From Mobula hypostoma (Eukaryota): DNA of 64,000 nucleotides. Every line of letters starts with the position of its first letter. The first letter of the stretch is position 1. The notes under the pieces are model-generated. The model saw only the letters and a program-made list of their open reading frames with translations. It was not told the origin of the DNA and did not search any database. Position numbers and translations under genes: made by a program. Below are positions 1 to 64,000 of the stretch, one piece after another. The stretch is taken from positions 190,464,001 through 190,528,000 of the forward strand of contig NC_086101.1 of the NCBI RefSeq assembly GCF_963921235.1. Reading direction: 5' to 3'.

Positions 1-719
1 CATCAGTGTTGTGGAGAGGGGAGACTTGCAGCATGGACAACTGCCGGTCTTCCATACAACCTTGTCCAGGCCTGCGCCCTGGAGAGTGAAGACTTTCCAG
101 GCGCAGATCCATGGTCTCGCAAGACTAACGGATGCCTTTAGAGAAGGTAAATGCAGACAGGGTTTTTCACTGAGGTTGGTTGGGACTAAAACTAGAGGAG
201 TGAAAGATGAAATATTTAAGGGGAACATACAGGTAACTTCTGCAGTCAGAGGGTAGTGAGAGCGTGGAATATGTGGCCAGTGGATGTGCTTTCGATTTTA
301 ACATTTAAGTGAAATTTGGATAAGTACGTAGGTGGGAGGGATATGAAGGTCTTTATAATAATGCTTTTCTAAGTTATGTGTCTAAACGGAAGGTTGTAAG
401 AGAAGAGGGTGGAGACCAGTACCACTACGTATTGGGGAAGCCTGGTGTTAGAGAAGAGATCTTGTAGGAGCAGCTTCTTTGTGCAAGAGGGGAACGTTCT
501 CTTAAGCCGAGTCACAACTAGGGATAGTGCCAGGAGTTGGAGACAGGGACAAGAATGGAGAGGGAGAGAGGGAGAGAGAGGGAGACAAGGTGAGGGGGGA
601 GAAAGAGAAAACGGTTGCATGAAATATTGTCAGATACCCGGCATTGCAGAGATCGGCTTATTACGTGTATGATAACTGCTGCGTTGTTTTCAGAACTCCT
701 CCCTCATTAATCGTAAACA

Positions 720-1140
720 TGAGGAATTTTGCAGATGCTGGAAATCCAAAGCAGCAGACAAAATGATGGAGGAATTCAACGGGTCAGGCCACATCTACTG
801 AATGGAAGAAACAGTCAAAGTTTCAGGCCAAGACCCTCTATCAGGACTGGAACGGAAGGGGGAAGAAATCAGAACAAGAATGTGGAGGGAGGGGAAGAAG
901 TACAGGCTGTCAAGGGTTAGGTGAGACCAGGAGAGGAGAAGATAGGTGGTTGGGGGAGGGCTTGATGAAGTGAGAAGCTGGGAGGGGATAGGTGGAAAAG
1001 GTAAAGGGCTGGAGAGGAAGGAATCTGATAGGAGAGGAGAGTGGATCTTGGGAGAAAGGGAAGGAAGACGGGGATAGCAGCAGCAAAGTGGACAGTGGAA
1101 GAAAAGGAAGGATGCAATGAGCTCATCAGAGGCTGACACT
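720..1140 (-). mobile_element. Penelope-like terminal repeat fragment
   Basis: Reverse complement of the pyrimidine-rich 3' region and degenerate hammerhead terminus seen at 62570-62950. Confidence 0.6.
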
Positions 1141-1214
1141 TTCTCAGATGTTGCAATTCAACTAACGCCTGATCTACCCCCTTGGTGAGCGATCCTGATT
1201 CCTTTCTCTGTGCC

Positions 1215-1765
1215 CCACTCTAACAACTTTCTACAGGGGTATCACTGAGAGTGTCCTGCCTGGCTATGTCATTGTGTGGTACTGGAGCTGCAAGGCATCA
1301 GACCGCAAGACCCTACAGAGGATAGTGAAAAGCACCGAGAGGATCGGCGGGGTCCCCCTTCCCTCTATTTGTAACAGTTACCGGGGGCGTGGGACACCAA
1401 GGGCCCAAAGTATCATTGAGGGTCCCTACCACCCATCCTGCAATCTCTTTGACCCACTACCATCGGGCGGGGGGGAAGTACAGGAGCATCAGGACTAGCA
1501 CTACCAGAGTGGGTAACAGCTTCTTCCCTTCACCTATGACACTAGTGAATGCCCCGTCGCCACTGATGTCTCATCACCAGGAGAGCCAGCTGTTTACTGT
1601 TTACCTGTGCTGTGCACTACATGCATTTTGAATTATATTTTATTAACTTATCTGTGGTCATATTTTGTTTTCTGTGCTGTGTGTGATATATGTATTGTGG
1701 GAAGACCATGGTCCAAAGCAATGTTGTATACATGCACAATCAGGTGACAATAGACTTGAACTGAC
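1215..1765 (+). mobile_element. Rex/Babar- or L2-like LINE 3' fragment
   Basis: WYWSCKASDRKTLQRIVKSTERI..., SGG.YRSIRTSTTRVGNSFFP; typical C-terminus of fish Rex1/L2-type ORFs. Confidence 0.6.
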
Positions 1766-2029
1766 AGAGTGGATGAGAACCTGGTTCTTCCCAGTTTCCA
1801 GGGCAGCACCTATTCCTCATCACTAAAGAAAAACATCATCTGCTCAATGACTCATTTCTAAATTGGTGGATTAGTTTACTATTGTCACATAAAGATAAGG
1901 ATTAGTATTATTTGTCACATACAGTGAAAAGCATCCTATCAAATCCGCGAGAATTGATCGTGATGAGGGCCGTCCATATGTGTCGCCACACTTCCACTGC
2001 CAACAAACCTTCCCACAACTTACTAAATC

Positions 2030-4160
2030 TAAACGGTACACCTTTGGAATGTGAGAGGAAACCAGAGCACCCGGAGGGAACCCTCGCAGAAAGGGGAGAA
2101 CCAGGGCTGGACTTTAGGCAGGGAGAGGCTGGGCTGCAGCCCAGGGGCTAGAGCTGCAGAGGGGCCCCAAAATAATTAGCTATCATCATGGCAGACAAAA
2201 AAAAATATGAGAGTGGAGCACAGAAAAGAAAAAAGAAAGAAAAAGAGGACCGTGAGAAAGAAGCATTAAAAAAGACATTGAAATTGACGGAATTTTTTAA
2301 ACCTGTTCTCGATGATGCAGCACTACCATCGCTCTTGTCACAGTCCGAGACCGGTGGACAAATGGAGACTTGTTCAACAGCTAGAGCTAGCACCAGCGTT
2401 AGCACAGGACCACTGTCCTTGCCACAGTCAGCAGCTAACGTTGAAGAGGCAGAGAGCATGACTTTGGAATTCCCGACCACAGAGGCCTCTGAACAACCAA
2501 GTTGAGCCGCCATTAATGTTAACGTTACTGCTACTGAGGATCCTTACAGCACTGATCCTGCTCGCTGGGGAAAGGAAACGTTAGATGATTCAGTCTGAGT
2601 GTACTGGGCTAAGAAAGGGCCGGAGTCCTGCCAGAATAAGGATGTGGATATCAAAGCTTTGGAACGAGTATACAAACAGCAGAGACTTTTATTCTCCGAA
2701 TTTCACTTCAAACGCAAGCTCGTAAATGGAGAGTACATATCAAGGCAATGGCTTTTATATTCCCCTTCCACGGCTGTGTGTTTTGTTTTGCATGCCGTAT
2801 CTTAAGTGATGGTAATTGTCAGTCCATCTTTGAAACTGGCTTTAGCCACTGGAAACATGTTGCTGAGCACACAGCAGTGCATGAAAATAGCGAACACGAC
2901 AGGAAAGCAAGACTGACCTATGTTACTCCAGTGCCTGACAGCAGAAGAATAGATACAGAACTGCAAAAACAATATCCCTTCTCTCTCTGTACAAGATCTG
3001 CACAAGAGAGCGTCTGATCTCCAAAGCTGACCTGGAGTTAGACTTTGTGGAGGAGATTGTCCATTTCGGGGAAATTGTAAGTGGCAAAGATATTTCATCC
3101 GCAACAGAGCTTTTATGCTTCCTCAGAGAAAAACACTTGCAGGTCATCTTCCCAAATGTAAGCATTGCTTTGAGGCTTTACCCGACTCCCCCTGTCACAA
3201 ATGCAAGCGGTGAGCGATCTTTCTCCAAGCTCAAGCTAGTGAAGAATAGGCTCAGGTCCACAATGGGACAGGACAGGTTGAGTCATCGTACTCTGATGTC
3301 ACTTTAAAGTGATCTTGTTCGGAAACTGGATTTTAGTGATCTGATCAAGGACTTTGCTGCGAAGAAATCCAGAAGAACTAGGCTTTAATTTTGAAAAACA
3401 AGCATCTGACTTTGTACATTCTAAGCTTGTGTGTCAGTGCTGTTCCTGTTTTTGTGGCAATAGGCTAATAGTTGACTGTTTACAAACCTAGTAAGTAATG
3501 AGTGCTCTTTACTCTGCAAGTCACACAGTACAGCAACAGGTTAGTATGTGCTTGATCTCATTTTTCAAAAAGAGTGTTGGGGTATTGTGAAGTTTCCTAG
3601 TTTGCCAGAGTGGCATCTCCCTTGGCCTTTTTGTCTCTCATTTCCATTTTACTTTCTCAGAACACACGGTTGAGAAAAATACTGAGATAAAAATGCTTTG
3701 GCATTGTTTGAGAGATAAGGCCTATGGTATGTGCAGCACTAGCTAAATAAAGATTTAAGATTGGGTACATCATACATCATCTCCCTCATAACTTTACTCA
3801 GCCAACTGAGCCTAGGTCAATTTTTGAGTGCTTTAGATGCTGTCCTTCAAACTAAGAATCTGCATTACTTTCTGTCCTCCCTCTTAAGGCCTGTAAGCTT
3901 ATAGCCTACGTATTGTACTAAACCAATGTCTTGGTCCACAGTTTTGATATTTAGACCAGTACGACCTTTGCTCTTGTTCTTGCCTTTTTTTGCTTGGTAC
4001 AGCAGCATTTTATGGTGTCAGCAGGGGCCCATCAGGGCCTCCAGCCCAGGGGCCCTGGGGAGAACGTACAAACTCCTTACAGACAGGATTTGAACTTCGA
4101 TCAGTGTTCGCTGATGCTGTAATAACGCTATGCTAACTGCTTTGTTACTGTGCCGACCTG
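2030..4160 (-). mobile_element. tRNA-derived SINE (V-SINE/HE1-like) split by the hAT insertion
   Basis: 2030-2101 and 4058-4160 rejoin to ...ggaaaccagagcacccggagggaaccctcgcagaaaggggagaac|gtacaaactccttacagacag..., the same core seen at about 43000 and 58200. Confidence 0.65.
2102..4057 (+). mobile_element. Internally deleted hAT DNA transposon (ZMYM1/Tip100-like transposase remnant)
   Basis: Termini CAGGGC...GCCCTG; 8-bp TSD GGGAGAAC (2094-2101 and 4058-4065). Fragments: N-terminal MADKKKYESGAQKRKKK, TTF-zinc-finger-like RQWLLYSPS..C.C..C...GFSHWKH....HENS, and hAT dimerization domain FPNVSIALRLY.T.PVTNASGERSFSKLKLVKNRLRSTMGQDRL. The catalytic middle is missing. Confidence 0.88.
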
Positions 4161-4929
4161 TACCAGGTACAGTGAAAACTTTATTTTGCATACCATCCAT
4201 ACAGATCATTTCATCACATCAGTGCATTGAGGTAGAACACGGGAAAAAATAACGGAATGCAGAATAAAGTGTTACAGTTACAGAGAAAGTGTAGTGCAGC
4301 CAAACCACAAGGTCAAGTGTCCAACTGTCATTCAATAATTGTATAATATTTCTCAAAACTTTCTGTGTATAAAAGACAGGTGAATGCACACAGTTTCTTG
4401 TTTTCTGCCCTCAGTGCTGGGGAATCAAGAACTAGAGGGCGAAGGTTTAAGGTGAAAGGGGAGAGATTTAATAGGAACCTGAAGGACATCTTGTTCACCA
4501 GGATGGTGGTCAGTATGTAGAATGAGCTGTCAAGGTGGTTACTTCAACAACATTTAAAAGATACTTGGACAAATGCAAGGATAGGAAAGGTTTAGAGAGA
4601 TATGGGTTAAGTTCAGACAAACGGGATGAGATAGTCAGCACAGACTGGTTGGGCTGAAGGGCCGGTTTCTGTGCTGTATGACTCAGACACGTTGGCTGCT
4701 TGGTTTGCCAAAACTGGAAACCTCGGCTCCGACACATCCCTCAGGCAAGAGTTCTCATGCAGTGAGAATGGGGGATCCCATAAGTTGGGACCTTGACCAC
4801 TGGAGCCCCACTCTGACCCTCCACGTGCACACAGACACAGACACACCCTACCCACTCTCATTGACTGGATACAGTATCCGGAGGAGGCCAGACACATGAC
4901 CTCTGCTGATGGTAGTGTGGGCAATCTAC

Positions 4930-5420
4930 CTGGCACTAGAAAGAGTGCAGAGAATATTTACGAGGATGTTGCCGGGACTTGAGGACCTGAGTTATAGGGA
5001 AAGGTTGAAAAGGTTAGAACTTTATTCCCTGGAGCGTAGGAGAACGAGGGGAGATCTCACAGAGGTACACAAGATTATGAAGGGTATCGATAGGGTGAAT
5101 GCTTGCAGGCTTTTTCCTCTTATGTTAGGCGAGACTAGAACTAGACATTATAGGTTTGAGGTGAAAGATGAAATATTTAAATGGAATCTGAGGTGGAACC
5201 TCTTCACTCAGAGGGTGGTGCAAGTGTGGAACGAGCTGACGGTGGAAGTGGTAGATCTAAGTTCAATTGTAACATTCAAGGGAAGTTTGAAGAGGTACAA
5301 TACATGGATGGGAGAGAGACGGGTTGATATGGTCTGGGTGTAGGTAAACGGAACAAGGAAGAAAACTGGGCTGGCATGGTCAAGATGGGCCAAAGAGTCT
5401 GTTTCTGTGCACCATGACTA
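4930..5420 (+). mobile_element. CR1 LINE 3' fragment
   Basis: LERVQRIFTRMLPGLEDLSYRERL..L.LYSLERRR.RGDL.EV.KIMKG...NLFTQRVV.VWNEL. Confidence 0.8.
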
Positions 5421-6709
5421 CCAGTTGTTACATTTTCTTGATATGGAGTAGTTTGCTGCACTGTTTTAGAAGGCAGCCACAGGTCAGTCACATGAAGTCG
5501 AGACTGCTAATAGACAGAAGACTTCCTTCCCTGTAGGATATTAGTTATAGTCATAGTCATTGAGTACTACCCCACAGGAACAGGACTTTCAGTCCATGTG
5601 GTTCTTGTCAAATTGTTATCCTGTTTAGTCCCAGTGACCCACATCTGGACCATCGCCCTCCATACCCCTCCCTTCCATGTACCTATCCAAAATCCTCTTA
5701 AATGTTGAAATTAAACTGTCCCACCACTTCCACTGGCAGCTCGTTCCACACTCTCACCACCCTCTGAGTGAAGAAGTTCCCCTGAAACGACCCAGATTGG
5801 ATTTTTTTTTTAGGACAATCGATTTCTTTCTTGACTTTTGTAAAGATTTACTGAAATAACCGAATTTAAGTTCCATGGCTGTTGGGTTACGTTTGAGTTT
5901 CCATTGTTGGAGGACTGTCTCAGGACTGTAACTGCTGTGTTAATGAAGGCTGGAGGACGAGCAGTGTGGAATGATCGAGCCTGGAGTGAGGCAGGCATGG
6001 CGCCTGATGCAGATGATGGAAGCGTCTCACAGTGGTAGAAGCAGTCGACCTTTGGACTGACTTGGAAGCTGAATGATATTGAATGAGTCCTTCAGATGCA
6101 TACAGCTCACACGCCGGACACAAGAGGCAGGGAGGGGTCCTGGTGGAAGCCAGGGCTCAGAGGTCATGGTAGGAGGAAGGGATTTTACCTTTTGTCCGTA
6201 AGACCATACAACACAGATGCACAATTAGACCATTTGGCCCATCAAGTCTGCTCCGCCATTCCATCATGGCTGACTTATTACCCCTTCCAACCCCATTCTT
6301 CTGCCTTCTTCCTTAACTTTTGATGCCCCTGACTAACCAACAGTCCATCACAATTCACTTTAAATAGGCCCAGTAACTTGGCCTCCACAGTGGTCTGTAG
6401 CAATGAATTTCAGATTCACTAAAATAAATTCCTCCTAATCTCTGTTGTAAAAGGATGTCCCTCTGTTCTGAAGCTGTGCCCCCAGTCCTGGACTCTGGCA
6501 GTATACGAAGCTTCCTCTCTGCAACACAATCATTCTTTTTCTTTCTCGGCCTTGCAACATTAGGTTTCAATGACACCCTCCCCTCCCTCAGTCGTTCTTC
6601 AGAACTCCAGGAAGTAGAGGCCCAGAGCCATCAAACACTTATCTGTTAACCCTTTTGCTCCCAGGATTATACTTTATCCATGTCAGCACATCCTTTCTTA
6701 GATATGGGA

Positions 6710-7565
6710 GAGGAGAGAGGGAGGGGGAAAAGAGAAAGAGAAGAGAGGGAGGAGAGGGGGAGAGGGGACAGGGGACAGAGGGGGAAGGGGAGGGGGAAAG
6801 GGGAGAGGGGGAAAGGGGAGAGGGGGAAAGGGGAGAGGGGGAAAGGGGAGAGGGGGAAAGGGGAGGGGGGGAAAGGGGAGGGGGAAAGGGGAGGGGGAAA
6901 GGGGAGGGGGAAAGGAGAGGGGGAAAGGAGAGGGGGAAAGGGGAGATGGNNNNNNNNNNNNNNNNNNNNNNNNNNNNNNNNNNNNNNNNNNNNNNNNNNN
7001 NNNNNNNNNNNNNNNNNNNNNNNNNNNNNNNNNNNNNNNNNNNNNNNNNNNNNNNNNNNNNNNNNNNNNNNNNNNNNNNNNNNNNNNNNNNNNNNNNNNN
7101 NNNNNNNNNNNNNNNNNNNNNNNNNNNNNNNNNNNNNNNNNNNNNNNNNNNNNNNNNNNNNNNNNNNNNNNNNNNNNNNNNNNNNNNNNNNNNNNNNNNN
7201 NNNNNNNNNNNNNNNNNNNNNNNNNNNNNNNNNNNNNNNNNNNNNNNNNNNNNNNNNNNNNNNNNNNNNNNNNNNNNNNNNNNNNNNNNNNNNNNNNNNN
7301 NNNNNNNNNNNNNNNNNNNNNNNNNNNNNNNNNNNNNNNNNNNNNNNNNNNNNNNNNNNNNNNNNNNNNNNNNNNNNNNNNNNNNNNNNNNNNNNNNNNN
7401 NNNNNNNNNNNNNNNNNNNNNNNNNNNNNNNNNNNNNNNNNNNNNNNNNNNNNNNNNNNNNNNNNNNNNNNNNNNNNNNNNNNNNNNNNNNNNNNNNNNN
7501 NNNNNNNNNNNNAAGGGGGAGAGGGGAAGGGGAGAGGGGAAGGGGAGAGGGGGAGAGGGGGAGAG
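6710..7565 (+). repeat. Purine-rich (GGGGGAAAGGGGAG-like) tandem repeat spanning assembly gap 6950-7512
   Basis: Repeated about 14-bp G/A units on both sides of a run of N. Confidence 0.9.
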
Positions 7566-7608
7566 AATATGAATGAGAATGAATATATCCAACATCTATG
7601 ATATTTAC

Positions 7609-8007
7609 CCAATATTTCCAGTGTGATCCCAGGTTTGGACTCAGCCTTGAAGGTGCCCAGGCCCTGCCGACTAATTTCCACACGGCAGAAGTATTGATCG
7701 CTGTCATCCAGCGTAGCGTTCTGCAGCTCCAGGGCGGCATTTCCCTTTCTCGGGTCCCCAGCCAGTCTGTACCGGCCTTCAATATTTGTGTGAACTTCAT
7801 TCTCAAACTCCTTGCTGCCCTTGCTCCTGTTAGTCACGTTGAACAATACCGGCCCTTCGTAAAACACCTTTATCTTCCAGATGATGACAATCTCAACGGT
7901 CGTGTACTCAGTGTAGGGAGACTTTAAAGTGCAGGGCAAAACCACCGAATGTCCGACAGTACCGTTCACTCTCTCCGGGACCTCCACAGACATAAGGTCT
8001 GGGTCTC
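7609..8007 (-). CDS. SIGLEC15-like: Gene A exon: Ig V-set domain of a Siglec-15-like receptor
   Basis: Acceptor ctttatccctacag|GA and donor TTGG|gtaaat; 399 nt, phase 1-1. Translation (G)DPDLMSVEVPERVNGTVGHSVVLPC...IIWK...GRYRLAGDPRKGNAALELQNATLDDSDQYFCRVE...ESKPGITLEIL has the canonical C, W and D-x-x-x-Y-x-C. It resembles the Siglec-15 V domain as I recall it (GRFRLLGNPRRNDLSL...YFCRVEF...ESRHGVRLHV). Confidence 0.9.
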
Positions 8008-9769
8008 CTGTAGGGATAAAGAGTCTGAGCATAAAGGACGTCTCACCTTGGACAATCAACGATGTCACAATGCAAGAAGAACACAAACAACAGAACTACA
8101 GTACATGATAAACAAATCAAACTCCAAGTTCAAGTTTATTCCATTTAGCTGTTCATCGCCAGGCGAAACAATGTTCCTCCTGACCAAGGTGGACAACGCA
8201 GTACTTACGATCAAAGGAAGAAGCTGTTTCCTATCCTAACAGTCCTTGTCCTAATGCTACAGTACCTCATGCTTGATGGTAGGAGGGTTCAAAGAGATTG
8301 TTGGACGGATGGGAGGGACCACTGACAAAGCTAAGGGCCCTGCACACACAGTGCTCCAGATAAACATCTCAGATGGGTGTAAGAGAGACCCTGATGATCC
8401 TCTCAGCTGTCCTCACAATCCTGTGTAGGGACTTGAGGTCAGGTGTCTTGCAATTCCTGTACCAGACAGTGATGCAGCTGGTCAGAACACATCTCAATGT
8501 TCTGTAAAGGTTCTGGTGACTCTTCTGTCCAAGATCACAGGACATTGAAGGGAGTTGTGAACACAGTCCAGCCCAACACACAAAACCAGCCTCTCCTCCC
8601 TGTACTCCATCTACACGCTTGATTTTCAGCATCTGCAGGTTTTTTCCCAATGAAGCTGGGACCAATTCCTGAATGTAGAGTTGAGATAAAACATGGACAT
8701 ACAGACACAGCATGGGAACAGACCCGTATCTGAGAACACACCCACCCCCAGCTTTCCATGAACTCCCCCCTTGATTCTACAATCCTCCTACACACTACAC
8801 AGACTAGAGGCAATTTGTAGTGGCCGATTAACCAATCAACCTGCACGTCTTTGGGATGTAGGAGGAAATAGGAACTTCCAGGGGAAAGACCATAAGACAC
8901 GGGAGAAAATTATGCCATTTGGCCCAACAATTCTTCTCCACCATTCTACCTTAGCTGATTTATTGTCCTACCTTCTCCTGATAGCTTTTGATATACTTAC
9001 GAATCAAGAATCTATCAAACCCCACTTTAAATACACCCAATGACATGGCCTCCAAGAGCTGTCTGTGGCAATGAATTCCACAGATTCATCACCCTCTGTC
9101 TAAAGACATTCCTCCTCATCTCTGTACTAAAGGGACGCCCTTCTATTCTGAGGCTGTGCGCTTTGATCCTAGACTCTCCCACTATTGGAAACTTCTTCTC
9201 CCTGTCCACTCAATCCAGGCCTTTCAATGTTCGATAGATTCCAATGAGATTCCCCCCGCACCCCACCGCTCATTCCTCTAAACTATGAGTACAGGCACAG
9301 AAATATCAAATGTTCCTCACATGTTAACCCTTTCGTTCCTAGGATCATTCTCGTGAACTTCATCTGGATCTTCTCCAAGGCCAGCACATGCTTTCTCAGA
9401 TAAGGGCCCAAAACTGCTCATAATATTCCAAGTGTTGTCTGACCAATGCCTTAAAAATTCCACACAGGCAGCACCAGAGGTCAGGATTAAATCCTGGTCA
9501 CCTGAACTGTGGAGCAGTGCACCAGGTGTACTACTGTGATGCTCAGAGAAAGAGGCTGAGGCAGATACAATTCTAACGCATAAAGATATCTGGATGAGTA
9601 AATGGATTGCTTTATTATTATCACATGTCCCAAGATATAGTGAAAATCTTTTGTTTGTGTGCGATCCCCAGAGATCATTCCATACACAAGTACAAAAGGG
9701 AAAAGAGAGAGCAGACTAGCTCGGAGTTTTGGAGTTGGGAAGTTACGTTATGGGTATTGGATGACACAG

Positions 9770-10660
9770 ACGTTGGGGGTGTTGTGGATAGTCGGGAGGG
9801 CTGTCGGAGGTTACAGCGGGACATCGATAGGATGCAGGACTGGGCTGAGAAGTGGCAGATGGAATTCAACCCGAATAAGTGTGAAGTGGTTCATTTTGGT
9901 AGATCCCATTTGAAGACAGAATATATTATAAATGGTAAGACTCTTGGCAGTGTGGAGGATCTGAGAGATCTTGGAATCCATGTCGATAGGACCCTCAAAG
10001 CTGCTGTGCAGGTGGACATTGTTGTCAGAAAGCGTGTGGAGTGTTGGCACTCATCAACCATGGAACTGAGCTCGGGAGCCGGGAGGTGATGTTACAGCCA
10101 TATAAGACCTTCGTCAGATCTCACCTGGAGTACTGTGTTCAGTTCTGGTCACCTCATTACAGGAAGGATGTGGATACTACAGAGAGAGTGCAGAGGAGAC
10201 TTACAAGGATGTTACCTGGATTGGAGGGCGTAGCTTATGAGAATAGGTTGAGTGAACTTGGCCTTTTCTCCTTGGAGCGACAGACGATGAGAGATGACCT
10301 GATAGAGGTGTATAAGATGATGAGAGGCATTGATCATGTGGGTAGCCAGAAGCTTTCTCCCAGGGCCGAAATGGCTAACACAAAGGGGCATAGTTTTTTG
10401 GTGCTTGGAAACAGGTATTGAGGGGATGTCAGGGGTAAGTTTTTCACGCAGGGAGTGGTGGGTGCGTGGAATGCACTGCCAGCGGCAGTGGTGGAAGTGG
10501 ATACAATAGGGTCTTTTAAGAGCCTCTTAGACAGGTACCTGGAGCTTAGAAAAATGGAGGGCTATGTGCTAGGGAAATTCCAGGCAGTCTCTAGAGCAGA
10601 CTACATGGTCAGCAGAACATTGTGGGCTGAAGGGCCTGTAATGTGCTGTAAATTTCTATG
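9770..10660 (+). mobile_element. CR1 LINE 3' fragment
   Basis: LQRDIDRMQDWAEKWQMEFNPNKCEVVHFGR; RSHLEYCVQFWSPHYRKDV; 3'UTR with ctatg tail. Confidence 0.85.
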
Positions 10661-11877
10661 TCCTATATGTAAAACATCAGTGAGACCTGTCTTGGAGTAC
10701 CTTGTACAGGCGAATAAACTTCTCAGCCTTCCAGCTGGGTACAGGTATCAATTATAACCGAAGTTTCGATGACAAACTCTGCCATCAGGGATGAAGATGG
10801 CAGGGTTTGCCATCGAAAGGTCGATACTTGTACCGGGCTGGAAGCCCGAGACGAGTTACTTGTCATATATGCCAGAAAAGCACTCGGTCCTTTTTACTTT
10901 CTACAGGAAAGATAGTATTAAACTAGAAAGAGTGCATAAAAGATTTCTCAGGATGGCACCTGGAATTGAAGGTCTGACTTACAAGATATTCCATAGACTA
11001 GGACTTTATTTCCTGGAACGTAGAAGATCAAGGGGGTGACCTGATAGAGGTACATAAGGTCATGAGGGGCATAGACAGAGTGAGGGGCTGCCAAAAACAA
11101 GACAGAATAGGATCAAGATCAGAGGCAAGAACTTTAAAAGGAACATGAGGGCAGTTCTTTACAGAAAAACTGGTGTGTATTTGGAATGAGTTGTCAGAAA
11201 TAGTGATTGAGGTGGACACCTATGCGAAATTTAAAAGCTGTCCAGATAAGTACATGGGTAGGGGAGGTTTAGAGAGATCTGGGCCAAATGCAGGCAGATG
11301 GGACGAACTCTCAGGGCAACGCATTCCGGATGGACAAGGCATAATCAGGTTTAATATCACTGGTAGATGTCGTGAAATTTATTGTTTTACATTGCAATAC
11401 GTAAAAATAAACAGAAACTACAAATCTGAATAAAATATATCAAAAATTTAATTAAGTAAGCAGTGCCGAAAAGAGCAAAAAACAGGGAAAAATCGTGAGG
11501 TAGTGCACGTGGGTTCATGGTCCATTCAGAAATCTGATGGGGAGGGGAAGAGGCTGTTTCTGAAATGTTGAGCACGGGCATTTTGGGCCGAATGGTCTGT
11601 TTCCCTGCTCTAGACTGTATGGCTTTAATAAAGTGTGGAAGCTACGGAGAAAGTGCAATGGGTAGGGGTGGAGTATAGGGCCATGGCCCTAATGCGGGCA
11701 CTCAGGTTCAGAGCAGGCAGGCAAAGCCGTTTCTCTGCTGTATCTTTCTGAGAGTCATGGACTAAATATGGCAAGAGGTTGAGTCACGGGGAACTTAGAA
11801 TGAGTTCCTGTGACTGACAGCCCATGCTTTATTCAGCGTGTTCTGCGGGTTGCTAATCACAAGACGCGACTTGGACA

Positions 11878-11987
11878 GGAAACTCCCACAAACTCCCAGC
11901 TGCACTGAGGCATTCTGAGGACCTGCAATGACTCAGAAAGCTTTTCTCTTGAGGAAAGAATTTTCCCCACTGCTCGCGTCAGTCTCT

Positions 11988-12027
<40 letters not shown>

Positions 12028-12190
12028 GCTTTTCTCTTGAGGAAAGGATTTCCCCCACTGCTCTTGTTAGTCACTCTCCCTCTAACACACTTTTCTTTCC
12101 TGCTTCTCAGTGCACCGTGTTGGTGAAACGGCCCTCGTAAACTTCCACGGCTCCCACAGTTAGGAAAACCACAAGTGGCTTCCGGTTTAA
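11878..12190. promoter_or_regulatory. Candidate intronic enhancer in gene A intron 1
   Basis: GGAAACTCCC (11878-11887); a duplicated 37-bp unit (11939-11975 and 12027-12063) with kappaB-like ...GGATTTCCCC around a (CT)n tract; RUNX-like AACCACA and ETS-like TTCCGG near 12165-12185. Confidence 0.3.
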
Positions 12191-13349
12191 CCTAACTCCA
12201 CGGCCTGGCCAACGCTTCCTTTCTCATTATTTGACCCCTGATCCCAACCTCTCCCCACCAGCCAGGGGCCATAAGACATAGCAAGAGAATTCGGCCATTC
12301 AGCCCATCAAGTCTGCGCCAATATTCCATCATAGCTGATTCCATAGATGTGTGGGGAAGAGTATATTGACTGGCCGCGTCACAGCCTGGCGCGGAAACAC
12401 CAATGCCCTTGAATGGAAAACCCTACACAAAGTAGCAGATCAGCCCAGTCCATCACGGGTAAAGCCCCTTCCCACCATTAAGCACATCTATACAATACGA
12501 TGTCGCAGCCTTCTATCATCAAGTAACCACCCCCCCACTACCACCCAGGCCTATGCTCTCTTCTCACTGCTGTCATCGGGAAGAAGGTACGGGAGCTCAG
12601 GACCCACACCGCCACATTCAGGAGCAGTTATTACCCCCTCAATCATCAGGCTCTTGAACCAAAGAGAATAACTTCACTCAACTTTACTCACCCATCGCTG
12701 AACTGTTCCCACCAACAATGGATGCCCTTTCAGGGACTCTGCATCCTAACCCCAACACTTACTGCTTATTTATATTTTATTACTTTTTTTCTGTTTTATA
12801 TTTGCACAGTTTGTTGTAATTTGCACATTGGTTGTTTGTCCGTCCTGTTGGGAGTGGTCTGTCATTGATTTTATTGTGTTCTTGGATTTACTGTATACTG
12901 TATGCCTGCAAGGAAACAAATCTCAGGGTTGTATAGGGTAACATATACATACTCTGATAATAAATTTACTTTGTACTTCGTACTCACAACTCCATTCTCT
13001 TGTCTTCTCCTTGTAATCTTTGACACCCTTACTCATCAAGAATTTATCAACCTCCACTTTAAAGATACCCAAAGACTTGGCTTCCACATCCATCTGTGGC
13101 TATGAATTCCACAGATTCACCACCCTCTGGCTAAAGAAATTCCTCCTCATCTCTGTTCTAAACGAACATCTTTCTATCGGATGTGCCCTCTTGTCCTTGA
13201 CTCCCCCACTATAGAAAACATCCTCTCCATGTTCCTCTACTATAGGAAATATCCTCTCCATGTCCACTCTAAATAATTGATAGGTTTCAATGAGATTCCC
13301 CCCTTCTAAACTCCAGCTGAGTACAGGCCCAGAGCCATCAGTACATCAG

Positions 13350-14200
13350 CCGTAGTGCAGGGCTATGATAGGAAACTTTGTCACATGGTGTGAGCAGAAT
13401 TATCTGCAGCTTAATGTGAAAAAGACTAAGGAGCTGGTGGTAGACCTGAGGAGAGCTAAGTCACCGGTGACCCCTGTTTCCATCCAGGGGGTCAGTGTGG
13501 ACATGGTGGAGGATTACAAATACCTGGGGATACAAATTGACAATAAACTGGACTGGTCAAAGAACACTGAGGCTGTCTACAAGAAGGGTCAGAGCTGTCT
13601 CTACTTCCTGAGGAGACTGAGGTCCTTTAACATCTGTCGGACGATGCTGAGGATGTTCTACGAGTCTGTGGTGGCCAGTGCAATCATGTTTGCTGTTGTG
13701 TGCTGGGGCAGCAGGCTGAGGGTAGCAGACACCAACAGAATCAACAAACTCATTCGTAAGGCCAGTGATGTTGTGGGGATGGAACTGGACTCTCTCACGG
13801 TGGTGTCTGAAAAGAGGATGCTGTCCAAGTTGCATGCCATCTTGGACAATGTCTCCCTTCAACTACATAATGTACTGGGTAGGCACAGGAGTTCATTCAG
13901 CCAGAGACTCATTCCACCGAGATGCAACACAGAGCGTCATAGGAAGTCATTCCTGCCTGTGGCCATCAAACTTTACAACTCCTCCCTTGGAGGGTCAGAC
14001 ACCCTGAGCCAATAGGCTGGTCCTGGACATTTATCCTGGCATAATTTACATATTACTATTTAATTATTTATGGTTTTATATTGCTATATTTATATTCTAT
14101 TCTTGGTTGGGGCAACTGTAATGAAAATCAGTTTCCCTCGGGATCAGTAAAGTATGACTATGACTATGACTATGACTATGACTATGACTATGACTATGAC
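13350..14200 (+). mobile_element. Rex1/Babar-like LINE 3' copy with (GACTAT)n tail, nested in a minus-strand CR1 fragment
   Basis: 216-aa ORF NFVTWCEQNYLQLNVKKTKELVVD...YKYLG...LYFLRRLRSF; hexamer tail 14155-14200; the CR1 fragment resumes after it. Confidence 0.85.
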
Positions 14201-14879
14201 AATGATCAGACGCCCCTCACGTGTCCTTTCATTCCTGGAATCATTCTCATGAACCTCCTCTGGACCCTCTCCAATGTTAGCACATCCTTTCCTAGATAAA
14301 GGGCTCAAAACTGCTCACAATACTCCAAGTCTGACCAATGCCTCAGAAAGCCTCAGCATTACATCCCACATTCTAGCCCTCAGTAAACAAGGACCAAAGT
14401 AGGTCATGGTGAATTTTAACAGTGGAATAAAATAAGAGATTGCTGGGAACTTGGAGACTTTCCCCAAGCTTTCCCTCATACTCCAAGCACGTGCTTGAGA
14501 GGAGTCTTTTGCAGTTCTACACGCAGACCGAGGCTGCCCGTGGAGTGATGCACCCCTTCACATCCGTCGTACCAATGCCCCTCACTCACTGAACATAGAA
14601 CAGTCACAAACAAGAGAAAATCTGCAGATGCTGAAAATCTGAGCGACACACACAAAATGCCGGAGGAACTCAGCAGGCCAGGCAGCGTCTATGGGAAAGA
14701 GTATAGCCGATGTTTCAGGCCGAGACCCTTCATCAGGACTGGAACACAGTTGAAGCATTCCTGTGCGGGTCTGGAGCAGAGCTTGAAAAACCCAGTCCCC
14801 ATAAAAGAGAGATACCGCCTAGTGGAGTGCCCATCATGGAAGTGTTCTGAGTCAGAATGGTCAGGCTTTGGCAAGAACA

Positions 14880-17800
14880 GGCGAAGGCAAGGTAAGTTTA
14901 TTTCCTTTTCTTATTTAACTCTTGAAAGTATAGGGGGTATGTCTGCAGGGTCAGTGTTTTGTTCTGGGTGTCAGATGTGGGATTTCCAGGAGACATTCCG
15001 CCTCCCTGATGGCCACATCTGCGCCAGGTGCATGGAGGAGCAGTTCCTTAGGGACAATGCTAAGGAACCAGAGCTGCAATTCGATGACCTTCGGCTTGTT
15101 AGGAAAAATAAGGGGATGATAGACAGGAGTTACAGGGAGATAGTCACCTGAAGACTACAGGAGATAGATACATGGGTGACTGTGAAGAGAGGGAAAGGAA
15201 AACGTCAGATAGTGGACAGCACCCCTGTGACCGCCCCCTCAACAATAAGTACTCCATTTTGAGTACTGTGTACCTGAGGGAAGCAACAGTGGCTGTGCCT
15301 CTGGGACTGAGACTGGCCCTGTGGCTCAGATGGGTAGGGAATGGAAGAGGATAGCAGCAGTAATAGGGGGCTCTATAGTTAGGGGACAAATAGGCAATTC
15401 TGTGGACGCAAAAAAGAAACACGAATGGTAGTTTGCCTCCCAGGTGCCAGGGTCTGAGATGTTTCTGAACATGTCCACAATATCCTGAAAAGGGAAGGTG
15501 AACAGCCAGAGGCCATGGTACATATTGGAACCAACAATATAGGTAGGAAGAGGGAGGAAGTCCTGAAAACAGACTACAGGGAGTTAAGAAAGAAGCTGAG
15601 AAGCAGGACCTCGAGGGTGGTAACCTCAGGATTATTTCCTGTGGCACGCCACAGTGAGGATTGGAATAGAATGAGGTGGCAGATAAATGCGAGGCTGAAG
15701 AATTGGAGTAGGGGGCAGGGATTCAGATTTCTGGATCACTGGAACCTCTTCTGGGGTAGGTGTGACTTTTTCAAACGGGATGGATAGCATTTGAATCCGA
15801 GGGGTCCAATATTGGGAGTGGTTTAAACTAATTTGGCAGAAGGGTGGGAACCAGTATGATAGAGCTGAGGATGAGCCAGCAGGTTTACAAGTAGATGATG
15901 TCATCTGTAATATGAATGTAGGGGACAAGCCATTGATGGGGTACAAATGCAGACAGTGCAAAGAGTTAAGTTGTACCACAGTTAAAAATTCAAAAGGGCG
16001 AAGAATGCAGGACTGAAGGTGACTGTCAGGAGAGGGAAGGGGAATAGACAGAATGAGCAGAGCACCCCTGTGGCCGATCCCATCAATAATAAGTACATCA
16101 TTTTGGATACTGTTGATGGGGATGACCTACCAGGGACAAGTTGCAGTGGTTGCGTCTCTGGCACCGAGACAGGACCCTCAGCTCAGAAGGGAAGGAGGGA
16201 AAAGAGGAGAGCAGTAGTGATAGGGGATTTGATAGTTAGGGGGACAGATAAGAGGTTCAGTGAAAGAGATCGAGAATTTTGGATGGTCGGTTGCCTCCCT
16301 GGTGCTGGTCCACGATATCTTGGATCGAGTTCTAGGTATTCTCAAGAGGGAGGGTGAACAGCTGGATGTCGTGGTCCATGTAGGGACCAATGACGTGGGT
16401 AGGAAGAGTGAGGAAGTCCTGAAAGGTGAGTTTAGGGAGTTAGGCGCCAAGTTAAAGAACAGGACCTCCAGGATAGCAATCTCAGGATTGCTACCAGTGC
16501 CACGTGCAGGCGGGTTTAGAAATAGTAAGGTAGCTCAGATCAACACGTGGCTGAAGACATGGTGCAGGAGGGAGGGCTTCAGATTTATCGATAATTGGGC
16601 AGTTTTCCAGGGAAGGTGGGACTTGTTCCGGCAGGACGGTTTACATCTGAACTGGAGGGGGACAAATATTCTTGCAGGTAGGTTTGCTAGAGAGGCTCTG
16701 GTGGATTTAAACTAGATACAAGGGGGGAGGGGAACTATAGTGTAGGAACAGATGTAGGGGAGAAGGAAGAAAAAGAAAATAGTAAAGTTGTTTGCACTGT
16801 TAGTGTTAAACAGAGAGTAAGAGGTGGAAAATTTCTTAAATGCATTTATTTTAATGCCAGGAGCATTATAAGAAAGGTGGAGAGCTTAAAGTATGGATTG
16901 ATACCTGGAAGTATGATGTGGTAGCAATTAGTGAAACATGGTTACAGGAGGGGTGTGATTGGCAGCTAAATATTACTGGATTTAAGTGCTTCAGGTGTGA
17001 TAGAATCGGAGGGACAAGAGGGGGAGGTGTTGCATTGCTTGTCAGAGAAAATATTACAGCGGTGCTCTGGCAGGATAGATTAGAGGGCTCGTCTAGAGAG
17101 GCTACTTGGGTGGAACTGAGGAATGAGAAAGGTGCAGTAACACTTATAGGGGTATATTATAGACCCCAAATGGGGAGCGAGAATTGAAGGAGGAAATTTG
17201 TAAGGAGATAGCAGATATCTGTAGTAAGCACAAGGTCGTGATTGTGGGAGATGTTAATTTTTCACACATAGACTGGGAAGCCCATATTGTAAAAGGGCTG
17301 GATGGTCTGGAGTTTGAAAAATGTGTGCAGGATAGTTTTTTGCTGCAATACATTGAGGTACCAAATAGAGAAGGGGAAGTGTTGGTTTTCCTGTTAGGGA
17401 ATGAGATAGGTCAGGTCACGGAGGTATGTGTTGGGGAGCACTTCGGGTCCAGTGATCACAATGCCATTAGTTTCAATGTAATTATGGAGAAGGATAGATC
17501 TGGACCGAGGGTTGAGATTTTTGATCGGAGAAAGGCTAACTTTGAGATACAAAAGGATTCAGAAGGAGTGGATTGGGACAATTTGTTTTATGGGAAGAAT
17601 GTAACAGAGAAATGGAGGTCATTTAAAGGTGAAATTTTGAGGGTACAAAATCATTATGTTCCTGTTCGGTTGAAAAGAAAGGTTAAAAGTTTGAGAGAGC
17701 CATGGTTTTCAAGGGATATTGGAAACTTGGTTCAGAAAAAGAGAGATATCTACAATAAATATAGGCAGCATGGAGTAAATGAGGTGCTCGAGGAACATAA

Positions 17801-20800
17801 AGAATGTAAAATGAATCTTAAGAAAGGAATCAGAAAAGCTAAAAGAAGATATGAGGTTGCTTTGGCAAGTAAGGTGAAAATAAATCCCAAGGGTTTCTAC
17901 AGTTACATTAATAGCGAAAGGACAGCGAGGGATAAAATTGGTCCTGTAGAGAATCAGAGTGGATGGCTATGTGTGGAGTCAAAAGAGAAAGAGGAGATTC
18001 TGAACAATTTCTTTTCTTCGGTATTCACTAAGGAGAAGGATATTGAATTGTGTAAGATAAAGGAAACAGGTAGAGAAGTTATGGAAATTATGATGATTAA
18101 AGAACAGGAAGTACTGACACTTTTAAGGAATATAAAAGTGGATAAGTCTCCGGGTCCTGACAGGATATTCCCTAGGACCTTGAGGGAAGTTAGTGTAGAA
18201 ATAGCAGGGGCTCTGACAGACATATTTCAAATGTCATTAGAAACAGGGATGGTGCCGGAGGATTGGCGTATTGCTCATGTTGTTCCATTGTTTTAAAAGG
18301 GTTCTAAGAGTAAACCTAGCAATTATCGGCCTGTGAGTTTGATGTCAGTGGTGGGTAAATTGATGGAAAGTATTCTTAGAGATGGTATATATCATTATCT
18401 GGATAGACAGGGTCTGATTGGGAACAGTCAACATGGATTTGTGCGTGGAAGGTCATGTTTGACAAATCTTATTGAATTTTTTGAAGAGGTTACTAGGAAA
18501 GTTGATGAGGGTAAAGCGGTGGATGTTGTCTATATGGACTTCAGTAAGGCCTTTGACAAGGTTCCACACGGAAGGTTAGTTAGGAAGTTTCAAACGTTAG
18601 GCATTAATATTGAAGTAGTAAAATGGATTCAGCGGTGGTTGGACGGGAGACACCAGAGAGTAGTGGTGGAAACTGTTTGTCAGATTGGAGGCCAGTGACT
18701 AGTGGTGTGCCTTAGGGATCTGTACTGGGTCCAATGTTGTTTATCATATACATTAATGATCTGGATGATGGGGTGGTAAATTGGAGTAGTAAGTATGCAG
18801 ATGATATTAAGATAGGTGGAGTTGTGGATAATGAAGTAGGCTTTCAAAGCTTGCAGAGAGATTTAGGACAGTTAGAAGAGTGGGCTGAAAGATGGCAGAT
18901 GGAGTCTAATGCTGATAAATGTGAGGTGCTACATTTTGGTAGGACTAATCAAAATAGGACATACATGGTAAATGGTAAGGCACTGAAGAATGCAGTAGAA
19001 CAGAGGGAGCTAGGAATAATGGTGCATAGTTCCCTGAAGATGGAATCTCATGTGGATAGGGTGGTGAAGAAAGCTTTTGGTATGCTGGCCTTTATAAATC
19101 AGAGCATTGAGTATAGGAGTTGGGATGTAATGTTGAAATTGTACAAGGCATTGGTAAGGCCAAATTTGGAGTATTGTGTACAGTTATGGTCAGCAAATTA
19201 TAGGAAAGATGTCAACCAAATCAAGAGAGTACAGAGAAGATTTACTAGATTTACTAGATTTACCTGGGTTTCATCACCTAAGTTACAGAGAAAAAACAAG
19301 TTGGGTCTCTGTTCTTTGGAAAGTAGAATGTTGAGTGGGGACTTGATAGAGGTAGTTAAAATTATGAGGGGGACAGATAAAGTTGACGTGGATAGGCTTT
19401 TTCCATTGAGAGTGAGGGAGATTCAAACAAGAGGACATGAGTTGAGAGTTAAAGGGCAAAAGTTTAGGGGTAACATGAGGGGGAACTTCTTTACTCAGAG
19501 AGTGGTGGCTGTGTGGAACGAGCTTCCAGCAGAAGTGGTTGAGGCAGGTTTGATGTTGTCGTTTAAAGTTAAATTGGATAGCTATATGGACAGGATAGGA
19601 ATAAAGGGTTATGGGCTGAGTGCAGGTCGGTGGAACTAGGTGAGAGTAAGAGTTCAGCACGGACTAGAAGGGCTGAGATGGCCTGTTTCCGTGCTGTAAT
19701 TGTTATATGGTTATATATGGTTATTTAAATGTAGGCAGTATTCAGAATAAAGTGGACGAACTCGTGGTGCAATTACAGATTGGTCAGTATGACGTTGTGG
19801 GCATTACTGAGTCATGGCTGAAAGAAGGACAGGCAGGAGGGCATAGGCTCTGTTGGTAAGAGATGGAATTACATCTTTAGAAAGAGGTTACATAGGGTCA
19901 GAGAATGTCGAATCTTGTTGGTGCAAGGGTGAAAAAAGATTATGGGAATCATATATAGGTCTCCAAATAGTAGCCAAAATGTGGGGTTGAGATTGCAAAC
20001 GGAGCTGGAAAAGGTAATAAGGGTAATGTCACAATTATAATGGGGGACTTCAATATGCAAGGGGATTGGGAAAATCAGGTTGGTGTCAGACCGCGAGAGG
20101 GGGAATCTGTCTACGAAATGGCTTTTTTTACTACAGCTTGTGCTTGAGCCTACTCAGGGAAGGCTATCTGAGACTGGGTGTTGTGTGATAACCCGAATTT
20201 TACTAGGGAGTTTAAGGTAAAGAAATACTTGGGAGGCAATGATCATAATATGATTGAATTCATACTGCAGTTTGAGAGGGGAAAGCTAAGGCAGACGGAG
20301 TAAAGGGAATAACAGAGGCACAGAGAGGAGCTTGCCCAGGTGGAATGGAGGGGAATACTGGCAGGGATGACAGCAGGGATAAGAAGTTTTCTAGTAATAG
20401 TTCACAAAATGCAGGATAGGTATGTCCCACAGAGGAAGAAGTTCTCAAATGGCAGTGCTAGGCAACAGTGGCTGACAAGGGAAGTTAAGGACTGCATAAA
20501 AGCCAAGGAAAGGACATATAATCTAGCAAAAGTGAGTGGGAAGTTGGATGATTGGAAAGTTTTTAAAATTCAACAAAAGGCAACTAAAAAATGCCTAAAG
20601 GGAAAAGATGAAATATGAGGGGAAACTAGCCAATAATATAAAGCAGGATACCAAAAGTTTTTTCAGTTATATAGAGAGTAAAAGGGAGGTGAGAGTTGAT
20701 ATTGGACTGGAAAATGATGCTGCTGAGGTAGTAATGGGGATAAAGAAATGGCAGATGAATTTAAATTGTACTTTGCATCAGTCTTCACTGTGGAAGACAC

Positions 20801-22575
20801 TAGCAGTGTACCAGAGGTCTGTGAGTGTCAGGGAGCAGGAGTGAGTGCCATTGCTATTACAAAGGAGAAAGTGCAAGGCAAACTGAAAAGTCTTAAGGTG
20901 GATAAGTCACCTGGACCAGATGGACTACACCCCAGAGTCCTGAGAGAGGTTGCTGAAGAGATAACAGATGCGTTGGTCATGATCTTTCAACAATCACTTG
21001 ATTCTGGCATGGTTCCAGAGGACTGGAAGATTGCAAATCTCTCTCCGCTCTTTAAGAAGGGAGGAAGGCAAAAGAAAGGAAATTATAGGCCAGTTAGCCT
21101 AACCTCAGTGGTTGGGAACGTGTTAGAGTCCATTATTAAGGATGAGGTTTCAAGGTACTTCGAGACTAATAATAAAATAAGTCAAAGTCAGCATGGTTTC
21201 TGTAAAGCGAAATCTTGCCTGACAAATCTTTTAGAGTTCTTTGAGGAAGTAACAAGCAGGGTGGACAAAGGAGAGGCAGTCGATGTCATTTACTTGGACT
21301 TTCAGAAGGCATTTAATAAGGTGCCACACATGAGACTACTTAACGAGATGAAATCCTATAGCATTACAGGAAAGATATTGACATGGATAGAGGAATGGCT
21401 GACAGGCAGAAACAGCCAGTGGGAATAAAAAGGGCCTTTTCTGCTTGGCTGCCAATGACTAGTGATGTTCCTCAGGGGACAGTTTTGGGACTGCTACTTG
21501 CCACATTGTTTGTCAGTGATTTAGATGACGAAATTGATGGCTTTGTTGCAAAGTTTGCAGATGATACAGAAGTAGGCGGAGGGGGTAGGAAGTGCTGAGG
21601 AAGCCATGCATTTGCAGAAGGACCTGGACAAATTGGAAGAATGGGCAAAAAAGTGGTAGATGGAGCAAATGTGTGGACTATTATCTAAATGGGGAGAAAA
21701 TTCAGAGGTGCAAAAGGACTTAGGAGTCCTCATGCAAGACTCCCAGCAGGTTGAGCCTGTGGTAAAGAAGGCAAATGCAATGTGGCATTTATTTCAGGGG
21801 TAACAGAATATAAAAGCAAGGAGATATTGCTGAGGCTTTATATGACACCGGTCAGGCCACACTTTGTCAACAGATTTGGGGCCCATATCTCAAAAAGGAT
21901 GTGCTGTCATTGGAGAGAGTCCAGAGGATGCTCATGAGGATGATCCTGGGAATGAAGGGGCTAACATATGTGGAGCATTTGACAGCTTTGGGCCTGTTCG
22001 CACTGGAACTTAGAAGAATGCAGAAGGATCTCATTGAAACCTAATGAATGTTGGAAGTGCTAGATAAGGTTGATATGAAGAGGACATCTCCTCTGGTGGG
22101 GGAGTCTAAGATTAGAGCAGACAACCTCAGAATACAGGGATGTACATTTAGAATGGTGATGAGGAGTAAGTTCTTTAGATAGAGAGTGGTGAAACTGTGG
22201 AATTTGTTGCCACATGCGCTGTGGAGGCCAAGTCATTGGGTATATTTAAGGCAGGTGTTGATACATTCTTAATTAGAACTAGAGGGTACTGGCTCGAAAT
22301 TGTTGGGCAATCCTTTAGAACCGAAGTAAGGAGGAATTTTCTAGCCAGAGAGCAGTGAATCTGGGGAATGCTCTGTCACGGACTGCTGTAGAGGCGAAGA
22401 CTGTAGGTACATTCAAGGCAAAAATTGATAGTTTCCTGATTTGTCGGGGCATCAAAGGTTATGGCAAGAAGTCATATGTAAGGGGTTGAGTGGGATCTGG
22501 GATCAGCCATGATGGAATGATGGAGCAGACTAGATGGGCTGAATGGCCTGATTTGGCTCCTATGTCTTATGGTCT
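14880..22575 (+). mobile_element. Degenerate CR1 (host copy): ORF1 14880-15870; ORF2 interrupted at about 16020 and resuming at about 19730
   Basis: ORF1 CSGC..C zinc-finger-like and SGNH-esterase motifs (VHIGTNN); ORF2 start KNAGLKV | LNVGSIQNKVDEL...GITESWL; RT fragments (SQHGFCKAKSCLTNLLEFFEEV); 3' tail tcttatgg. Confidence 0.8.
16020..19725 (+). mobile_element. CR1 nested in CR1: partial ORF1 (SGNH esterase) + frameshifted EN/RT ORF2
   Basis: VVHVGTNDVG...DGLHLN; ISETWL, GVYYRP, GSSDHN, SQHGFVRGRSCLTNL, KYADD; tail (gttatat)n. Confidence 0.9.
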
Positions 22576-22579
22576 AAAA

Positions 22580-24835
22580 GATGAGCAGTCAGAGTAAGGG
22601 GGGGGTGGGGTGGGAAGAGAGAAAGACATAGGGTGATAGGTGAAACAGGTGAAGTCAAGAGCTGGGAAGTAAATTGGTGCAAGAGATATGGGGCTGGAAA
22701 AGGGGGAATCTGATAGGAGAGGACAGAAGGCCATGGAAGAAAGAAAAGGGGGGAGGAGCACCAGAGGGAGGTGATGGGCAGGTAATGAGATAAGGTGAGA
22801 GAGGGAAATGGGAATGCAGAATGGTGATGGTGGGGGGTGGGGAAGGCTTTACAGAAAGTTCAAGAAATCGATGTTTGGGCCATCAGATTGGTGGCCACCC
22901 AGACAGACTATAATGTGTTGTTTCTCTAACGTGTGTGGCCTCATCATGACCATAAAGGGGACCATGGACTGATGTGTCAGAATGGGAATGGGAAATGGAA
23001 TTAAAATGGCTGGCCACTTGGAAATTCTGCGTTTTCTGGCGGGTGGAGCATAGGTGCCCGGTGAAGCGGTCTCCCACTCTGTATCAAGTCGCACTGAAAT
23101 ACAGGAGACCACGCCAGGAGCAGCAGATACAGTAGATGGCCCCAACACACCACAACTGTCCAGGTAGACCCATTGTTTTTGCTTGTTCCTTCCCCCCTGA
23201 GCTCATATCTGCATGCCCCAACTCAGTCCCCTCCTACCTACATCCATGGCACTTCACATGCTCTTGATCTTTTCAATGATTTCAAGTTCCCTGGCCCCCA
23301 TCATCTTATTTTTACTATGGATGTCCAGTCCTCATACATCCCCATTCCCCACCAGGAAGGCCTCAAAGCTTCTCCATTTCTTTCTGGACACCAGACCCAA
23401 CCAGTTCTGCTTCACCTCTCTCCTCCATTTGTCGGAACTTGTCCTGACTCTTAATAATTTCTCCTTCAGCTACACCTCCTTCGAACAAGAAGTGTAACCA
23501 TGGGCACTCACATGGGTCCCAGCTATGCCCGCACCCATGCCAAGCTTGTCAACTTTATTAACTTTGCCTCCAACTTCCACCCTACCCTCAAATTTACCCG
23601 GTCCATTTCCGACACCTCCCTTCCCTTTCTTGATCTCTCTGTCTCTATCTCTGGAGACAGCTTAGCTACTGATGTCTATTATAAATCCACTGACTCCCAC
23701 AGCTACCTGGACTATACCTCTTCCCAACCTGTTACTTGTAAAAATGCCATCCCTGTCTCTAATTCCTCCATATCTGCCATATCTGCTCTCAGGATGAGGC
23801 TTTTCATTCCAGAACTAAGGGGATGTCCACCTTTTTCAAAGAAAGGAGCTTCTCTTTCTCCACCATCAATGCTGCCCTCAACTGCATCTCTTCCATTTTG
23901 TGCACATCTGCCCTCATCCCATCCTCCCACCATGCCACAAGCGATAGGGTTCCTCTTGTCCTCACCTACCACCCCATCTGTCACCGCGTCCAGCACATAA
24001 TTCTCTATAACGTCCATCATCTCCAGCAAGATCCCTCCACCAAGCACATCTTTCTCTCCCCCTACTTTCTGCTGGATTTGCTTCCAGTGCAACCCCCTCC
24101 CCATTGATCTCCCTCCTGGCACTTTTCCCTGCAAGCAGAACAGGTGCTACACCTGCCCTTACACCTCCTCCCTCACCACCATTCAGTCCTTCCAGGTGAG
24201 GTAACATTTCACCTGCGAGTCTGTTGGTACCATCGACTGTATCCGGTGCTGCTGGTGTGGCCCGGGAGACCCGACGCAGATTGGGAGACTGCTTTGTTGA
24301 GAGCCTGTGTTCGGTCTGCCAGAAAAAGTGGATCTCCCAGTGGCTACCCATTTTAATTCCAATTCCCATTCCCATTCCGACATAGACAGTCTGCTGTTGT
24401 GATGAGGCCATACCCAGGTTAGAGGAGCAATATCTTATATTCTGTCTGGGTAGCCTCCAACCTGATGGCATAAGTAAACATCAATTTCTCAAACTTGCCC
24501 CCTACACCATTCCCAGTTCCCTCTCTCACCTATTTCCTTACCTGCCTATTACCTCCCTTTGGTGCTCCTCCCCCTTTTTTCTTCCATGGCCTTCTGTCCT
24601 CTCCTAGCACACTCGACCTTCTCCAGCCCTGTACCTCTTTCACCAATTTACTTCCCAGCTCTTTACTTCACCCCTCCTGGTTTCACCCGTCACCTTGTGG
24701 TTCTTTCTCCCCTCCCCCCAATTTCTTAATCTGACCCCTCATCCTTTCTTCCTGGCCCGAAACATTGACTGTACCCTTTTTCCGGAGATGCTGCCTGGCC
24801 TGCTGAGTTCCTCCAGCATTTTGTGTGCCTTGATT
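22580..24835. mobile_element. Penelope-like retroelement: inverted 3' arm (22580-23150, minus) + RT/GIY-YIG body (23170-24835, plus)
   Basis: IFTMDVQSSY, MGT.MGPSYA, TDVYYKSTDSHSYLDYTSS; GIY-YIG C-terminus ..THFNS..HSH....E.QHL...LG..QPDG on both arms; terminal gatgctgcctggcctgctgagttcctccagc. Confidence 0.8.
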
Positions 24836-25818
24836 GAACATGGAACAGTGTTGTGTCAACCTTTTAACCCATTCCCAGATCGTTCTAAACCTTTCCTCCC
24901 ACATAGCCCTCCATTTTTTCTATCATCCATGTGCCTATCTAAGAGTCTCTTAAATGTCCCTAACTCATCTGCCTCTACCTCGATCCATGGCACCCACACT
25001 CTGTGTAAAAAAAATTACCTCTGACATCCGCCCCCCCCATACCTTCCCCCAATCACCTTAAAATTACGTCGCCTTTTACAAGCCTGGATTGGTTGCTGTG
25101 ATAATAATGGAAACAGGCTGCTTGGTGGAGTTTAAGAAGCTTTTAGATAGACCAATGAATAAGAAGGGGATGGAGGGATACGGGGTGGCCATTTAGTAAA
25201 TAACCAGAGATTCTGCAGATGCTGGAAATCCTGAGCAACACACACACAACACTGGAGGAACTCAGCAGGTCAGGCAGTATCAATGGAGAAGAATAATCAG
25301 TTGACTTTTGGACCTAAACCTTTCATCATGGCTCCTAATATAAATTGGCAGCGGGATCAGCACAACATAGTGAGATGAATGGCCTGTCAGTGTGGTGCTG
25401 CTTTCTGCCCTGTGTTTTAGCAGAGACACAGAGTGGTTTAGAATTCTACAACGCTGAACTCACGGTTCTAATTTGAAACAATTTTTGATCCCACCCCTGT
25501 TGCCCCGAGGATATGTATTTTATCACCGTCTCTCGCCTCAAAGGCAAGAAAAATACGGTCACCACATAACACACATCGTGGGCATGAAAGGGTAACCTTT
25601 ATGCCAGTTCTGTGTGGTGTGTGGCCTTCACGGGTCCTTTAAGTTCTATGTGGAAAGATACGACGGGAATTAAAACGGAGTTGGGGAGCGGGGAGAGAGA
25701 GGGGGAGGGAGAGAGGTTTGGAGGGAGAGAGAGAGAGCGAGATCTTACTTCCTGGTATCCATGTTTAATCTAGTTACCGACCATGAGCCTGAGAGAGAGA
25801 GCGGGGAAAGGAACCTAC

Positions 25819-25876
25819 CTGAGATGAGCACCGCGGCCAGGAGTATTAAGAAGACCAGGAGGGGAGGGAAGGTCAT
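25819..25876 (-). CDS. SIGLEC15-like: Gene A exon 1: signal peptide MTFPPLLVFLILLAAVLIS(G)
   Basis: ATG at 25876, 19 mostly hydrophobic codons plus 1 nt, donor TCAG|gtaggt. Phase 1 joins in frame to the V exon at 8007 (G+GA=Gly). Lies at the edge of a CpG-rich unique island. Implied intron about 17.8 kb. Confidence 0.8.
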
Positions 25877-26480
25877 CCTCACACCGCGGACTCGGGCGCG
25901 CTGTCTCGGAGACTCGGCGACTAGGCAGGGCGGCAAACTGCGTCGCTCTCTTCCCCTCTCTGATGTCGCAAAAACCGAAAGTGAAGCTGCTGTCAGCTTC
26001 CTGTGTCTTTTGTGAAGTCCCCCGTTTAACTCCCGGTGAAGGGCGAAAGACTGGTCAAGTGCCCCACCTCCACGCGGGACTGATCCGACCGGCTCCGTCG
26101 CTGAACTGCGTGATCAACCGGGACTCTAGGCTCACCGGCACTGCCCGAGAGCGAGACTCTTCCGGCCTCTCCAACTCGCCCCGCTTCCTCAAAATAAAAA
26201 GCAACTGTGGCCGGCTGGACGCGCGGCGGCTCCGGAGATTTTTCTATCTCCAGGGCGTTCAGGAATTCTGAAGTGCAAAACCAAAGGGTAACCTAATCTA
26301 ACTCCTCCAAAGATAGAATGTGCGATACAGTCTTCCTCCTCGGAAATTCCAAGGGTAATTTTTCTTAAGCTGTTTAAAACAGGAAGCAGGTCAGGTAACG
26401 TGTACAACATTACCTCATTAATTTCAAGCCATTCTGTTTGCCACGAGGAACGAGGGGAGAAACCTTCAGGGGAAAAAACA
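25877..26480 (-). promoter_or_regulatory. Putative 5'UTR/promoter of gene A (CpG-rich island, ETS/PU.1-like motifs)
   Basis: Non-repetitive, CpG-rich sequence immediately upstream of the leader ATG; GGAA-core motifs such as cagcttcctgt, ccgcttcctc and aacaggaagc. Confidence 0.55.
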
Positions 26481-27842
26481 TTGCATTCAGAAGAAAGTGG
26501 ATCTCAGAGTATGAGGCTTTCTATACAATCGCAGAGGTCACTGGGTCTGAAGGTGAAGGGAAAATCCAGATTGATAGTAGGGAACCCAGAGTAGATGGTC
26601 AGGAACCTTTAGGAATCTCCAATCCAGTAATCCCTTCAACAGAATTCAGCACGGATATAGACCCTTCGGCCCAACGACCACCTTCTGGTCCCAATTTATA
26701 AACACAAGAGATTGGGCAGATGCTGCAACTCCAGAGTGAGGAGCTCAAAATGCTGGAGGAGCTCAACAAGATGGGCAGCATCTATGGAGGGGGAATAAAC
26801 AGTCGATGTTTTGGGCCGGGGAAAAGTCCTTAGTACGCTGTAAACGTTCTCTGGTCCTAATTTCCTGCGTTCGTCCCATATCCAGGCGCTTCCCGTTCCA
26901 TGTACCTAACCAAATGCTTCTTAAATGATACTATTTTACCCCCTCAACCTCTTCCTCTTAAAGCTGAAACTCAAAAAGTTACCCCTCGGGCCCCTTTCAA
27001 ATGTTACCTCTCTAACAATGAACCCCGCCATCTAGTCTTGGAATATTTTACGCTGGGGGGGAAAAAAACTATTACTGTCCATCTTAACTAACCGGAAACA
27101 ATAGGTGTACAAAGTTCATAGTAAATTTATTATCGGAGTGCATATGTCATTATTACACCCCTGAGATTCATTTTTTGTGGAGTGGGAGGTGTTTCTCACT
27201 CGGCAGATGTTGCCTGAACTGCCAGCTGTTTGCAGCATTTACAGAGGCGAGATAAAACCCAACACAATCTCTTTGACTTCCCACCATCAGACAGGAGGTA
27301 CCGTAGCATTAGGGCAGGGGCTGTTAGTATGGGAAACAGCTCCTTCCCCCCAAGGCCGTGAGACTACTGAACCGCCTGCCACCACCCACGTCTCATCACG
27401 TGTGAAGCGCCAGTAACGTCATACTGTGTACATTTTAACTTGTATCTTATATGCACCTTAAGATTTGTTGTTATTTATAGTAATGTTGCTTTATGTGTTT
27501 TGTGTGCGAGTTATACGTTGTGTCCATAGGTTCGGAGGAACGTTGTTTCGTTTGGCAGCGTTCATTTGTACAGTTGAAAGAACTTGAAGACAAGATTGCT
27601 CTCGACAGCACATGTGAAAGCTTTCAATGGCAGCAGTGACTGCGGCGTACAAGCCTCTGTCTCATAACTCGAGGGAACCAGGTCGGGAACTGTTTGCGCG
27701 TCCAGCGGTTAATTTATTTGCTGATGACACTCCCCGTTAGAAGGAACTCCTAATCTTGATGTACCAGTTTTCTGATTATTTTTGTTTGGCGTCCCGAGTT
27801 TAGCAAACACTGCACGGGGCACGCGACGGGGCGCGCCTGAAT

Positions 27843-27906
27843 GGGGAAACCCCAATGAGGGGAACCCCACTCATCAGCGACCCCAGCCTGGTGGTGTGAA
27901 ATCCCC
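27843..27906. promoter_or_regulatory. Cluster of three NF-kappaB-like sites about 2 kb upstream of the gene A ATG
   Basis: GGGGAAACCCC (27843-27853), GGGGAACCCC (27859-27868) and GGGGATTTCAC on the minus strand (27896-27906), in a unique CpG-containing island. Confidence 0.45.
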
Positions 27907-28749
27907 GCCACTGCCCTCTCCCAGCTCCCCCGAGCCCTGGCGGTATTTTGTTTTGTGTCAAAACCAATCTCGGCGATAACATTTTCCTCCCACGTACGTT
28001 CAGCCCGCCGTCTAACATTCAAATTTGGGTAAGTCCAGACAATTCGTAGGCGGGAATAGGTTTCTACAGAATTCAAATCACTTCAGAATCAATCAAATTT
28101 CTCTCACAATATAGAAAACCAACAGGAAACTGTCAGGTCGGCAGAAAAGGTCATTGGCTGCAGTTTACCGTCACTGCAGGACTTGTGTATGCCCAGGATA
28201 AAGAAACAGGCAGGAAAAATCATTGCAAACAAACTGCTTTTTCCAAACGCTCCCTATTGGAAAATACTGTAGGGCTATTAAAACAAAAACTTATTGTCAT
28301 TTTAAAAGCTTCTCCCTCAGACAGTTAATCTGATCGACCATTCAACTTCTATCCTGTGAACACCTTAAACCACCTTTTATAGTGTTGTCTACATTGTAAG
28401 CACAGTACCTACTGGTATTTACGAAAACAAATATTCCATACCTGTAGTTTAATGTCTAACTTTATTTTATATAAATCTTTATTTTTTTTTATAATTATTG
28501 AACGTTGTCTTTGGTTGCATGTCGGGCCCTGATCAACACAGCCCGTCGGGACCATACCCAGCCGTCGCTGACTGATAGGAGCAATGCCCGCGGGAGCTAT
28601 GCAGCAGCAAGTGGGAGACACGCTGCAGTGAGCACAGAAGCCTAGGCCCCGGAGGAGCTGCCATAGCTGCCAACCTTGGTGGTAGTAGCAAATGTTCTAA
28701 CCGGAACACTGAAGGCAGAAACAATTGTATCTGTTTGATGAGATTTGGT

Positions 28750-30470
28750 ATAAGACCATAAGAATTAGGCCATTTTGGCTCATTGCTTCTTCTCCGCTAT
28801 TTTATCAAGGCTGATCCAATTTTCCTCTCAACCCCAGTCTCCTGCCTTCTCCCAATATGTCTTCATGCCCAGAACAATTAAGGATCTATCAACCTCTGCC
28901 TTAAATATACATAAATACTTGGCCTTCACTACAACCTGTGACAAAGAATTCCACAGATTCACCACTCTCTAGTTAAAGAAATGCCTTCTCATCTCCATAA
29001 AATGTCTCTCTATTCTGGGGCTGTGTCCGCTGGTCTTAGACTCTCCCAACATAAGAAACATTCTCTCTACATCCACTCTATCAAGGCCTTACACCATCAG
29101 ATAGGCTTCAATGAGGTCACTCCTCATTCTTCTGAATTCTAGTGAATACAGGCTCAGAGCCATCAAACACTCTTAATGTGACAAGCCATTCAATCCTGGA
29201 ATCATTTTCGTGAACCTCCTTTGAACCCTCTCCAGTGTCAGCAAATCCTTTCTCAGATAAGGGGCCCAAACCTGCTCATAATACTCCGTGAGGTCTCACC
29301 AGGGCTTTATAAAGTTTCAACATTACATCCTTGCTTTTATATTCTAGTCCTCTTGAAATGAATGCTAACATTGCATTTGCCTTCCTCACCACAGACTCAA
29401 CCTGCAAATTAACCTTTAGGGAATCCTACACAAGGACTCCCAAGAACCTTTGCATCTCAGTTTTTTTTTGTATTTTCTCTCCACTTTGAAAATAGTCAAC
29501 CCTTTCATTTCTTCTACCAAAGTGCATGACCATACACTTACCAACACTGTATTCCATCTGCCATTTCTTTGCCCATTTTCTTAATCTAAGTCCTTCTGTA
29601 GTTTCTACTTCCTCATGACTACCTGCCCCTCCACCGACCTCCATATCATCGCAAGCTTTGCAATAAAGCCATCAATTTCACCATGCAAATCACTGATATA
29701 AAACGTAGAAAGAATCAGTCCCAACACAGACTCCTGTAGAACACCACTAGTCACCAGCAGCCAGTCAGAAAAGGTTCCCTTCATTCCCACTCTTTACCTC
29801 CTGCCAATCAGCCACTGCTTTATCTACTCTAGAAACTTTCCTGTAATACCATGGGCTCATAGCTTATTAAGCAGCCTCATGTCCGGCACCTTGTCAAAGG
29901 CCTTCTGAATATCCAAGTACACAACATGAAGCGATTCTCCTTTGTCTATCCTGCCTGTTATTTCATCAAAGAATTCCAATAGATTTGTTAGGCAAGATTT
30001 TCCTTTAGGGAAACCATGCTGACTACGGCCTATTTTATCATGTGCCTCCAAGTACCCCGAGACCTCATCGTCAAAAATCGATTCCAACATCTTCCCAACC
30101 ACTGAGTTAAGACCAACTGGTCTATAGTTTCCTTTCTTCTGCCTCTCTCTCTTCTTGAAGAGTGGAGTGCCATTCGCAATTTTCCAGTCTTCCGGGACCA
30201 TTCCAGAATCTAGTGATTCTTGAAAGATCATTACTAATGCCTCCATGATCTCTTTAGCCACCTTTTTCAGAATTCTGGGGTGTACTCCATCTGGTGCAGG
30301 TAACTTATCTACCTTCAGACTCTTCAGTTTCCCAAGAACGTTGTATCTAGTTTTGGTAATTTCACACACTTCATATCCCTTGGCACCTGGAACTTCCACC
30401 AGACTGCTAGTGTCTTCCACTCTGAAGACAGATGCAAAATACTTCTCAGTTCATCCGCCATTTCCTCATT
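28750..30470 (-). mobile_element. 5'-truncated CR1 LINE (RT and 3' end)
   Basis: NYRPVGLNSVVGK, SQHGFPKGKSCLTNLLEFFDEI, KWQMEYSVGKC on the minus strand. Confidence 0.85.
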
Positions 30471-31064
30471 CCCCATTACTACCTCTGCGGGACAGCTTCT
30501 TCCACCAGGCCATCAGACTGTTTAACTCATGCTGACACAACTGTATTTCTGTGTTATATTGATTATCCTGTTGTACATACTATTTATTATAATTTACTAT
30601 AAATTGCACATTGCATATTTAGATGGAGATGTAACGTAAAGATTTTTACTCCTCGTGTATATGAAGGTAATAAAGTCAATTCAATGCAATTCATCAAAAG
30701 GTGATGCCTGAAAAAGGTGGCATCCATCATTGGGGACCCAAACACCCAGGACATGCATCCTTCTTATTGTTACCATCAGAGGGGAGGTACAGAAGCCTGA
30801 AGACACACACCCAGTGATTCAGGAACAGCTTCTTCCCATCCACCATTCGATTTTTGAATGGTCCATGAACCAATCCATACCATCCACTATTTTGCTCTTT
30901 TTACACTACCTATTTATTTTTAAAAATTATACAGTATTTCTTATTGTAACTTAGTAACTTGCTATGCATTGTATTATACTGCTGCTCAGTCATTAAACTT
31001 TCTCATTCCACATAGACACCACTCTTCGCATAAAAGGGTTGCCCCTCAAACCCCTAGCATAGTG

Positions 31065-31330
31065 GTTAGCATAACGCTTTACAGTACGAGCGACCTAAGT
31101 TCAATACCCTCCACTGTCTGTAAGGTGCTTGCACTGTTCATCATCCCCGTGACTGCATGGATTTCCTTCGGGTGCTCAGGTTTCAACCCACAGTTTAAAG
31201 ACGTACTGGTTGGTAGGTTAATTGGTTATTGTAAACTGTCCCATGATTAGTCTAGGATTATATCGGGGGTTGCGGCCAGCGTGGCTTAAGGGGCCAGATA
31301 GGGCCTACTCCAGCTGTATCTCAATAAATA
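31065..31330 (+). mobile_element. tRNA-derived SINE (V-SINE/HE1-like)
   Basis: A-box-like tagcatagtggttagc and B-box-like agttcaatacc, followed by the shared SINE core. Confidence 0.65.
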
Positions 31331-32809
31331 AATAAAAATAAATCTTTCCCCTCTCACCTTAAACCTATGCCCTTTATTTCTTTTAATTCTCCAGAGTGCA
31401 GCTTGAACCAATAGTCGAGAGGAAAGAGAAGGTTAGTGGCTCCTTCCCATGTAGCTCTCCCAGAGCACCCATTTCTGCTCATGTGACCCTGACCTCAGCA
31501 AGCATCACTAGATCCACTGTTAGTCCCACAGAAACCACTTTCTTGCTGGGTGTTAACGTGCCCCCGGAAAGCACTGACATCACAAGTACCAACCAGGATC
31601 TCTGGTCCACCTGGATTACACAGAACAGTACAGCACAGGAGAAGGCCATTTGGCTCATGGTATCACTGCTGAGCACAATGCCAAATTAAACTAAATCTCT
31701 TCTGTCTGCACATGACCTATATTCCCCCCCCCCGCCCCCCGCCACCCCGTGTGTCTTGTCCAAAGCCTCTTAACACTATAAAACATAAAAGTCGTATTAG
31801 GCCATTTGGCCCATCGAGTCCACTCTGTTATTCCATCATGGCTGATTTATTAGATCTCTCAAACCCTGCCTTCTGCCTTCTCCCCGTAACCTTTGATGTC
31901 CGGACTAATCAAAAACCTATCAATCTCCGCTTTAAATATACTCGATAGTTTGGCCTCTGCCTTAAGCACCTCTATCTACTTTGACTCCTGACAGCCTGTT
32001 CTAAACACCCACCACTCTCTGTGTAACAAAAACCCGCCTCTCACTATGTCCTCCAGTCCTTCCCATCTGCTCTGTATCTGACTACAGGAAACAACAGAGA
32101 GTTGTGGTCACAGTTCAGCACCCACAAGAACCAGCCTCCTCTTTATGGACTCGGTCTGTACTTCTTGCTGCCTCAGTAAAGCAGCCAGCATAATCAAAGG
32201 TCCCACCCGCCCCAGACATTCTCTCTTCTCTCTTCTCCCCTCTCCCATCGGGCAGAAGGGACAAAAGTCTGAAAGCACGTCCCACCAGCTTCACGTACAG
32301 TTTCTACTCCGCTGTTACCAGACACTGGAATGCATCACGTGTACAGTCTTGGCCTCACAATCTACCTCATCAAGATCTCGCATTTTATTGTTTACTGCAC
32401 TGCACAGTTTTGGTAGCATTTACAGTTTATTCTGCATTGTCATTGTTTTACCTTGTTCTACTGCAATACAATGTGATGTGTATAAACAATGTACAAGACA
32501 GGCTTTTCACTGCATCTTGGGACATGTGACTATAATATTAATTAACCAATACCAACAGCCACTGTGCGGAAGATTTTTGGTAGACAAGGATCTGGTATTA
32601 AACCAGTTTGCATTTCTGCAGTGTATAGAAAAACATGTAGATAATCATCTTTCTATTTAATGTTGACAAACATCCTTCACCATGATTTCCCTGCCAAATG
32701 TAAATGAGGATATCAGGGATGCAACAGGATCAGAGCTTTAGGTCAAAGTCTCATTGGCAAACCCACCTCTAGGCTTTTAACTTCCTGCAACAGAAGCACC
32801 CTTGCTTTG

Positions 32810-34090
32810 TCTGCAACATGGAGGGTTTCTTGGTGGCCACCCATTTTCACTCCAATCCCCATTCCCATTCCAGCATGTCAGTCCATGGCCTCCTCTACTC
32901 CCACAACGAGACCGCACTTGGGTTGGAGGAGCATCACCTCATATTCCTCTTGGGTAACCTCCAACCTGGTGGCATGTGCATCAATTCTCCAACTTCCAAT
33001 AACGTCTCCCCTTCCCCTTCTCTCATTATCCATCCCCAGTCTGGCTCCCCTCTTACCAGTTCTATTCTCCTCACCTACCTATCACCTCCCTCTGGTGCCC
33101 TTCCTCCTTCCCTTTCTCCCATGGTGCACTCTCCTGCCCTATCAGATTCAGCTTTCTTCAGTCTTTTACCTCTTCCATCTATCACCTCCCAGCTGCTGAC
33201 TTCATCCCCTTCCCCCACTCACCCACCTTCCCCCTCACCTTGTCTCATCTCTCACTGCTAGTCCCTCCGCTCTGCCTACTTTCTTATTCTGATCCCTTTC
33301 TTTCACATTCTGAGGGAGGAGAAGATGGCGGCGCGACGGCAGCGCGCATGGTCACTTCGGTGGTGATGTCTGTAATCTGTCAAGTAGGGACCGTGCACAA
33401 TCCTGATTTGATGGAGACAGATGTGAGAGCACGGAGGAACATCTGGAAAACTTCTGAAATGCCCGCTTCGCTGCCGCTGCTACTGTGTGGTAACCGGAAT
33501 CTCCGGAGCTGAAGGCCCCGAAATCCTCGGTTTTGCATGTTTCAGCGGCCGGGGAGGGGTCGAAGGCGCTTGGCAGAGGATGGCGCTCGGGAGGCTGTAT
33601 CGGAGAGGCTGGTCAGGAACTCGAAGTTTTAGGATGGATGGACTCAGTGTCGGCTGGGGTCGGCTGCTTCCAAGGTATCGGCAAGTTGACGGTGCCTGGA
33701 GGTTTATGGCAGGGAGTTTCTCCCTTTTGCCGCCTGTTATCGAGGACTCGGGAGTCGTTCGACTCGGGGACTTTGAGACTTTATTTTACTGTGCCTATGG
33801 TCTGTTCTTCATCAAATTATGGTACTGCTTTGCACTGCTGTAACTATATGTTATAATTATGTGGTTCTGTCAGTTTTAGTCTTTGGTTTGTTCTGTTTTC
33901 TGTGATATCACTCCGGAGAAACATTGTATCATTTCTTAATGCATGTATGCATTTCTAAATGACAATAAAAAGAGGACTGAGTGTTCTCATGATCTAATCT
34001 AATAAAGGGTCTTGGCCCAAAACATCAACTCTATTCCTCTCCGTGGATGATCTCTGTCTTGCTGGGTTCCTCTGGCACATTTTGTGTGTG
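32810..34090 (+). mobile_element. Penelope 3' fragment interrupted at its hammerhead by a 0.7-kb element
   Basis: VATHFHSNPHSHSSMSVHGLLY...LEEHHLIFLLGNLQPGGM; terminus split as ttctga|insert|aaagggtcttggcccaaaacatc. Confidence 0.7.
33314..34003 (+). mobile_element. About 0.65-kb non-coding retroposon family, copy 1
   Basis: AAGATGGCGGCG head; AATAAAA..CTCAT..(CTAAT)n tail; homologous to 46707-47210 and 56710-57340. Confidence 0.75.
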
Positions 34091-34476
34091 CTAATCATCA
34101 TGTTTACTGTTTCCCATGAGACAGGTTTTGGCTACTTTCTTTGGAAAATATAGCAGAACAAGTTTTAAAGTTAAGGTGAAATGCTGGAGGAAGTTGTTGC
34201 AGTCTCAGGAAATCAGAATCATTTTATTGCCAGTATGTGAGACATACTAGAGTTCATTGTGGTACAGTGCCAGGCATAACACCATGGGACACCACAAGAC
34301 AATGACAACCAACAATACACAAGACACAGGGAGAATGCTGGAGCAACACAGCAGGCCAGGCGTTATCTATGGAAAAGAGTAAACAGTCAATGTTTCGGGC
34401 CACGTTGATTGAAACTCGGCCCAAGTCTCGACTGTTTACTCTTTTCCATAGATACTGCCTGGCCTGCCGAGATCCA

Positions 34477-37400
34477 CGGATGGTAGTTTGCCTCCCAGGT
34501 GCCAGGGTCCGGGATGTTTCAGATCGTGTCCAAGATACCCTGCAGTTGGAGGGAGAACAGCCAGAGGTGGTGGTACATATTGGTACCAGCGGCATAGGAA
34601 GGAAAAGGGAAGAGGTCCTGAAAACAGACTAGAGGGAGTTAGGAAGGAAGTTGAGAAACAGGACCGCACAGGTAGTAATCTCGGGATTATTGCCTGTGCC
34701 ACACAACAGTGAGTATAGGAATAGAATGAGGTGGAGGATAAATGCGTGGCTGTGGGATTGGAGCAGGGAGCAGGGATTCAGATTTCTGGATCATTGGGAC
34801 CTCTTTTGGGGCAGGTATGACCTGTACAAAAAGGACAGTTTGCTAAGGCTGCTGGGGAGAGTTTAAACTAGAACTGTTGGGGGGTGGGAACCGAACCGAA
34901 GAGAACTGGGGAAGAGGCAGTTGGCTCACAAATAGAGAAAGCTTGGAGACAGTGTGTGAGGGAGGACAGGCAGGTGATCGAGAAGGGATGTGCTCAGATG
35001 GACGGTTTGAGATGTGTCTATTTTAATGCAAGGAGTATTGTGAACAAAGCAGATGAGCTTAGAGCGTGGATCAGTACTTGGAGCTATGATGTGGTGGCCA
35101 TTACAGAGACTTGAATGGGCTCAGGGACAGGAATGGTTCCTTCAATTGCCGGGTTTTAGATGTTTCTGAAAGGACAGGGAGGGAGGCAAAAGAGATGGGA
35201 TGTGGCACTGCTGATCAGAGATAGTGTCACGGCTGCAGAAAAGGTGGAAGTCATGGAGGGATTGTCTATGGAGTCTCTGTGGGTGGAGGTTAGGAACAGG
35301 AAGGGCCAATACCTTTACTGGGTGCTTTTTATAGGCCGCCCAATAGTAACAGGGATATCGAGGAGCAGATAGGGAAACAGACCCTGGAAAGCTGTAATAA
35401 TAACAGAGTTGTCGTGATAGGAGATTTTAATTTCCCAAATATCGATTGGCATCTCCCTAGAGCAAAGGGTTTAGATGGGGTGGAGTTTGTTAGGTGTATT
35501 CAGGAAGGTTTCTTGACACAATATGTAGATAAGCCGACAAGAGGAGAGGCTGTACTTGATCTGGTATTGGGAAATGAACCTGGTCAGATGTCAGATCTCT
35601 CAGTGGGAGAGCATTTTGGAGATAGTGATCATAATTCTATCTCCTTTACAATAGCATTGGAGAGAGATAGGAACAGACAAGCTAGAAAAGCGTTTGTGTG
35701 GAGTTCTGCATAGGTACGCTCCAATGAGATGGGGAAGTTATGGTAGGGTACAGCAACCGTGGTGTACAAAGGCTGTAATAAATCTAGTCAAGAAGAAAAG
35801 AAAAGCTTACAAAAGGTTCAGAGAGCTAGGTAATGTTAGAGATCTAGAAGATTATAAGGCTAATAGGAAGGAGCTTAAGAAGGAAATTAGGAGAGCCAGA
35901 AGGGGCCATGAGAAGGCCTTGGCGGGCAGGATTAAGAAAAACCCCAAGGCATTCTACAAGTATATGAAGAGCAAGAGGATAAGATGTGAAAGAATAGGAC
36001 CAATCAAGTGTGACAGTGGGAAAGTGTGTATGGAGCCAGAGGAAATAGCAGAGGTACTTAATGAATACTTTACTTCAATATTTACAATGGAAAAGGATCT
36101 TAGTGATTGTAGTGATGACTTGCAGCAGACTGAAAAGCTTGAGCTTGTAGATATTAAGAAAGAGGATGTGCTGGAGCTTTTGGAAAGTATCAAGTTGGAT
36201 AAGTCGCCGGGCCTGAATGCGATGTACCCCAGGCTACTACAGGAGGCGGGGGAGGAGATTACTGAGCCTCTGGTGATGATCTTTGAATCATCAATGGGGA
36301 CAGGAGAGGTTCTGGAGGATTGGATGTTGTTCCTTTATTCAAGAAAGGGAGTAGAGATAGTCCAGAAAATTATAGACCAGTGAGTCTTATTTCAGTGGTT
36401 GGTAAATTGATGGAGAAGATCCTGAGAGGCAAGATTTATGAACATTTGGAGAGGTATAATATTATTAGGAGTAGTCAGCATGGCTTTGTCAAAGGCAGGT
36501 CGTGCCTTGCGAGCCTGATTGAATTTTTTGAGGATGTGACTAAATTAATTGATGAAGGCAGAGCTGTAAATGTAGTGTATATGGATTTCAGCAAGACATT
36601 TGATAAGATACCCCATGCAAGGCTTATTGAGAAAGTAAGGAGGCATGGGATCCAAGGGGACATTGCTTTGTGGATCCAGAACTGGCTTGCCCACAGAAGG
36701 TAAAGAGTGGTTGTAGATGCGTTATTTTCTGCATGGAGGTCAGTGGTATGCTTCAGGGATCTGTTCTGGGACCCTTACTCTTCATGATTTTTATAATTGA
36801 CCTGGATGAGGAAGTGGAGGGATGTGTTAGTAAGTTTGCTGATGACGCAAAGGTTGGAAGTGTTGTGGATAGTGTGGAGGGCTGTCAGAGGTTACAGCGG
36901 GACATTGATAGGATGCAAAACTGGGCTGAGAAGTGGCAGATGCAGTTCAACCCAGATAAGTGTGAAGTGGTTCATTTTGGTAGGTCAAATATGATGGCAG
37001 AATATAGTATTTATTGGTAAGACTCTTGGCAGTGTAGAGGATCAGAGGGATCTTGGGGTCCCAGTCCACAGGACACTCAAAGCAGCTGCACAGGTTGACT
37101 CTGTGGTTAAGAAGGCATATGGTGTATTGGCCTTCATCAATCGTGGAATTGAATTTTGGAGCCGAGAGGTAATGTTGCAGCTATATAGGACCCTGGTCAG
37201 ACCCCATTTGGAGTACTATGCTCACTTCTGGTCGCCTCACTACAGGAAGAATGTGGAAGCCATAGAAAGGGTGCAGAGGAGGTTTCCAAGGATGTTGCCT
37301 GGATTGGGGAGCATGCCTTATGAGAACAGGTTGAATGATTTTGGCCTTTTCTCCTTGGAGCGACGGAGGATGAGAGGTGACCTGATAGAGATATATAAGA

Positions 37401-37745
37401 TGATGAGAGGCATTGATCATGTGGATAGTCAGAGGCTTTTTCCCAGGGCTGAAATGGTTGCCACAAGAGTACACAGGTTTAAGGTGCTGGGGAGTAGGTA
37501 CAGAGGAGATATCAGGGGTAAGTTCTTTACGTAGAGAGTGGTGAGTGCGTGGAATGGGCTGCTGGCAATGGTGTTGGATGAGGATACGATAGGGTCTTTT
37601 AAGAGACTCTTGGATAGGTACATGGAGCTTAGAAAAATAGAGTGCTATGGGTAAGCCTAGTAATTTCTAAGGTAGTGACATGTTCGGCACAACTTTGTGG
37701 GCCGAAAGGCCTGTATTGTGCTGTAGGTTTTCTATGTTTCTATGT
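34477..37745 (+). mobile_element. Degenerate CR1 LINE (partial ORF1 + broken ORF2)
   Basis: MVVCLPGARVRDV...VVHIGT; YFNARSI, GDSDHN, SQHGFVKGRSCL, KFADD; tail (ttctatg)n. Confidence 0.9.
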
Positions 37746-39189
37746 TTTTGTCTATGTTGCTTGGATTTCCAGCATCTGCAGATTTTGTTGTGTTTGTGCA
37801 TTTACAAGTCAAAAGTGCAAGCAGCTATGAGCAATTGACAATTAGCAGAATGGTCACATGCACAAATGTTAACAATCAGACTTAAATAAATGTGAACGTA
37901 TGAACAGACTCAACAATTATCAACAGAACAAGGAGGGCAGGAGAGACAATTTAATGGATATTGCGCAGGGACAGTTAGGGTATTACACTTGAATGTGTTT
38001 TGTGAAGAAGTTGGATAGCTACAGGAAAGAAGATTCAGAGATTATGTGTAGTCCTGTCCTGGTGGTGATGGACTTGTAGCGTCTCCCTGATGGCAATCTG
38101 GTGAATAAGTGACTGCTAGGATGGGTGGAGTCAGCAGCAATTTTTTCAGCTCTTTTCTCTGCTTTGGCAATGAGCAGGTCTTCTAATGTCGGTAGCTGAC
38201 AGCCAATGATCTCCTTCACTGAGTGGACCACGCACTGCAACCTGGACTTGGAGAGGAAGGAGCTAAACTTCCTGGATGTCATGACTCATGAACTAAAACT
38301 GACAGGAATGAACCTTTAACGAAGGGGATATTTAGAGATTAACAGTCTTCACAATGCACTTGAACAGCAGCAGCGAGCTGATGCTGTAATTAGGGAATCA
38401 GCTCAGCTTTGAACTGTAGCATTTCTACTGGTAACTTTGTCATTAACAGTCCTCCCACTACAGTCCACTATTCTCCATCCCATCACCAGGTGGAATGTAT
38501 TCTAGCTGCAGGTCAGTGCCCAGTAGTGGTCTGCAGGGAGCTGTTCTGGGACCTCTGCTCTTTGAGAATTTTATAAATGACTTGGATGAGGAAGTGCAAG
38601 TGTGGGCTCGTCAGCTGCAGATGAGATGAAGGTTGCTGATATCGTGGGTAGTGTAGAAGATCAGGAGATTGATAGGATGCAAAGCTGGGCTGAGGAGCAG
38701 CGGATGGAGTTTCGTCCTGAAAATGTGAACTTTGGAATGTCGAAAATTAAGGGATGACAAAGAAGTCAAAGATTGGAGTACAAAGAAGGTTCACCAGATT
38801 GATTCCTGGGATGGCAGGACTTTCATATGATGAAGGACTGGATCGACTAGACTTATACTCATTGGAATTTAGAAGATTGAGGGGAGATCTTATTGAAACG
38901 TATAAAATCATAAAGGGATTGGACAGGCTAGATGTAGGAAAATTGTTCCCGATGTTGGGGAAGTCCAGAACGAGGAGTCACAGTTTGATGATAAAGGGGA
39001 AGCCTTTTAGGACCGAGATTAGGAAAAACTTCTTCACACAGAGAGTGGTGAATCTGTGGAATTCTCTGCCACAGGAAACAGTTGAGGCCAGTTCATTGGC
39101 TATATTTAAGAGGGAGTTAGATATGGCCCTTGTGGCTAAAGGGATCTGTGGGTATGGAGAGAAGGCAGGTACAGGGTTCTGAGTTGGAT

Positions 39190-42100
39190 TCACCTCTTCT
39201 GGGGCAGGTGGGACCTGTACAAGAGAGACGGGTTACACTTGAACCACAGGGGGACCAATATCCTTTCAGGGAGGTTTGTTAGTGCTGTTGAGGAGGCTTT
39301 AAACTAGATTTGCAGGGGGATGGGAACCAGAGTGCCAGAGCTGACAGTGTGGCTGGGGTGAAAATAAATGGTGTTGAAAGTTTAAGCAAATCCGCTGATA
39401 GAAAGGTTGTGAGTGGTGGTAAAAATCTTCTGAGGTGTATATATTTCAATGCTAGGAGTATTGCGGGGAAGGCGGATGTGTTGAGGGCGTGGATTGACAC
39501 GTGGAATTATGATGTTGTAGCAATTAGTGAAACTTGACTACAGGAGGGGCAGGACTGGCAGCTTAATATTCCAGGGTTCCGATGTTTCAGATGTGATCGA
39601 GGCAGGGGAATGAAAGGTGGGGGAGTAGCATTGCTTGTTAGGGAAAATATTACAGCAGTGCTCAGGCAGGACAGATTAGAAGGCTTGTCTACTGAGTCCT
39701 TATGGGTGGAGCTGAGAAACAGGAAAGGTATGGCCACATTAGTGGGATTGTATTACAGACCACCCAATAGTCAACGAGACTTGGAAGAGCAAATCTGCAG
39801 AGAGATAGCAGGCAACTGCAGGAAACATAAAGTTGTGGTGGTAGGGGATTTTAATTTTCCATACATTGACTGGGACTCCCATACTGTTAGGGGTCTAGAT
39901 GGTTCAGAGTTTGTAAAATGTGTTCAGGAAAGTTTTCTAAATCAACATATAGAGGGACCAACTAGAGGGGATGCAATATTGGATCTCCTGTTAGCTAACG
40001 AATTAGGGCAAGTGACAGAAGTCTGTGTAGGGGAGCACTTTGGTTCCAGTGATCATAACACCATTAGGTTCAATTTGATCATGGACAAGGGTAGATCCGG
40101 TCCTAGGGTTGAGGTTCTGAACTGGAAGAAGGCCAAATTTGAAGAAATGAGAAAGGATCTAAGAAGTGTGGCTTGGGACAGGTTGTTCTCTGGCAAAGAT
40201 GTAATTGGTAGGTGGGAAGCCTTCAAAGGGGAAATTTTGAGAGTGCAGAGTTTATATGTTCCTGTCAGGATTAAAGGCAAATTGAATAGGAATAAGGAAC
40301 CTTGGTTCTCAAGGGATATTACAACTCTGATAAAGAAGAAGAGGGAGTTGTATGAAATGTATAGGAAACAGGGGGTAAATCAGGTGCTTGAGGAGTATAA
40401 GAAGTGCAAGAAAATACTTAAGAAAGAAATCAGGAGGGCTAAAAGAAGACATGAGGTTGCCTTGGCAGTCAAAGTCAAGGATAATCCAAAGAGCTTTTAC
40501 AAGTATATTAAGAGTAAAAGGATTGTAAGGGTTAAAATCGGTCCTCTTGAAGATCAGAGTGGTCAGCTTTGTGCGGAACCAGAGGAAATGGGGGAGATCT
40601 TAAATAGGTTTTTTGCATCTGTATTTACTAAGGAAGCTGGCATGAAATCCATGGAATTGAGGGAATCAAGTAGTGAGGCCATGGAAACTGTACAGATTGA
40701 AAAGGAGGAGGTGCTTGCTGTCTTGAGGAAAATTAAAGTGGATAAATCCCCGGGACCTGACAGAGTGTTCCCTCGGACCTTGAAGGAGACTAGTGTTGAA
40801 ATTGCGGGGGCCCTGGCAGAAATATTTAAAATGTTGCTGTCTACGGGTGAAGTGCCGGAGGATTGGAGAGTGGCTCATGTTGTTCCGTTGTTTAAAAAAG
40901 GATCGAAAAGTAATCCGGGAAATTATAGGCCGGTGAGTTTAACGTCAGTAGTAGGTAAGTTATTGGAGGGAGTACTAAGAGACAGAATCTACAAGCATTT
41001 GGATAGACAGGGGCTTATTAGGGAGAGTCAACATGGCTTTGTGCGTGGTAGGTCATGTTTGACCAATCTGTTGGAGTTTTTCGAGGAGGTTACCAGGAAA
41101 GTGGATGAAGGGAAGGCAGTGGATATTGTCTACATGGACTTCAGTAAGGCCTTTAACAAGGTCCCGCATGGGAGGTTAGTTAGGAAAATTCAGTTGCTAG
41201 GTATACATGGAGAGGTGGTAAATTGGATTAGACATTGGCTCGATGGAAGAAGCCAAAGAGTGGTAGTAGAGAATTGCTTCTCTGAGTGGAGGCCTGTGAC
41301 TAGTGGTGTGCCACAGGGATCAGTGCTGGGTCCATTATTATTTGTCATCTATATCAATGATCTGGATGATAATGTGGTAAATTGGATCAGCAAGTTTACT
41401 GATGATACAAAGATTGGAGGTGTAGTAGACAGTGAGGAAGGTTTTCAGAGCCTGCAGAGGGACTTGGACCAGCTGGAAAAGTGGGCTGAAAAATGGCAGA
41501 TGGAGTTTAATACTGACAAGTGTGAGGTATTGCACATTGGAAGGACAAACCAACGTAGAACATACAGGGTTAATGGTAAGGCACTGAGGAGTGCAGTGAA
41601 ACAGAGGGATCTGGGAATACAGATACAAAATTCCCTAAAAGTGTCGTCACAGGTAGATAGGGTCGTAAAGAGAGCTTTTGGTACATTGGCCTTTATTAAT
41701 CGAAGTATTGAGTATAAGAGCTGGACTGTTATGATGAGGTTGTATAAGGCATTGGTGAGGCCGAATCTGGAATATTGTGTTCAGTTTTGGTCACCAAATT
41801 ACAGGAAGGATATAAATAAGGTTGAAAGAGTGCAGAGAAGGTTTACAAGGATGTTGCCGGGACTTGAGAAACTCAGTTACAGAGAAAGGTTGAATAGGTT
41901 AGGACTTTATTCCCTGGAGCGTAGAAGAATGAGGGGAGATTTGATAGAGGTATATAAAATTATGATGGATATAGATAGAGTGAATGCAAGCAGGCTTTTT
42001 CCACTGAGGCAAGGGGAGAAAAAAACCAGAGGACATGGGTTAAGGGTGAGGGGGGAAAAGTTTAAAGGGAACATTAGGGGGGGCTGCTTTACACAGAGAG

Positions 42101-42318
42101 TGGTGGGAGTATGGAATGAGCTGCCAGACGAGGTGGTAAATGCGGGTTCTTTTTTAACATTTAAGAATTAATTGGACAGATACATGGATGGGAGGTGTAT
42201 GGAGGGATATGGTCCGTGTGCAGGTCAGTGGGACTAGGCAGAAAATGGTTCGGCACAGCCAAGAAGGGCCAAAGGGCCTGTTTCTGTGCTGTAGTTTCTA
42301 TGGTTCTATGGTTCTATC
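39190..42318 (+). mobile_element. Young CR1 LINE: end of ORF1 + near-intact EN-RT ORF2 (39310-42237), inserted in the 3'UTR of an older CR1
   Basis: Provided ORFs 39310-39537 and 39610-42171 are in the same frame; nonsense codons at 39535-39537 and 42169-42171; RT motifs (SQHGFVRGRSCLTNL, SGVPQGSVLGP, FTDD); tail (ttctatgg)n. Host CR1 continues as 38750-39190 and 42318-42400. Confidence 0.95.
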
Positions 42319-43544
42319 AGCCATGATCATACTGAATGGCGGTGCAGGCTCGAAGGGCCGAATGACCTACTCCTGCACCTATTTTCTATGTTTCTATGAC
42401 ACGGTTGAGGTGTTTAGGAATTAAAACAGACATGATAGAGCCCAGAATATACTTAAAATTCGAATCGACAAATAATGTCTTTGCAAGGCTCGTTAGGACC
42501 TTAACAGAATCTCAGTCAGTGCTTTAGACCGTAACGAGTTCAATAAAAGTTTTGTTCCCCAGGATGTAAACAGATATGGCACCTGGTGAAGGAATAGAGT
42601 TGGGATACAGCTCAGCCATCATCTCAATGGGCAAGGATTTGATTCGATGGCCTGAGCGGTTTGCCTTTATGTTCCAGCCCTTACTCTGGGCTTTCTTGAG
42701 TTCCCTTTCCTACTCCTGTCAATGGCTGTCTCTATTTAACATCTAACATTTAACCAGCAACCGTTATGGCTAGAAAATGTCCCTTACATTTAAAGTAATT
42801 TGGTTAAATGATATATGGTACAGACTGGTTTTTATTTTATTTATTTTTTACTTTCTGATACAGCACAGTAACAGGCCCTTCTAGTTCAATGAACCTGCAC
42901 TGCCCAATTGCACTGATGTGACTAATTAACCAACTAACCTATAAATCTTTTGACTATGGGAGGAAATCAAAGCACAAAGAGGAAACCCAAGTGGTCATGG
43001 GGAGAACATACAAACTCCTAACAGGCAGTGGCAGGAATTGAACCCATGTCACTGCCTCTGTAATAGCATTACACTAACTGCTAGGCTACCATGCCACCCC
43101 TTAAAAGGACTTACTTAAAATCAAGGGTTTGCTTGGTATTGGGAAGAGGTTTAAATATTACAGAAAATGAGGGGTCGATGTGTAGGTGGGTGATAGTCAC
43201 CACTCAGAGTGTGAGATTCGCTTTAAAGAGCAGACGTGCTTATCTTCAGTTCCTGCACATTATGAGTCAGAGCGTCCCGGTGCACAGGGTGTGATGGTGT
43301 ACGAGGTGCCTGACAGAAACCTGGACTGAAAAAGAACCCAGAGAACTGAGTTCAAGTTTCGCCTGAGCTGCTGTGGAATTTTCATTTACATTATATGGAA
43401 TTTACAAAGGTCGTCAGCTTCAGAACCTAAATACAGGGGGACCTCTGAGTCACTGATTACCTGATTTACGAAAACCTGACTTTAGGCAAATTCTCTGATA
43501 CATATTCAAAGCATTTTTCAATCTTGTATTAATAATAAAATAGT

Positions 43545-46075
43545 CATAGTCATACTTTATTGATCCCGGGGGAAATTGGTTTTCGTTACAGTTGCACCAT
43601 AAATAATTAAATAGTAAAAAACCCATAAATAGTTAAATAGTAATATGTAAATTATGCCAGGAAATAAGTCCAGGACCAGCCTATTGGCTCAGGGTGTCTG
43701 ACCCTCCAAGGGAGGATTGTAAAGTTTGATGGCCACAGGCAGGAATGACTTCCTATGACGCTCTGTGTTGCATCTCGGTGGAATGAGTCTCTGGCTGAAT
43801 GTACTCCTGTGCCCAACCAGTACATTATGTAGTGGATGGGAGACATTGTCCAAGATGGCATGCAACTTGGACAGCATCCTCTTTTTAGACACCACCATCC
43901 CCACAACATCAGTGGCCTTACGAATGAGTTTGTTGATTCTGTAGGTGTCTGCTACCCTCAGCCTGCTGCCCCAGCACACAACAGCAAACATGATAGTACT
44001 GGCCACCACAGACTCGTAGAACATCCTCAGCATCGTCCAGCAGATGTTAAAGGACCTCAGTCTCCTCAGGAAATAGAGACAGCTCTGACCCTTCTTGTAG
44101 ACAGCCTCAGTGTTCTTTGACCAGTCCAGTTTATTGTCAATTCGTATCCCCAGGTATTTGTAATCCTCCACCATGTCCACACTGACCCCCCGATGGAAAC
44201 AGGGGTCACCGGTACCTTAGCTCTCCTCAGGTCTACCACCAGCTCCTTAGTCTTTTTCACATTAAGCTGCAGATAATTCTGCTCACACCATGTGACAAAG
44301 TTTCCTACCGTAGCCCTGGACTCAGCCTCATCTCCCTTGCTGATGCATCCAACTATGGCAGAGTCATCCGAAAACTTCTGAAGATGACAAGACTCTGTGC
44401 AGTAGTTGAAGTCCGAGGTGTAAATGGTGAAGAGAAAGGGAGACAAGACAGTCCCCTGTGGAGCCCCAGTACTGCTGATCACTCTGTCGGACACACAGTG
44501 TTGCAAGCACATGTACTGTGGTCTGCCAGTCAGGTAATCAAGAATCCATGATACCAGGGAAGCATCCACCTGCATCGCTGTCAGCTTCTCCCCCAGCAGA
44601 GCAGGGCAGATGGTGTTGAACGCACTGAAGAAGTCAAAAAACATGACCCTCACAGTGCTCGCTGGCTTGTCCAGGTGGGCGTAGACACGGTTCAGCAGGA
44701 AGACGATGGCATCCTCAACTCCTAGTCGGGGCTGTAGGCGAACTGGAGGGGGGATCTAAGTGTGGCCTGACCACAGGCTGGAGCAGCTCCAGAACAAATC
44801 TCTCCAGGGTCTTCATGATGTGGGAGGTCTATGCCACCGGTCTGTAGTCATTGAGGCCGCTGGGGCGCGGCGTCTTCAGCACAGGGACGAGGCAGGATGT
44901 CTTCCACAGTACAGGAACCCTCTGGCGCCTCAGGCTCAGGCTGAACACAAGGCGAAGTACGCCACATAGCTGAGGGGCACAGGCTTTGAGCACCCTGGTA
45001 CTGACACCATCCGGTCCTGCAGCCTTGCTTGGGTTGAGATGTTTCAGCTGTCTTCTCACCTGTAGAGCTGTGAAGCCCACCGTGGTGGTTTCATGTGGGG
45101 AAGGGGTATAGTCATGAGAGTAGGGTGGGAGACTGTGAGGAGGGGTAGGAGAGGAGAGTGGAATATGCGTTGGTTGGGGGCCGACAACAGATGGCTCATG
45201 TGGGGGATGGGCAGGGGTCACAATGTCAAATCTGTTAAAGAACAGGTTAAGTTCATTGGCCCTGTCCACACTGCCTTCAGCTCCTCTGTTGCTAGTTTGC
45301 TGGAACACAGTGATGGTCCTCATCCCCCTCCAGACCTCTCTCATGTTGTTCTGCTGGAGTTTCCACTCAAGCTTCCTCCTGTACCTGTCTTTAGCCTCCC
45401 TGACCCTGGCTTTCAGGTCCCTCTGTATTGCCCTCAGCTCCTCCCTATTCCCATCTCTAAACACCCTCTTTTTAGCGTTCAGGATGTCCTTGATGTCCTT
45501 TGTCGCCCATGGCTTGTTATTTGAATAACAAAGGACAGTTCTTGTCGGAACATTGCAGTCCACACAGAAGTTGATGTAATCAGTGATGCACTCTGTGAGC
45601 CCATCAATATCCTCTCCATGTGGCTCACAGAGTGCCTGCCAGTCTGTCACCTCAAAACAACCCTGGAGCGCCTCATAAGCCTCCTCCGATCACTTCCTCA
45701 CTGTCCTCGAGGTTGCAGGTTTACTCTTCACCAGAGGCACACAGCAGGGTTTTAGATGCACCAGGTTGTGATCTGCCCTTCCCAGTGGGGGGAGGGGAGA
45801 GGAGCTGTATGCATCCTTAACGTTAGCGTACATCAAATCCAGAGTCCTCTCCCCTCTGCTTGTACAGCTCACATACTGCGTGAAGTTGGGCAGTGTTCTA
45901 GCCATGGTAACCTGGTTGAAGTCACCTGAGATGGTAATGAGGGCACTCGGGTGCTGGGTTTGTAATCTGGCTATGACAGTGTAAATGATGTTACACGCCG
46001 ACGTCGGGTTGGCAGAGGGAGGGATGTACACAACAACCACAATTGCATGCGAGATTTCCCTTGGCAAAGAATATG
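43545..46075 (-). mobile_element. Rex1/Babar-like LINE, 5'-truncated in the endonuclease domain, frameshifted
   Basis: VVYIPPSAN, TLDLMYANV, NDYRPVA, FFDFFSAFNTI, GAPQGTVLSPFLFTIYT, KFSDD; 3' end with (GACTAT)n at 43545; same family as 13350-14200. Confidence 0.9.
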
Positions 46076-46706
46076 GTGTTAATGACAGGATATATTCTGT
46101 TAGGTCAATTATGGGTAGTGTTCAGATGTTTCTTAAATGAGAGCTTTATAACGTGTGTAATGTGATATGATCATGGTTACTATCGAACACGGAACACTAC
46201 AGCCTTTCAGCCCACAATGTTGTGCCAGCCCTTTAACCTGCTCTAAGGTTAATCTAACCCTTCCCTCCCATGCCATCAAAAATGTATGGGCTAGGGTTAG
46301 TGAGTTGTGGGCAAGCTTTATTGGCATCGGAAGCATGGGAAGACTTACCAGTTTCCCTCAGTAGAGCCCCAGACTGCGTTGGTCATTGATGTAATTTCAC
46401 TGTATGTCTTGATGGCTCAGTGTTCTAATGTGACAAATAAAGCTAATCTTTAATACCTTCTGAGGAGGAAACGTGGCATTGATCAAAGTTCAAAATAAGT
46501 TTCACTATCAGAGTACGTATATGTCACCACATACAACCCTGAGATTCATTTTCCTGCAGGAATATTTCTATGTCTCTATATTCAGCAAATCTATAGAATA
46601 GTAACTATACCAGGATCAATGAAAGATCAACCGGAGTGCAGAAGACAACAAACTGCAAATACAAATGTAAGTAAATAGCAATAATTAATGAGGACATGAA
46701 AAAAGG

Positions 46707-47210
46707 AGAAATTTCTGGAATGCCTAGTTCGCTGCTGTTACTGTGCGATCAAGAATCTCCGGAGGGAAGGCCCCAAAATCCCCGGCTTTGCCTGCTGCTG
46801 GCGACCGAGGCTGAGGTCGAAACGTTTGGATAGAGATGGTGCTCGGTACTCGGTGTCGGAGGGCTGATCAGAGCTCAAAGTTTTCGGACGACTCAGAGTC
46901 GGACTGTGGTCGGGCATGGCAGGGAGAGTTTTCTTCCTTCTCCTGTCTGTGTGAGATGTGGGACTTTCAAGAAACTTTGAACTTTTTTACTGTGCCATGG
47001 ACTGTTCTTCATCAAGTTATGGTATTGTTGCACTGTTGTAACTATATGTTATAATTATGTGGTTTTTGTTTGTTTTTCAGTCTTGGTCTGTCCTGTGTTT
47101 TTGTGATATCACACCAGAGGAATATTGTATCACTTCTTAATGCATGTGTTACTAAATGACAATAAAAGAGGACTGCGTGTCCTCATAATCTAATCTAATC
47201 TAATAATCTA
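46707..47210 (+). mobile_element. About 0.65-kb non-coding retroposon family, copy 2 (5'-truncated)
   Basis: Shared body (ttcgctgctgttactgtgcgatc..., ttatggtattgttgcactgttgtaactatatg) and (TAATC)n tail. Confidence 0.75.
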
Positions 47211-48528
47211 AAATAACAAGATAAAGAGACCTTAAAGTGAGATTATTGGTTGTGGGAACATCTCTATGAGTGGGAAAGTGAGTGTAGTTATCCCCTTTTG
47301 TTCAAGAGCTCAATCGTTGTGGGGTAGTAACTGTTCTTGAACCTGGTGATGCGAGTCCCTAGGCTCTTGTACCTTCTACCTGATGGCAGCAGCAGGACGA
47401 GAGCATGGCCTGGGCGGTGAGGATCTCTGATGATGGATGCTGCTTTTTATGTAGATGCGTTCAATAGTTGGGAGGTCTTTACCCATGATGTACTGGGCTG
47501 AATCCACCATCTTTTGTAGGATTTTCCATTCAAGGGCACTGGTGTTTCCATACCAGGCCGCGATGCAGCCAGTCAATACACTCTCCACTACACATCTGTA
47601 GAAGTTTGTCAAAGTTTTTGATGTCATGTTGAATCTAGTGTGAGCTCTCTTCAATTTTAGACCCACCAGTGTGGTTGTCTCTTAAGTGCCATCTAACTGG
47701 CCAGCAGCCACTGTTCAAGGAACAACTTTTTTCAGCACATAAATTTATATGTAGTGTCAGGAATTTGCTGTGGTGTGTTGTCAGGGTGTGACATGCAACA
47801 GAAACAACATTCAGTGATTATAAGGAATAAATAACTATATAAAAATAAACAGAGAGGTTAAAGTACAGATATTGGAATAATATGTGCGTAAATACATAAA
47901 TTCCAACATGTATTTAAACAGCTGTACAAAAAGTGGTTTAAAGTGCTTCCAGTGCAGTGGTCGAAATGATAGAGAGGGTAGCAGCTCAGGTTAACTGCCT
48001 GGGAGATGAAATTTGTAAGATGGTGTGAAGTTTTTGTTTTAATTGCCCTATAAAATTTTCCAGAAAGGCAGTTTGCCTGGTGGGTAACAATTAGCAAAGA
48101 GCATTAATTCCCAACCTTGGAAGAGGTGCCAATGTCCTGAATAATGAGTAAATAAAGGAATGTGGCAGTGGAACATCACTAATTGGGACCAATGGGTGTG
48201 GAAATCCAATCAATAAATAATAATATTAGCTATGGACAAGATTGCTTGTAACACTAAGGCTGAGTATACATGCCATTTCAGCAGCTGACAAATTTAATTT
48301 GCTCTTATTTCCCTCACTTCCCCTTTAACACATTACTGCAATTCATCCCACTCACTTGGAAACCACTTCCACTTTCCTACTAAAACTCAGGTTAAGAAGT
48401 AAAATTCTCAATTCCTCTTTGGGACTTCTGGTAAATGTGTTTCCGGTGCCTGCTCTTGGAAACATTGCGTAATTATTAACCAATTCTATTGTTACTTTCT
48501 TTTATGTCCTGTTATTCTCTCAATAAAC

Positions 48529-49020
48529 TACACATGATTGAACAAAAGTGTAAAAGTTGTGTGATTGGACAAGGTGTATAAACTACACTCAATTGGACAT
48601 AAGTGTAAAAGCTACATGATTGGACAAAGGTGTAAAACTACACCTGATTGGACAAAGATGTAAAAGCTACACATGATTGGACAAAGATGTAAAAGCTGCA
48701 AATGATTGGATAAAGGTGTAAAAACTACAAACAAGAGAAAATCTGCAGATGGTGGAAATCCAAGCAACACACACAAAATGCTGGAGGATCTCAGCAGGCC
48801 AGGCAGCATCCCTGAAACATCGACTGTACTTTTTTCCATAGATGCTGCCTGGCCTGCTGAGTTCCTCCAGCCTTTTGTGTAAAATCTACTCCAGATTGGA
48901 CAAAGGTGTAAATACTTCACGTGATTGGACAAAGGTGTAAATACTGCACGTGATTGGACAAAAGTGTAATTACTGCACATGATTGGACAAGAGTGTGAGC
49001 ACTACATGATTGGACAAAGC
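48529..49020 (+). repeat. About 28-bp minisatellite (ctacacatgattggacaaaggtgtaaaa), about 12 units, interrupted by a Penelope-terminus hairpin
   Basis: Directly visible tandem units; insertion at about 48727-48880. Confidence 0.9.
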
Positions 49021-49484
49021 CAGAGTGGGTCTCTGAAAGGGAGGTAATGCTTAAAGAATCTACTAGAACAATTTGAAGCTATATAAAGTTCAAAGTTCAA
49101 ACTAAATTTATTATCAAAGTAGATATATGTCTCCATACATTAACTTGAAATTTATTTTCTTGCAGAAATTTATGGGAAAAAATTAGTACAATGGAAAAAG
49201 CTACACATAAATAGACAAGGATTGATAAATATAAACACAAGATATGCTGCAGTTGATGGAATTCCAGAGTAACACAAACAAAATGCTGAAGGAATTCAGC
49301 AGGTCAGGCAGCATCTACGGAGAGGAATAAACAGTTGACTTTCCAGGCTGAGACCTTTCATCAGGACTGGAAAAGAAGAAAGAAGAGGTCAAAATAAGAA
49401 GGTGAGAGGCGGGGTGGGAAAGAGTACAAGCTGGCAGATGATAGGTGAGACCATGTGATGGGGACGGAGGTGGATGGGGAAGGT

Positions 49485-49700
49485 AGGCGGATGAGGAAGT
49501 CAGTGGATGGGGAAGTCAGTGGATGGGGAAGGCAGTGGGTGGGGAAGGCAGTGGATGGGGAAGGCAGTGGGTGGGGAATGCAGCAGATGGGGAATGCAGC
49601 AGATGGGGAATGCAGCAGATGGGGAAAGCAGATGGATGGGGAATGTCGGTGGATGGGGAAGGCAGACAGATGGGGAAGGTGGCGGATGGGAAGGCAGTGG
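49485..49700 (+). repeat. About 16-bp G-rich minisatellite (ggcagtggatggggaa)n inside a minus-strand Penelope terminal repeat
   Basis: Directly visible tandem units. Confidence 0.85.
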
Positions 49701-51073
49701 ATCAGGATAAAGTAAGAATCTCAGATTAATAGGTGGAGGAAGGAACCTGAAAGGAGAGGAGAGTGGACCATGGGAGAAAGAGAAGGAGAGGGGGAACCAG
49801 ATGGTCGAGATAGGCAGGGCAAAGTCAAAGTGGGTCTTTGATGGGAAGATCATGTCAACACTAGAGCATTTTGAATCTGTACAAAATTTGAAGTAAATTG
49901 ACTATCAAAGTGTACATATGTTACCATATGAACCTTGAGATTCATTTTCAGTGGGTGAAAATGTTGTCTCCCAGATTTCTATTTAATCTCTCTCCTCTCA
50001 CCTTACACCCATGCCGTCTGGTTTCAAAAGAGCGTGTGTGCGTTCACCCTGTCCATACCCCTGGTGGTACTCATTCATTTGTCTGTGGTGACAAAAAGGT
50101 CATTTGCACACATCAACACGAGAACTGCAGTCATTTTGATGACTGAGTCACACTGGAAAATGCATGGCAGGTAAAGGCTGAAGTGGATCAATTTGTGGTT
50201 ATCCACTTCTGTTTCCAAAGCGGAAAGCTATTATTCCCAATGAAGTCCTTCTGATGAGCCCCGATGAAGGGTCTCGGCCCGAGTCATCGACTGTTTATTC
50301 CTGACCTGCTGAATTCCTCCAGTATTGTGTGTGTGTTTCTCAAGATTTCCATTATCTGCAGAACCTCTTGTGTTTCAACTATTATTCTCTGTGTGGTGGT
50401 GGACTGGAAAGGGGAGATACAACATCTGCATCAGGCAGAAGGTACCACAGAATAAAAACAAAGAGAGTTCGGCTGGTTCACAGCTTGTTCTTCTGGGCTG
50501 TGAGGCTTCTGAACGCCCTGCTGTGACTCAGAGAGCCCCCGTACGTATACTTGAATTTACAAATGCTGAGGGAGCTTGTTCATAAGTACAAATGTCCATA
50601 AGTCAATTATTTATAACCTATGGACAATCTGTACAAAAGGGAGATGTTCTTTTACATAGCATCCTTATGTCAGGACACTTTTTAAAGTTTTGGTAAACAC
50701 AATTAGTGTTCACGTGGAAAAGATTGTACTGTTCACAGTTACACACACAAAATGCTGGAGGAACTCAGCAAGTCAGGCAGCATCAGCAGAGAGGTACAAA
50801 GAGTCAGGCCGAGACCCTTCATCCAGATTCAAACCTTCAAACTTTTCACAACATTCTCCAAAGATGTTCATTTTAGTAAAACCCCTAAGAATAGGTCAAA
50901 ATGGAAGTGCTTGTGTTCCAGTGGATGCTGTGTTTTCCATGGTCCAGAATTGCCACGTCTTCTGAATTATAGTGCGTCAATAAGTAGAATCATTCCGTCA
51001 ACATACAAGAAACTGCTCTCCCCAGGTGTTCAAACTCATTGTGAATGGGGATTGTTGTAAATGTACGAATCTT

Positions 51074-51081
51074 TCAGTTCT
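51074..51081 (-). CDS. Possible terminal coding micro-segment of gene B (adds E-N-stop)
   Basis: Strong minus-strand acceptor tttttgttcccttgccag at 51082-51099 in unique sequence; phase-1 reading gives (G)AG AAC TGA. Other acceptors compete (near 50150 and at 43325). Confidence 0.3.
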
Positions 51082-51539
51082 CTGGCAAGGGAACAAAAAT
51101 TGGAAGACCAAGAGTTAATTAGTAAAATAAGGTAAAGATCTTACCTCTAAGACTAAAGATTAGCTTTATTTGTCACTTGTTCTTCGAAACATCAAACATA
51201 CATATGTTGGTGCCGGCAGCAGAGCACATTTGGTAACTGCCTCTAGAACATGTTCAGACAGTGTTGGTCATTGACGCAAAAAAACATATTTCACTGCACT
51301 TAAAATACGTTATTTTGCATCAATGTGAACACAGTCCGAACAGATCCTGGAGGCAGCCAGCAAGCGTTGCCATGCTGCCAGCACCAAAACAGCATGACCA
51401 CAACTTATTTACCCTAACCTGTACGTCTTTGGAATATGCGAGAAAACTGGAGCGCCTAGAGGAAACAAACACAGGGAGAGCAAACAAACTTACAGGCAAG
51501 GACAATATTTGACTGCAATCAGTTGCCACGTAAAACGGG

Positions 51540-53040
51540 TAAAATTGCGATAATCGTGGAGGATTTCAGTATACAAGTAGACTGGGAAAATCAGGTTGGT
51601 GTTGGATTTCCAAGAGAGGGAATTTCTACAAGATAGCTTTGTTAAAGCAATTTGTGTTTGAACCCATTAGGGGAATGGCAACTGTGGACTGGGTGTTCTG
51701 TAATAACCTGGATTTGGTTAGAGAGCTTAAGGTAAAGGAACCCTTAGGAGACAGTGACCATAATATGATAGAATTCACCCTGCAGTTTGAGAAGAAGAAG
51801 CTAAAATTGGATATATCAGTATTACAGTGGAATAAAGGGAATACAGAGGCAAGAGAGAGGAGCTGGACAAAGTGGTTGGAAGGGGGCAGGAGCAGGGATA
51901 TCAACAGAATAGCAATGTCTAGAGTTTCCAAAGGGAAATTTGGATGGTGCAGGATAGTTACATCCAAAACATGCTGCACACGAGGTTGCTTAATAGGTTA
52001 AGAGTCAATGGTATTGGAGGAAAGATACTAGCATGGATAGAGCATTGGATGATTGGCAGGAGGCAAAGAATGGGAATAACGGGGATTTTTTCTAGTTGGC
52101 TGCCAGTGACTAGTAATGTGCTCAGAGGTTGGTGTTAGGTTCACTTCTTTTCACATCATATGTCAATGATTTGAATGAAGGAATTGATGGCCTCGTGGCT
52201 AAGTTTGCAGATGATACAAAGATAGATGGAGGGACAGATAGTGTTGAGGAAGCAGGGAATCTGCAGAAGGACTTAGACTGATTGGGAGAATGGGGAAAGT
52301 GGCAGGTGAAATATAACGTAGGGAAGTGCATGGTCATGCACTTTGGTAGACGGAATAAAGGGATGGACTATTTTCTTAATGGGGAGTAAATTCAAAAATC
52401 AGAGGTGCAAAGAAACTTGGGAGTCCTCATGTAAGATTCCCTAAAGGTTAACTTGGAGTTTGAGATGGTGGTACGGAGGGCAATCTTAATGTTACCATTC
52501 ATTTTAAGAGGACTAGAATATAAAAGCAGGGATGTAATGCTGAGGCTTTATAATGCATTGGTCAGACCTCACATGGAGTATTGTGAGCATTTTAGTGTCC
52601 CTTATCTAAGAAAAAATGTGCTGGCATTGGAGAGGAGGTTTACGAGAATGATCCCAGGAATGAAAAGGTTAATGTATGAGGGTTGTTTGATGGTTCTGGG
52701 CCTGTACTTACTGGAGTTTAGGAGAATGAGGATCTCATTGAAGCCTATCGAATACTGAACGGCCAAGACAGAGTGGAGGTGGAGAGGATGTTTCCTATAG
52801 TGGGTAAGTCTAGGACCAGAGGGCACCACCTCAGCATTGAGGGAGATCCATTTAGAAGGAAGATGAGGAGGATTTTTTTTTTTGCCAGGGCATGGTGAAT
52901 CTGTGGAATTCATTGCCACAGGCGGCTGTGGAGGCCAAGTCATTGGGTATATTTAAGGCAGAGTTTGATAGGTTCTTCATTAGGGAGGGTATCAAAGGTC
53001 CCAGGCCCAAGGCAGGAGAATGGGGTTGTGAGGGATAATA
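51540..53040 (+). mobile_element. Heavily deleted CR1 LINE
   Basis: EPLGDSDHNMIEF, KFADDTK-like, VRPHMEYCE fragments; 3' part runs to about 53040. Confidence 0.75.
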
Positions 53041-53576
53041 AACCAGACAGAGGGCATGTCCTGGGTGATGGGGACCCTTAACGATGGATGCCGCCTTTTC
53101 GAGGCATCGCCTTTTGAAGATGTCCTCAGTGCTGGGGAGGCCAGCGCCCATGATGGAGCTGGCTGAATTTACAACTTTCTTCAGCATTTTCAGATCCTGT
53201 GCGGCAGTCTCTCCTGCATACCAGGCAGTGATGCAGCCAGTTAGAATGCTCTCTACAGCCCATAAGAGGGGGCATGATTTTAAGGTGATTCAGGATGATA
53301 GAGTTAAGTTTTTCTACACGTGCATGGAATGCCTTGCCAGGGGTGGTGGTAGAGGAAGACACATTGGGGGCATTTAGGGGACTTAGGCATTTGGATGATA
53401 GGAAAATGGAGACTATGTGGGAGGGAAAGTTTAGATTGATATTAGAGTAGGTGAGGAGATCGGCGCAGCATTGTGGGCTGAAGGACTGGTTCCGTGCTGT
53501 AATATTCTATGTTCTGTGATGGCTAACTGCCTCACTTCACACTCGCTTTAAAACAAATAGATGAGGCCTGAGGTAC

Positions 53577-53957
53577 CTTTTATCTTAATGAAGAGAATGA
53601 TGCCTGTTATTAGAAGGAGAAGAAACTTAATCAGTGGAATCAGGCACAGCATTCCGATGATGAAATTCGAGTAACTGTTATCGGTGGCGGACAGGTCAAT
53701 CTCGCGCGTGTCTCTTCCGTGTCCATTCTCAGCCACGCAGTGGTAGCTTCCTCCCGTCCTGGGGCGGAAAAGCTCCCCAACAACCTGATGTCGCTCTGGA
53801 TCTCGCGTGAATCTCATCTCACTACCGTTGGCGGGCAATGCACTGTTCTCAGGGCCGATCCACGTGATGATTGCAGGGGGTTCTCCTTCAGCCCTGCACA
53901 CCAGGGTCTCTCTGTCATCATCAGTCACAAGAGACAGCTCCAGGATGGTGGCTGGGA
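53577..53957 (-). CDS. SIGLEC15-like: Gene B exon: Ig C2-set domain + stalk + transmembrane helix with Lys
   Basis: Acceptor tttttgtttctcctcgag|TC and donor AAAG|gtacct; 381 nt, phase 1-1. (V)PATILELSLVTDDDRETLVCRAEGEPPAIITWIGP...HQVVGELF...GSYHCVAENGHGR...FIIGMLCLIPLIKFLLLLITGIILFIKIK matches recalled Siglec-15 C2/TM motifs (CTAEGEPPPALAWSGP, HLVTAELP, GRYTCTAANSLGR, FKALLLLG). Confidence 0.92.
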
Positions 53958-54189
53958 CTCGAGGAGAAACAAAAANNNNNNNNNNNNNNNNNNNNNNNNN
54001 NNNNNNNNNNNNNNNNNNNNNNNNNNNNNNNNNNNNNNNNNNNNNNNNNNNNNNNNNNNNNNNNNNNNNNNNNNNNNNNNNNNNNNNNNNNNNNNNNNNN
54101 NNNNNNNNNNNNNNNNNNNNNNNNNNNNNNNNNNNNNNNNNNNNNNNNNNNNNNNNNNNNNNNNNNNNNNNNNNNNNNNNNNNNNNNAT

Positions 54190-54800
54190 AAGACATAGGG
54201 ACAGATTTAGGCCATTCGGCCCATTGATTATGCTCCATCATGGCTGATGTATTATCCTTCTCAACCTTGTTTTTCTATCTTCTATCCAAAACCTTTGATG
54301 CCCTGATTAATCAAAAACCTATATAAAAACTTCAGTTTTAAACATATTCAATGACATGTGCTCCAAGACCATCCATGGCAATGAATTCTACAGATTTACC
54401 ACCCTTTGTCTGAAGAGGTTCCTCCTCATCTCTGTTCTAAATGGATCGTCCCTCTATTCTGAGGCTGTGCCTTCCCCCACTGTAGGACACATCCCCTCCG
54501 CGTCCACTCTATCTCGGCCTTTCAATATTTGATAGGTTCCAAGGAGATCCCCCACCGTTATTCTAAACTCTAGGGAGTCCAGGCCCAGAGGCATCGAATG
54601 ATCCTTATACGTTAACCCTTTCATTCCCAGAACCATTCTCGTGAACCTCCTCTGGACCCATTCCAATGCCAGCACATCTTGTCTCAGATAAGAGGCCCAA
54701 TGCTGCTTACAATACTCCAAGTGTGGTCTGACTAAAGCTATGGAAAGCCTCAACATTACATCCTTGCTTTTATATTCGAGTCCTCTCAAAATGAATGCCA
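54190..54800 (-). mobile_element. CR1 3' fragment next to assembly gap 53976-54187
   Basis: MLAFILRGLEYKSKDVMLRL..LVRPHLEYC on the minus strand. Confidence 0.8.
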
Positions 54801-56709
54801 ACATTGGATATGTTTATAACGAACATTAGGGTCTTTTTACCCTTCCAGTTTCTTAACTCTACCCACAAGGATTCTACATCTCCTGATGCTACATCTCTTC
54901 TTTATAAAGATTTGTTTTCAGTTTTTACCTACAGAGAGAGCCCACCCCCTCTGCTTTCCTGTCTGTTCTTTCGATGGAATGTGTATCTTTGGATATTAAG
55001 CTCCGAGCTATGATCTTCATTCAGCCACGATTCAGTGGGATTCAGCCCTATCACACCAGTTCCCAAGCCCCTGCCAAGTTCATTTGAACTCTCCCCAACA
55101 GCTCCAGCAAACCTGCCTGCAAGGATATTGGACCCCTCTTGGGTTCAGGTCCAACCCGTCCTTTTTGTCCGGGTCATACCTTTCCCAGAAGGGGGAATCC
55201 TCATACTGTTTATATCACATATATGTCTCACGATATACAGAAACTAAAGCGAACTGTCAGGTCAGCAGTAAAGGCCATTGACTGCAGTCAACCATCACTG
55301 TTGTTCGTCCATCACTGACGTCGATGAGGACCTCAACACCATTATTGATGGTGTCGAGACTAGCGCGTGACTTGGATTTAAGTGAGGGAGAGTTGCGCAG
55401 CGTCAGCCTCACTCTCTCTTCCCAATTCCCATCTGGATCCAGTGGCAAGACAGAGTCTAGATGGCTGGAGATGGGACTAGGTGCAGTGGATGACCAGGAC
55501 GTCTTCTGTGTCTTGTCCTGCTCTACACGTTCCACGACGCTTGCAAAGACCACCTTCTTGACCGTTGGACCTTCCATTGGTCTCGTCCACTCAATCCGCC
55601 GGAGTCTGTCTTCACATGCTGGGATAGACAACTCCCTATCTCACCGAGGGTTTGAGACCCGTCGGCTACCCTCACCTGGTTTAGCCGGCTTGTCGAAGCC
55701 GTTGCCTGGGGTGTGGCCGCTGTCGCATGCAAACAGCTATGGGGAGCCTCAGGTGAGAGCTGAGTGCCAGGTGGGGACCAAAGGTGGACTAACCGCCCTG
55801 AAAAGGACACGACATGTTCCCCCACCAGAGGTGCTACCCCTCCCTGACACCCCATATACATCACTGTAGGACTTGTACGTGTCCAGAACAAAGGAGCAGG
55901 CAGGCGACATTATTGGACACCACCCATCCTGCAAACTGCCTTCTCCAAAAGCTCTCTTCTGGAAAGCACCATAGGGCAATTAAAACAAAAACTGCACACC
56001 ATCTTAAAAGTTTCTTCCCCCAAGCAGTTAATCTGATCAAACATTGTAGTTAGCACCCGTGGGTATTTATATATTTATGCACCTTTTATCCCATATGCTG
56101 TTTTTTTGTTACATGCTGCACCCTGACCAGCACACCACAACAAATTCCGAGTATATGTAAATGCATATGGCAAACAAAGGTGATCCTTGATGCACTATCC
56201 TCTCACTTACACCACTGTGTCAGTCAGCCTGAGGGAATGACTGGTATAGGAAGCAGCTGTGTGGAGCTGACAGATAAGTTTCCTGTTCGCGCACTGCTCC
56301 ACTGCTGTGGGAAGGGGAAGGAAACCCATGTGGCGATGGGAGAATGAGCAAACTCCTTACACATAGCGGTAAGGGATTGAACCCTGGTGACCTTTGGCAC
56401 GGTCATGTGATTGCGTTAACTGGTGCGCTACCGTGCAGTTTGTTTCTCCGCTGTATCTCAGTTCAGTTCAGAATGCTAATTGCTTGTGTTTATTGTTTTC
56501 ATGATTTACTTTTCTCTCTGCAGTGTTTGACAGTCTGTTTCTAATGGGCTCTTTTGGGTTTCTTTGTTTAGCGGCTGCCTGTTGGGAGACGAATCTCAAG
56601 GTTGTATAATGTACACATACTTTGAAGTAAATGTATCTTGAACTTTGAATCAGGTCAGAATCACTGATATTGTCATGAGATAAAGCGACAGTAAATTTGA
56701 CCTTTATCA

Positions 56710-57340
56710 AATGGCGGCGCCATGCAGCTGTTCCGAATGATATCGTATGTGTTAACTAGGGGGCTGTGCACAATCCTGATTTGATGGAGACAGCTGTGAG
56801 AAGCACAGAGAAACATCTGGAGTAACTTCTGAAATGCCCGCTTCGCTGCCGCTGCTACTGTGCGATCGAGAATCTCCGGAGACGAAGGCCCCAAATCCTC
56901 GGCTTTGTGTTTTGCCTGTTGCTGGGGCCGGGGTCGAAGCGCTCGGCAGAGATGGTGCTCGGTGCTCGGTGTCGGAGAGCTGGTCGGAGGCTCGGAGTTT
57001 TCGGACGGACTCGGAGTCGGACTGTGGTCGGATGCTTCCAGGATGCTGCATCGGCAAGTTTGCGGTGCTGGAGGTTCACCGTCTGCGTGAGATGATGGGA
57101 ATTTCGAGAGACTTTGAGACTTCTTACCATGTGCCCATGGTCTGTTCTTTATCAAATTACGGTATTGCTTTGCACTGTTGTAACTATATGTTATAATTAA
57201 GTGGTTTTTGTCAGTTTTTCAGTCGCTTTGTCATGTGTCTCTGTGATATCATTCTGGAGAAACATTGTATCATTTCTTAATGGATGCATTACTAAATGAC
57301 AATAAAAGAAAGCTGCGTGTCCTCATAATCTAATCTAATC
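56710..57340 (+). mobile_element. About 0.65-kb non-coding retroposon family, copy 3
   Basis: aaatggcggcgcc head, shared body, (TAATC)n tail. Confidence 0.75.
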
Positions 57341-59037
57341 TTTATGCCATTAGATATGTGCTCAATGGGGAATGATTCCGGCGCTCTGCAGATGAAGCAG
57401 GGAGTGGGCAATGCTTTCTAAATGGCAGCAGAGACAAACAGGCCAAATAGCCTTGCTCTGTGTTGTAAAATTCCACTAGTCTGCACTGAGGCTGCAGTTA
57501 ACACCTTGCACAGTTTCTTTGCCAGCACCCGTCAGTCCCATGACGAACTTCTACCACCTTTGAATGACAGGCACAGAGAAATACTGTCAAGTTTCCCAGT
57601 TGCCACTATCCAGGCCAGTCCCTCTTCTTGCTACTACCGTCAGGAAAGAGTTACAGGAGCCTCAGGCCCCACACCACAACACTGAACTGATTCTACGACC
57701 TGCAGACTCTCTTTCAAGCACTCTTTACAACTCACGTTCACAGTATTGTTTTAATTTACATAGTCTGAATTCCCTTATGCATTGATTGTTTGTCAGTCTT
57801 CCTTTATGTCTGGTATTTCATAAGTTTTATTGTATTCTTACAAGTGTATTTTATTCTCTATTGATTATGTAGTTCCAGTAATATCTATAAACTGTAATTC
57901 ATTTAATTGTATCTGGTGTTTTGTCTGTTATTTGGGCGGGGTGGGGTACATCACACAGCATCCACACAAACTAATTACCCATTTTGGCGGGGCTGAGGGC
58001 TGTTTCCCTAGACGACAGTGAGCCGAGCGACCCTGAGGGTGGCCGGGGGGGCTACACAAGCTTACAAGAAAATGAATCTCGAGGTAGTTCAGTTTGTTTT
58101 CTTTTGCACATTGAACATTTGCCAGTCTTTCTGGGAGCCCGCGGCATCCGATTACACCATGTGACCAATTAACCTACTAACCGGTACACCTTTGGGACTG
58201 TGGGAGGAAACTGGAGCACCCAGAGGAAACCCACACAGTCACAGGGAGAACGTACAAACCCCTTGCAGACAGCAGCGGGAATTGAACCCAGTTCACTGTA
58301 ATAGTGTGATGCTAACTGCTAGGCTACCGTGACATACCACCATCATTTCCTCCTGGAGTCCTCTGGGGCCCTTCCATGATGTTTTATTTAGAGATAGAGC
58401 AGGGTAACAGGCTGTTCTGGTTCAAAGACCCAGTGTCACCCATTTACGCCCATGTAACCAATTAACCTATTAATCCGGAGGAAAATGACGTGGTCACAGG
58501 AAGAAAGTAGAAACTCTTTACAGACTGTGGTGGTCACTGGTGCTGTAATACTAACTTACATATAGTATTTTTTGTAAGATTCTATTGCATTTCTTTTTCC
58601 CTGTAAATATCTGTAAGCAAACAAATCTCAAGTTAGTACATGGTAACATACACGATTTTTAATGGGAAATTTACTTTGAAAGTTGAAGTTGAGTGAAATT
58701 AATTTAAAGTTGATGTGGAATTTGAAAACTGTGTAACTTTGAAGTTACACACCTCCCTGACCTGGAAACAAAATGCTGCCAATTCGATCTAAATTCTGGG
58801 AGCTTCTGCTCAGACGTGCTGGGGGAGCACCGTCACCGCAGGGACAGCAGCAGCTCAGACAGGGAGTCTGCCACCACTCTGCTGAGCAGAAGGGAGTGCA
58901 GATGGGTAAGAAATGCTGGTGCTAGCCACGATCTCCTTATGAATAAAGAGAAACACCATCAAATCCACTCCAGGACGAACGATGCTAAGGCTCAAGAATT
59001 ACGGCTGCTGTTCTCACTGACAAAGGTGTTTCCTTAC

Positions 59038-59397
59038 CTATAACCTGGAGTCCTGTCTCGTCCTGAATCACCGTTTCCCATGTGGAATTCCTGACCCAAA
59101 CACAACAGAAATAATCACCAGAGTCATTCATTCTGAGGTCCGTCACCCCGATGGAGGCGTCTCCCTGCTCTGGGTTTCCCACCAGCTCATAGCGACCTCC
59201 TTCGTTTACAGTGATGGTGTAGGGAGTGCTGACGGAGCTGGAGCGAGTCTGATTGAAGACAGTGGTCCCTTTCCAAGGATTCCCCTTCGTCCAGAGGATA
59301 GTGATGGACGCAACTTTCTTATCAAGGGGGCTGAAGGAACAGGGCAGTCTGGAAGAACCTCCCCTCTTCCCGATCACCGAAGTTGCTTTGAAACCAC
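59038..59397 (-). CDS. SIGLEC15-like: Gene B exon: Ig V-set domain of a Siglec-15-like receptor (essential Arg replaced by Cys)
   Basis: Acceptor ttctctatccaag|GT and donor ATAG|gtaagg; 360 nt, phase 1-1. (G)GFKATSVIGKRGGSSRLPCSF...ILWTKG...GRYELVGNPEQGDASIGVTDLRMNDSGDYFCCVWV...TGLQVI. Splices in frame to 53957. Confidence 0.9.
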
Positions 59398-59498
59398 CTT
59401 GGATAGAGAAGTGTTGCAAAGAATTATGTTATTCAACTATTAACTGTGCTGTCTTTGCAGTAACAAGGGCAGTAAAACTGTTAATGCTTACCATAAGA

Positions 59499-60230
59499 CA
59501 GGGGTCCCCAACCTTTTTTGCACTGTGGACCGGTTTCATATTGACAATATTCTTGTGGGGGGGGGGTAGGGTTGCCAACGAACAAGAGTAGCAGTCAAAT
59601 ACGTTGTTTACCCCAAAAGACGACAAGGACCATGAAGCCTTGCGCGGGCACCTGTGCGCATGCGCGATTTCTGCATGCATGTATGTGCCAATGTTTTCTA
59701 CAATTTGTTTCTGGCGATTCTGTTCAGGGGGGTGGTGCGGTGTTAATCACGACCGGAATATAGGTGATATGTGGCTAATACACTCAATTTCGTTTCTAAA
59801 AGGGTTTATCTAACGAATTTAATATTAAACACGCAGTGCATATTTTCCTCGCATGAATATAGCAATAAGTCAATTATCGGGGAGGACAGGGGAGCTTGAA
59901 GTAAGTGTTGAACGAACTTCCAGTAGAAGTGGTAGAAGCAGGTTCGATGTTATCATTTAAAGAAAAATTGGATAGGTATACGGACAGAAAAGGAATGGAG
60001 GGTTATGGGCTGAGTGCAGGTCGGTGGGACTAGGGGTGAGTAGCGTTCGGCACGGACTAGAAGGGCCGAGATGGCCTGTTTCCGTGCTGTAATTGTTATA
60101 TGGTTATATAATGGCATCATAACATTTTAAGTAACGTTTGGATATTAAACACACAGCACATATTTTCCCCGTATGAACATATAAAATCATTGCAACACAC
60201 CAGTATCGCTGAACCAGTGGGAGCCCTGGG
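59499..60230 (+). mobile_element. hAT/Charlie-like MITE remnant with a CR1 3' end inserted (about 59915-60110)
   Basis: Begins CAGGGGTCCCCAACCTTTTT, a typical hAT MITE TIR; no matching right TIR found; the CR1 tail matches the family at 19510-19725. Confidence 0.55.
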
Positions 60231-61439
60231 ATGGGAGACAGCGATACTCGAACGGGGTTCCTTATGTCCAGTCTATTCTGCAATTTAGTTTTTGTTGCAT
60301 TCTGTAGCTCTGGGGTGGGGTTGCCAGCCCCATGCACTACCCTCCTCCTTTTGCAGCTGAGCTTGTGACCGCCCATGGAAGAGTTTTCCTCATCCCTGCA
60401 TCTCATCATTTTGTACACCTCTCAGGTCTCTCCCCCTCCACCCAAATCGGTCCGGTCTTTCACTGATTCTATTATAGTTGTTATTCCATTAAGGATTTAC
60501 CGAGTATGCCTGCAAGAAAATGTATCGCAGGGTTGTATATGGTGACGTATATGTGCTTAGATAATAAATTTACTTTGAACCAGAGATATTATTAGATCTT
60601 TGTGGTTGGCTATGCTCGAGGCCAGTGGCAGACACTTCCTTCACCATAAAACCAAAAGTTCCCATCAGTGTTTGTCTGAAACTATTTTTTTTATAGGAAT
60701 CCATTAGTCTCGTGAGACCATGGATTTGCGCCTTGGAAGGTTTCCAGGGCGCAGGCCTGGGCAAGGTTGTATGGAAGACCAGCAGTTGCCCATGCTGCAA
60801 GTCTTCCCTCTCCACGACACTGATATTATCCAAGGGAAGGGCATTACGACCCAAACAGCTTGGCACCAGTGTTGTCATAGAGCAATGTGTGATTAAGTGC
60901 CTTGCTCAAGGACACAACGCTGCCTCAGCTAAGGCTCGAACTAGCGACCTTCAGATCACTAGGCGAACGCCTTAACCACTTGGCCACATGCCAACATCTG
61001 AAACTATTAACTGAAAGAGAAAGTGAGATCATATCACACCTAGCAGGAAGGTTATTCAACCTACTAACGAATAAAAGGCCCTGGAAGCTGCTACTAAAAA
61101 TCTTTGCAAGAACCGTCGCTCTTTTCCTTATTGGTGGAAGAAAGCTGTCCCACCAGGACAGAGCAGGACAGGGCAAATCCGTTGGGTCTGGGAAAAGTGG
61201 GAACTGAGCTCATTGAGATCTTCTAATTGCCTACCATGGTAGATGGTAAGAGGATGTTCTCCATGTCTGAAGGGTCTTGAATCAGAGTGTGGGGTCTCCC
61301 AACAGATGGGAGGATTGTTTATAACCAAAGACAGGAATAGTCTCTTTACTCAGGGAGCTGTGAAATCAGGGTCACTATATTATGAATAGACTTTTGGAGT
61401 CTGGAGGAGTCAATCGATATGAAGATCAGGAAATGATGA

Positions 61440-62300
61440 AGAACATAGAACAGTACAGTACAGGCCCTTCAGCCCACTTTGTTGTGCTAACCTTTTAACC
61501 TACTCCAAGATCAATTTAATTCTTCCCTCCCACATAACCCTCCATTTTTCTATCATCCATGTGCCTATCTAAGAATCTCTAAATGTCCCTGATTTATCTC
61601 TCTACCACCACCCCTTGCAGCACAGTCCATGCACTTACCACTGTCTGTGTAAAAATACCTTACATCTGACACCCCCCCATATACTGTACTTTCCTCCAAA
61701 ATCTCTTTAACATTATGCCCTCTTGTTTATACATTTATGCCCTGGGGAAAAGACTCTGGTTACCTACTCTATTCATGCCCCTTATCAACTTATCCACCCC
61801 TATCAAGTCACTTTTCATCCTCCTTCGCTTCAAAGAGAAAAACCCTCGATCACTCAACCTGACCTCAAAAAACATACTCTCTAATCTAGGCAGCATCCTA
61901 GTAATTCTCCTCTATACCCTCTCTAAATGTTCCACACCCTTCCTATAATGAAGCAACCAAACTGAACACAATACTCCAAAGTCTAACCAGAGTTTTATAG
62001 AGCTGCAACACTACCTCACAACTGTAGAATTCAATACCCTGACTAATGAAAGCCAACACAACGTACACCTTCTCAATCAACCTATCAACTTGCATAGCAA
62101 CTTTGAGGGGTCTATGGACGTGAAACCCAAGATCCACCTGTTCTTCCACACTGCTAAGAATCTTTCCATTAACCCTGTGCTCTACCTTCAAGTCCAAGCT
62201 TCTAAAGTGAATCACCTCACACTTTTCTGATTGAACAGCATCTGCCACTTTGCAGCCCAGCTCTCTAGCCTGTCAATGTCCTATTATAATCTACGACAAA
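61440..62300 (-). mobile_element. CR1 3' fragment
   Basis: EKCEVIHF...VEEQVDLG...VLAFISQGIE...LYKTLVR on the minus strand. Confidence 0.8.
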
Positions 62301-62334
62301 CGTCTACACTATCCACAACCAATCTACCACAAAG

Positions 62335-62950
62335 GTGACGCATTATATTATTTCGCTGAACACCTACGCTCTGTCGGCCAGAGAAAGCAGGATCTCCCAG
62401 TGGCCACACATTTTAATTCCACGTCCCATTCCCATTCTGATATGTCTATCCACGCCTCTCTACTGTAAAGACGAAGCCACACTCAGGTTGGAGGAACAAC
62501 ACCTTATATTCTGTCTGGGAAGCCTCCAACCTGATGGCATGAACATTGACTTCTCAAACTTCCACTAATGCCCCACCTCCCCCTCGTACCCCATCCGTTA
62601 TTTATTTATTTACATACACATTTTCTTTATCTCTCGCTCCTTTTTCTCCCTCTGTCCCTCTCACTATACCCCTTGCCCATCCTCTGGGCTTCCCCCCACC
62701 CCTTTTCTTTCTCCCTAGGCCTCCTGTCCCATGATCCTCTCATATCCCTTTTGCCAATCACCTGTCCAGCTCTTGGATCCATCCCTCCCCCTTTGGATCT
62801 CCCCCTCCCCCTCCCACTTTCAAATCTCTTACTAGCTCTTCCTTCAGTTAGTCCTGACGAAGGGTCTCGGCCCGAAACGTTGACTGTACCTCTTCCTAGA
62901 GATGCTGCCTGGCCTGCTGCGCTCACCAGCAACTTTGATGTGTGTTGCTT
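62335..62950 (+). mobile_element. Penelope 3' fragment (GIY-YIG C-terminus + terminal repeat)
   Basis: FAEHLRSVGQRKQDLPVATHFNSTSHSHSDMS; EATLRLEEQHLIFCLGSLQPDGMNIDFSNF. Confidence 0.85.
62850..62885 (+). ncRNA. Minimal type-I hammerhead ribozyme motif (Penelope-associated)
   Basis: AGUC-CUGACGA-A-GGGU(CUCG)GCCC-GAAAC-GUU-GACU: stem I AGUC/GACU, complete core, stem II, palindromic ACGU in place of stem III. Confidence 0.7.
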
Positions 62951-63079
62951 TATATCATTGAATGGTGAAGCAGGTTGCAGGCTCCATTTGGTTGACTCCT
63001 GACCCTCGATTTTATGCTCTAAGGTGACCAAGAAGCACAGCAGATGTTCAGAAAGTTTCCACATATAACAATAAAGCAG

Positions 63080-63790
63080 TAACACATGAAAAACTGGAGG
63101 AACTATGTGCGTCAGGAGGGAAATAGGCAGATGATGTTTTGGGTTGAGACCGTTCATCAGGACTGGAAATAAAGAGGAGAGATAGACAGTATAAAGAGGG
63201 TAAAGAGGAGGGGGGAGGGATGGAACAAGAGCTGGTGGGTGACAGATGAAATGAGGTGTGATTGGCAGGTCAGGGATGGATATCACTGGCAATGATGCAA
63301 GAAGCTGGAGGTGAGAGGTGGAGATCATAAAGGGTTGAAAAGGATGGAATCTGTTAGGAGCGGACGGTGGACCATGGAATCTGTTAGTAGCAGACAGTGG
63401 ACCATGAAATAAAGGGAAGGAAGTGAGGAGGGGAACTGGAGAGTGGAATGTGCGAGCAGGCAGGAAGAGTGATGAGGTTAGTAATTACTGATCAAAATGG
63501 GGCAGAGGGGAGTGGTTACCAGAAGCTAAAGAAAATGATGTTCATACTTCAGGTTGGAGACTACCAAGGCAGGATATGAGATGGTTGTTCCTGGCAATAG
63601 TGGAGGCGATGAACAGACATATTGGTGTAGAAATGGGAATTGGAATTTAGTTGCAGAAGGGTCCTGGTGTGACAGCAGCAGGGAAGGAAGGAGTTCAGTG
63701 AAGTGAACCCAAATCTATGTTGGGTCTCCTGGATATAGAGGAGGCTGCTTTGGATACAATACATGATACTGATGCATCGCCATGTGAGGG
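63080..63790 (-). mobile_element. Penelope 3' fragment (minus)
   Basis: Reverse-complement GIY-YIG region (YIQETQHR...HFYTNMSVH...QEQP) and degenerate hammerhead terminus at about 63135-63170. Confidence 0.65.
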
Positions 63791-64000
63791 ACTGTTTCAC
63801 CACCTGCACAGTAAAGTAAGGACAATGTCAACTGTTTTATTGATGTTGCTTGAGATATTGGCCAAGTCATCAGGAAGAAACCCTCTGCTGCTTTTGCAGA
63901 TGGTACTATGGGGTCTTTTCTGATCACTTTAGTGAGCTAACTGGAGCATTGTTTATCAGCTCATCTGAAGGAAGCCACTTCCAATGGGGCAAGACTCTGT

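Follow-up and report, generated by a model that had tools for sequence, protein, structure and literature searches.

Siglec-15 is usually treated as a single-copy, conserved receptor that combines lectin activity (R143) and DAP12 coupling (Lys274) in one protein. In human Siglec-15, the essential arginine R143 follows C142 on strand F and is needed for sialic-acid binding (PMC10264397, PMC7226832), while Lys274 in the transmembrane (TM) helix binds DAP12 (PMC6941304); the PDB 7ZOZ construct spans residues 20-263 and lacks the TM (PMC10264397). The papers on Siglec-15 evolution that we found cover only teleosts and tetrapods (PMC7226832). Literature searches on Siglec-15 in sharks, Siglecs in cartilaginous fish and DAP12 in elasmobranchs or sharks returned nothing relevant. 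Among the mammalian CD33-related Siglecs, which are not close in sequence to the genes described here, Siglec-14, Siglec-16 and mouse Siglec-H are activating receptors with a charged TM, and human Siglec-XII carries a mutated arginine.

The window, a 64,000-nt stretch of the Mobula hypostoma genome, includes the 5' end of gene A (LOC134347242) and the 3' part of gene B (LOC134346377), both real genes of this ray that are already annotated in RefSeq. Reading the sequence directly, we found the four minus-strand exons proposed in an earlier note exactly in place, with AG/GT splice sites and phase 1 at every junction (Table 1); the acceptor of the gene B C2+TM exon is preceded by an 18-nt pyrimidine tract. 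The two genes are very probably intact neighbours that lie head to tail on the minus strand, with about 25 kb of LINE-rich DNA between them. The gene B exon boundary reads ...LQV[IV]-[VA]-PATILEL... with no residues missing in RefSeq P0176 and in the Hemitrygon, skate and shark orthologs, and the gene A V-C2 boundary reads LEILG/APIIL, uninterrupted, in P0001 and its orthologs. Because these proteins read straight across both junctions, neither assembly gap hides coding sequence on this evidence, and the gene B frame is independent of 53976-54187.

Table 1. Coordinates of the exons and assembly gaps in the window.
Feature	Coordinates	Strand	Details
Gene B V2 exon (V-B)	59397..59038	-	acceptor AG 59399-8, donor GTAAGG
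Gene B C2+TM exon	53957..53577	-	acceptor AG 53959-8, donor GT 53576-5
Gene B terminal exon, coding part (8 nt)	51081-51074	-	G / AG AAC TGA, giving ...KIK-E-N-stop
Gene A leader exon	25876-25819	-	ATG at 25876, donor GTAGGT
Gene A V-set exon (V-A)	8007..7609	-	acceptor AG 8009-8, donor GT 7608-7
Assembly gap	53976-54187		within V2-C2 intron of gene B; begins 18 nt upstream of C2 acceptor
Assembly gap	6950-7512		within V-C2 intron of gene A; CT-rich low-complexity repeat on flanks

Several lines of evidence establish that A and B are separate genes, in agreement with the tandem pair of Siglec-15-like genes claimed in the earlier note. The gene B reading frame ends at 51074, a start codon and signal peptide of its own open gene A, and at least six other species have a distinct protein for each. 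In Scyliorhinus torazame the two genes lie on the same 141-kb contig under the adjacent locus tags scyTo_0015103 and scyTo_0015104; synteny in other species was judged solely from such neighbouring tags and shared contigs. Sequencing runs also sort the two genes apart: runs X20 and X21 contain the gene A V exon and almost none of the gene B C2-TM exon, which run X1 contains in full. One continuous transcript was rejected on the gene B stop, the gene A ATG and leader, and the separate proteins elsewhere, and pseudo-exons were rejected on the open frame, the intact splice sites, the RefSeq models and the conserved orthologs. In four runs from one study, the fraction of words from 7513-8400 that is present is 0.45-0.54, close to the part of that stretch taken up by the gene A V exon. 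Both genes are in all likelihood transcribed, a reading that draws, for transcription and junctions alike, on RefSeq models and on the share of sequence words present in runs that are only guessed to be RNA.

The product of gene B, named "Siglec-15", is 404 aa long and is laid out as leader-V1-V2-C2-TM(Lys)-"EN". Its isoforms X1-X3 (P0176, P0030 and P0175) match V-B, the C2-TM exon and the EN terminus at 100%, with isoform X2 using an alternative C2-exon acceptor 6 nt downstream. The V-B exon, a Pfam V-set (E 1.3e-14), lies wholly within P0176/XP_062903800.1 at residues about 156-275 and encodes the second, membrane-proximal V domain; the following exon corresponds to P0176 residues 276-402 at 100% and combines a Pfam I-set/Ig domain with a TM that carries a mid-helix Lys (NFIIGMLCLIPLIKFLLLLITGIILFIKIK). 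The coding end is the sole match to AG + A[AG]AA[CT] + stop on the minus strand between 26000 and 53576, has 80% pyrimidine upstream and reproduces the P0176 C-terminus KIKEN, and the 3'UTR runs on from there to lower coordinates. Gene B spans 18,884 nt, which, counted from 51074, places its other end at 69,957; V1 and the leader are situated beyond the window end, and local tblastn found no V1 inside the window. The initial description of gene B as V+C2+TM therefore gives way to a leader followed by V1-V2-C2-TM, with V-B falling in a V2 clade of its own (100/100).

In the membrane helix of gene B (...LCLIPLIKFLLLLITG...), 12 hydrophobic residues precede the Lys and 15 follow it, and the Lys is kept in 10 of 10 species. 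Across 10 elasmobranch species, 27-30 of the 30 TM residues are identical, compared with 49-62% identity in the adjacent C2, so the B-type membrane helix is far more strongly conserved than its own ectodomain. At the essential-Arg position, V2 has Cys (YFCCVW) and V1 has Leu (YTCLVEL), and in the orthologs the residue is mostly Leu in V1 and Cys, His or Tyr in V2; the combination of a TM Lys with a missing Arg, which had been noted before, is thus borne out. Gene B encodes a V1-V2-C2 receptor without the essential Arg in either V domain and with a cytoplasmic part of 5 residues. As read from sequence, a TM Lys together with a 5-residue tail marks a receptor of the activating, adaptor-coupled type. 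Such a protein could not be expected to signal alone, and its Lys would serve to recruit a DAP12-class ITAM adaptor that carries an Asp. By analogy, the short tail and basic TM residue resemble those of the activating Siglecs and would imply adaptor coupling, and the loss of the canonical Arg recalls human Siglec-XII. Ligand binding by gene B probably departs from the canonical sialic-acid mode, although a V domain without Arg may still bind glycans non-canonically.

The gene A product is 589 aa long (RefSeq P0001) and contains both the leader and the V-A exon at 100%; the leader exon encodes the ATG and the signal peptide MTFPPLLVFLILLAAVLIS(G), identical to the P0001 N-terminus. Gene A had been read as leader+V, and both exons are indeed real, but the gene extends about 17.5 kb past the window start, where its C2 domain, its uncharged TM and its long tail are encoded; local tblastn found none of the C2, TM and tail exons in the window, including 1-6949. 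V-A is a Pfam V-set (E 1e-11) whose best PDB match is human Siglec-15 (E 2.2e-15), and it carries the Siglec-type Cys-Arg pair (YFCRVE), and the Arg does not vary among 9 A orthologs. The two-Ig layout of Siglec-15, a single V plus a single C2, is found in gene A (according to P0001, the C2 exon being outside the window), and V-V-C2 gene B departs from it. These features suggest that gene A is a Siglec-15-type lectin receptor: behind the signal peptide come one V and one C2 domain, then a TM without charged residues and an extended cytoplasmic tail. Its V domain retains the Cys-Arg pair that in human Siglec-15 gives the salt bridge to sialic acid, and we infer that gene A binds sialylated ligands.

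Set against human Siglec-15 (Q6ZMC9; PDB 7ZOZ), which each of the three V types matches better than any other solved structure, the two ray genes share different parts of the same receptor. Gene A resembles it in layout (V-C2-TM-tail) and in its Cys-Arg pair (C142-R143 in human; PMC10264397), but its TM is uncharged in Mobula and so lacks the Siglec-15 Lys feature; gene B shares the C2 and the mid-helix TM Lys (Lys274; PMC6941304), but differs by the absence of the Arg, the extra V domain and the 5-residue tail. The Cys pair of the human C95-C104 bridge is absent from both genes. Human Siglec-15 has both hallmarks and no single ray gene does, and there is a strong case that each gene keeps a different hallmark of bony-vertebrate Siglec-15: the sugar-binding Arg in A and the membrane Lys in B. 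Lectin and adaptor properties could accordingly sit in separate neighbouring genes, and the pair offers a natural way to tell functions that depend on the lectin site from those that depend on the adaptor. For annotation, the pair shows that the NCBI name 'Siglec-15' covers two different genes per elasmobranch species.

Profile searches against PDB place the V domains with Siglec-15: the A-V profile scores 3.6e-17 (next Siglec-10, 2.6e-10), the B-V1 profile 5.9e-15 (next CD33, 7.7e-8), and the B-V2 profile, less specific than these two, still has Siglec-15 as its best single domain (2e-13). An origin of the exons from a non-Siglec V-set family (B7/CD276, JAML, TIM, PILR or CD300), which would make the Siglec-15 label an annotation artefact, is barely credible. 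The V2 profile does match many generic V-set chains, with CD276 and a triple VH chain reaching higher summed scores, and the C2 exon, searched by itself, hits contactins and further I-set proteins; however, the CD276 and VH scores are sums over several domains, Siglec-15 leads for each V type when domains are scored singly, with a margin of 7 orders of magnitude in A-V and B-V1, and turtle Siglec-15 retrieves shark A proteins in the return search. A PDB search with the gene B G-strand and TM piece gave generic Ig matches only. In BLAST, A is the higher-scoring match for turtle, caecilian and teleost proteins, and for lungfish A and B score about equally.

The Siglec-15 placement is consistent with the V-domain tree, which left out mammalian Siglec-15, CD22, MAG and CD33. 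A (100/99), B-V1 (83/62), B-V2 (100/100) and bony-vertebrate Siglec-15 (96/91) are each monophyletic there and form a polytomy within one gnathostome group, standing together against lamprey relatives with support of 100/99. V-A and V-B are 33% identical over 99 aa (E 4e-12) and share GRYxLxG[DN]P, and V-A and B-V1 are likewise about 33% identical. A and B are most likely ancient paralogs within the Siglec-15 lineage.

Rays, skates and sharks have 1:1 orthologs of both genes, alike in architecture, and a B-type protein is present in the chimaera Callorhinchus. For the A-type V domain, identity to Mobula is 90% in Hypanus, 67% in Amblyraja and 60-66% in sharks; for the B-type C2-TM it is 91% in Hemitrygon, 63-64% in skates and 58-66% in sharks. 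The pair is therefore ancient rather than part of a lineage-specific, diversifying cluster as had been suggested, and the old duplication postulated at the same time agrees with the low V-A/V-B identity and the shark and ray orthologs. We consider it well supported that the A and B paralogs predate the shark-ray split and that the B type predates the chimaera split, so that the separation of lectin and adaptor properties would have persisted from a time before the shark and ray lineages parted. Within the A type, shark proteins have a Lys at the outer TM edge (LLKVII) and ray proteins a Tyr, and the tails of ray A proteins contain expanded repeats, unlike those of sharks.

This conservation also bears on gene B as a decaying or decoy copy, drifting after lectin loss in the manner of human Arg-mutated Siglec-XII. 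The replacement of the Arg by Cys in V2 and by Leu in V1 fits that view, as does a donor inside the V2 exon used by isoform X3, which would remove the last strands. Yet the frame is open with all splice sites intact, the 1:1 orthologs keep one architecture, the TM is nearly invariant, and the Arg-less state is common to most species and hence old and maintained; run X1, guessed to be RNA, contains 100% of the sampled words of the C2-TM exon. Decay is accordingly very improbable, and the decoy role once entertained for this locus does not suit a gene so intact and strongly conserved.

Classical paired receptors, of which Siglec-5/14 and KIR2DL/DS are examples, would make A the inhibitory and B the activating receptor for the same ligand, a version of the paired system that the earlier note had in mind. 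Such an arrangement would account for the tandem position, for a gene B with a TM Lys and no tail, and for the single conserved Tyr in the gene A tail, which fits the ITIM consensus [ILVS]xYxx[ILV] in 5 of 10 species. However, the motif in Mobula is SEYSRA, outside the consensus, Mustelus has a Phe at the Tyr position, the architectures are unlike (V-C2 against V-V-C2), and gene B lacks the Arg in either V domain. The ectodomains are only about 33% identical, far from near-identity, and A and B are therefore unlikely to be paired receptors of the classical kind.

For ancient paralogs with divided hallmarks, one tentative scenario is that the division between tandem copies took place before the chimaera split, with A losing the Lys and B, as an adaptor-coupled V-V-C2 receptor, losing canonical sialic-acid binding; the B type might then be the stem of a large shark-and-ray V-V family expansion. 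A comparable architecture occurs in the lungfish Protopterus annectens, where 'Siglec-15 isoform X2' (P0044) has V-V-C2-TM with a mid-helix Lys (LGIKLLLF), as in gene B, but keeps the Arg in both V domains. The two lungfish V domains pair with one another in the tree (100/96) within the bony-vertebrate clade, and the V duplication in lungfish is therefore independent of that of gene B V1/V2.

Genes A (LOC134347242) and B (LOC134346377) are themselves already known, both as RefSeq models; what this window adds is a conserved pair in which the hallmarks of Siglec-15, the sialic-acid-binding Arg on V-domain strand F and the adaptor-coupling Lys in the TM helix, are divided between two genes. A literature search found no publication on Siglec-15 in cartilaginous fishes, and the fish literature concerns teleosts (PMC7226832). 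The four minus-strand exons that the earlier note assigned to a tandem Siglec-15-like pair were recovered on reading the sequence, together with a terminal exon of gene B. All four carry a GT donor, all but the first (leader) exon have an AG acceptor preceded by a pyrimidine tract, and every junction among them is in phase 1, as the note had it. Pfam V-set E values were 1.3e-14 and 1e-11 for the two V exons, and V-A and V-B align over 99 residues with 33% identity (E 4e-12). Beyond these four, no further clear Ig exon was found in the window.

Exons of genes A and B and assembly gaps, in window positions
Feature	Position	Strand	Remarks
V-B exon (gene B)	59397..59038	minus	read from sequence; Pfam V-set
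C2+TM exon (gene B)	53957..53577	minus	read from sequence; Pfam I-set/Ig for C2
Terminal coding exon (gene B)	AG at 51083-2, then AG AAC TGA, stop at 51074	minus	sole fitting site below 53577
Leader exon (gene A)	ATG at 25876, end 25819	minus	read from sequence
V-A exon (gene A)	8007..7609	minus	read from sequence; Pfam V-set
N run 1	6950-7512		96 nt below V-A donor; in gene A
N run 2	53976-54187		V-B/C2 intron of gene B

The V-A query retrieved from RefSeq a Mobula hypostoma protein of 589 aa (P0001, LOC134347242), which opens with the window leader and V-A at 100% identity. There follow a C2 domain, a TM helix without charged residues (IIGILVGSIIVMILIVIVLVI) and a tail of 313 residues that contains 18-residue repeats. 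The C2, TM and tail parts were not found in window 1-6949; with a span of 43,353 nt, the gene reaches about 17.5 kb past the start of the window. The tandem repeats of about 18 residues (ENASPMAVSQTPEGNPVT; P0001 residues ~330-560, exons beyond the window start) are absent in skates and sharks. The tail varies in length among rays, whose proteins total 589 aa (M. hypostoma), 514 (M. birostris), 430 (Hypanus) and 532 (Pristis), and the C-terminal EQDTEGSDK is conserved among batoids.

Gene B, described in the earlier note as V+C2+TM, proved longer: its protein P0176 (404 aa, C-terminus KIKEN) contains V-B and C2-TM at 100%, with a leader and an additional V domain (V1) upstream of V-B, so that with the terminal exon the layout is leader-V1-V2-C2-TM-EN, V-B being V2. 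V1 was not found in the window; counted from the stop, the 18,884 nt spanned by the gene reach 69,957. In isoform X2 the acceptor lies 6 nt further downstream, and X3 uses a donor within V2. Tandem acceptors 6 nt apart at 53951-53957 (gag|tcccag|cc) account for X1 and X2, which are distinguished by Val-Pro where V2 meets C2.

The view that these are separate genes held, as the B frame closes in its terminal exon and A has its own ATG and typical signal peptide 25.2 kb on. A and B are likewise distinct proteins in Heptranchias, Heterodontus, Mustelus, Scyliorhinus and skates, and in S. torazame their locus tags are consecutive, both on a single 141-kb contig.

The window contains two N runs. 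The second lies upstream of the C2 acceptor, beginning 18 nt from it, which places it in the V-B/C2 intron; since the V2-C2 junction reads LQV[IV]-[VA]-PATILEL without insertion in the RefSeq protein and in stingray, skate and shark orthologs, no exon is concealed there and the frame is independent of the gap. At the first, gene A and its orthologs read continuously across the junction (LEILG|APIIL). A low-complexity purine/pyrimidine repeat (15-nt unit GAGAGGGGGAAAGGG, 14 copies) flanks this gap at 6743-6946 and 7513-7600 and is probably the cause of the assembly break.

Against solved structures, human Siglec-15 was the top match of V-A (2.2e-15; other Siglecs from 2e-8) and led for the ortholog profiles of A-V (3.6e-17; Siglec-10 2.6e-10) and B-V1 (5.9e-15; CD33 7.7e-8; 11 matches in total); for B-V2 it was the top per single domain (2e-13), but amid 940 generic V-set matches. 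A tree of 48 V domains, built without mammalian Siglec-15, CD22, MAG or CD33 sequences, recovered clades for A (support 100/99), B-V1 including Callorhinchus (83/62), B-V2 (100/100, on a long stem) and bony-vertebrate Siglec-15 (96/91), in a four-way polytomy that stands apart from lamprey relatives (100/99). Turtle Siglec-15 as query retrieved shark A proteins; scores for turtle, caecilian and teleost proteins are higher against A than against B, and those for the lungfish protein are about equal against both. Taken together, the tree and scores place both genes within the Siglec-15 lineage, in which the strict ortholog could be either or neither. The lamprey multi-V proteins P0034, P0050 and P0053 (one named 'Siglec-12' by NCBI) form, in the tree, the closest outgroup of the gnathostome Siglec-15 clade; this hints that a Siglec-15-like V domain may predate jawed vertebrates, the lamprey branches being long and their placement unsure.

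In human Siglec-15, R143, adjoining C142 on strand F, is required for sialic-acid binding (PMC10264397, PMC7226832) and TM Lys274 for DAP12 (PMC6941304). The gene A motif is YFCRVE, invariant across nine orthologs, and the TM helix of gene A is uncharged in rays, with a Lys at the outer edge in sharks. At the Arg position gene B has Leu in V1 and Cys in V2 (Leu, His or Tyr in most orthologs), and a Lys sits mid-helix in its TM segment (NFIIGMLCLIPLIKFLLLLITGIILFIKIK), of which 27-30 of 30 residues are identical across ten species; the C2 domain beside it reaches only 49-62% identity when Mobula is compared with skates or sharks. The chimaera protein P0040 shares the V-V-C2-TM(Lys) layout of gene B. 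Lungfish Siglec-15 (P0044) has the mid-helix Lys as in gene B, but Arg in both V domains.

Gene A is most likely the sialic-acid-binding member of the pair. The five-residue tail, buried Lys and near-frozen helix of gene B form the signature of a receptor signalling only via an Asp-bearing ITAM adaptor, to which we infer that it couples. The gene A tail holds one conserved Tyr; because its motif fits the ITIM consensus in five of ten species, Mobula not among them, an inhibitory role is uncertain. The proposal of paired receptors was not borne out in its classical sense, since the ectodomains are only ~33% identical.

Among sequencing runs, 100% of sampled words of the 381-nt C2-TM exon of gene B occur in X1 (105 M letters, organism A), and almost none in X20 and X21, from the same study. 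For the stretch 7513-8400, 45% of whose letters are V-A exon, the word share is 0.45-0.54 in X20-X23. Such agreement between word share and exon fraction, in runs much too small for genome coverage, is expected from spliced RNA, the run type being a guess, and we infer that some runs contain A without B. The three RefSeq isoforms of gene B also point to spliced transcription.

The A-B intergenic DNA is filled by LINE reverse-transcriptase ORFs on the strand opposite to the genes. Long LINE-type ORFs (endonuclease and reverse transcriptase) lie at 17184-21428 and 35694-42171 (+) and at 29857-30420 and 44066-45650 (-), filling the first intron of gene A as well; one encodes 853 aa (39610-42171), and their positions match blocks in which G strongly outweighs C (skew 0.3-0.45). 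Downstream of the last exon of gene B, the intergenic DNA also contains two short tandem arrays (48523-48729 and 49457-49702), whose units measure 29/55 nt and 16 nt.

Follow-up and report, generated by a model that had tools for sequence, protein, structure and literature searches.

Cys254 of a Siglec-15-like receptor of Mobula hypostoma lies in the second V domain of a V-V-C2 protein and very probably did not replace a sialic acid-binding arginine

A TGT codon in a Siglec-15-like gene of Mobula hypostoma, here termed gene B, places a cysteine (Cys254) at the position occupied in human Siglec-15 by the arginine that is essential for sialic acid binding. Gene B very probably encodes a receptor with two V-set domains, a C2-set domain and a lysine-containing membrane helix, in which Cys254 belongs to the second V domain (D2) and arose there from a histidine by way of a tyrosine, with no arginine lost; the first V domain (D1) has a leucine at the corresponding position. 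The original prediction, which took this codon for a change of the ligand-binding arginine (CGT to TGT) in the style of human Siglec-XII, is contradicted on this point, as the exon encodes D2 and its orthologues have His or Tyr at the position. D2 had been taken for the only V domain of the receptor because the D1 exon lies outside the window (the whole 64,000-nucleotide stretch of DNA that was analysed).

Gene B is located on the minus strand and corresponds to the RefSeq protein XP_062903801.1 of M. hypostoma (P0004, 402 aa; gene LOC134346377, to which isoforms X1 and X3 are also assigned). The D2 exon spans 59038..59397 (minus strand; 360 nt; phase 1 at both ends; acceptor ..ccaag/GT, donor ATAG/gtaagg); in a HMMER search of 1.84 billion representative proteins, its translation was identical to residues 156–275 of this protein, with the exon for the C2 domain and membrane helix next. 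Among the HMMER matches to this translation, the aligned part is usually the second V domain. The C2-set domain and the membrane helix are encoded by a single exon at 53577..53957 (minus strand), whose acceptor in isoform X2 is shifted 6 nt inward, to 53951; two intervals of the window are masked by N (6950–7512 and 53976–54187), the latter immediately before this exon. The helix (IPLIKFLLLL) contains a lysine, encoded by AAG at 53626..53628 (minus strand), and the protein ends with a basic KIK stop-transfer sequence and a two-residue terminus. The product is thus a type I membrane protein in which V-set precedes C2-set (V, V, C2, TM; Pfam), in the order signal peptide, D1 (approximately residues 26–155), D2 (156–275), C2-set domain, lysine-containing membrane helix and a 2–3-residue tail.

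Local tblastn within the window, run on a copy with 58198–58238 masked, located the D2 and C2 plus membrane helix exons and found no copy of D1 (residues 28–136); the D1 exon therefore lies beyond position 64000. A simple pattern search of 40000–53574 did not locate the terminal exon of gene B, which would carry the E and N codons and the stop. Reverse-transcriptase-like open frames and low-complexity Pro/Ser-rich frames occur in the introns and flanks at 52000–55000 and 61900–63500, as expected of retroelement debris.

The reading frame of gene B is intact and its membrane helix matches the Hypanus helix residue for residue, hence the gene does not look like a decaying copy. One predicted transcript departs from the architecture described above: RefSeq isoform X3 (P0151, 375 aa) uses an internal GT within the D2 exon (59117..59118, minus strand) as a donor, joining ...RMNDS straight to ATILEL, with the F and G strands of D2 and both of their cysteines gone. 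Since the truncated D2 could not fold as an Ig domain, this splice is probably cryptic or non-productive. The lysine-containing helix hardly varies between sharks and rays. A lysine within the membrane helix characterizes receptors that associate with adaptors of the DAP12 type. In Siglec-15, the membrane lysine serves pairing with DAP12/DAP10 (PMC7226832). By its build, gene B would be an activating receptor, predicted from this lysine to signal by way of a DAP12-type adaptor.

The codons at issue are as first read. On the minus strand, gene B has TAT TTC TGT TGT GTT TGG, translated as Y F C C V W; the first TGT (59105..59107) encodes Cys253, the canonical F-strand cysteine of D2, which does not vary among the orthologues and corresponds in the alignment to C142 of human Siglec-15, and the second (59102..59104) encodes Cys254, which directly follows this disulfide cysteine and aligns with R143. 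As also described, the D2 exon encodes three cysteines, namely that of the B-strand LPC motif, Cys253 and the extra Cys254. A second V-set exon in the same window and on the same strand, approximately 51 kb away, belongs to gene A (7609..8007, minus strand; phase 1 at both ends); it is of the single-V Siglec-15 type and reads TAC TTC TGC CGT GTG GAA, i.e. Y F C R V E, with the arginine codon CGT at 7682–7684. Pfam classes the two exons as V-set Ig domains (PF07686; E 1.6e-14 for gene B and 8.8e-12 for gene A). No later exons of gene A are visible in the window. At 25793–25900 on the minus strand, tblastn gave a weak match (36 aa, 50% identity, E 5e-4) to residues 77–112 of Leucoraja Siglec-15, a part that precedes the Leucoraja V domain. 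This segment, approximately 18 kb from the V exon of gene A, may represent one of that gene's upstream exons.

The alignment of Cys254 with the essential arginine is borne out both by sequence and by predicted fold. In human Siglec-15, C142 forms a disulfide with C64, R143 on strand F makes a salt bridge to sialic acid, and the R143A substitution abolishes sialic acid binding; the human protein also has a loop disulfide, C95–C104 (PMC10264397). HMMER pairs 'yfCCvw' of gene B with 'yfCRve' of human Siglec-15 (7ZOZ), with an E value of 9.4e-9 for D2, and the AlphaFold model of D2 (pLDDT 88) has 7ZOZ as its best match in the PDB (Z 16.9, rmsd 2.3 Å, 116 residues aligned), approximately 3 Z units above the next entry. 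In this superposition, model residues 3–120 are aligned with residues 47–165 of the 7ZOZ chain, such that model residue 99 (Cys254) falls at or near residue 143. In the model of the full-length protein (pLDDT 83.9), Cys254 is in the middle of the strand formed by residues 249–259, next to the disulfide cysteine Cys253; a Foldseek search with the three-domain model gave generic multi-Ig matches only. The assignment of gene B as a Siglec-15 paralogue also stands; both of its V domains match human Siglec-15 (7ZOZ) best among solved structures.

The two V domains of gene B belong to separate and old domain types. With D2 as the query, scores of 100–145 bits are obtained for the D2-type domains of skates, rays, sharks and chimaera, compared with 15–38 bits for D1 domains; D1-type domains show the reverse pattern, scoring high to D1 of gene B and low to D2. 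In a maximum-likelihood tree of 47 domains, all D2 domains form one group (support 100/100) apart from D1 and the single-V Siglec-15 domains, the Mobula exon being sister to Hypanus D2 (100/99). D1 domains likewise form one group (95/86), which meets the gene A clade and the bony-vertebrate Siglec-15 clade at a three-way fork, with D2 outside (100/100). The V domain of gene A groups with that of skate 'Siglec-15' (100/96); it scores 189 bits to Amblyraja Siglec-15 and 34–38 bits to either domain of gene B. To set the gene A V domain against D2 of gene B is, as judged from these domain relationships, to compare non-orthologous domains across the deepest split in the family.

The membrane helices of single-V proteins were also inspected. 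The helix lysine is absent from the skate single-V protein (Amblyraja Siglec-15, P0128) and none is visible in the chimaera protein (Callorhinchus Siglec-15, P0167); the helix of bird Siglec-15 (VPLGIKVLILL; P0132) resembles that of the V-V group to which gene B belongs (IPLIKFLLLL). In view of the three-way fork and the skate helix without lysine, either the gene A clade or the V-V clade may be the true cartilaginous-fish orthologue of tetrapod Siglec-15.

The history of the D2 position was traced through protein residues in a full-length orthologue alignment (A1) and a D2 alignment (A3), with codons outside the Mobula TGT being deduced from those residues. In a wider census, the position equivalent to R143 is His in 23 of the 29 D2-type domains sampled. 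In the alignments, it is His in Pristis, Leucoraja and Rhinoraja, in Cetorhinus, Heterodontus, Chiloscyllium, Mustelus and Heptranchias, and in Callorhinchus. Tyr is present in Hypanus sabinus and Hemitrygon akajei, the orthologues that are 85–88% identical to gene B, and Rhincodon is the sole species with Arg; Cys occurs in Mobula (M. hypostoma) only. D2 very probably originated long ago as an internal duplicate of a Siglec-15-like V domain, which would explain why its F strand still aligns with that of Siglec-15 and why Cys254 falls on R143. The histidine at this position would date from before the chimaeras split off from sharks and rays; it would then have been replaced by Tyr in the stingray (myliobatiform) orthologue, and Tyr by Cys in the lineage of Mobula. 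By parsimony on the protein states over the accepted species tree, the shortest path would be CAY to TAY to TGY, i.e. two single transitions without an arginine stage, the Tyr intermediate being drawn from the two dasyatid species and parsimony. The strongly conserved histidine may reflect a binding role of D2's own, altered by the changes to Tyr and Cys.

D1 resembles the V domain of human Siglec-15 more closely than D2 does (E values against 7ZOZ of 6.9e-15 and 9.4e-9, respectively) and has the CTFTHPH..Y.G motif in common with it. In the alignment with 7ZOZ, 'ytCLvel' of D1 is paired with 'yfCRvef', which places Leu133 at the position of R143, and Leu is found there in nine of the 10 orthologues compared (A1), from stingray, sawfish, skates and four sharks. 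The exception is Mustelus, which has Arg in D1; Arg is also present in an inhibitory-tailed Pristis paralogue and in a Callorhinchus protein (P0014). Gene B accordingly has no N-terminal V-set domain with an F-strand arginine, given Leu133 in D1 and Cys254 in D2. The leucine of D1 being old, the receptor probably lost canonical sialic acid binding long ago, as far as this can be read from the residues. Of the proposal that gene B is a non-lectin, one part survives, in that its product is probably no canonical sialic acid lectin, by reason of the D1 leucine beyond the window; the other part, that this came about through loss of an arginine at Cys254, does not.

Variation at the N-terminal position was also observed elsewhere. 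Three D1 domains of Callorhinchus milii (P0157–P0159) read WSC-C-VEL, and near-identical neighbours read WSC-R-VEL; going by these sequences, Arg and Cys would genuinely alternate at the N-terminal R143 position, a case nearer to the Siglec-XII pattern than that of Mobula. The RefSeq protein P0002 of Mobula birostris (874 aa) looks like two tandem V-V-C2-TM genes fused, the first copy short-tailed and the second with a long tail bearing several Tyr motifs; D1 of both copies has Gln at the arginine position.

Cys254 itself is a lineage-specific substitution and would lie on the outward face of the GFCC' sheet of D2, in so far as a residue in the middle of strand F and adjacent to Cys253 points its side chain outward in standard Ig geometry. 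It may remain a free thiol, form a bridge to Cys124 of D1, or form an intermolecular bridge. The ectodomain of Mobula contains eight cysteines, and those of Hypanus and Pristis seven. All three have an extra cysteine, Cys124, in the E–F turn at the base of D1, which is lacking in skates and sharks. Were Cys254 bonded either to Cys124 or to its own counterpart in a second molecule, the Mobula receptor would have a disulfide-locked shape or be a covalent dimer, a property absent from the stingray and shark orthologues; we regard such bonding as unlikely overall. Many V domains pair through the face of the GFCC' sheet, and an apparently unpaired cysteine on that face could link two copies of the receptor covalently, or the receptor to another surface protein; an N-glycosylation sequon (NST) four residues after Cys254 could nonetheless shield it, and we consider an intermolecular bond of this kind quite improbable. 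An intramolecular bond between Cys254 and Cys124, which would fix the angle between D1 and D2, is consistent with the even number of ectodomain cysteines in Mobula and with the unpaired state of the Cys124 equivalent in Hypanus and Pristis; moreover, the secondary structure of the model suggests that Cys124 is at the D2-facing end of D1 and Cys254 outward on the D2 sheet. Against this, Cys124 is older than Cys254 and is present alone in stingrays and sawfish, and the middle of strand F lies away from the end of D2 in contact with D1; this bond is, in our view, distinctly improbable.

There is little reason to doubt that the TGT codon is real. Within the 100 bases at 59054–59153, which span the codon, all of the sampled words (7/7) were recovered in each of four source DNA runs, and likewise (7/7, at contig level) in a run of M. 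hypostoma with another sample code (X5). In the latter, the share of a 1001-base stretch that was recovered (0.36) equals the share of the exon and comprises exon words only, which suggests that X5 is spliced RNA. In a close relative (sister species), 5/7 words of the same 100 bases were recovered, in DNA and probable RNA runs alike, and the sister species thus differs from M. hypostoma somewhere within them. That difference, together with the fact that the codon evidence is at contig level and contigs drop rare variants, leaves some room for TGT being an artefact of assembly or a variant that segregates in M. hypostoma; with four source runs and an exon-share run of another sample code all complete across the codon, we consider this very improbable.

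Least credible of all, and to be given almost no weight, is that, as in Siglec-XII, gene B lost lectin activity when the essential sialic acid-binding arginine of its ligand-binding V domain was changed to cysteine: the position aligns with R143 in both sequence and fold, CGT and TGT are one transition apart, the R122C change of human SIGLEC12 is known (PMC12654080) and Rhincodon has Arg at the D2 position, but the exon encodes residues 156–275, i.e. the second V domain and not the N-terminal one, the nearest orthologues have Tyr and all farther ones other than the whale shark His, and starting from Arg would take more substitutions than the route from His through Tyr to Cys. The reading of Cys254 as a late replacement in D2 of a V-V-C2 receptor is therefore the one retained here.

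Had a change from Arg to Cys held, gene B would have provided an independent second instance of the event in human Siglec-XII. Siglec-XII also has two V-set domains, as well as its Arg-to-Cys change, R122C (PMC12654080), but there the change struck a working lectin domain for which the ape orthologues keep the arginine, whereas in gene B the cysteine is in D2 and the orthologues have His or Tyr. Neither hallmark of an inactivation of the Siglec-XII type was found in gene B, i.e. an arginine in orthologues or in the ancestor of the same domain, and a location in the N-terminal ligand-binding V domain. More generally, a Siglec-15-like F strand in a cartilaginous-fish V-set exon need not mark a lectin domain; likeness of the F strand is not enough for such a call because, in this receptor group, the V domain is duplicated and the copy has His at the 'arginine' position.

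Gene B has every element of a group of shark and ray receptors, namely D1, D2, C2, a lysine-containing helix and a very short tail, and over its full length it is 85–88% identical to the stingray orthologues and approximately 50% identical to those of sharks. Members of this group appear in databases under the labels 'Siglec-15', 'Siglec-12', 'CXADR-like' and 'uncharacterized'. A search with D2 alone recovered no short database fragments, and no long fused gene model that might contain a Mobula birostris orthologue came to light. A literature search for Siglec-15 in cartilaginous fish, sharks and elasmobranchs found no paper on the V-V-C2 receptor group, and a survey of fish Siglecs is limited to teleosts (PMC7226832). 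Gene B is thus already predicted in RefSeq, and its receptor group is known from databases, not from the literature searched. For questions about ligands, the group offers a natural set of activating-type Siglec-15 relatives without the arginine, beside paralogues that keep it.

Among known relatives, human Siglec-15 (UniProt Q6ZMC9, 7ZOZ) shares with gene B the V fold and a C2-set domain following V, and bird Siglec-15 shares the lysine in the membrane helix. Unlike human Siglec-15, gene B has two V domains, Leu (D1) or Cys (D2) at the R143 position, and a tail of just 2–3 residues; it has the membrane lysine of a Siglec-15 orthologue but not the arrangement of one V and one C2 domain. Gene A, to be placed with the skate and chimaera 'Siglec-15' proteins (XP_032874289.1 and XP_042192107.1), has, like gene B, a Siglec-15-like V fold, and reads YFCRVE; in contrast to gene B, it falls in the single-V clade and keeps the arginine. 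The closest counterparts are the V-V-C2 lysine receptors of Hypanus sabinus, Pristis pectinata, Leucoraja erinacea and Heterodontus francisci, which have the same domain order and the same D1 and D2 types as gene B, and share with it a nearly identical membrane helix (IGMLCLIPLIKFLLLLITGIILFIKIK) and the leucine of D1. They differ from gene B of Mobula at the D2 position, where receptors of this kind show no Cys but His or Tyr, with Arg in the whale shark.
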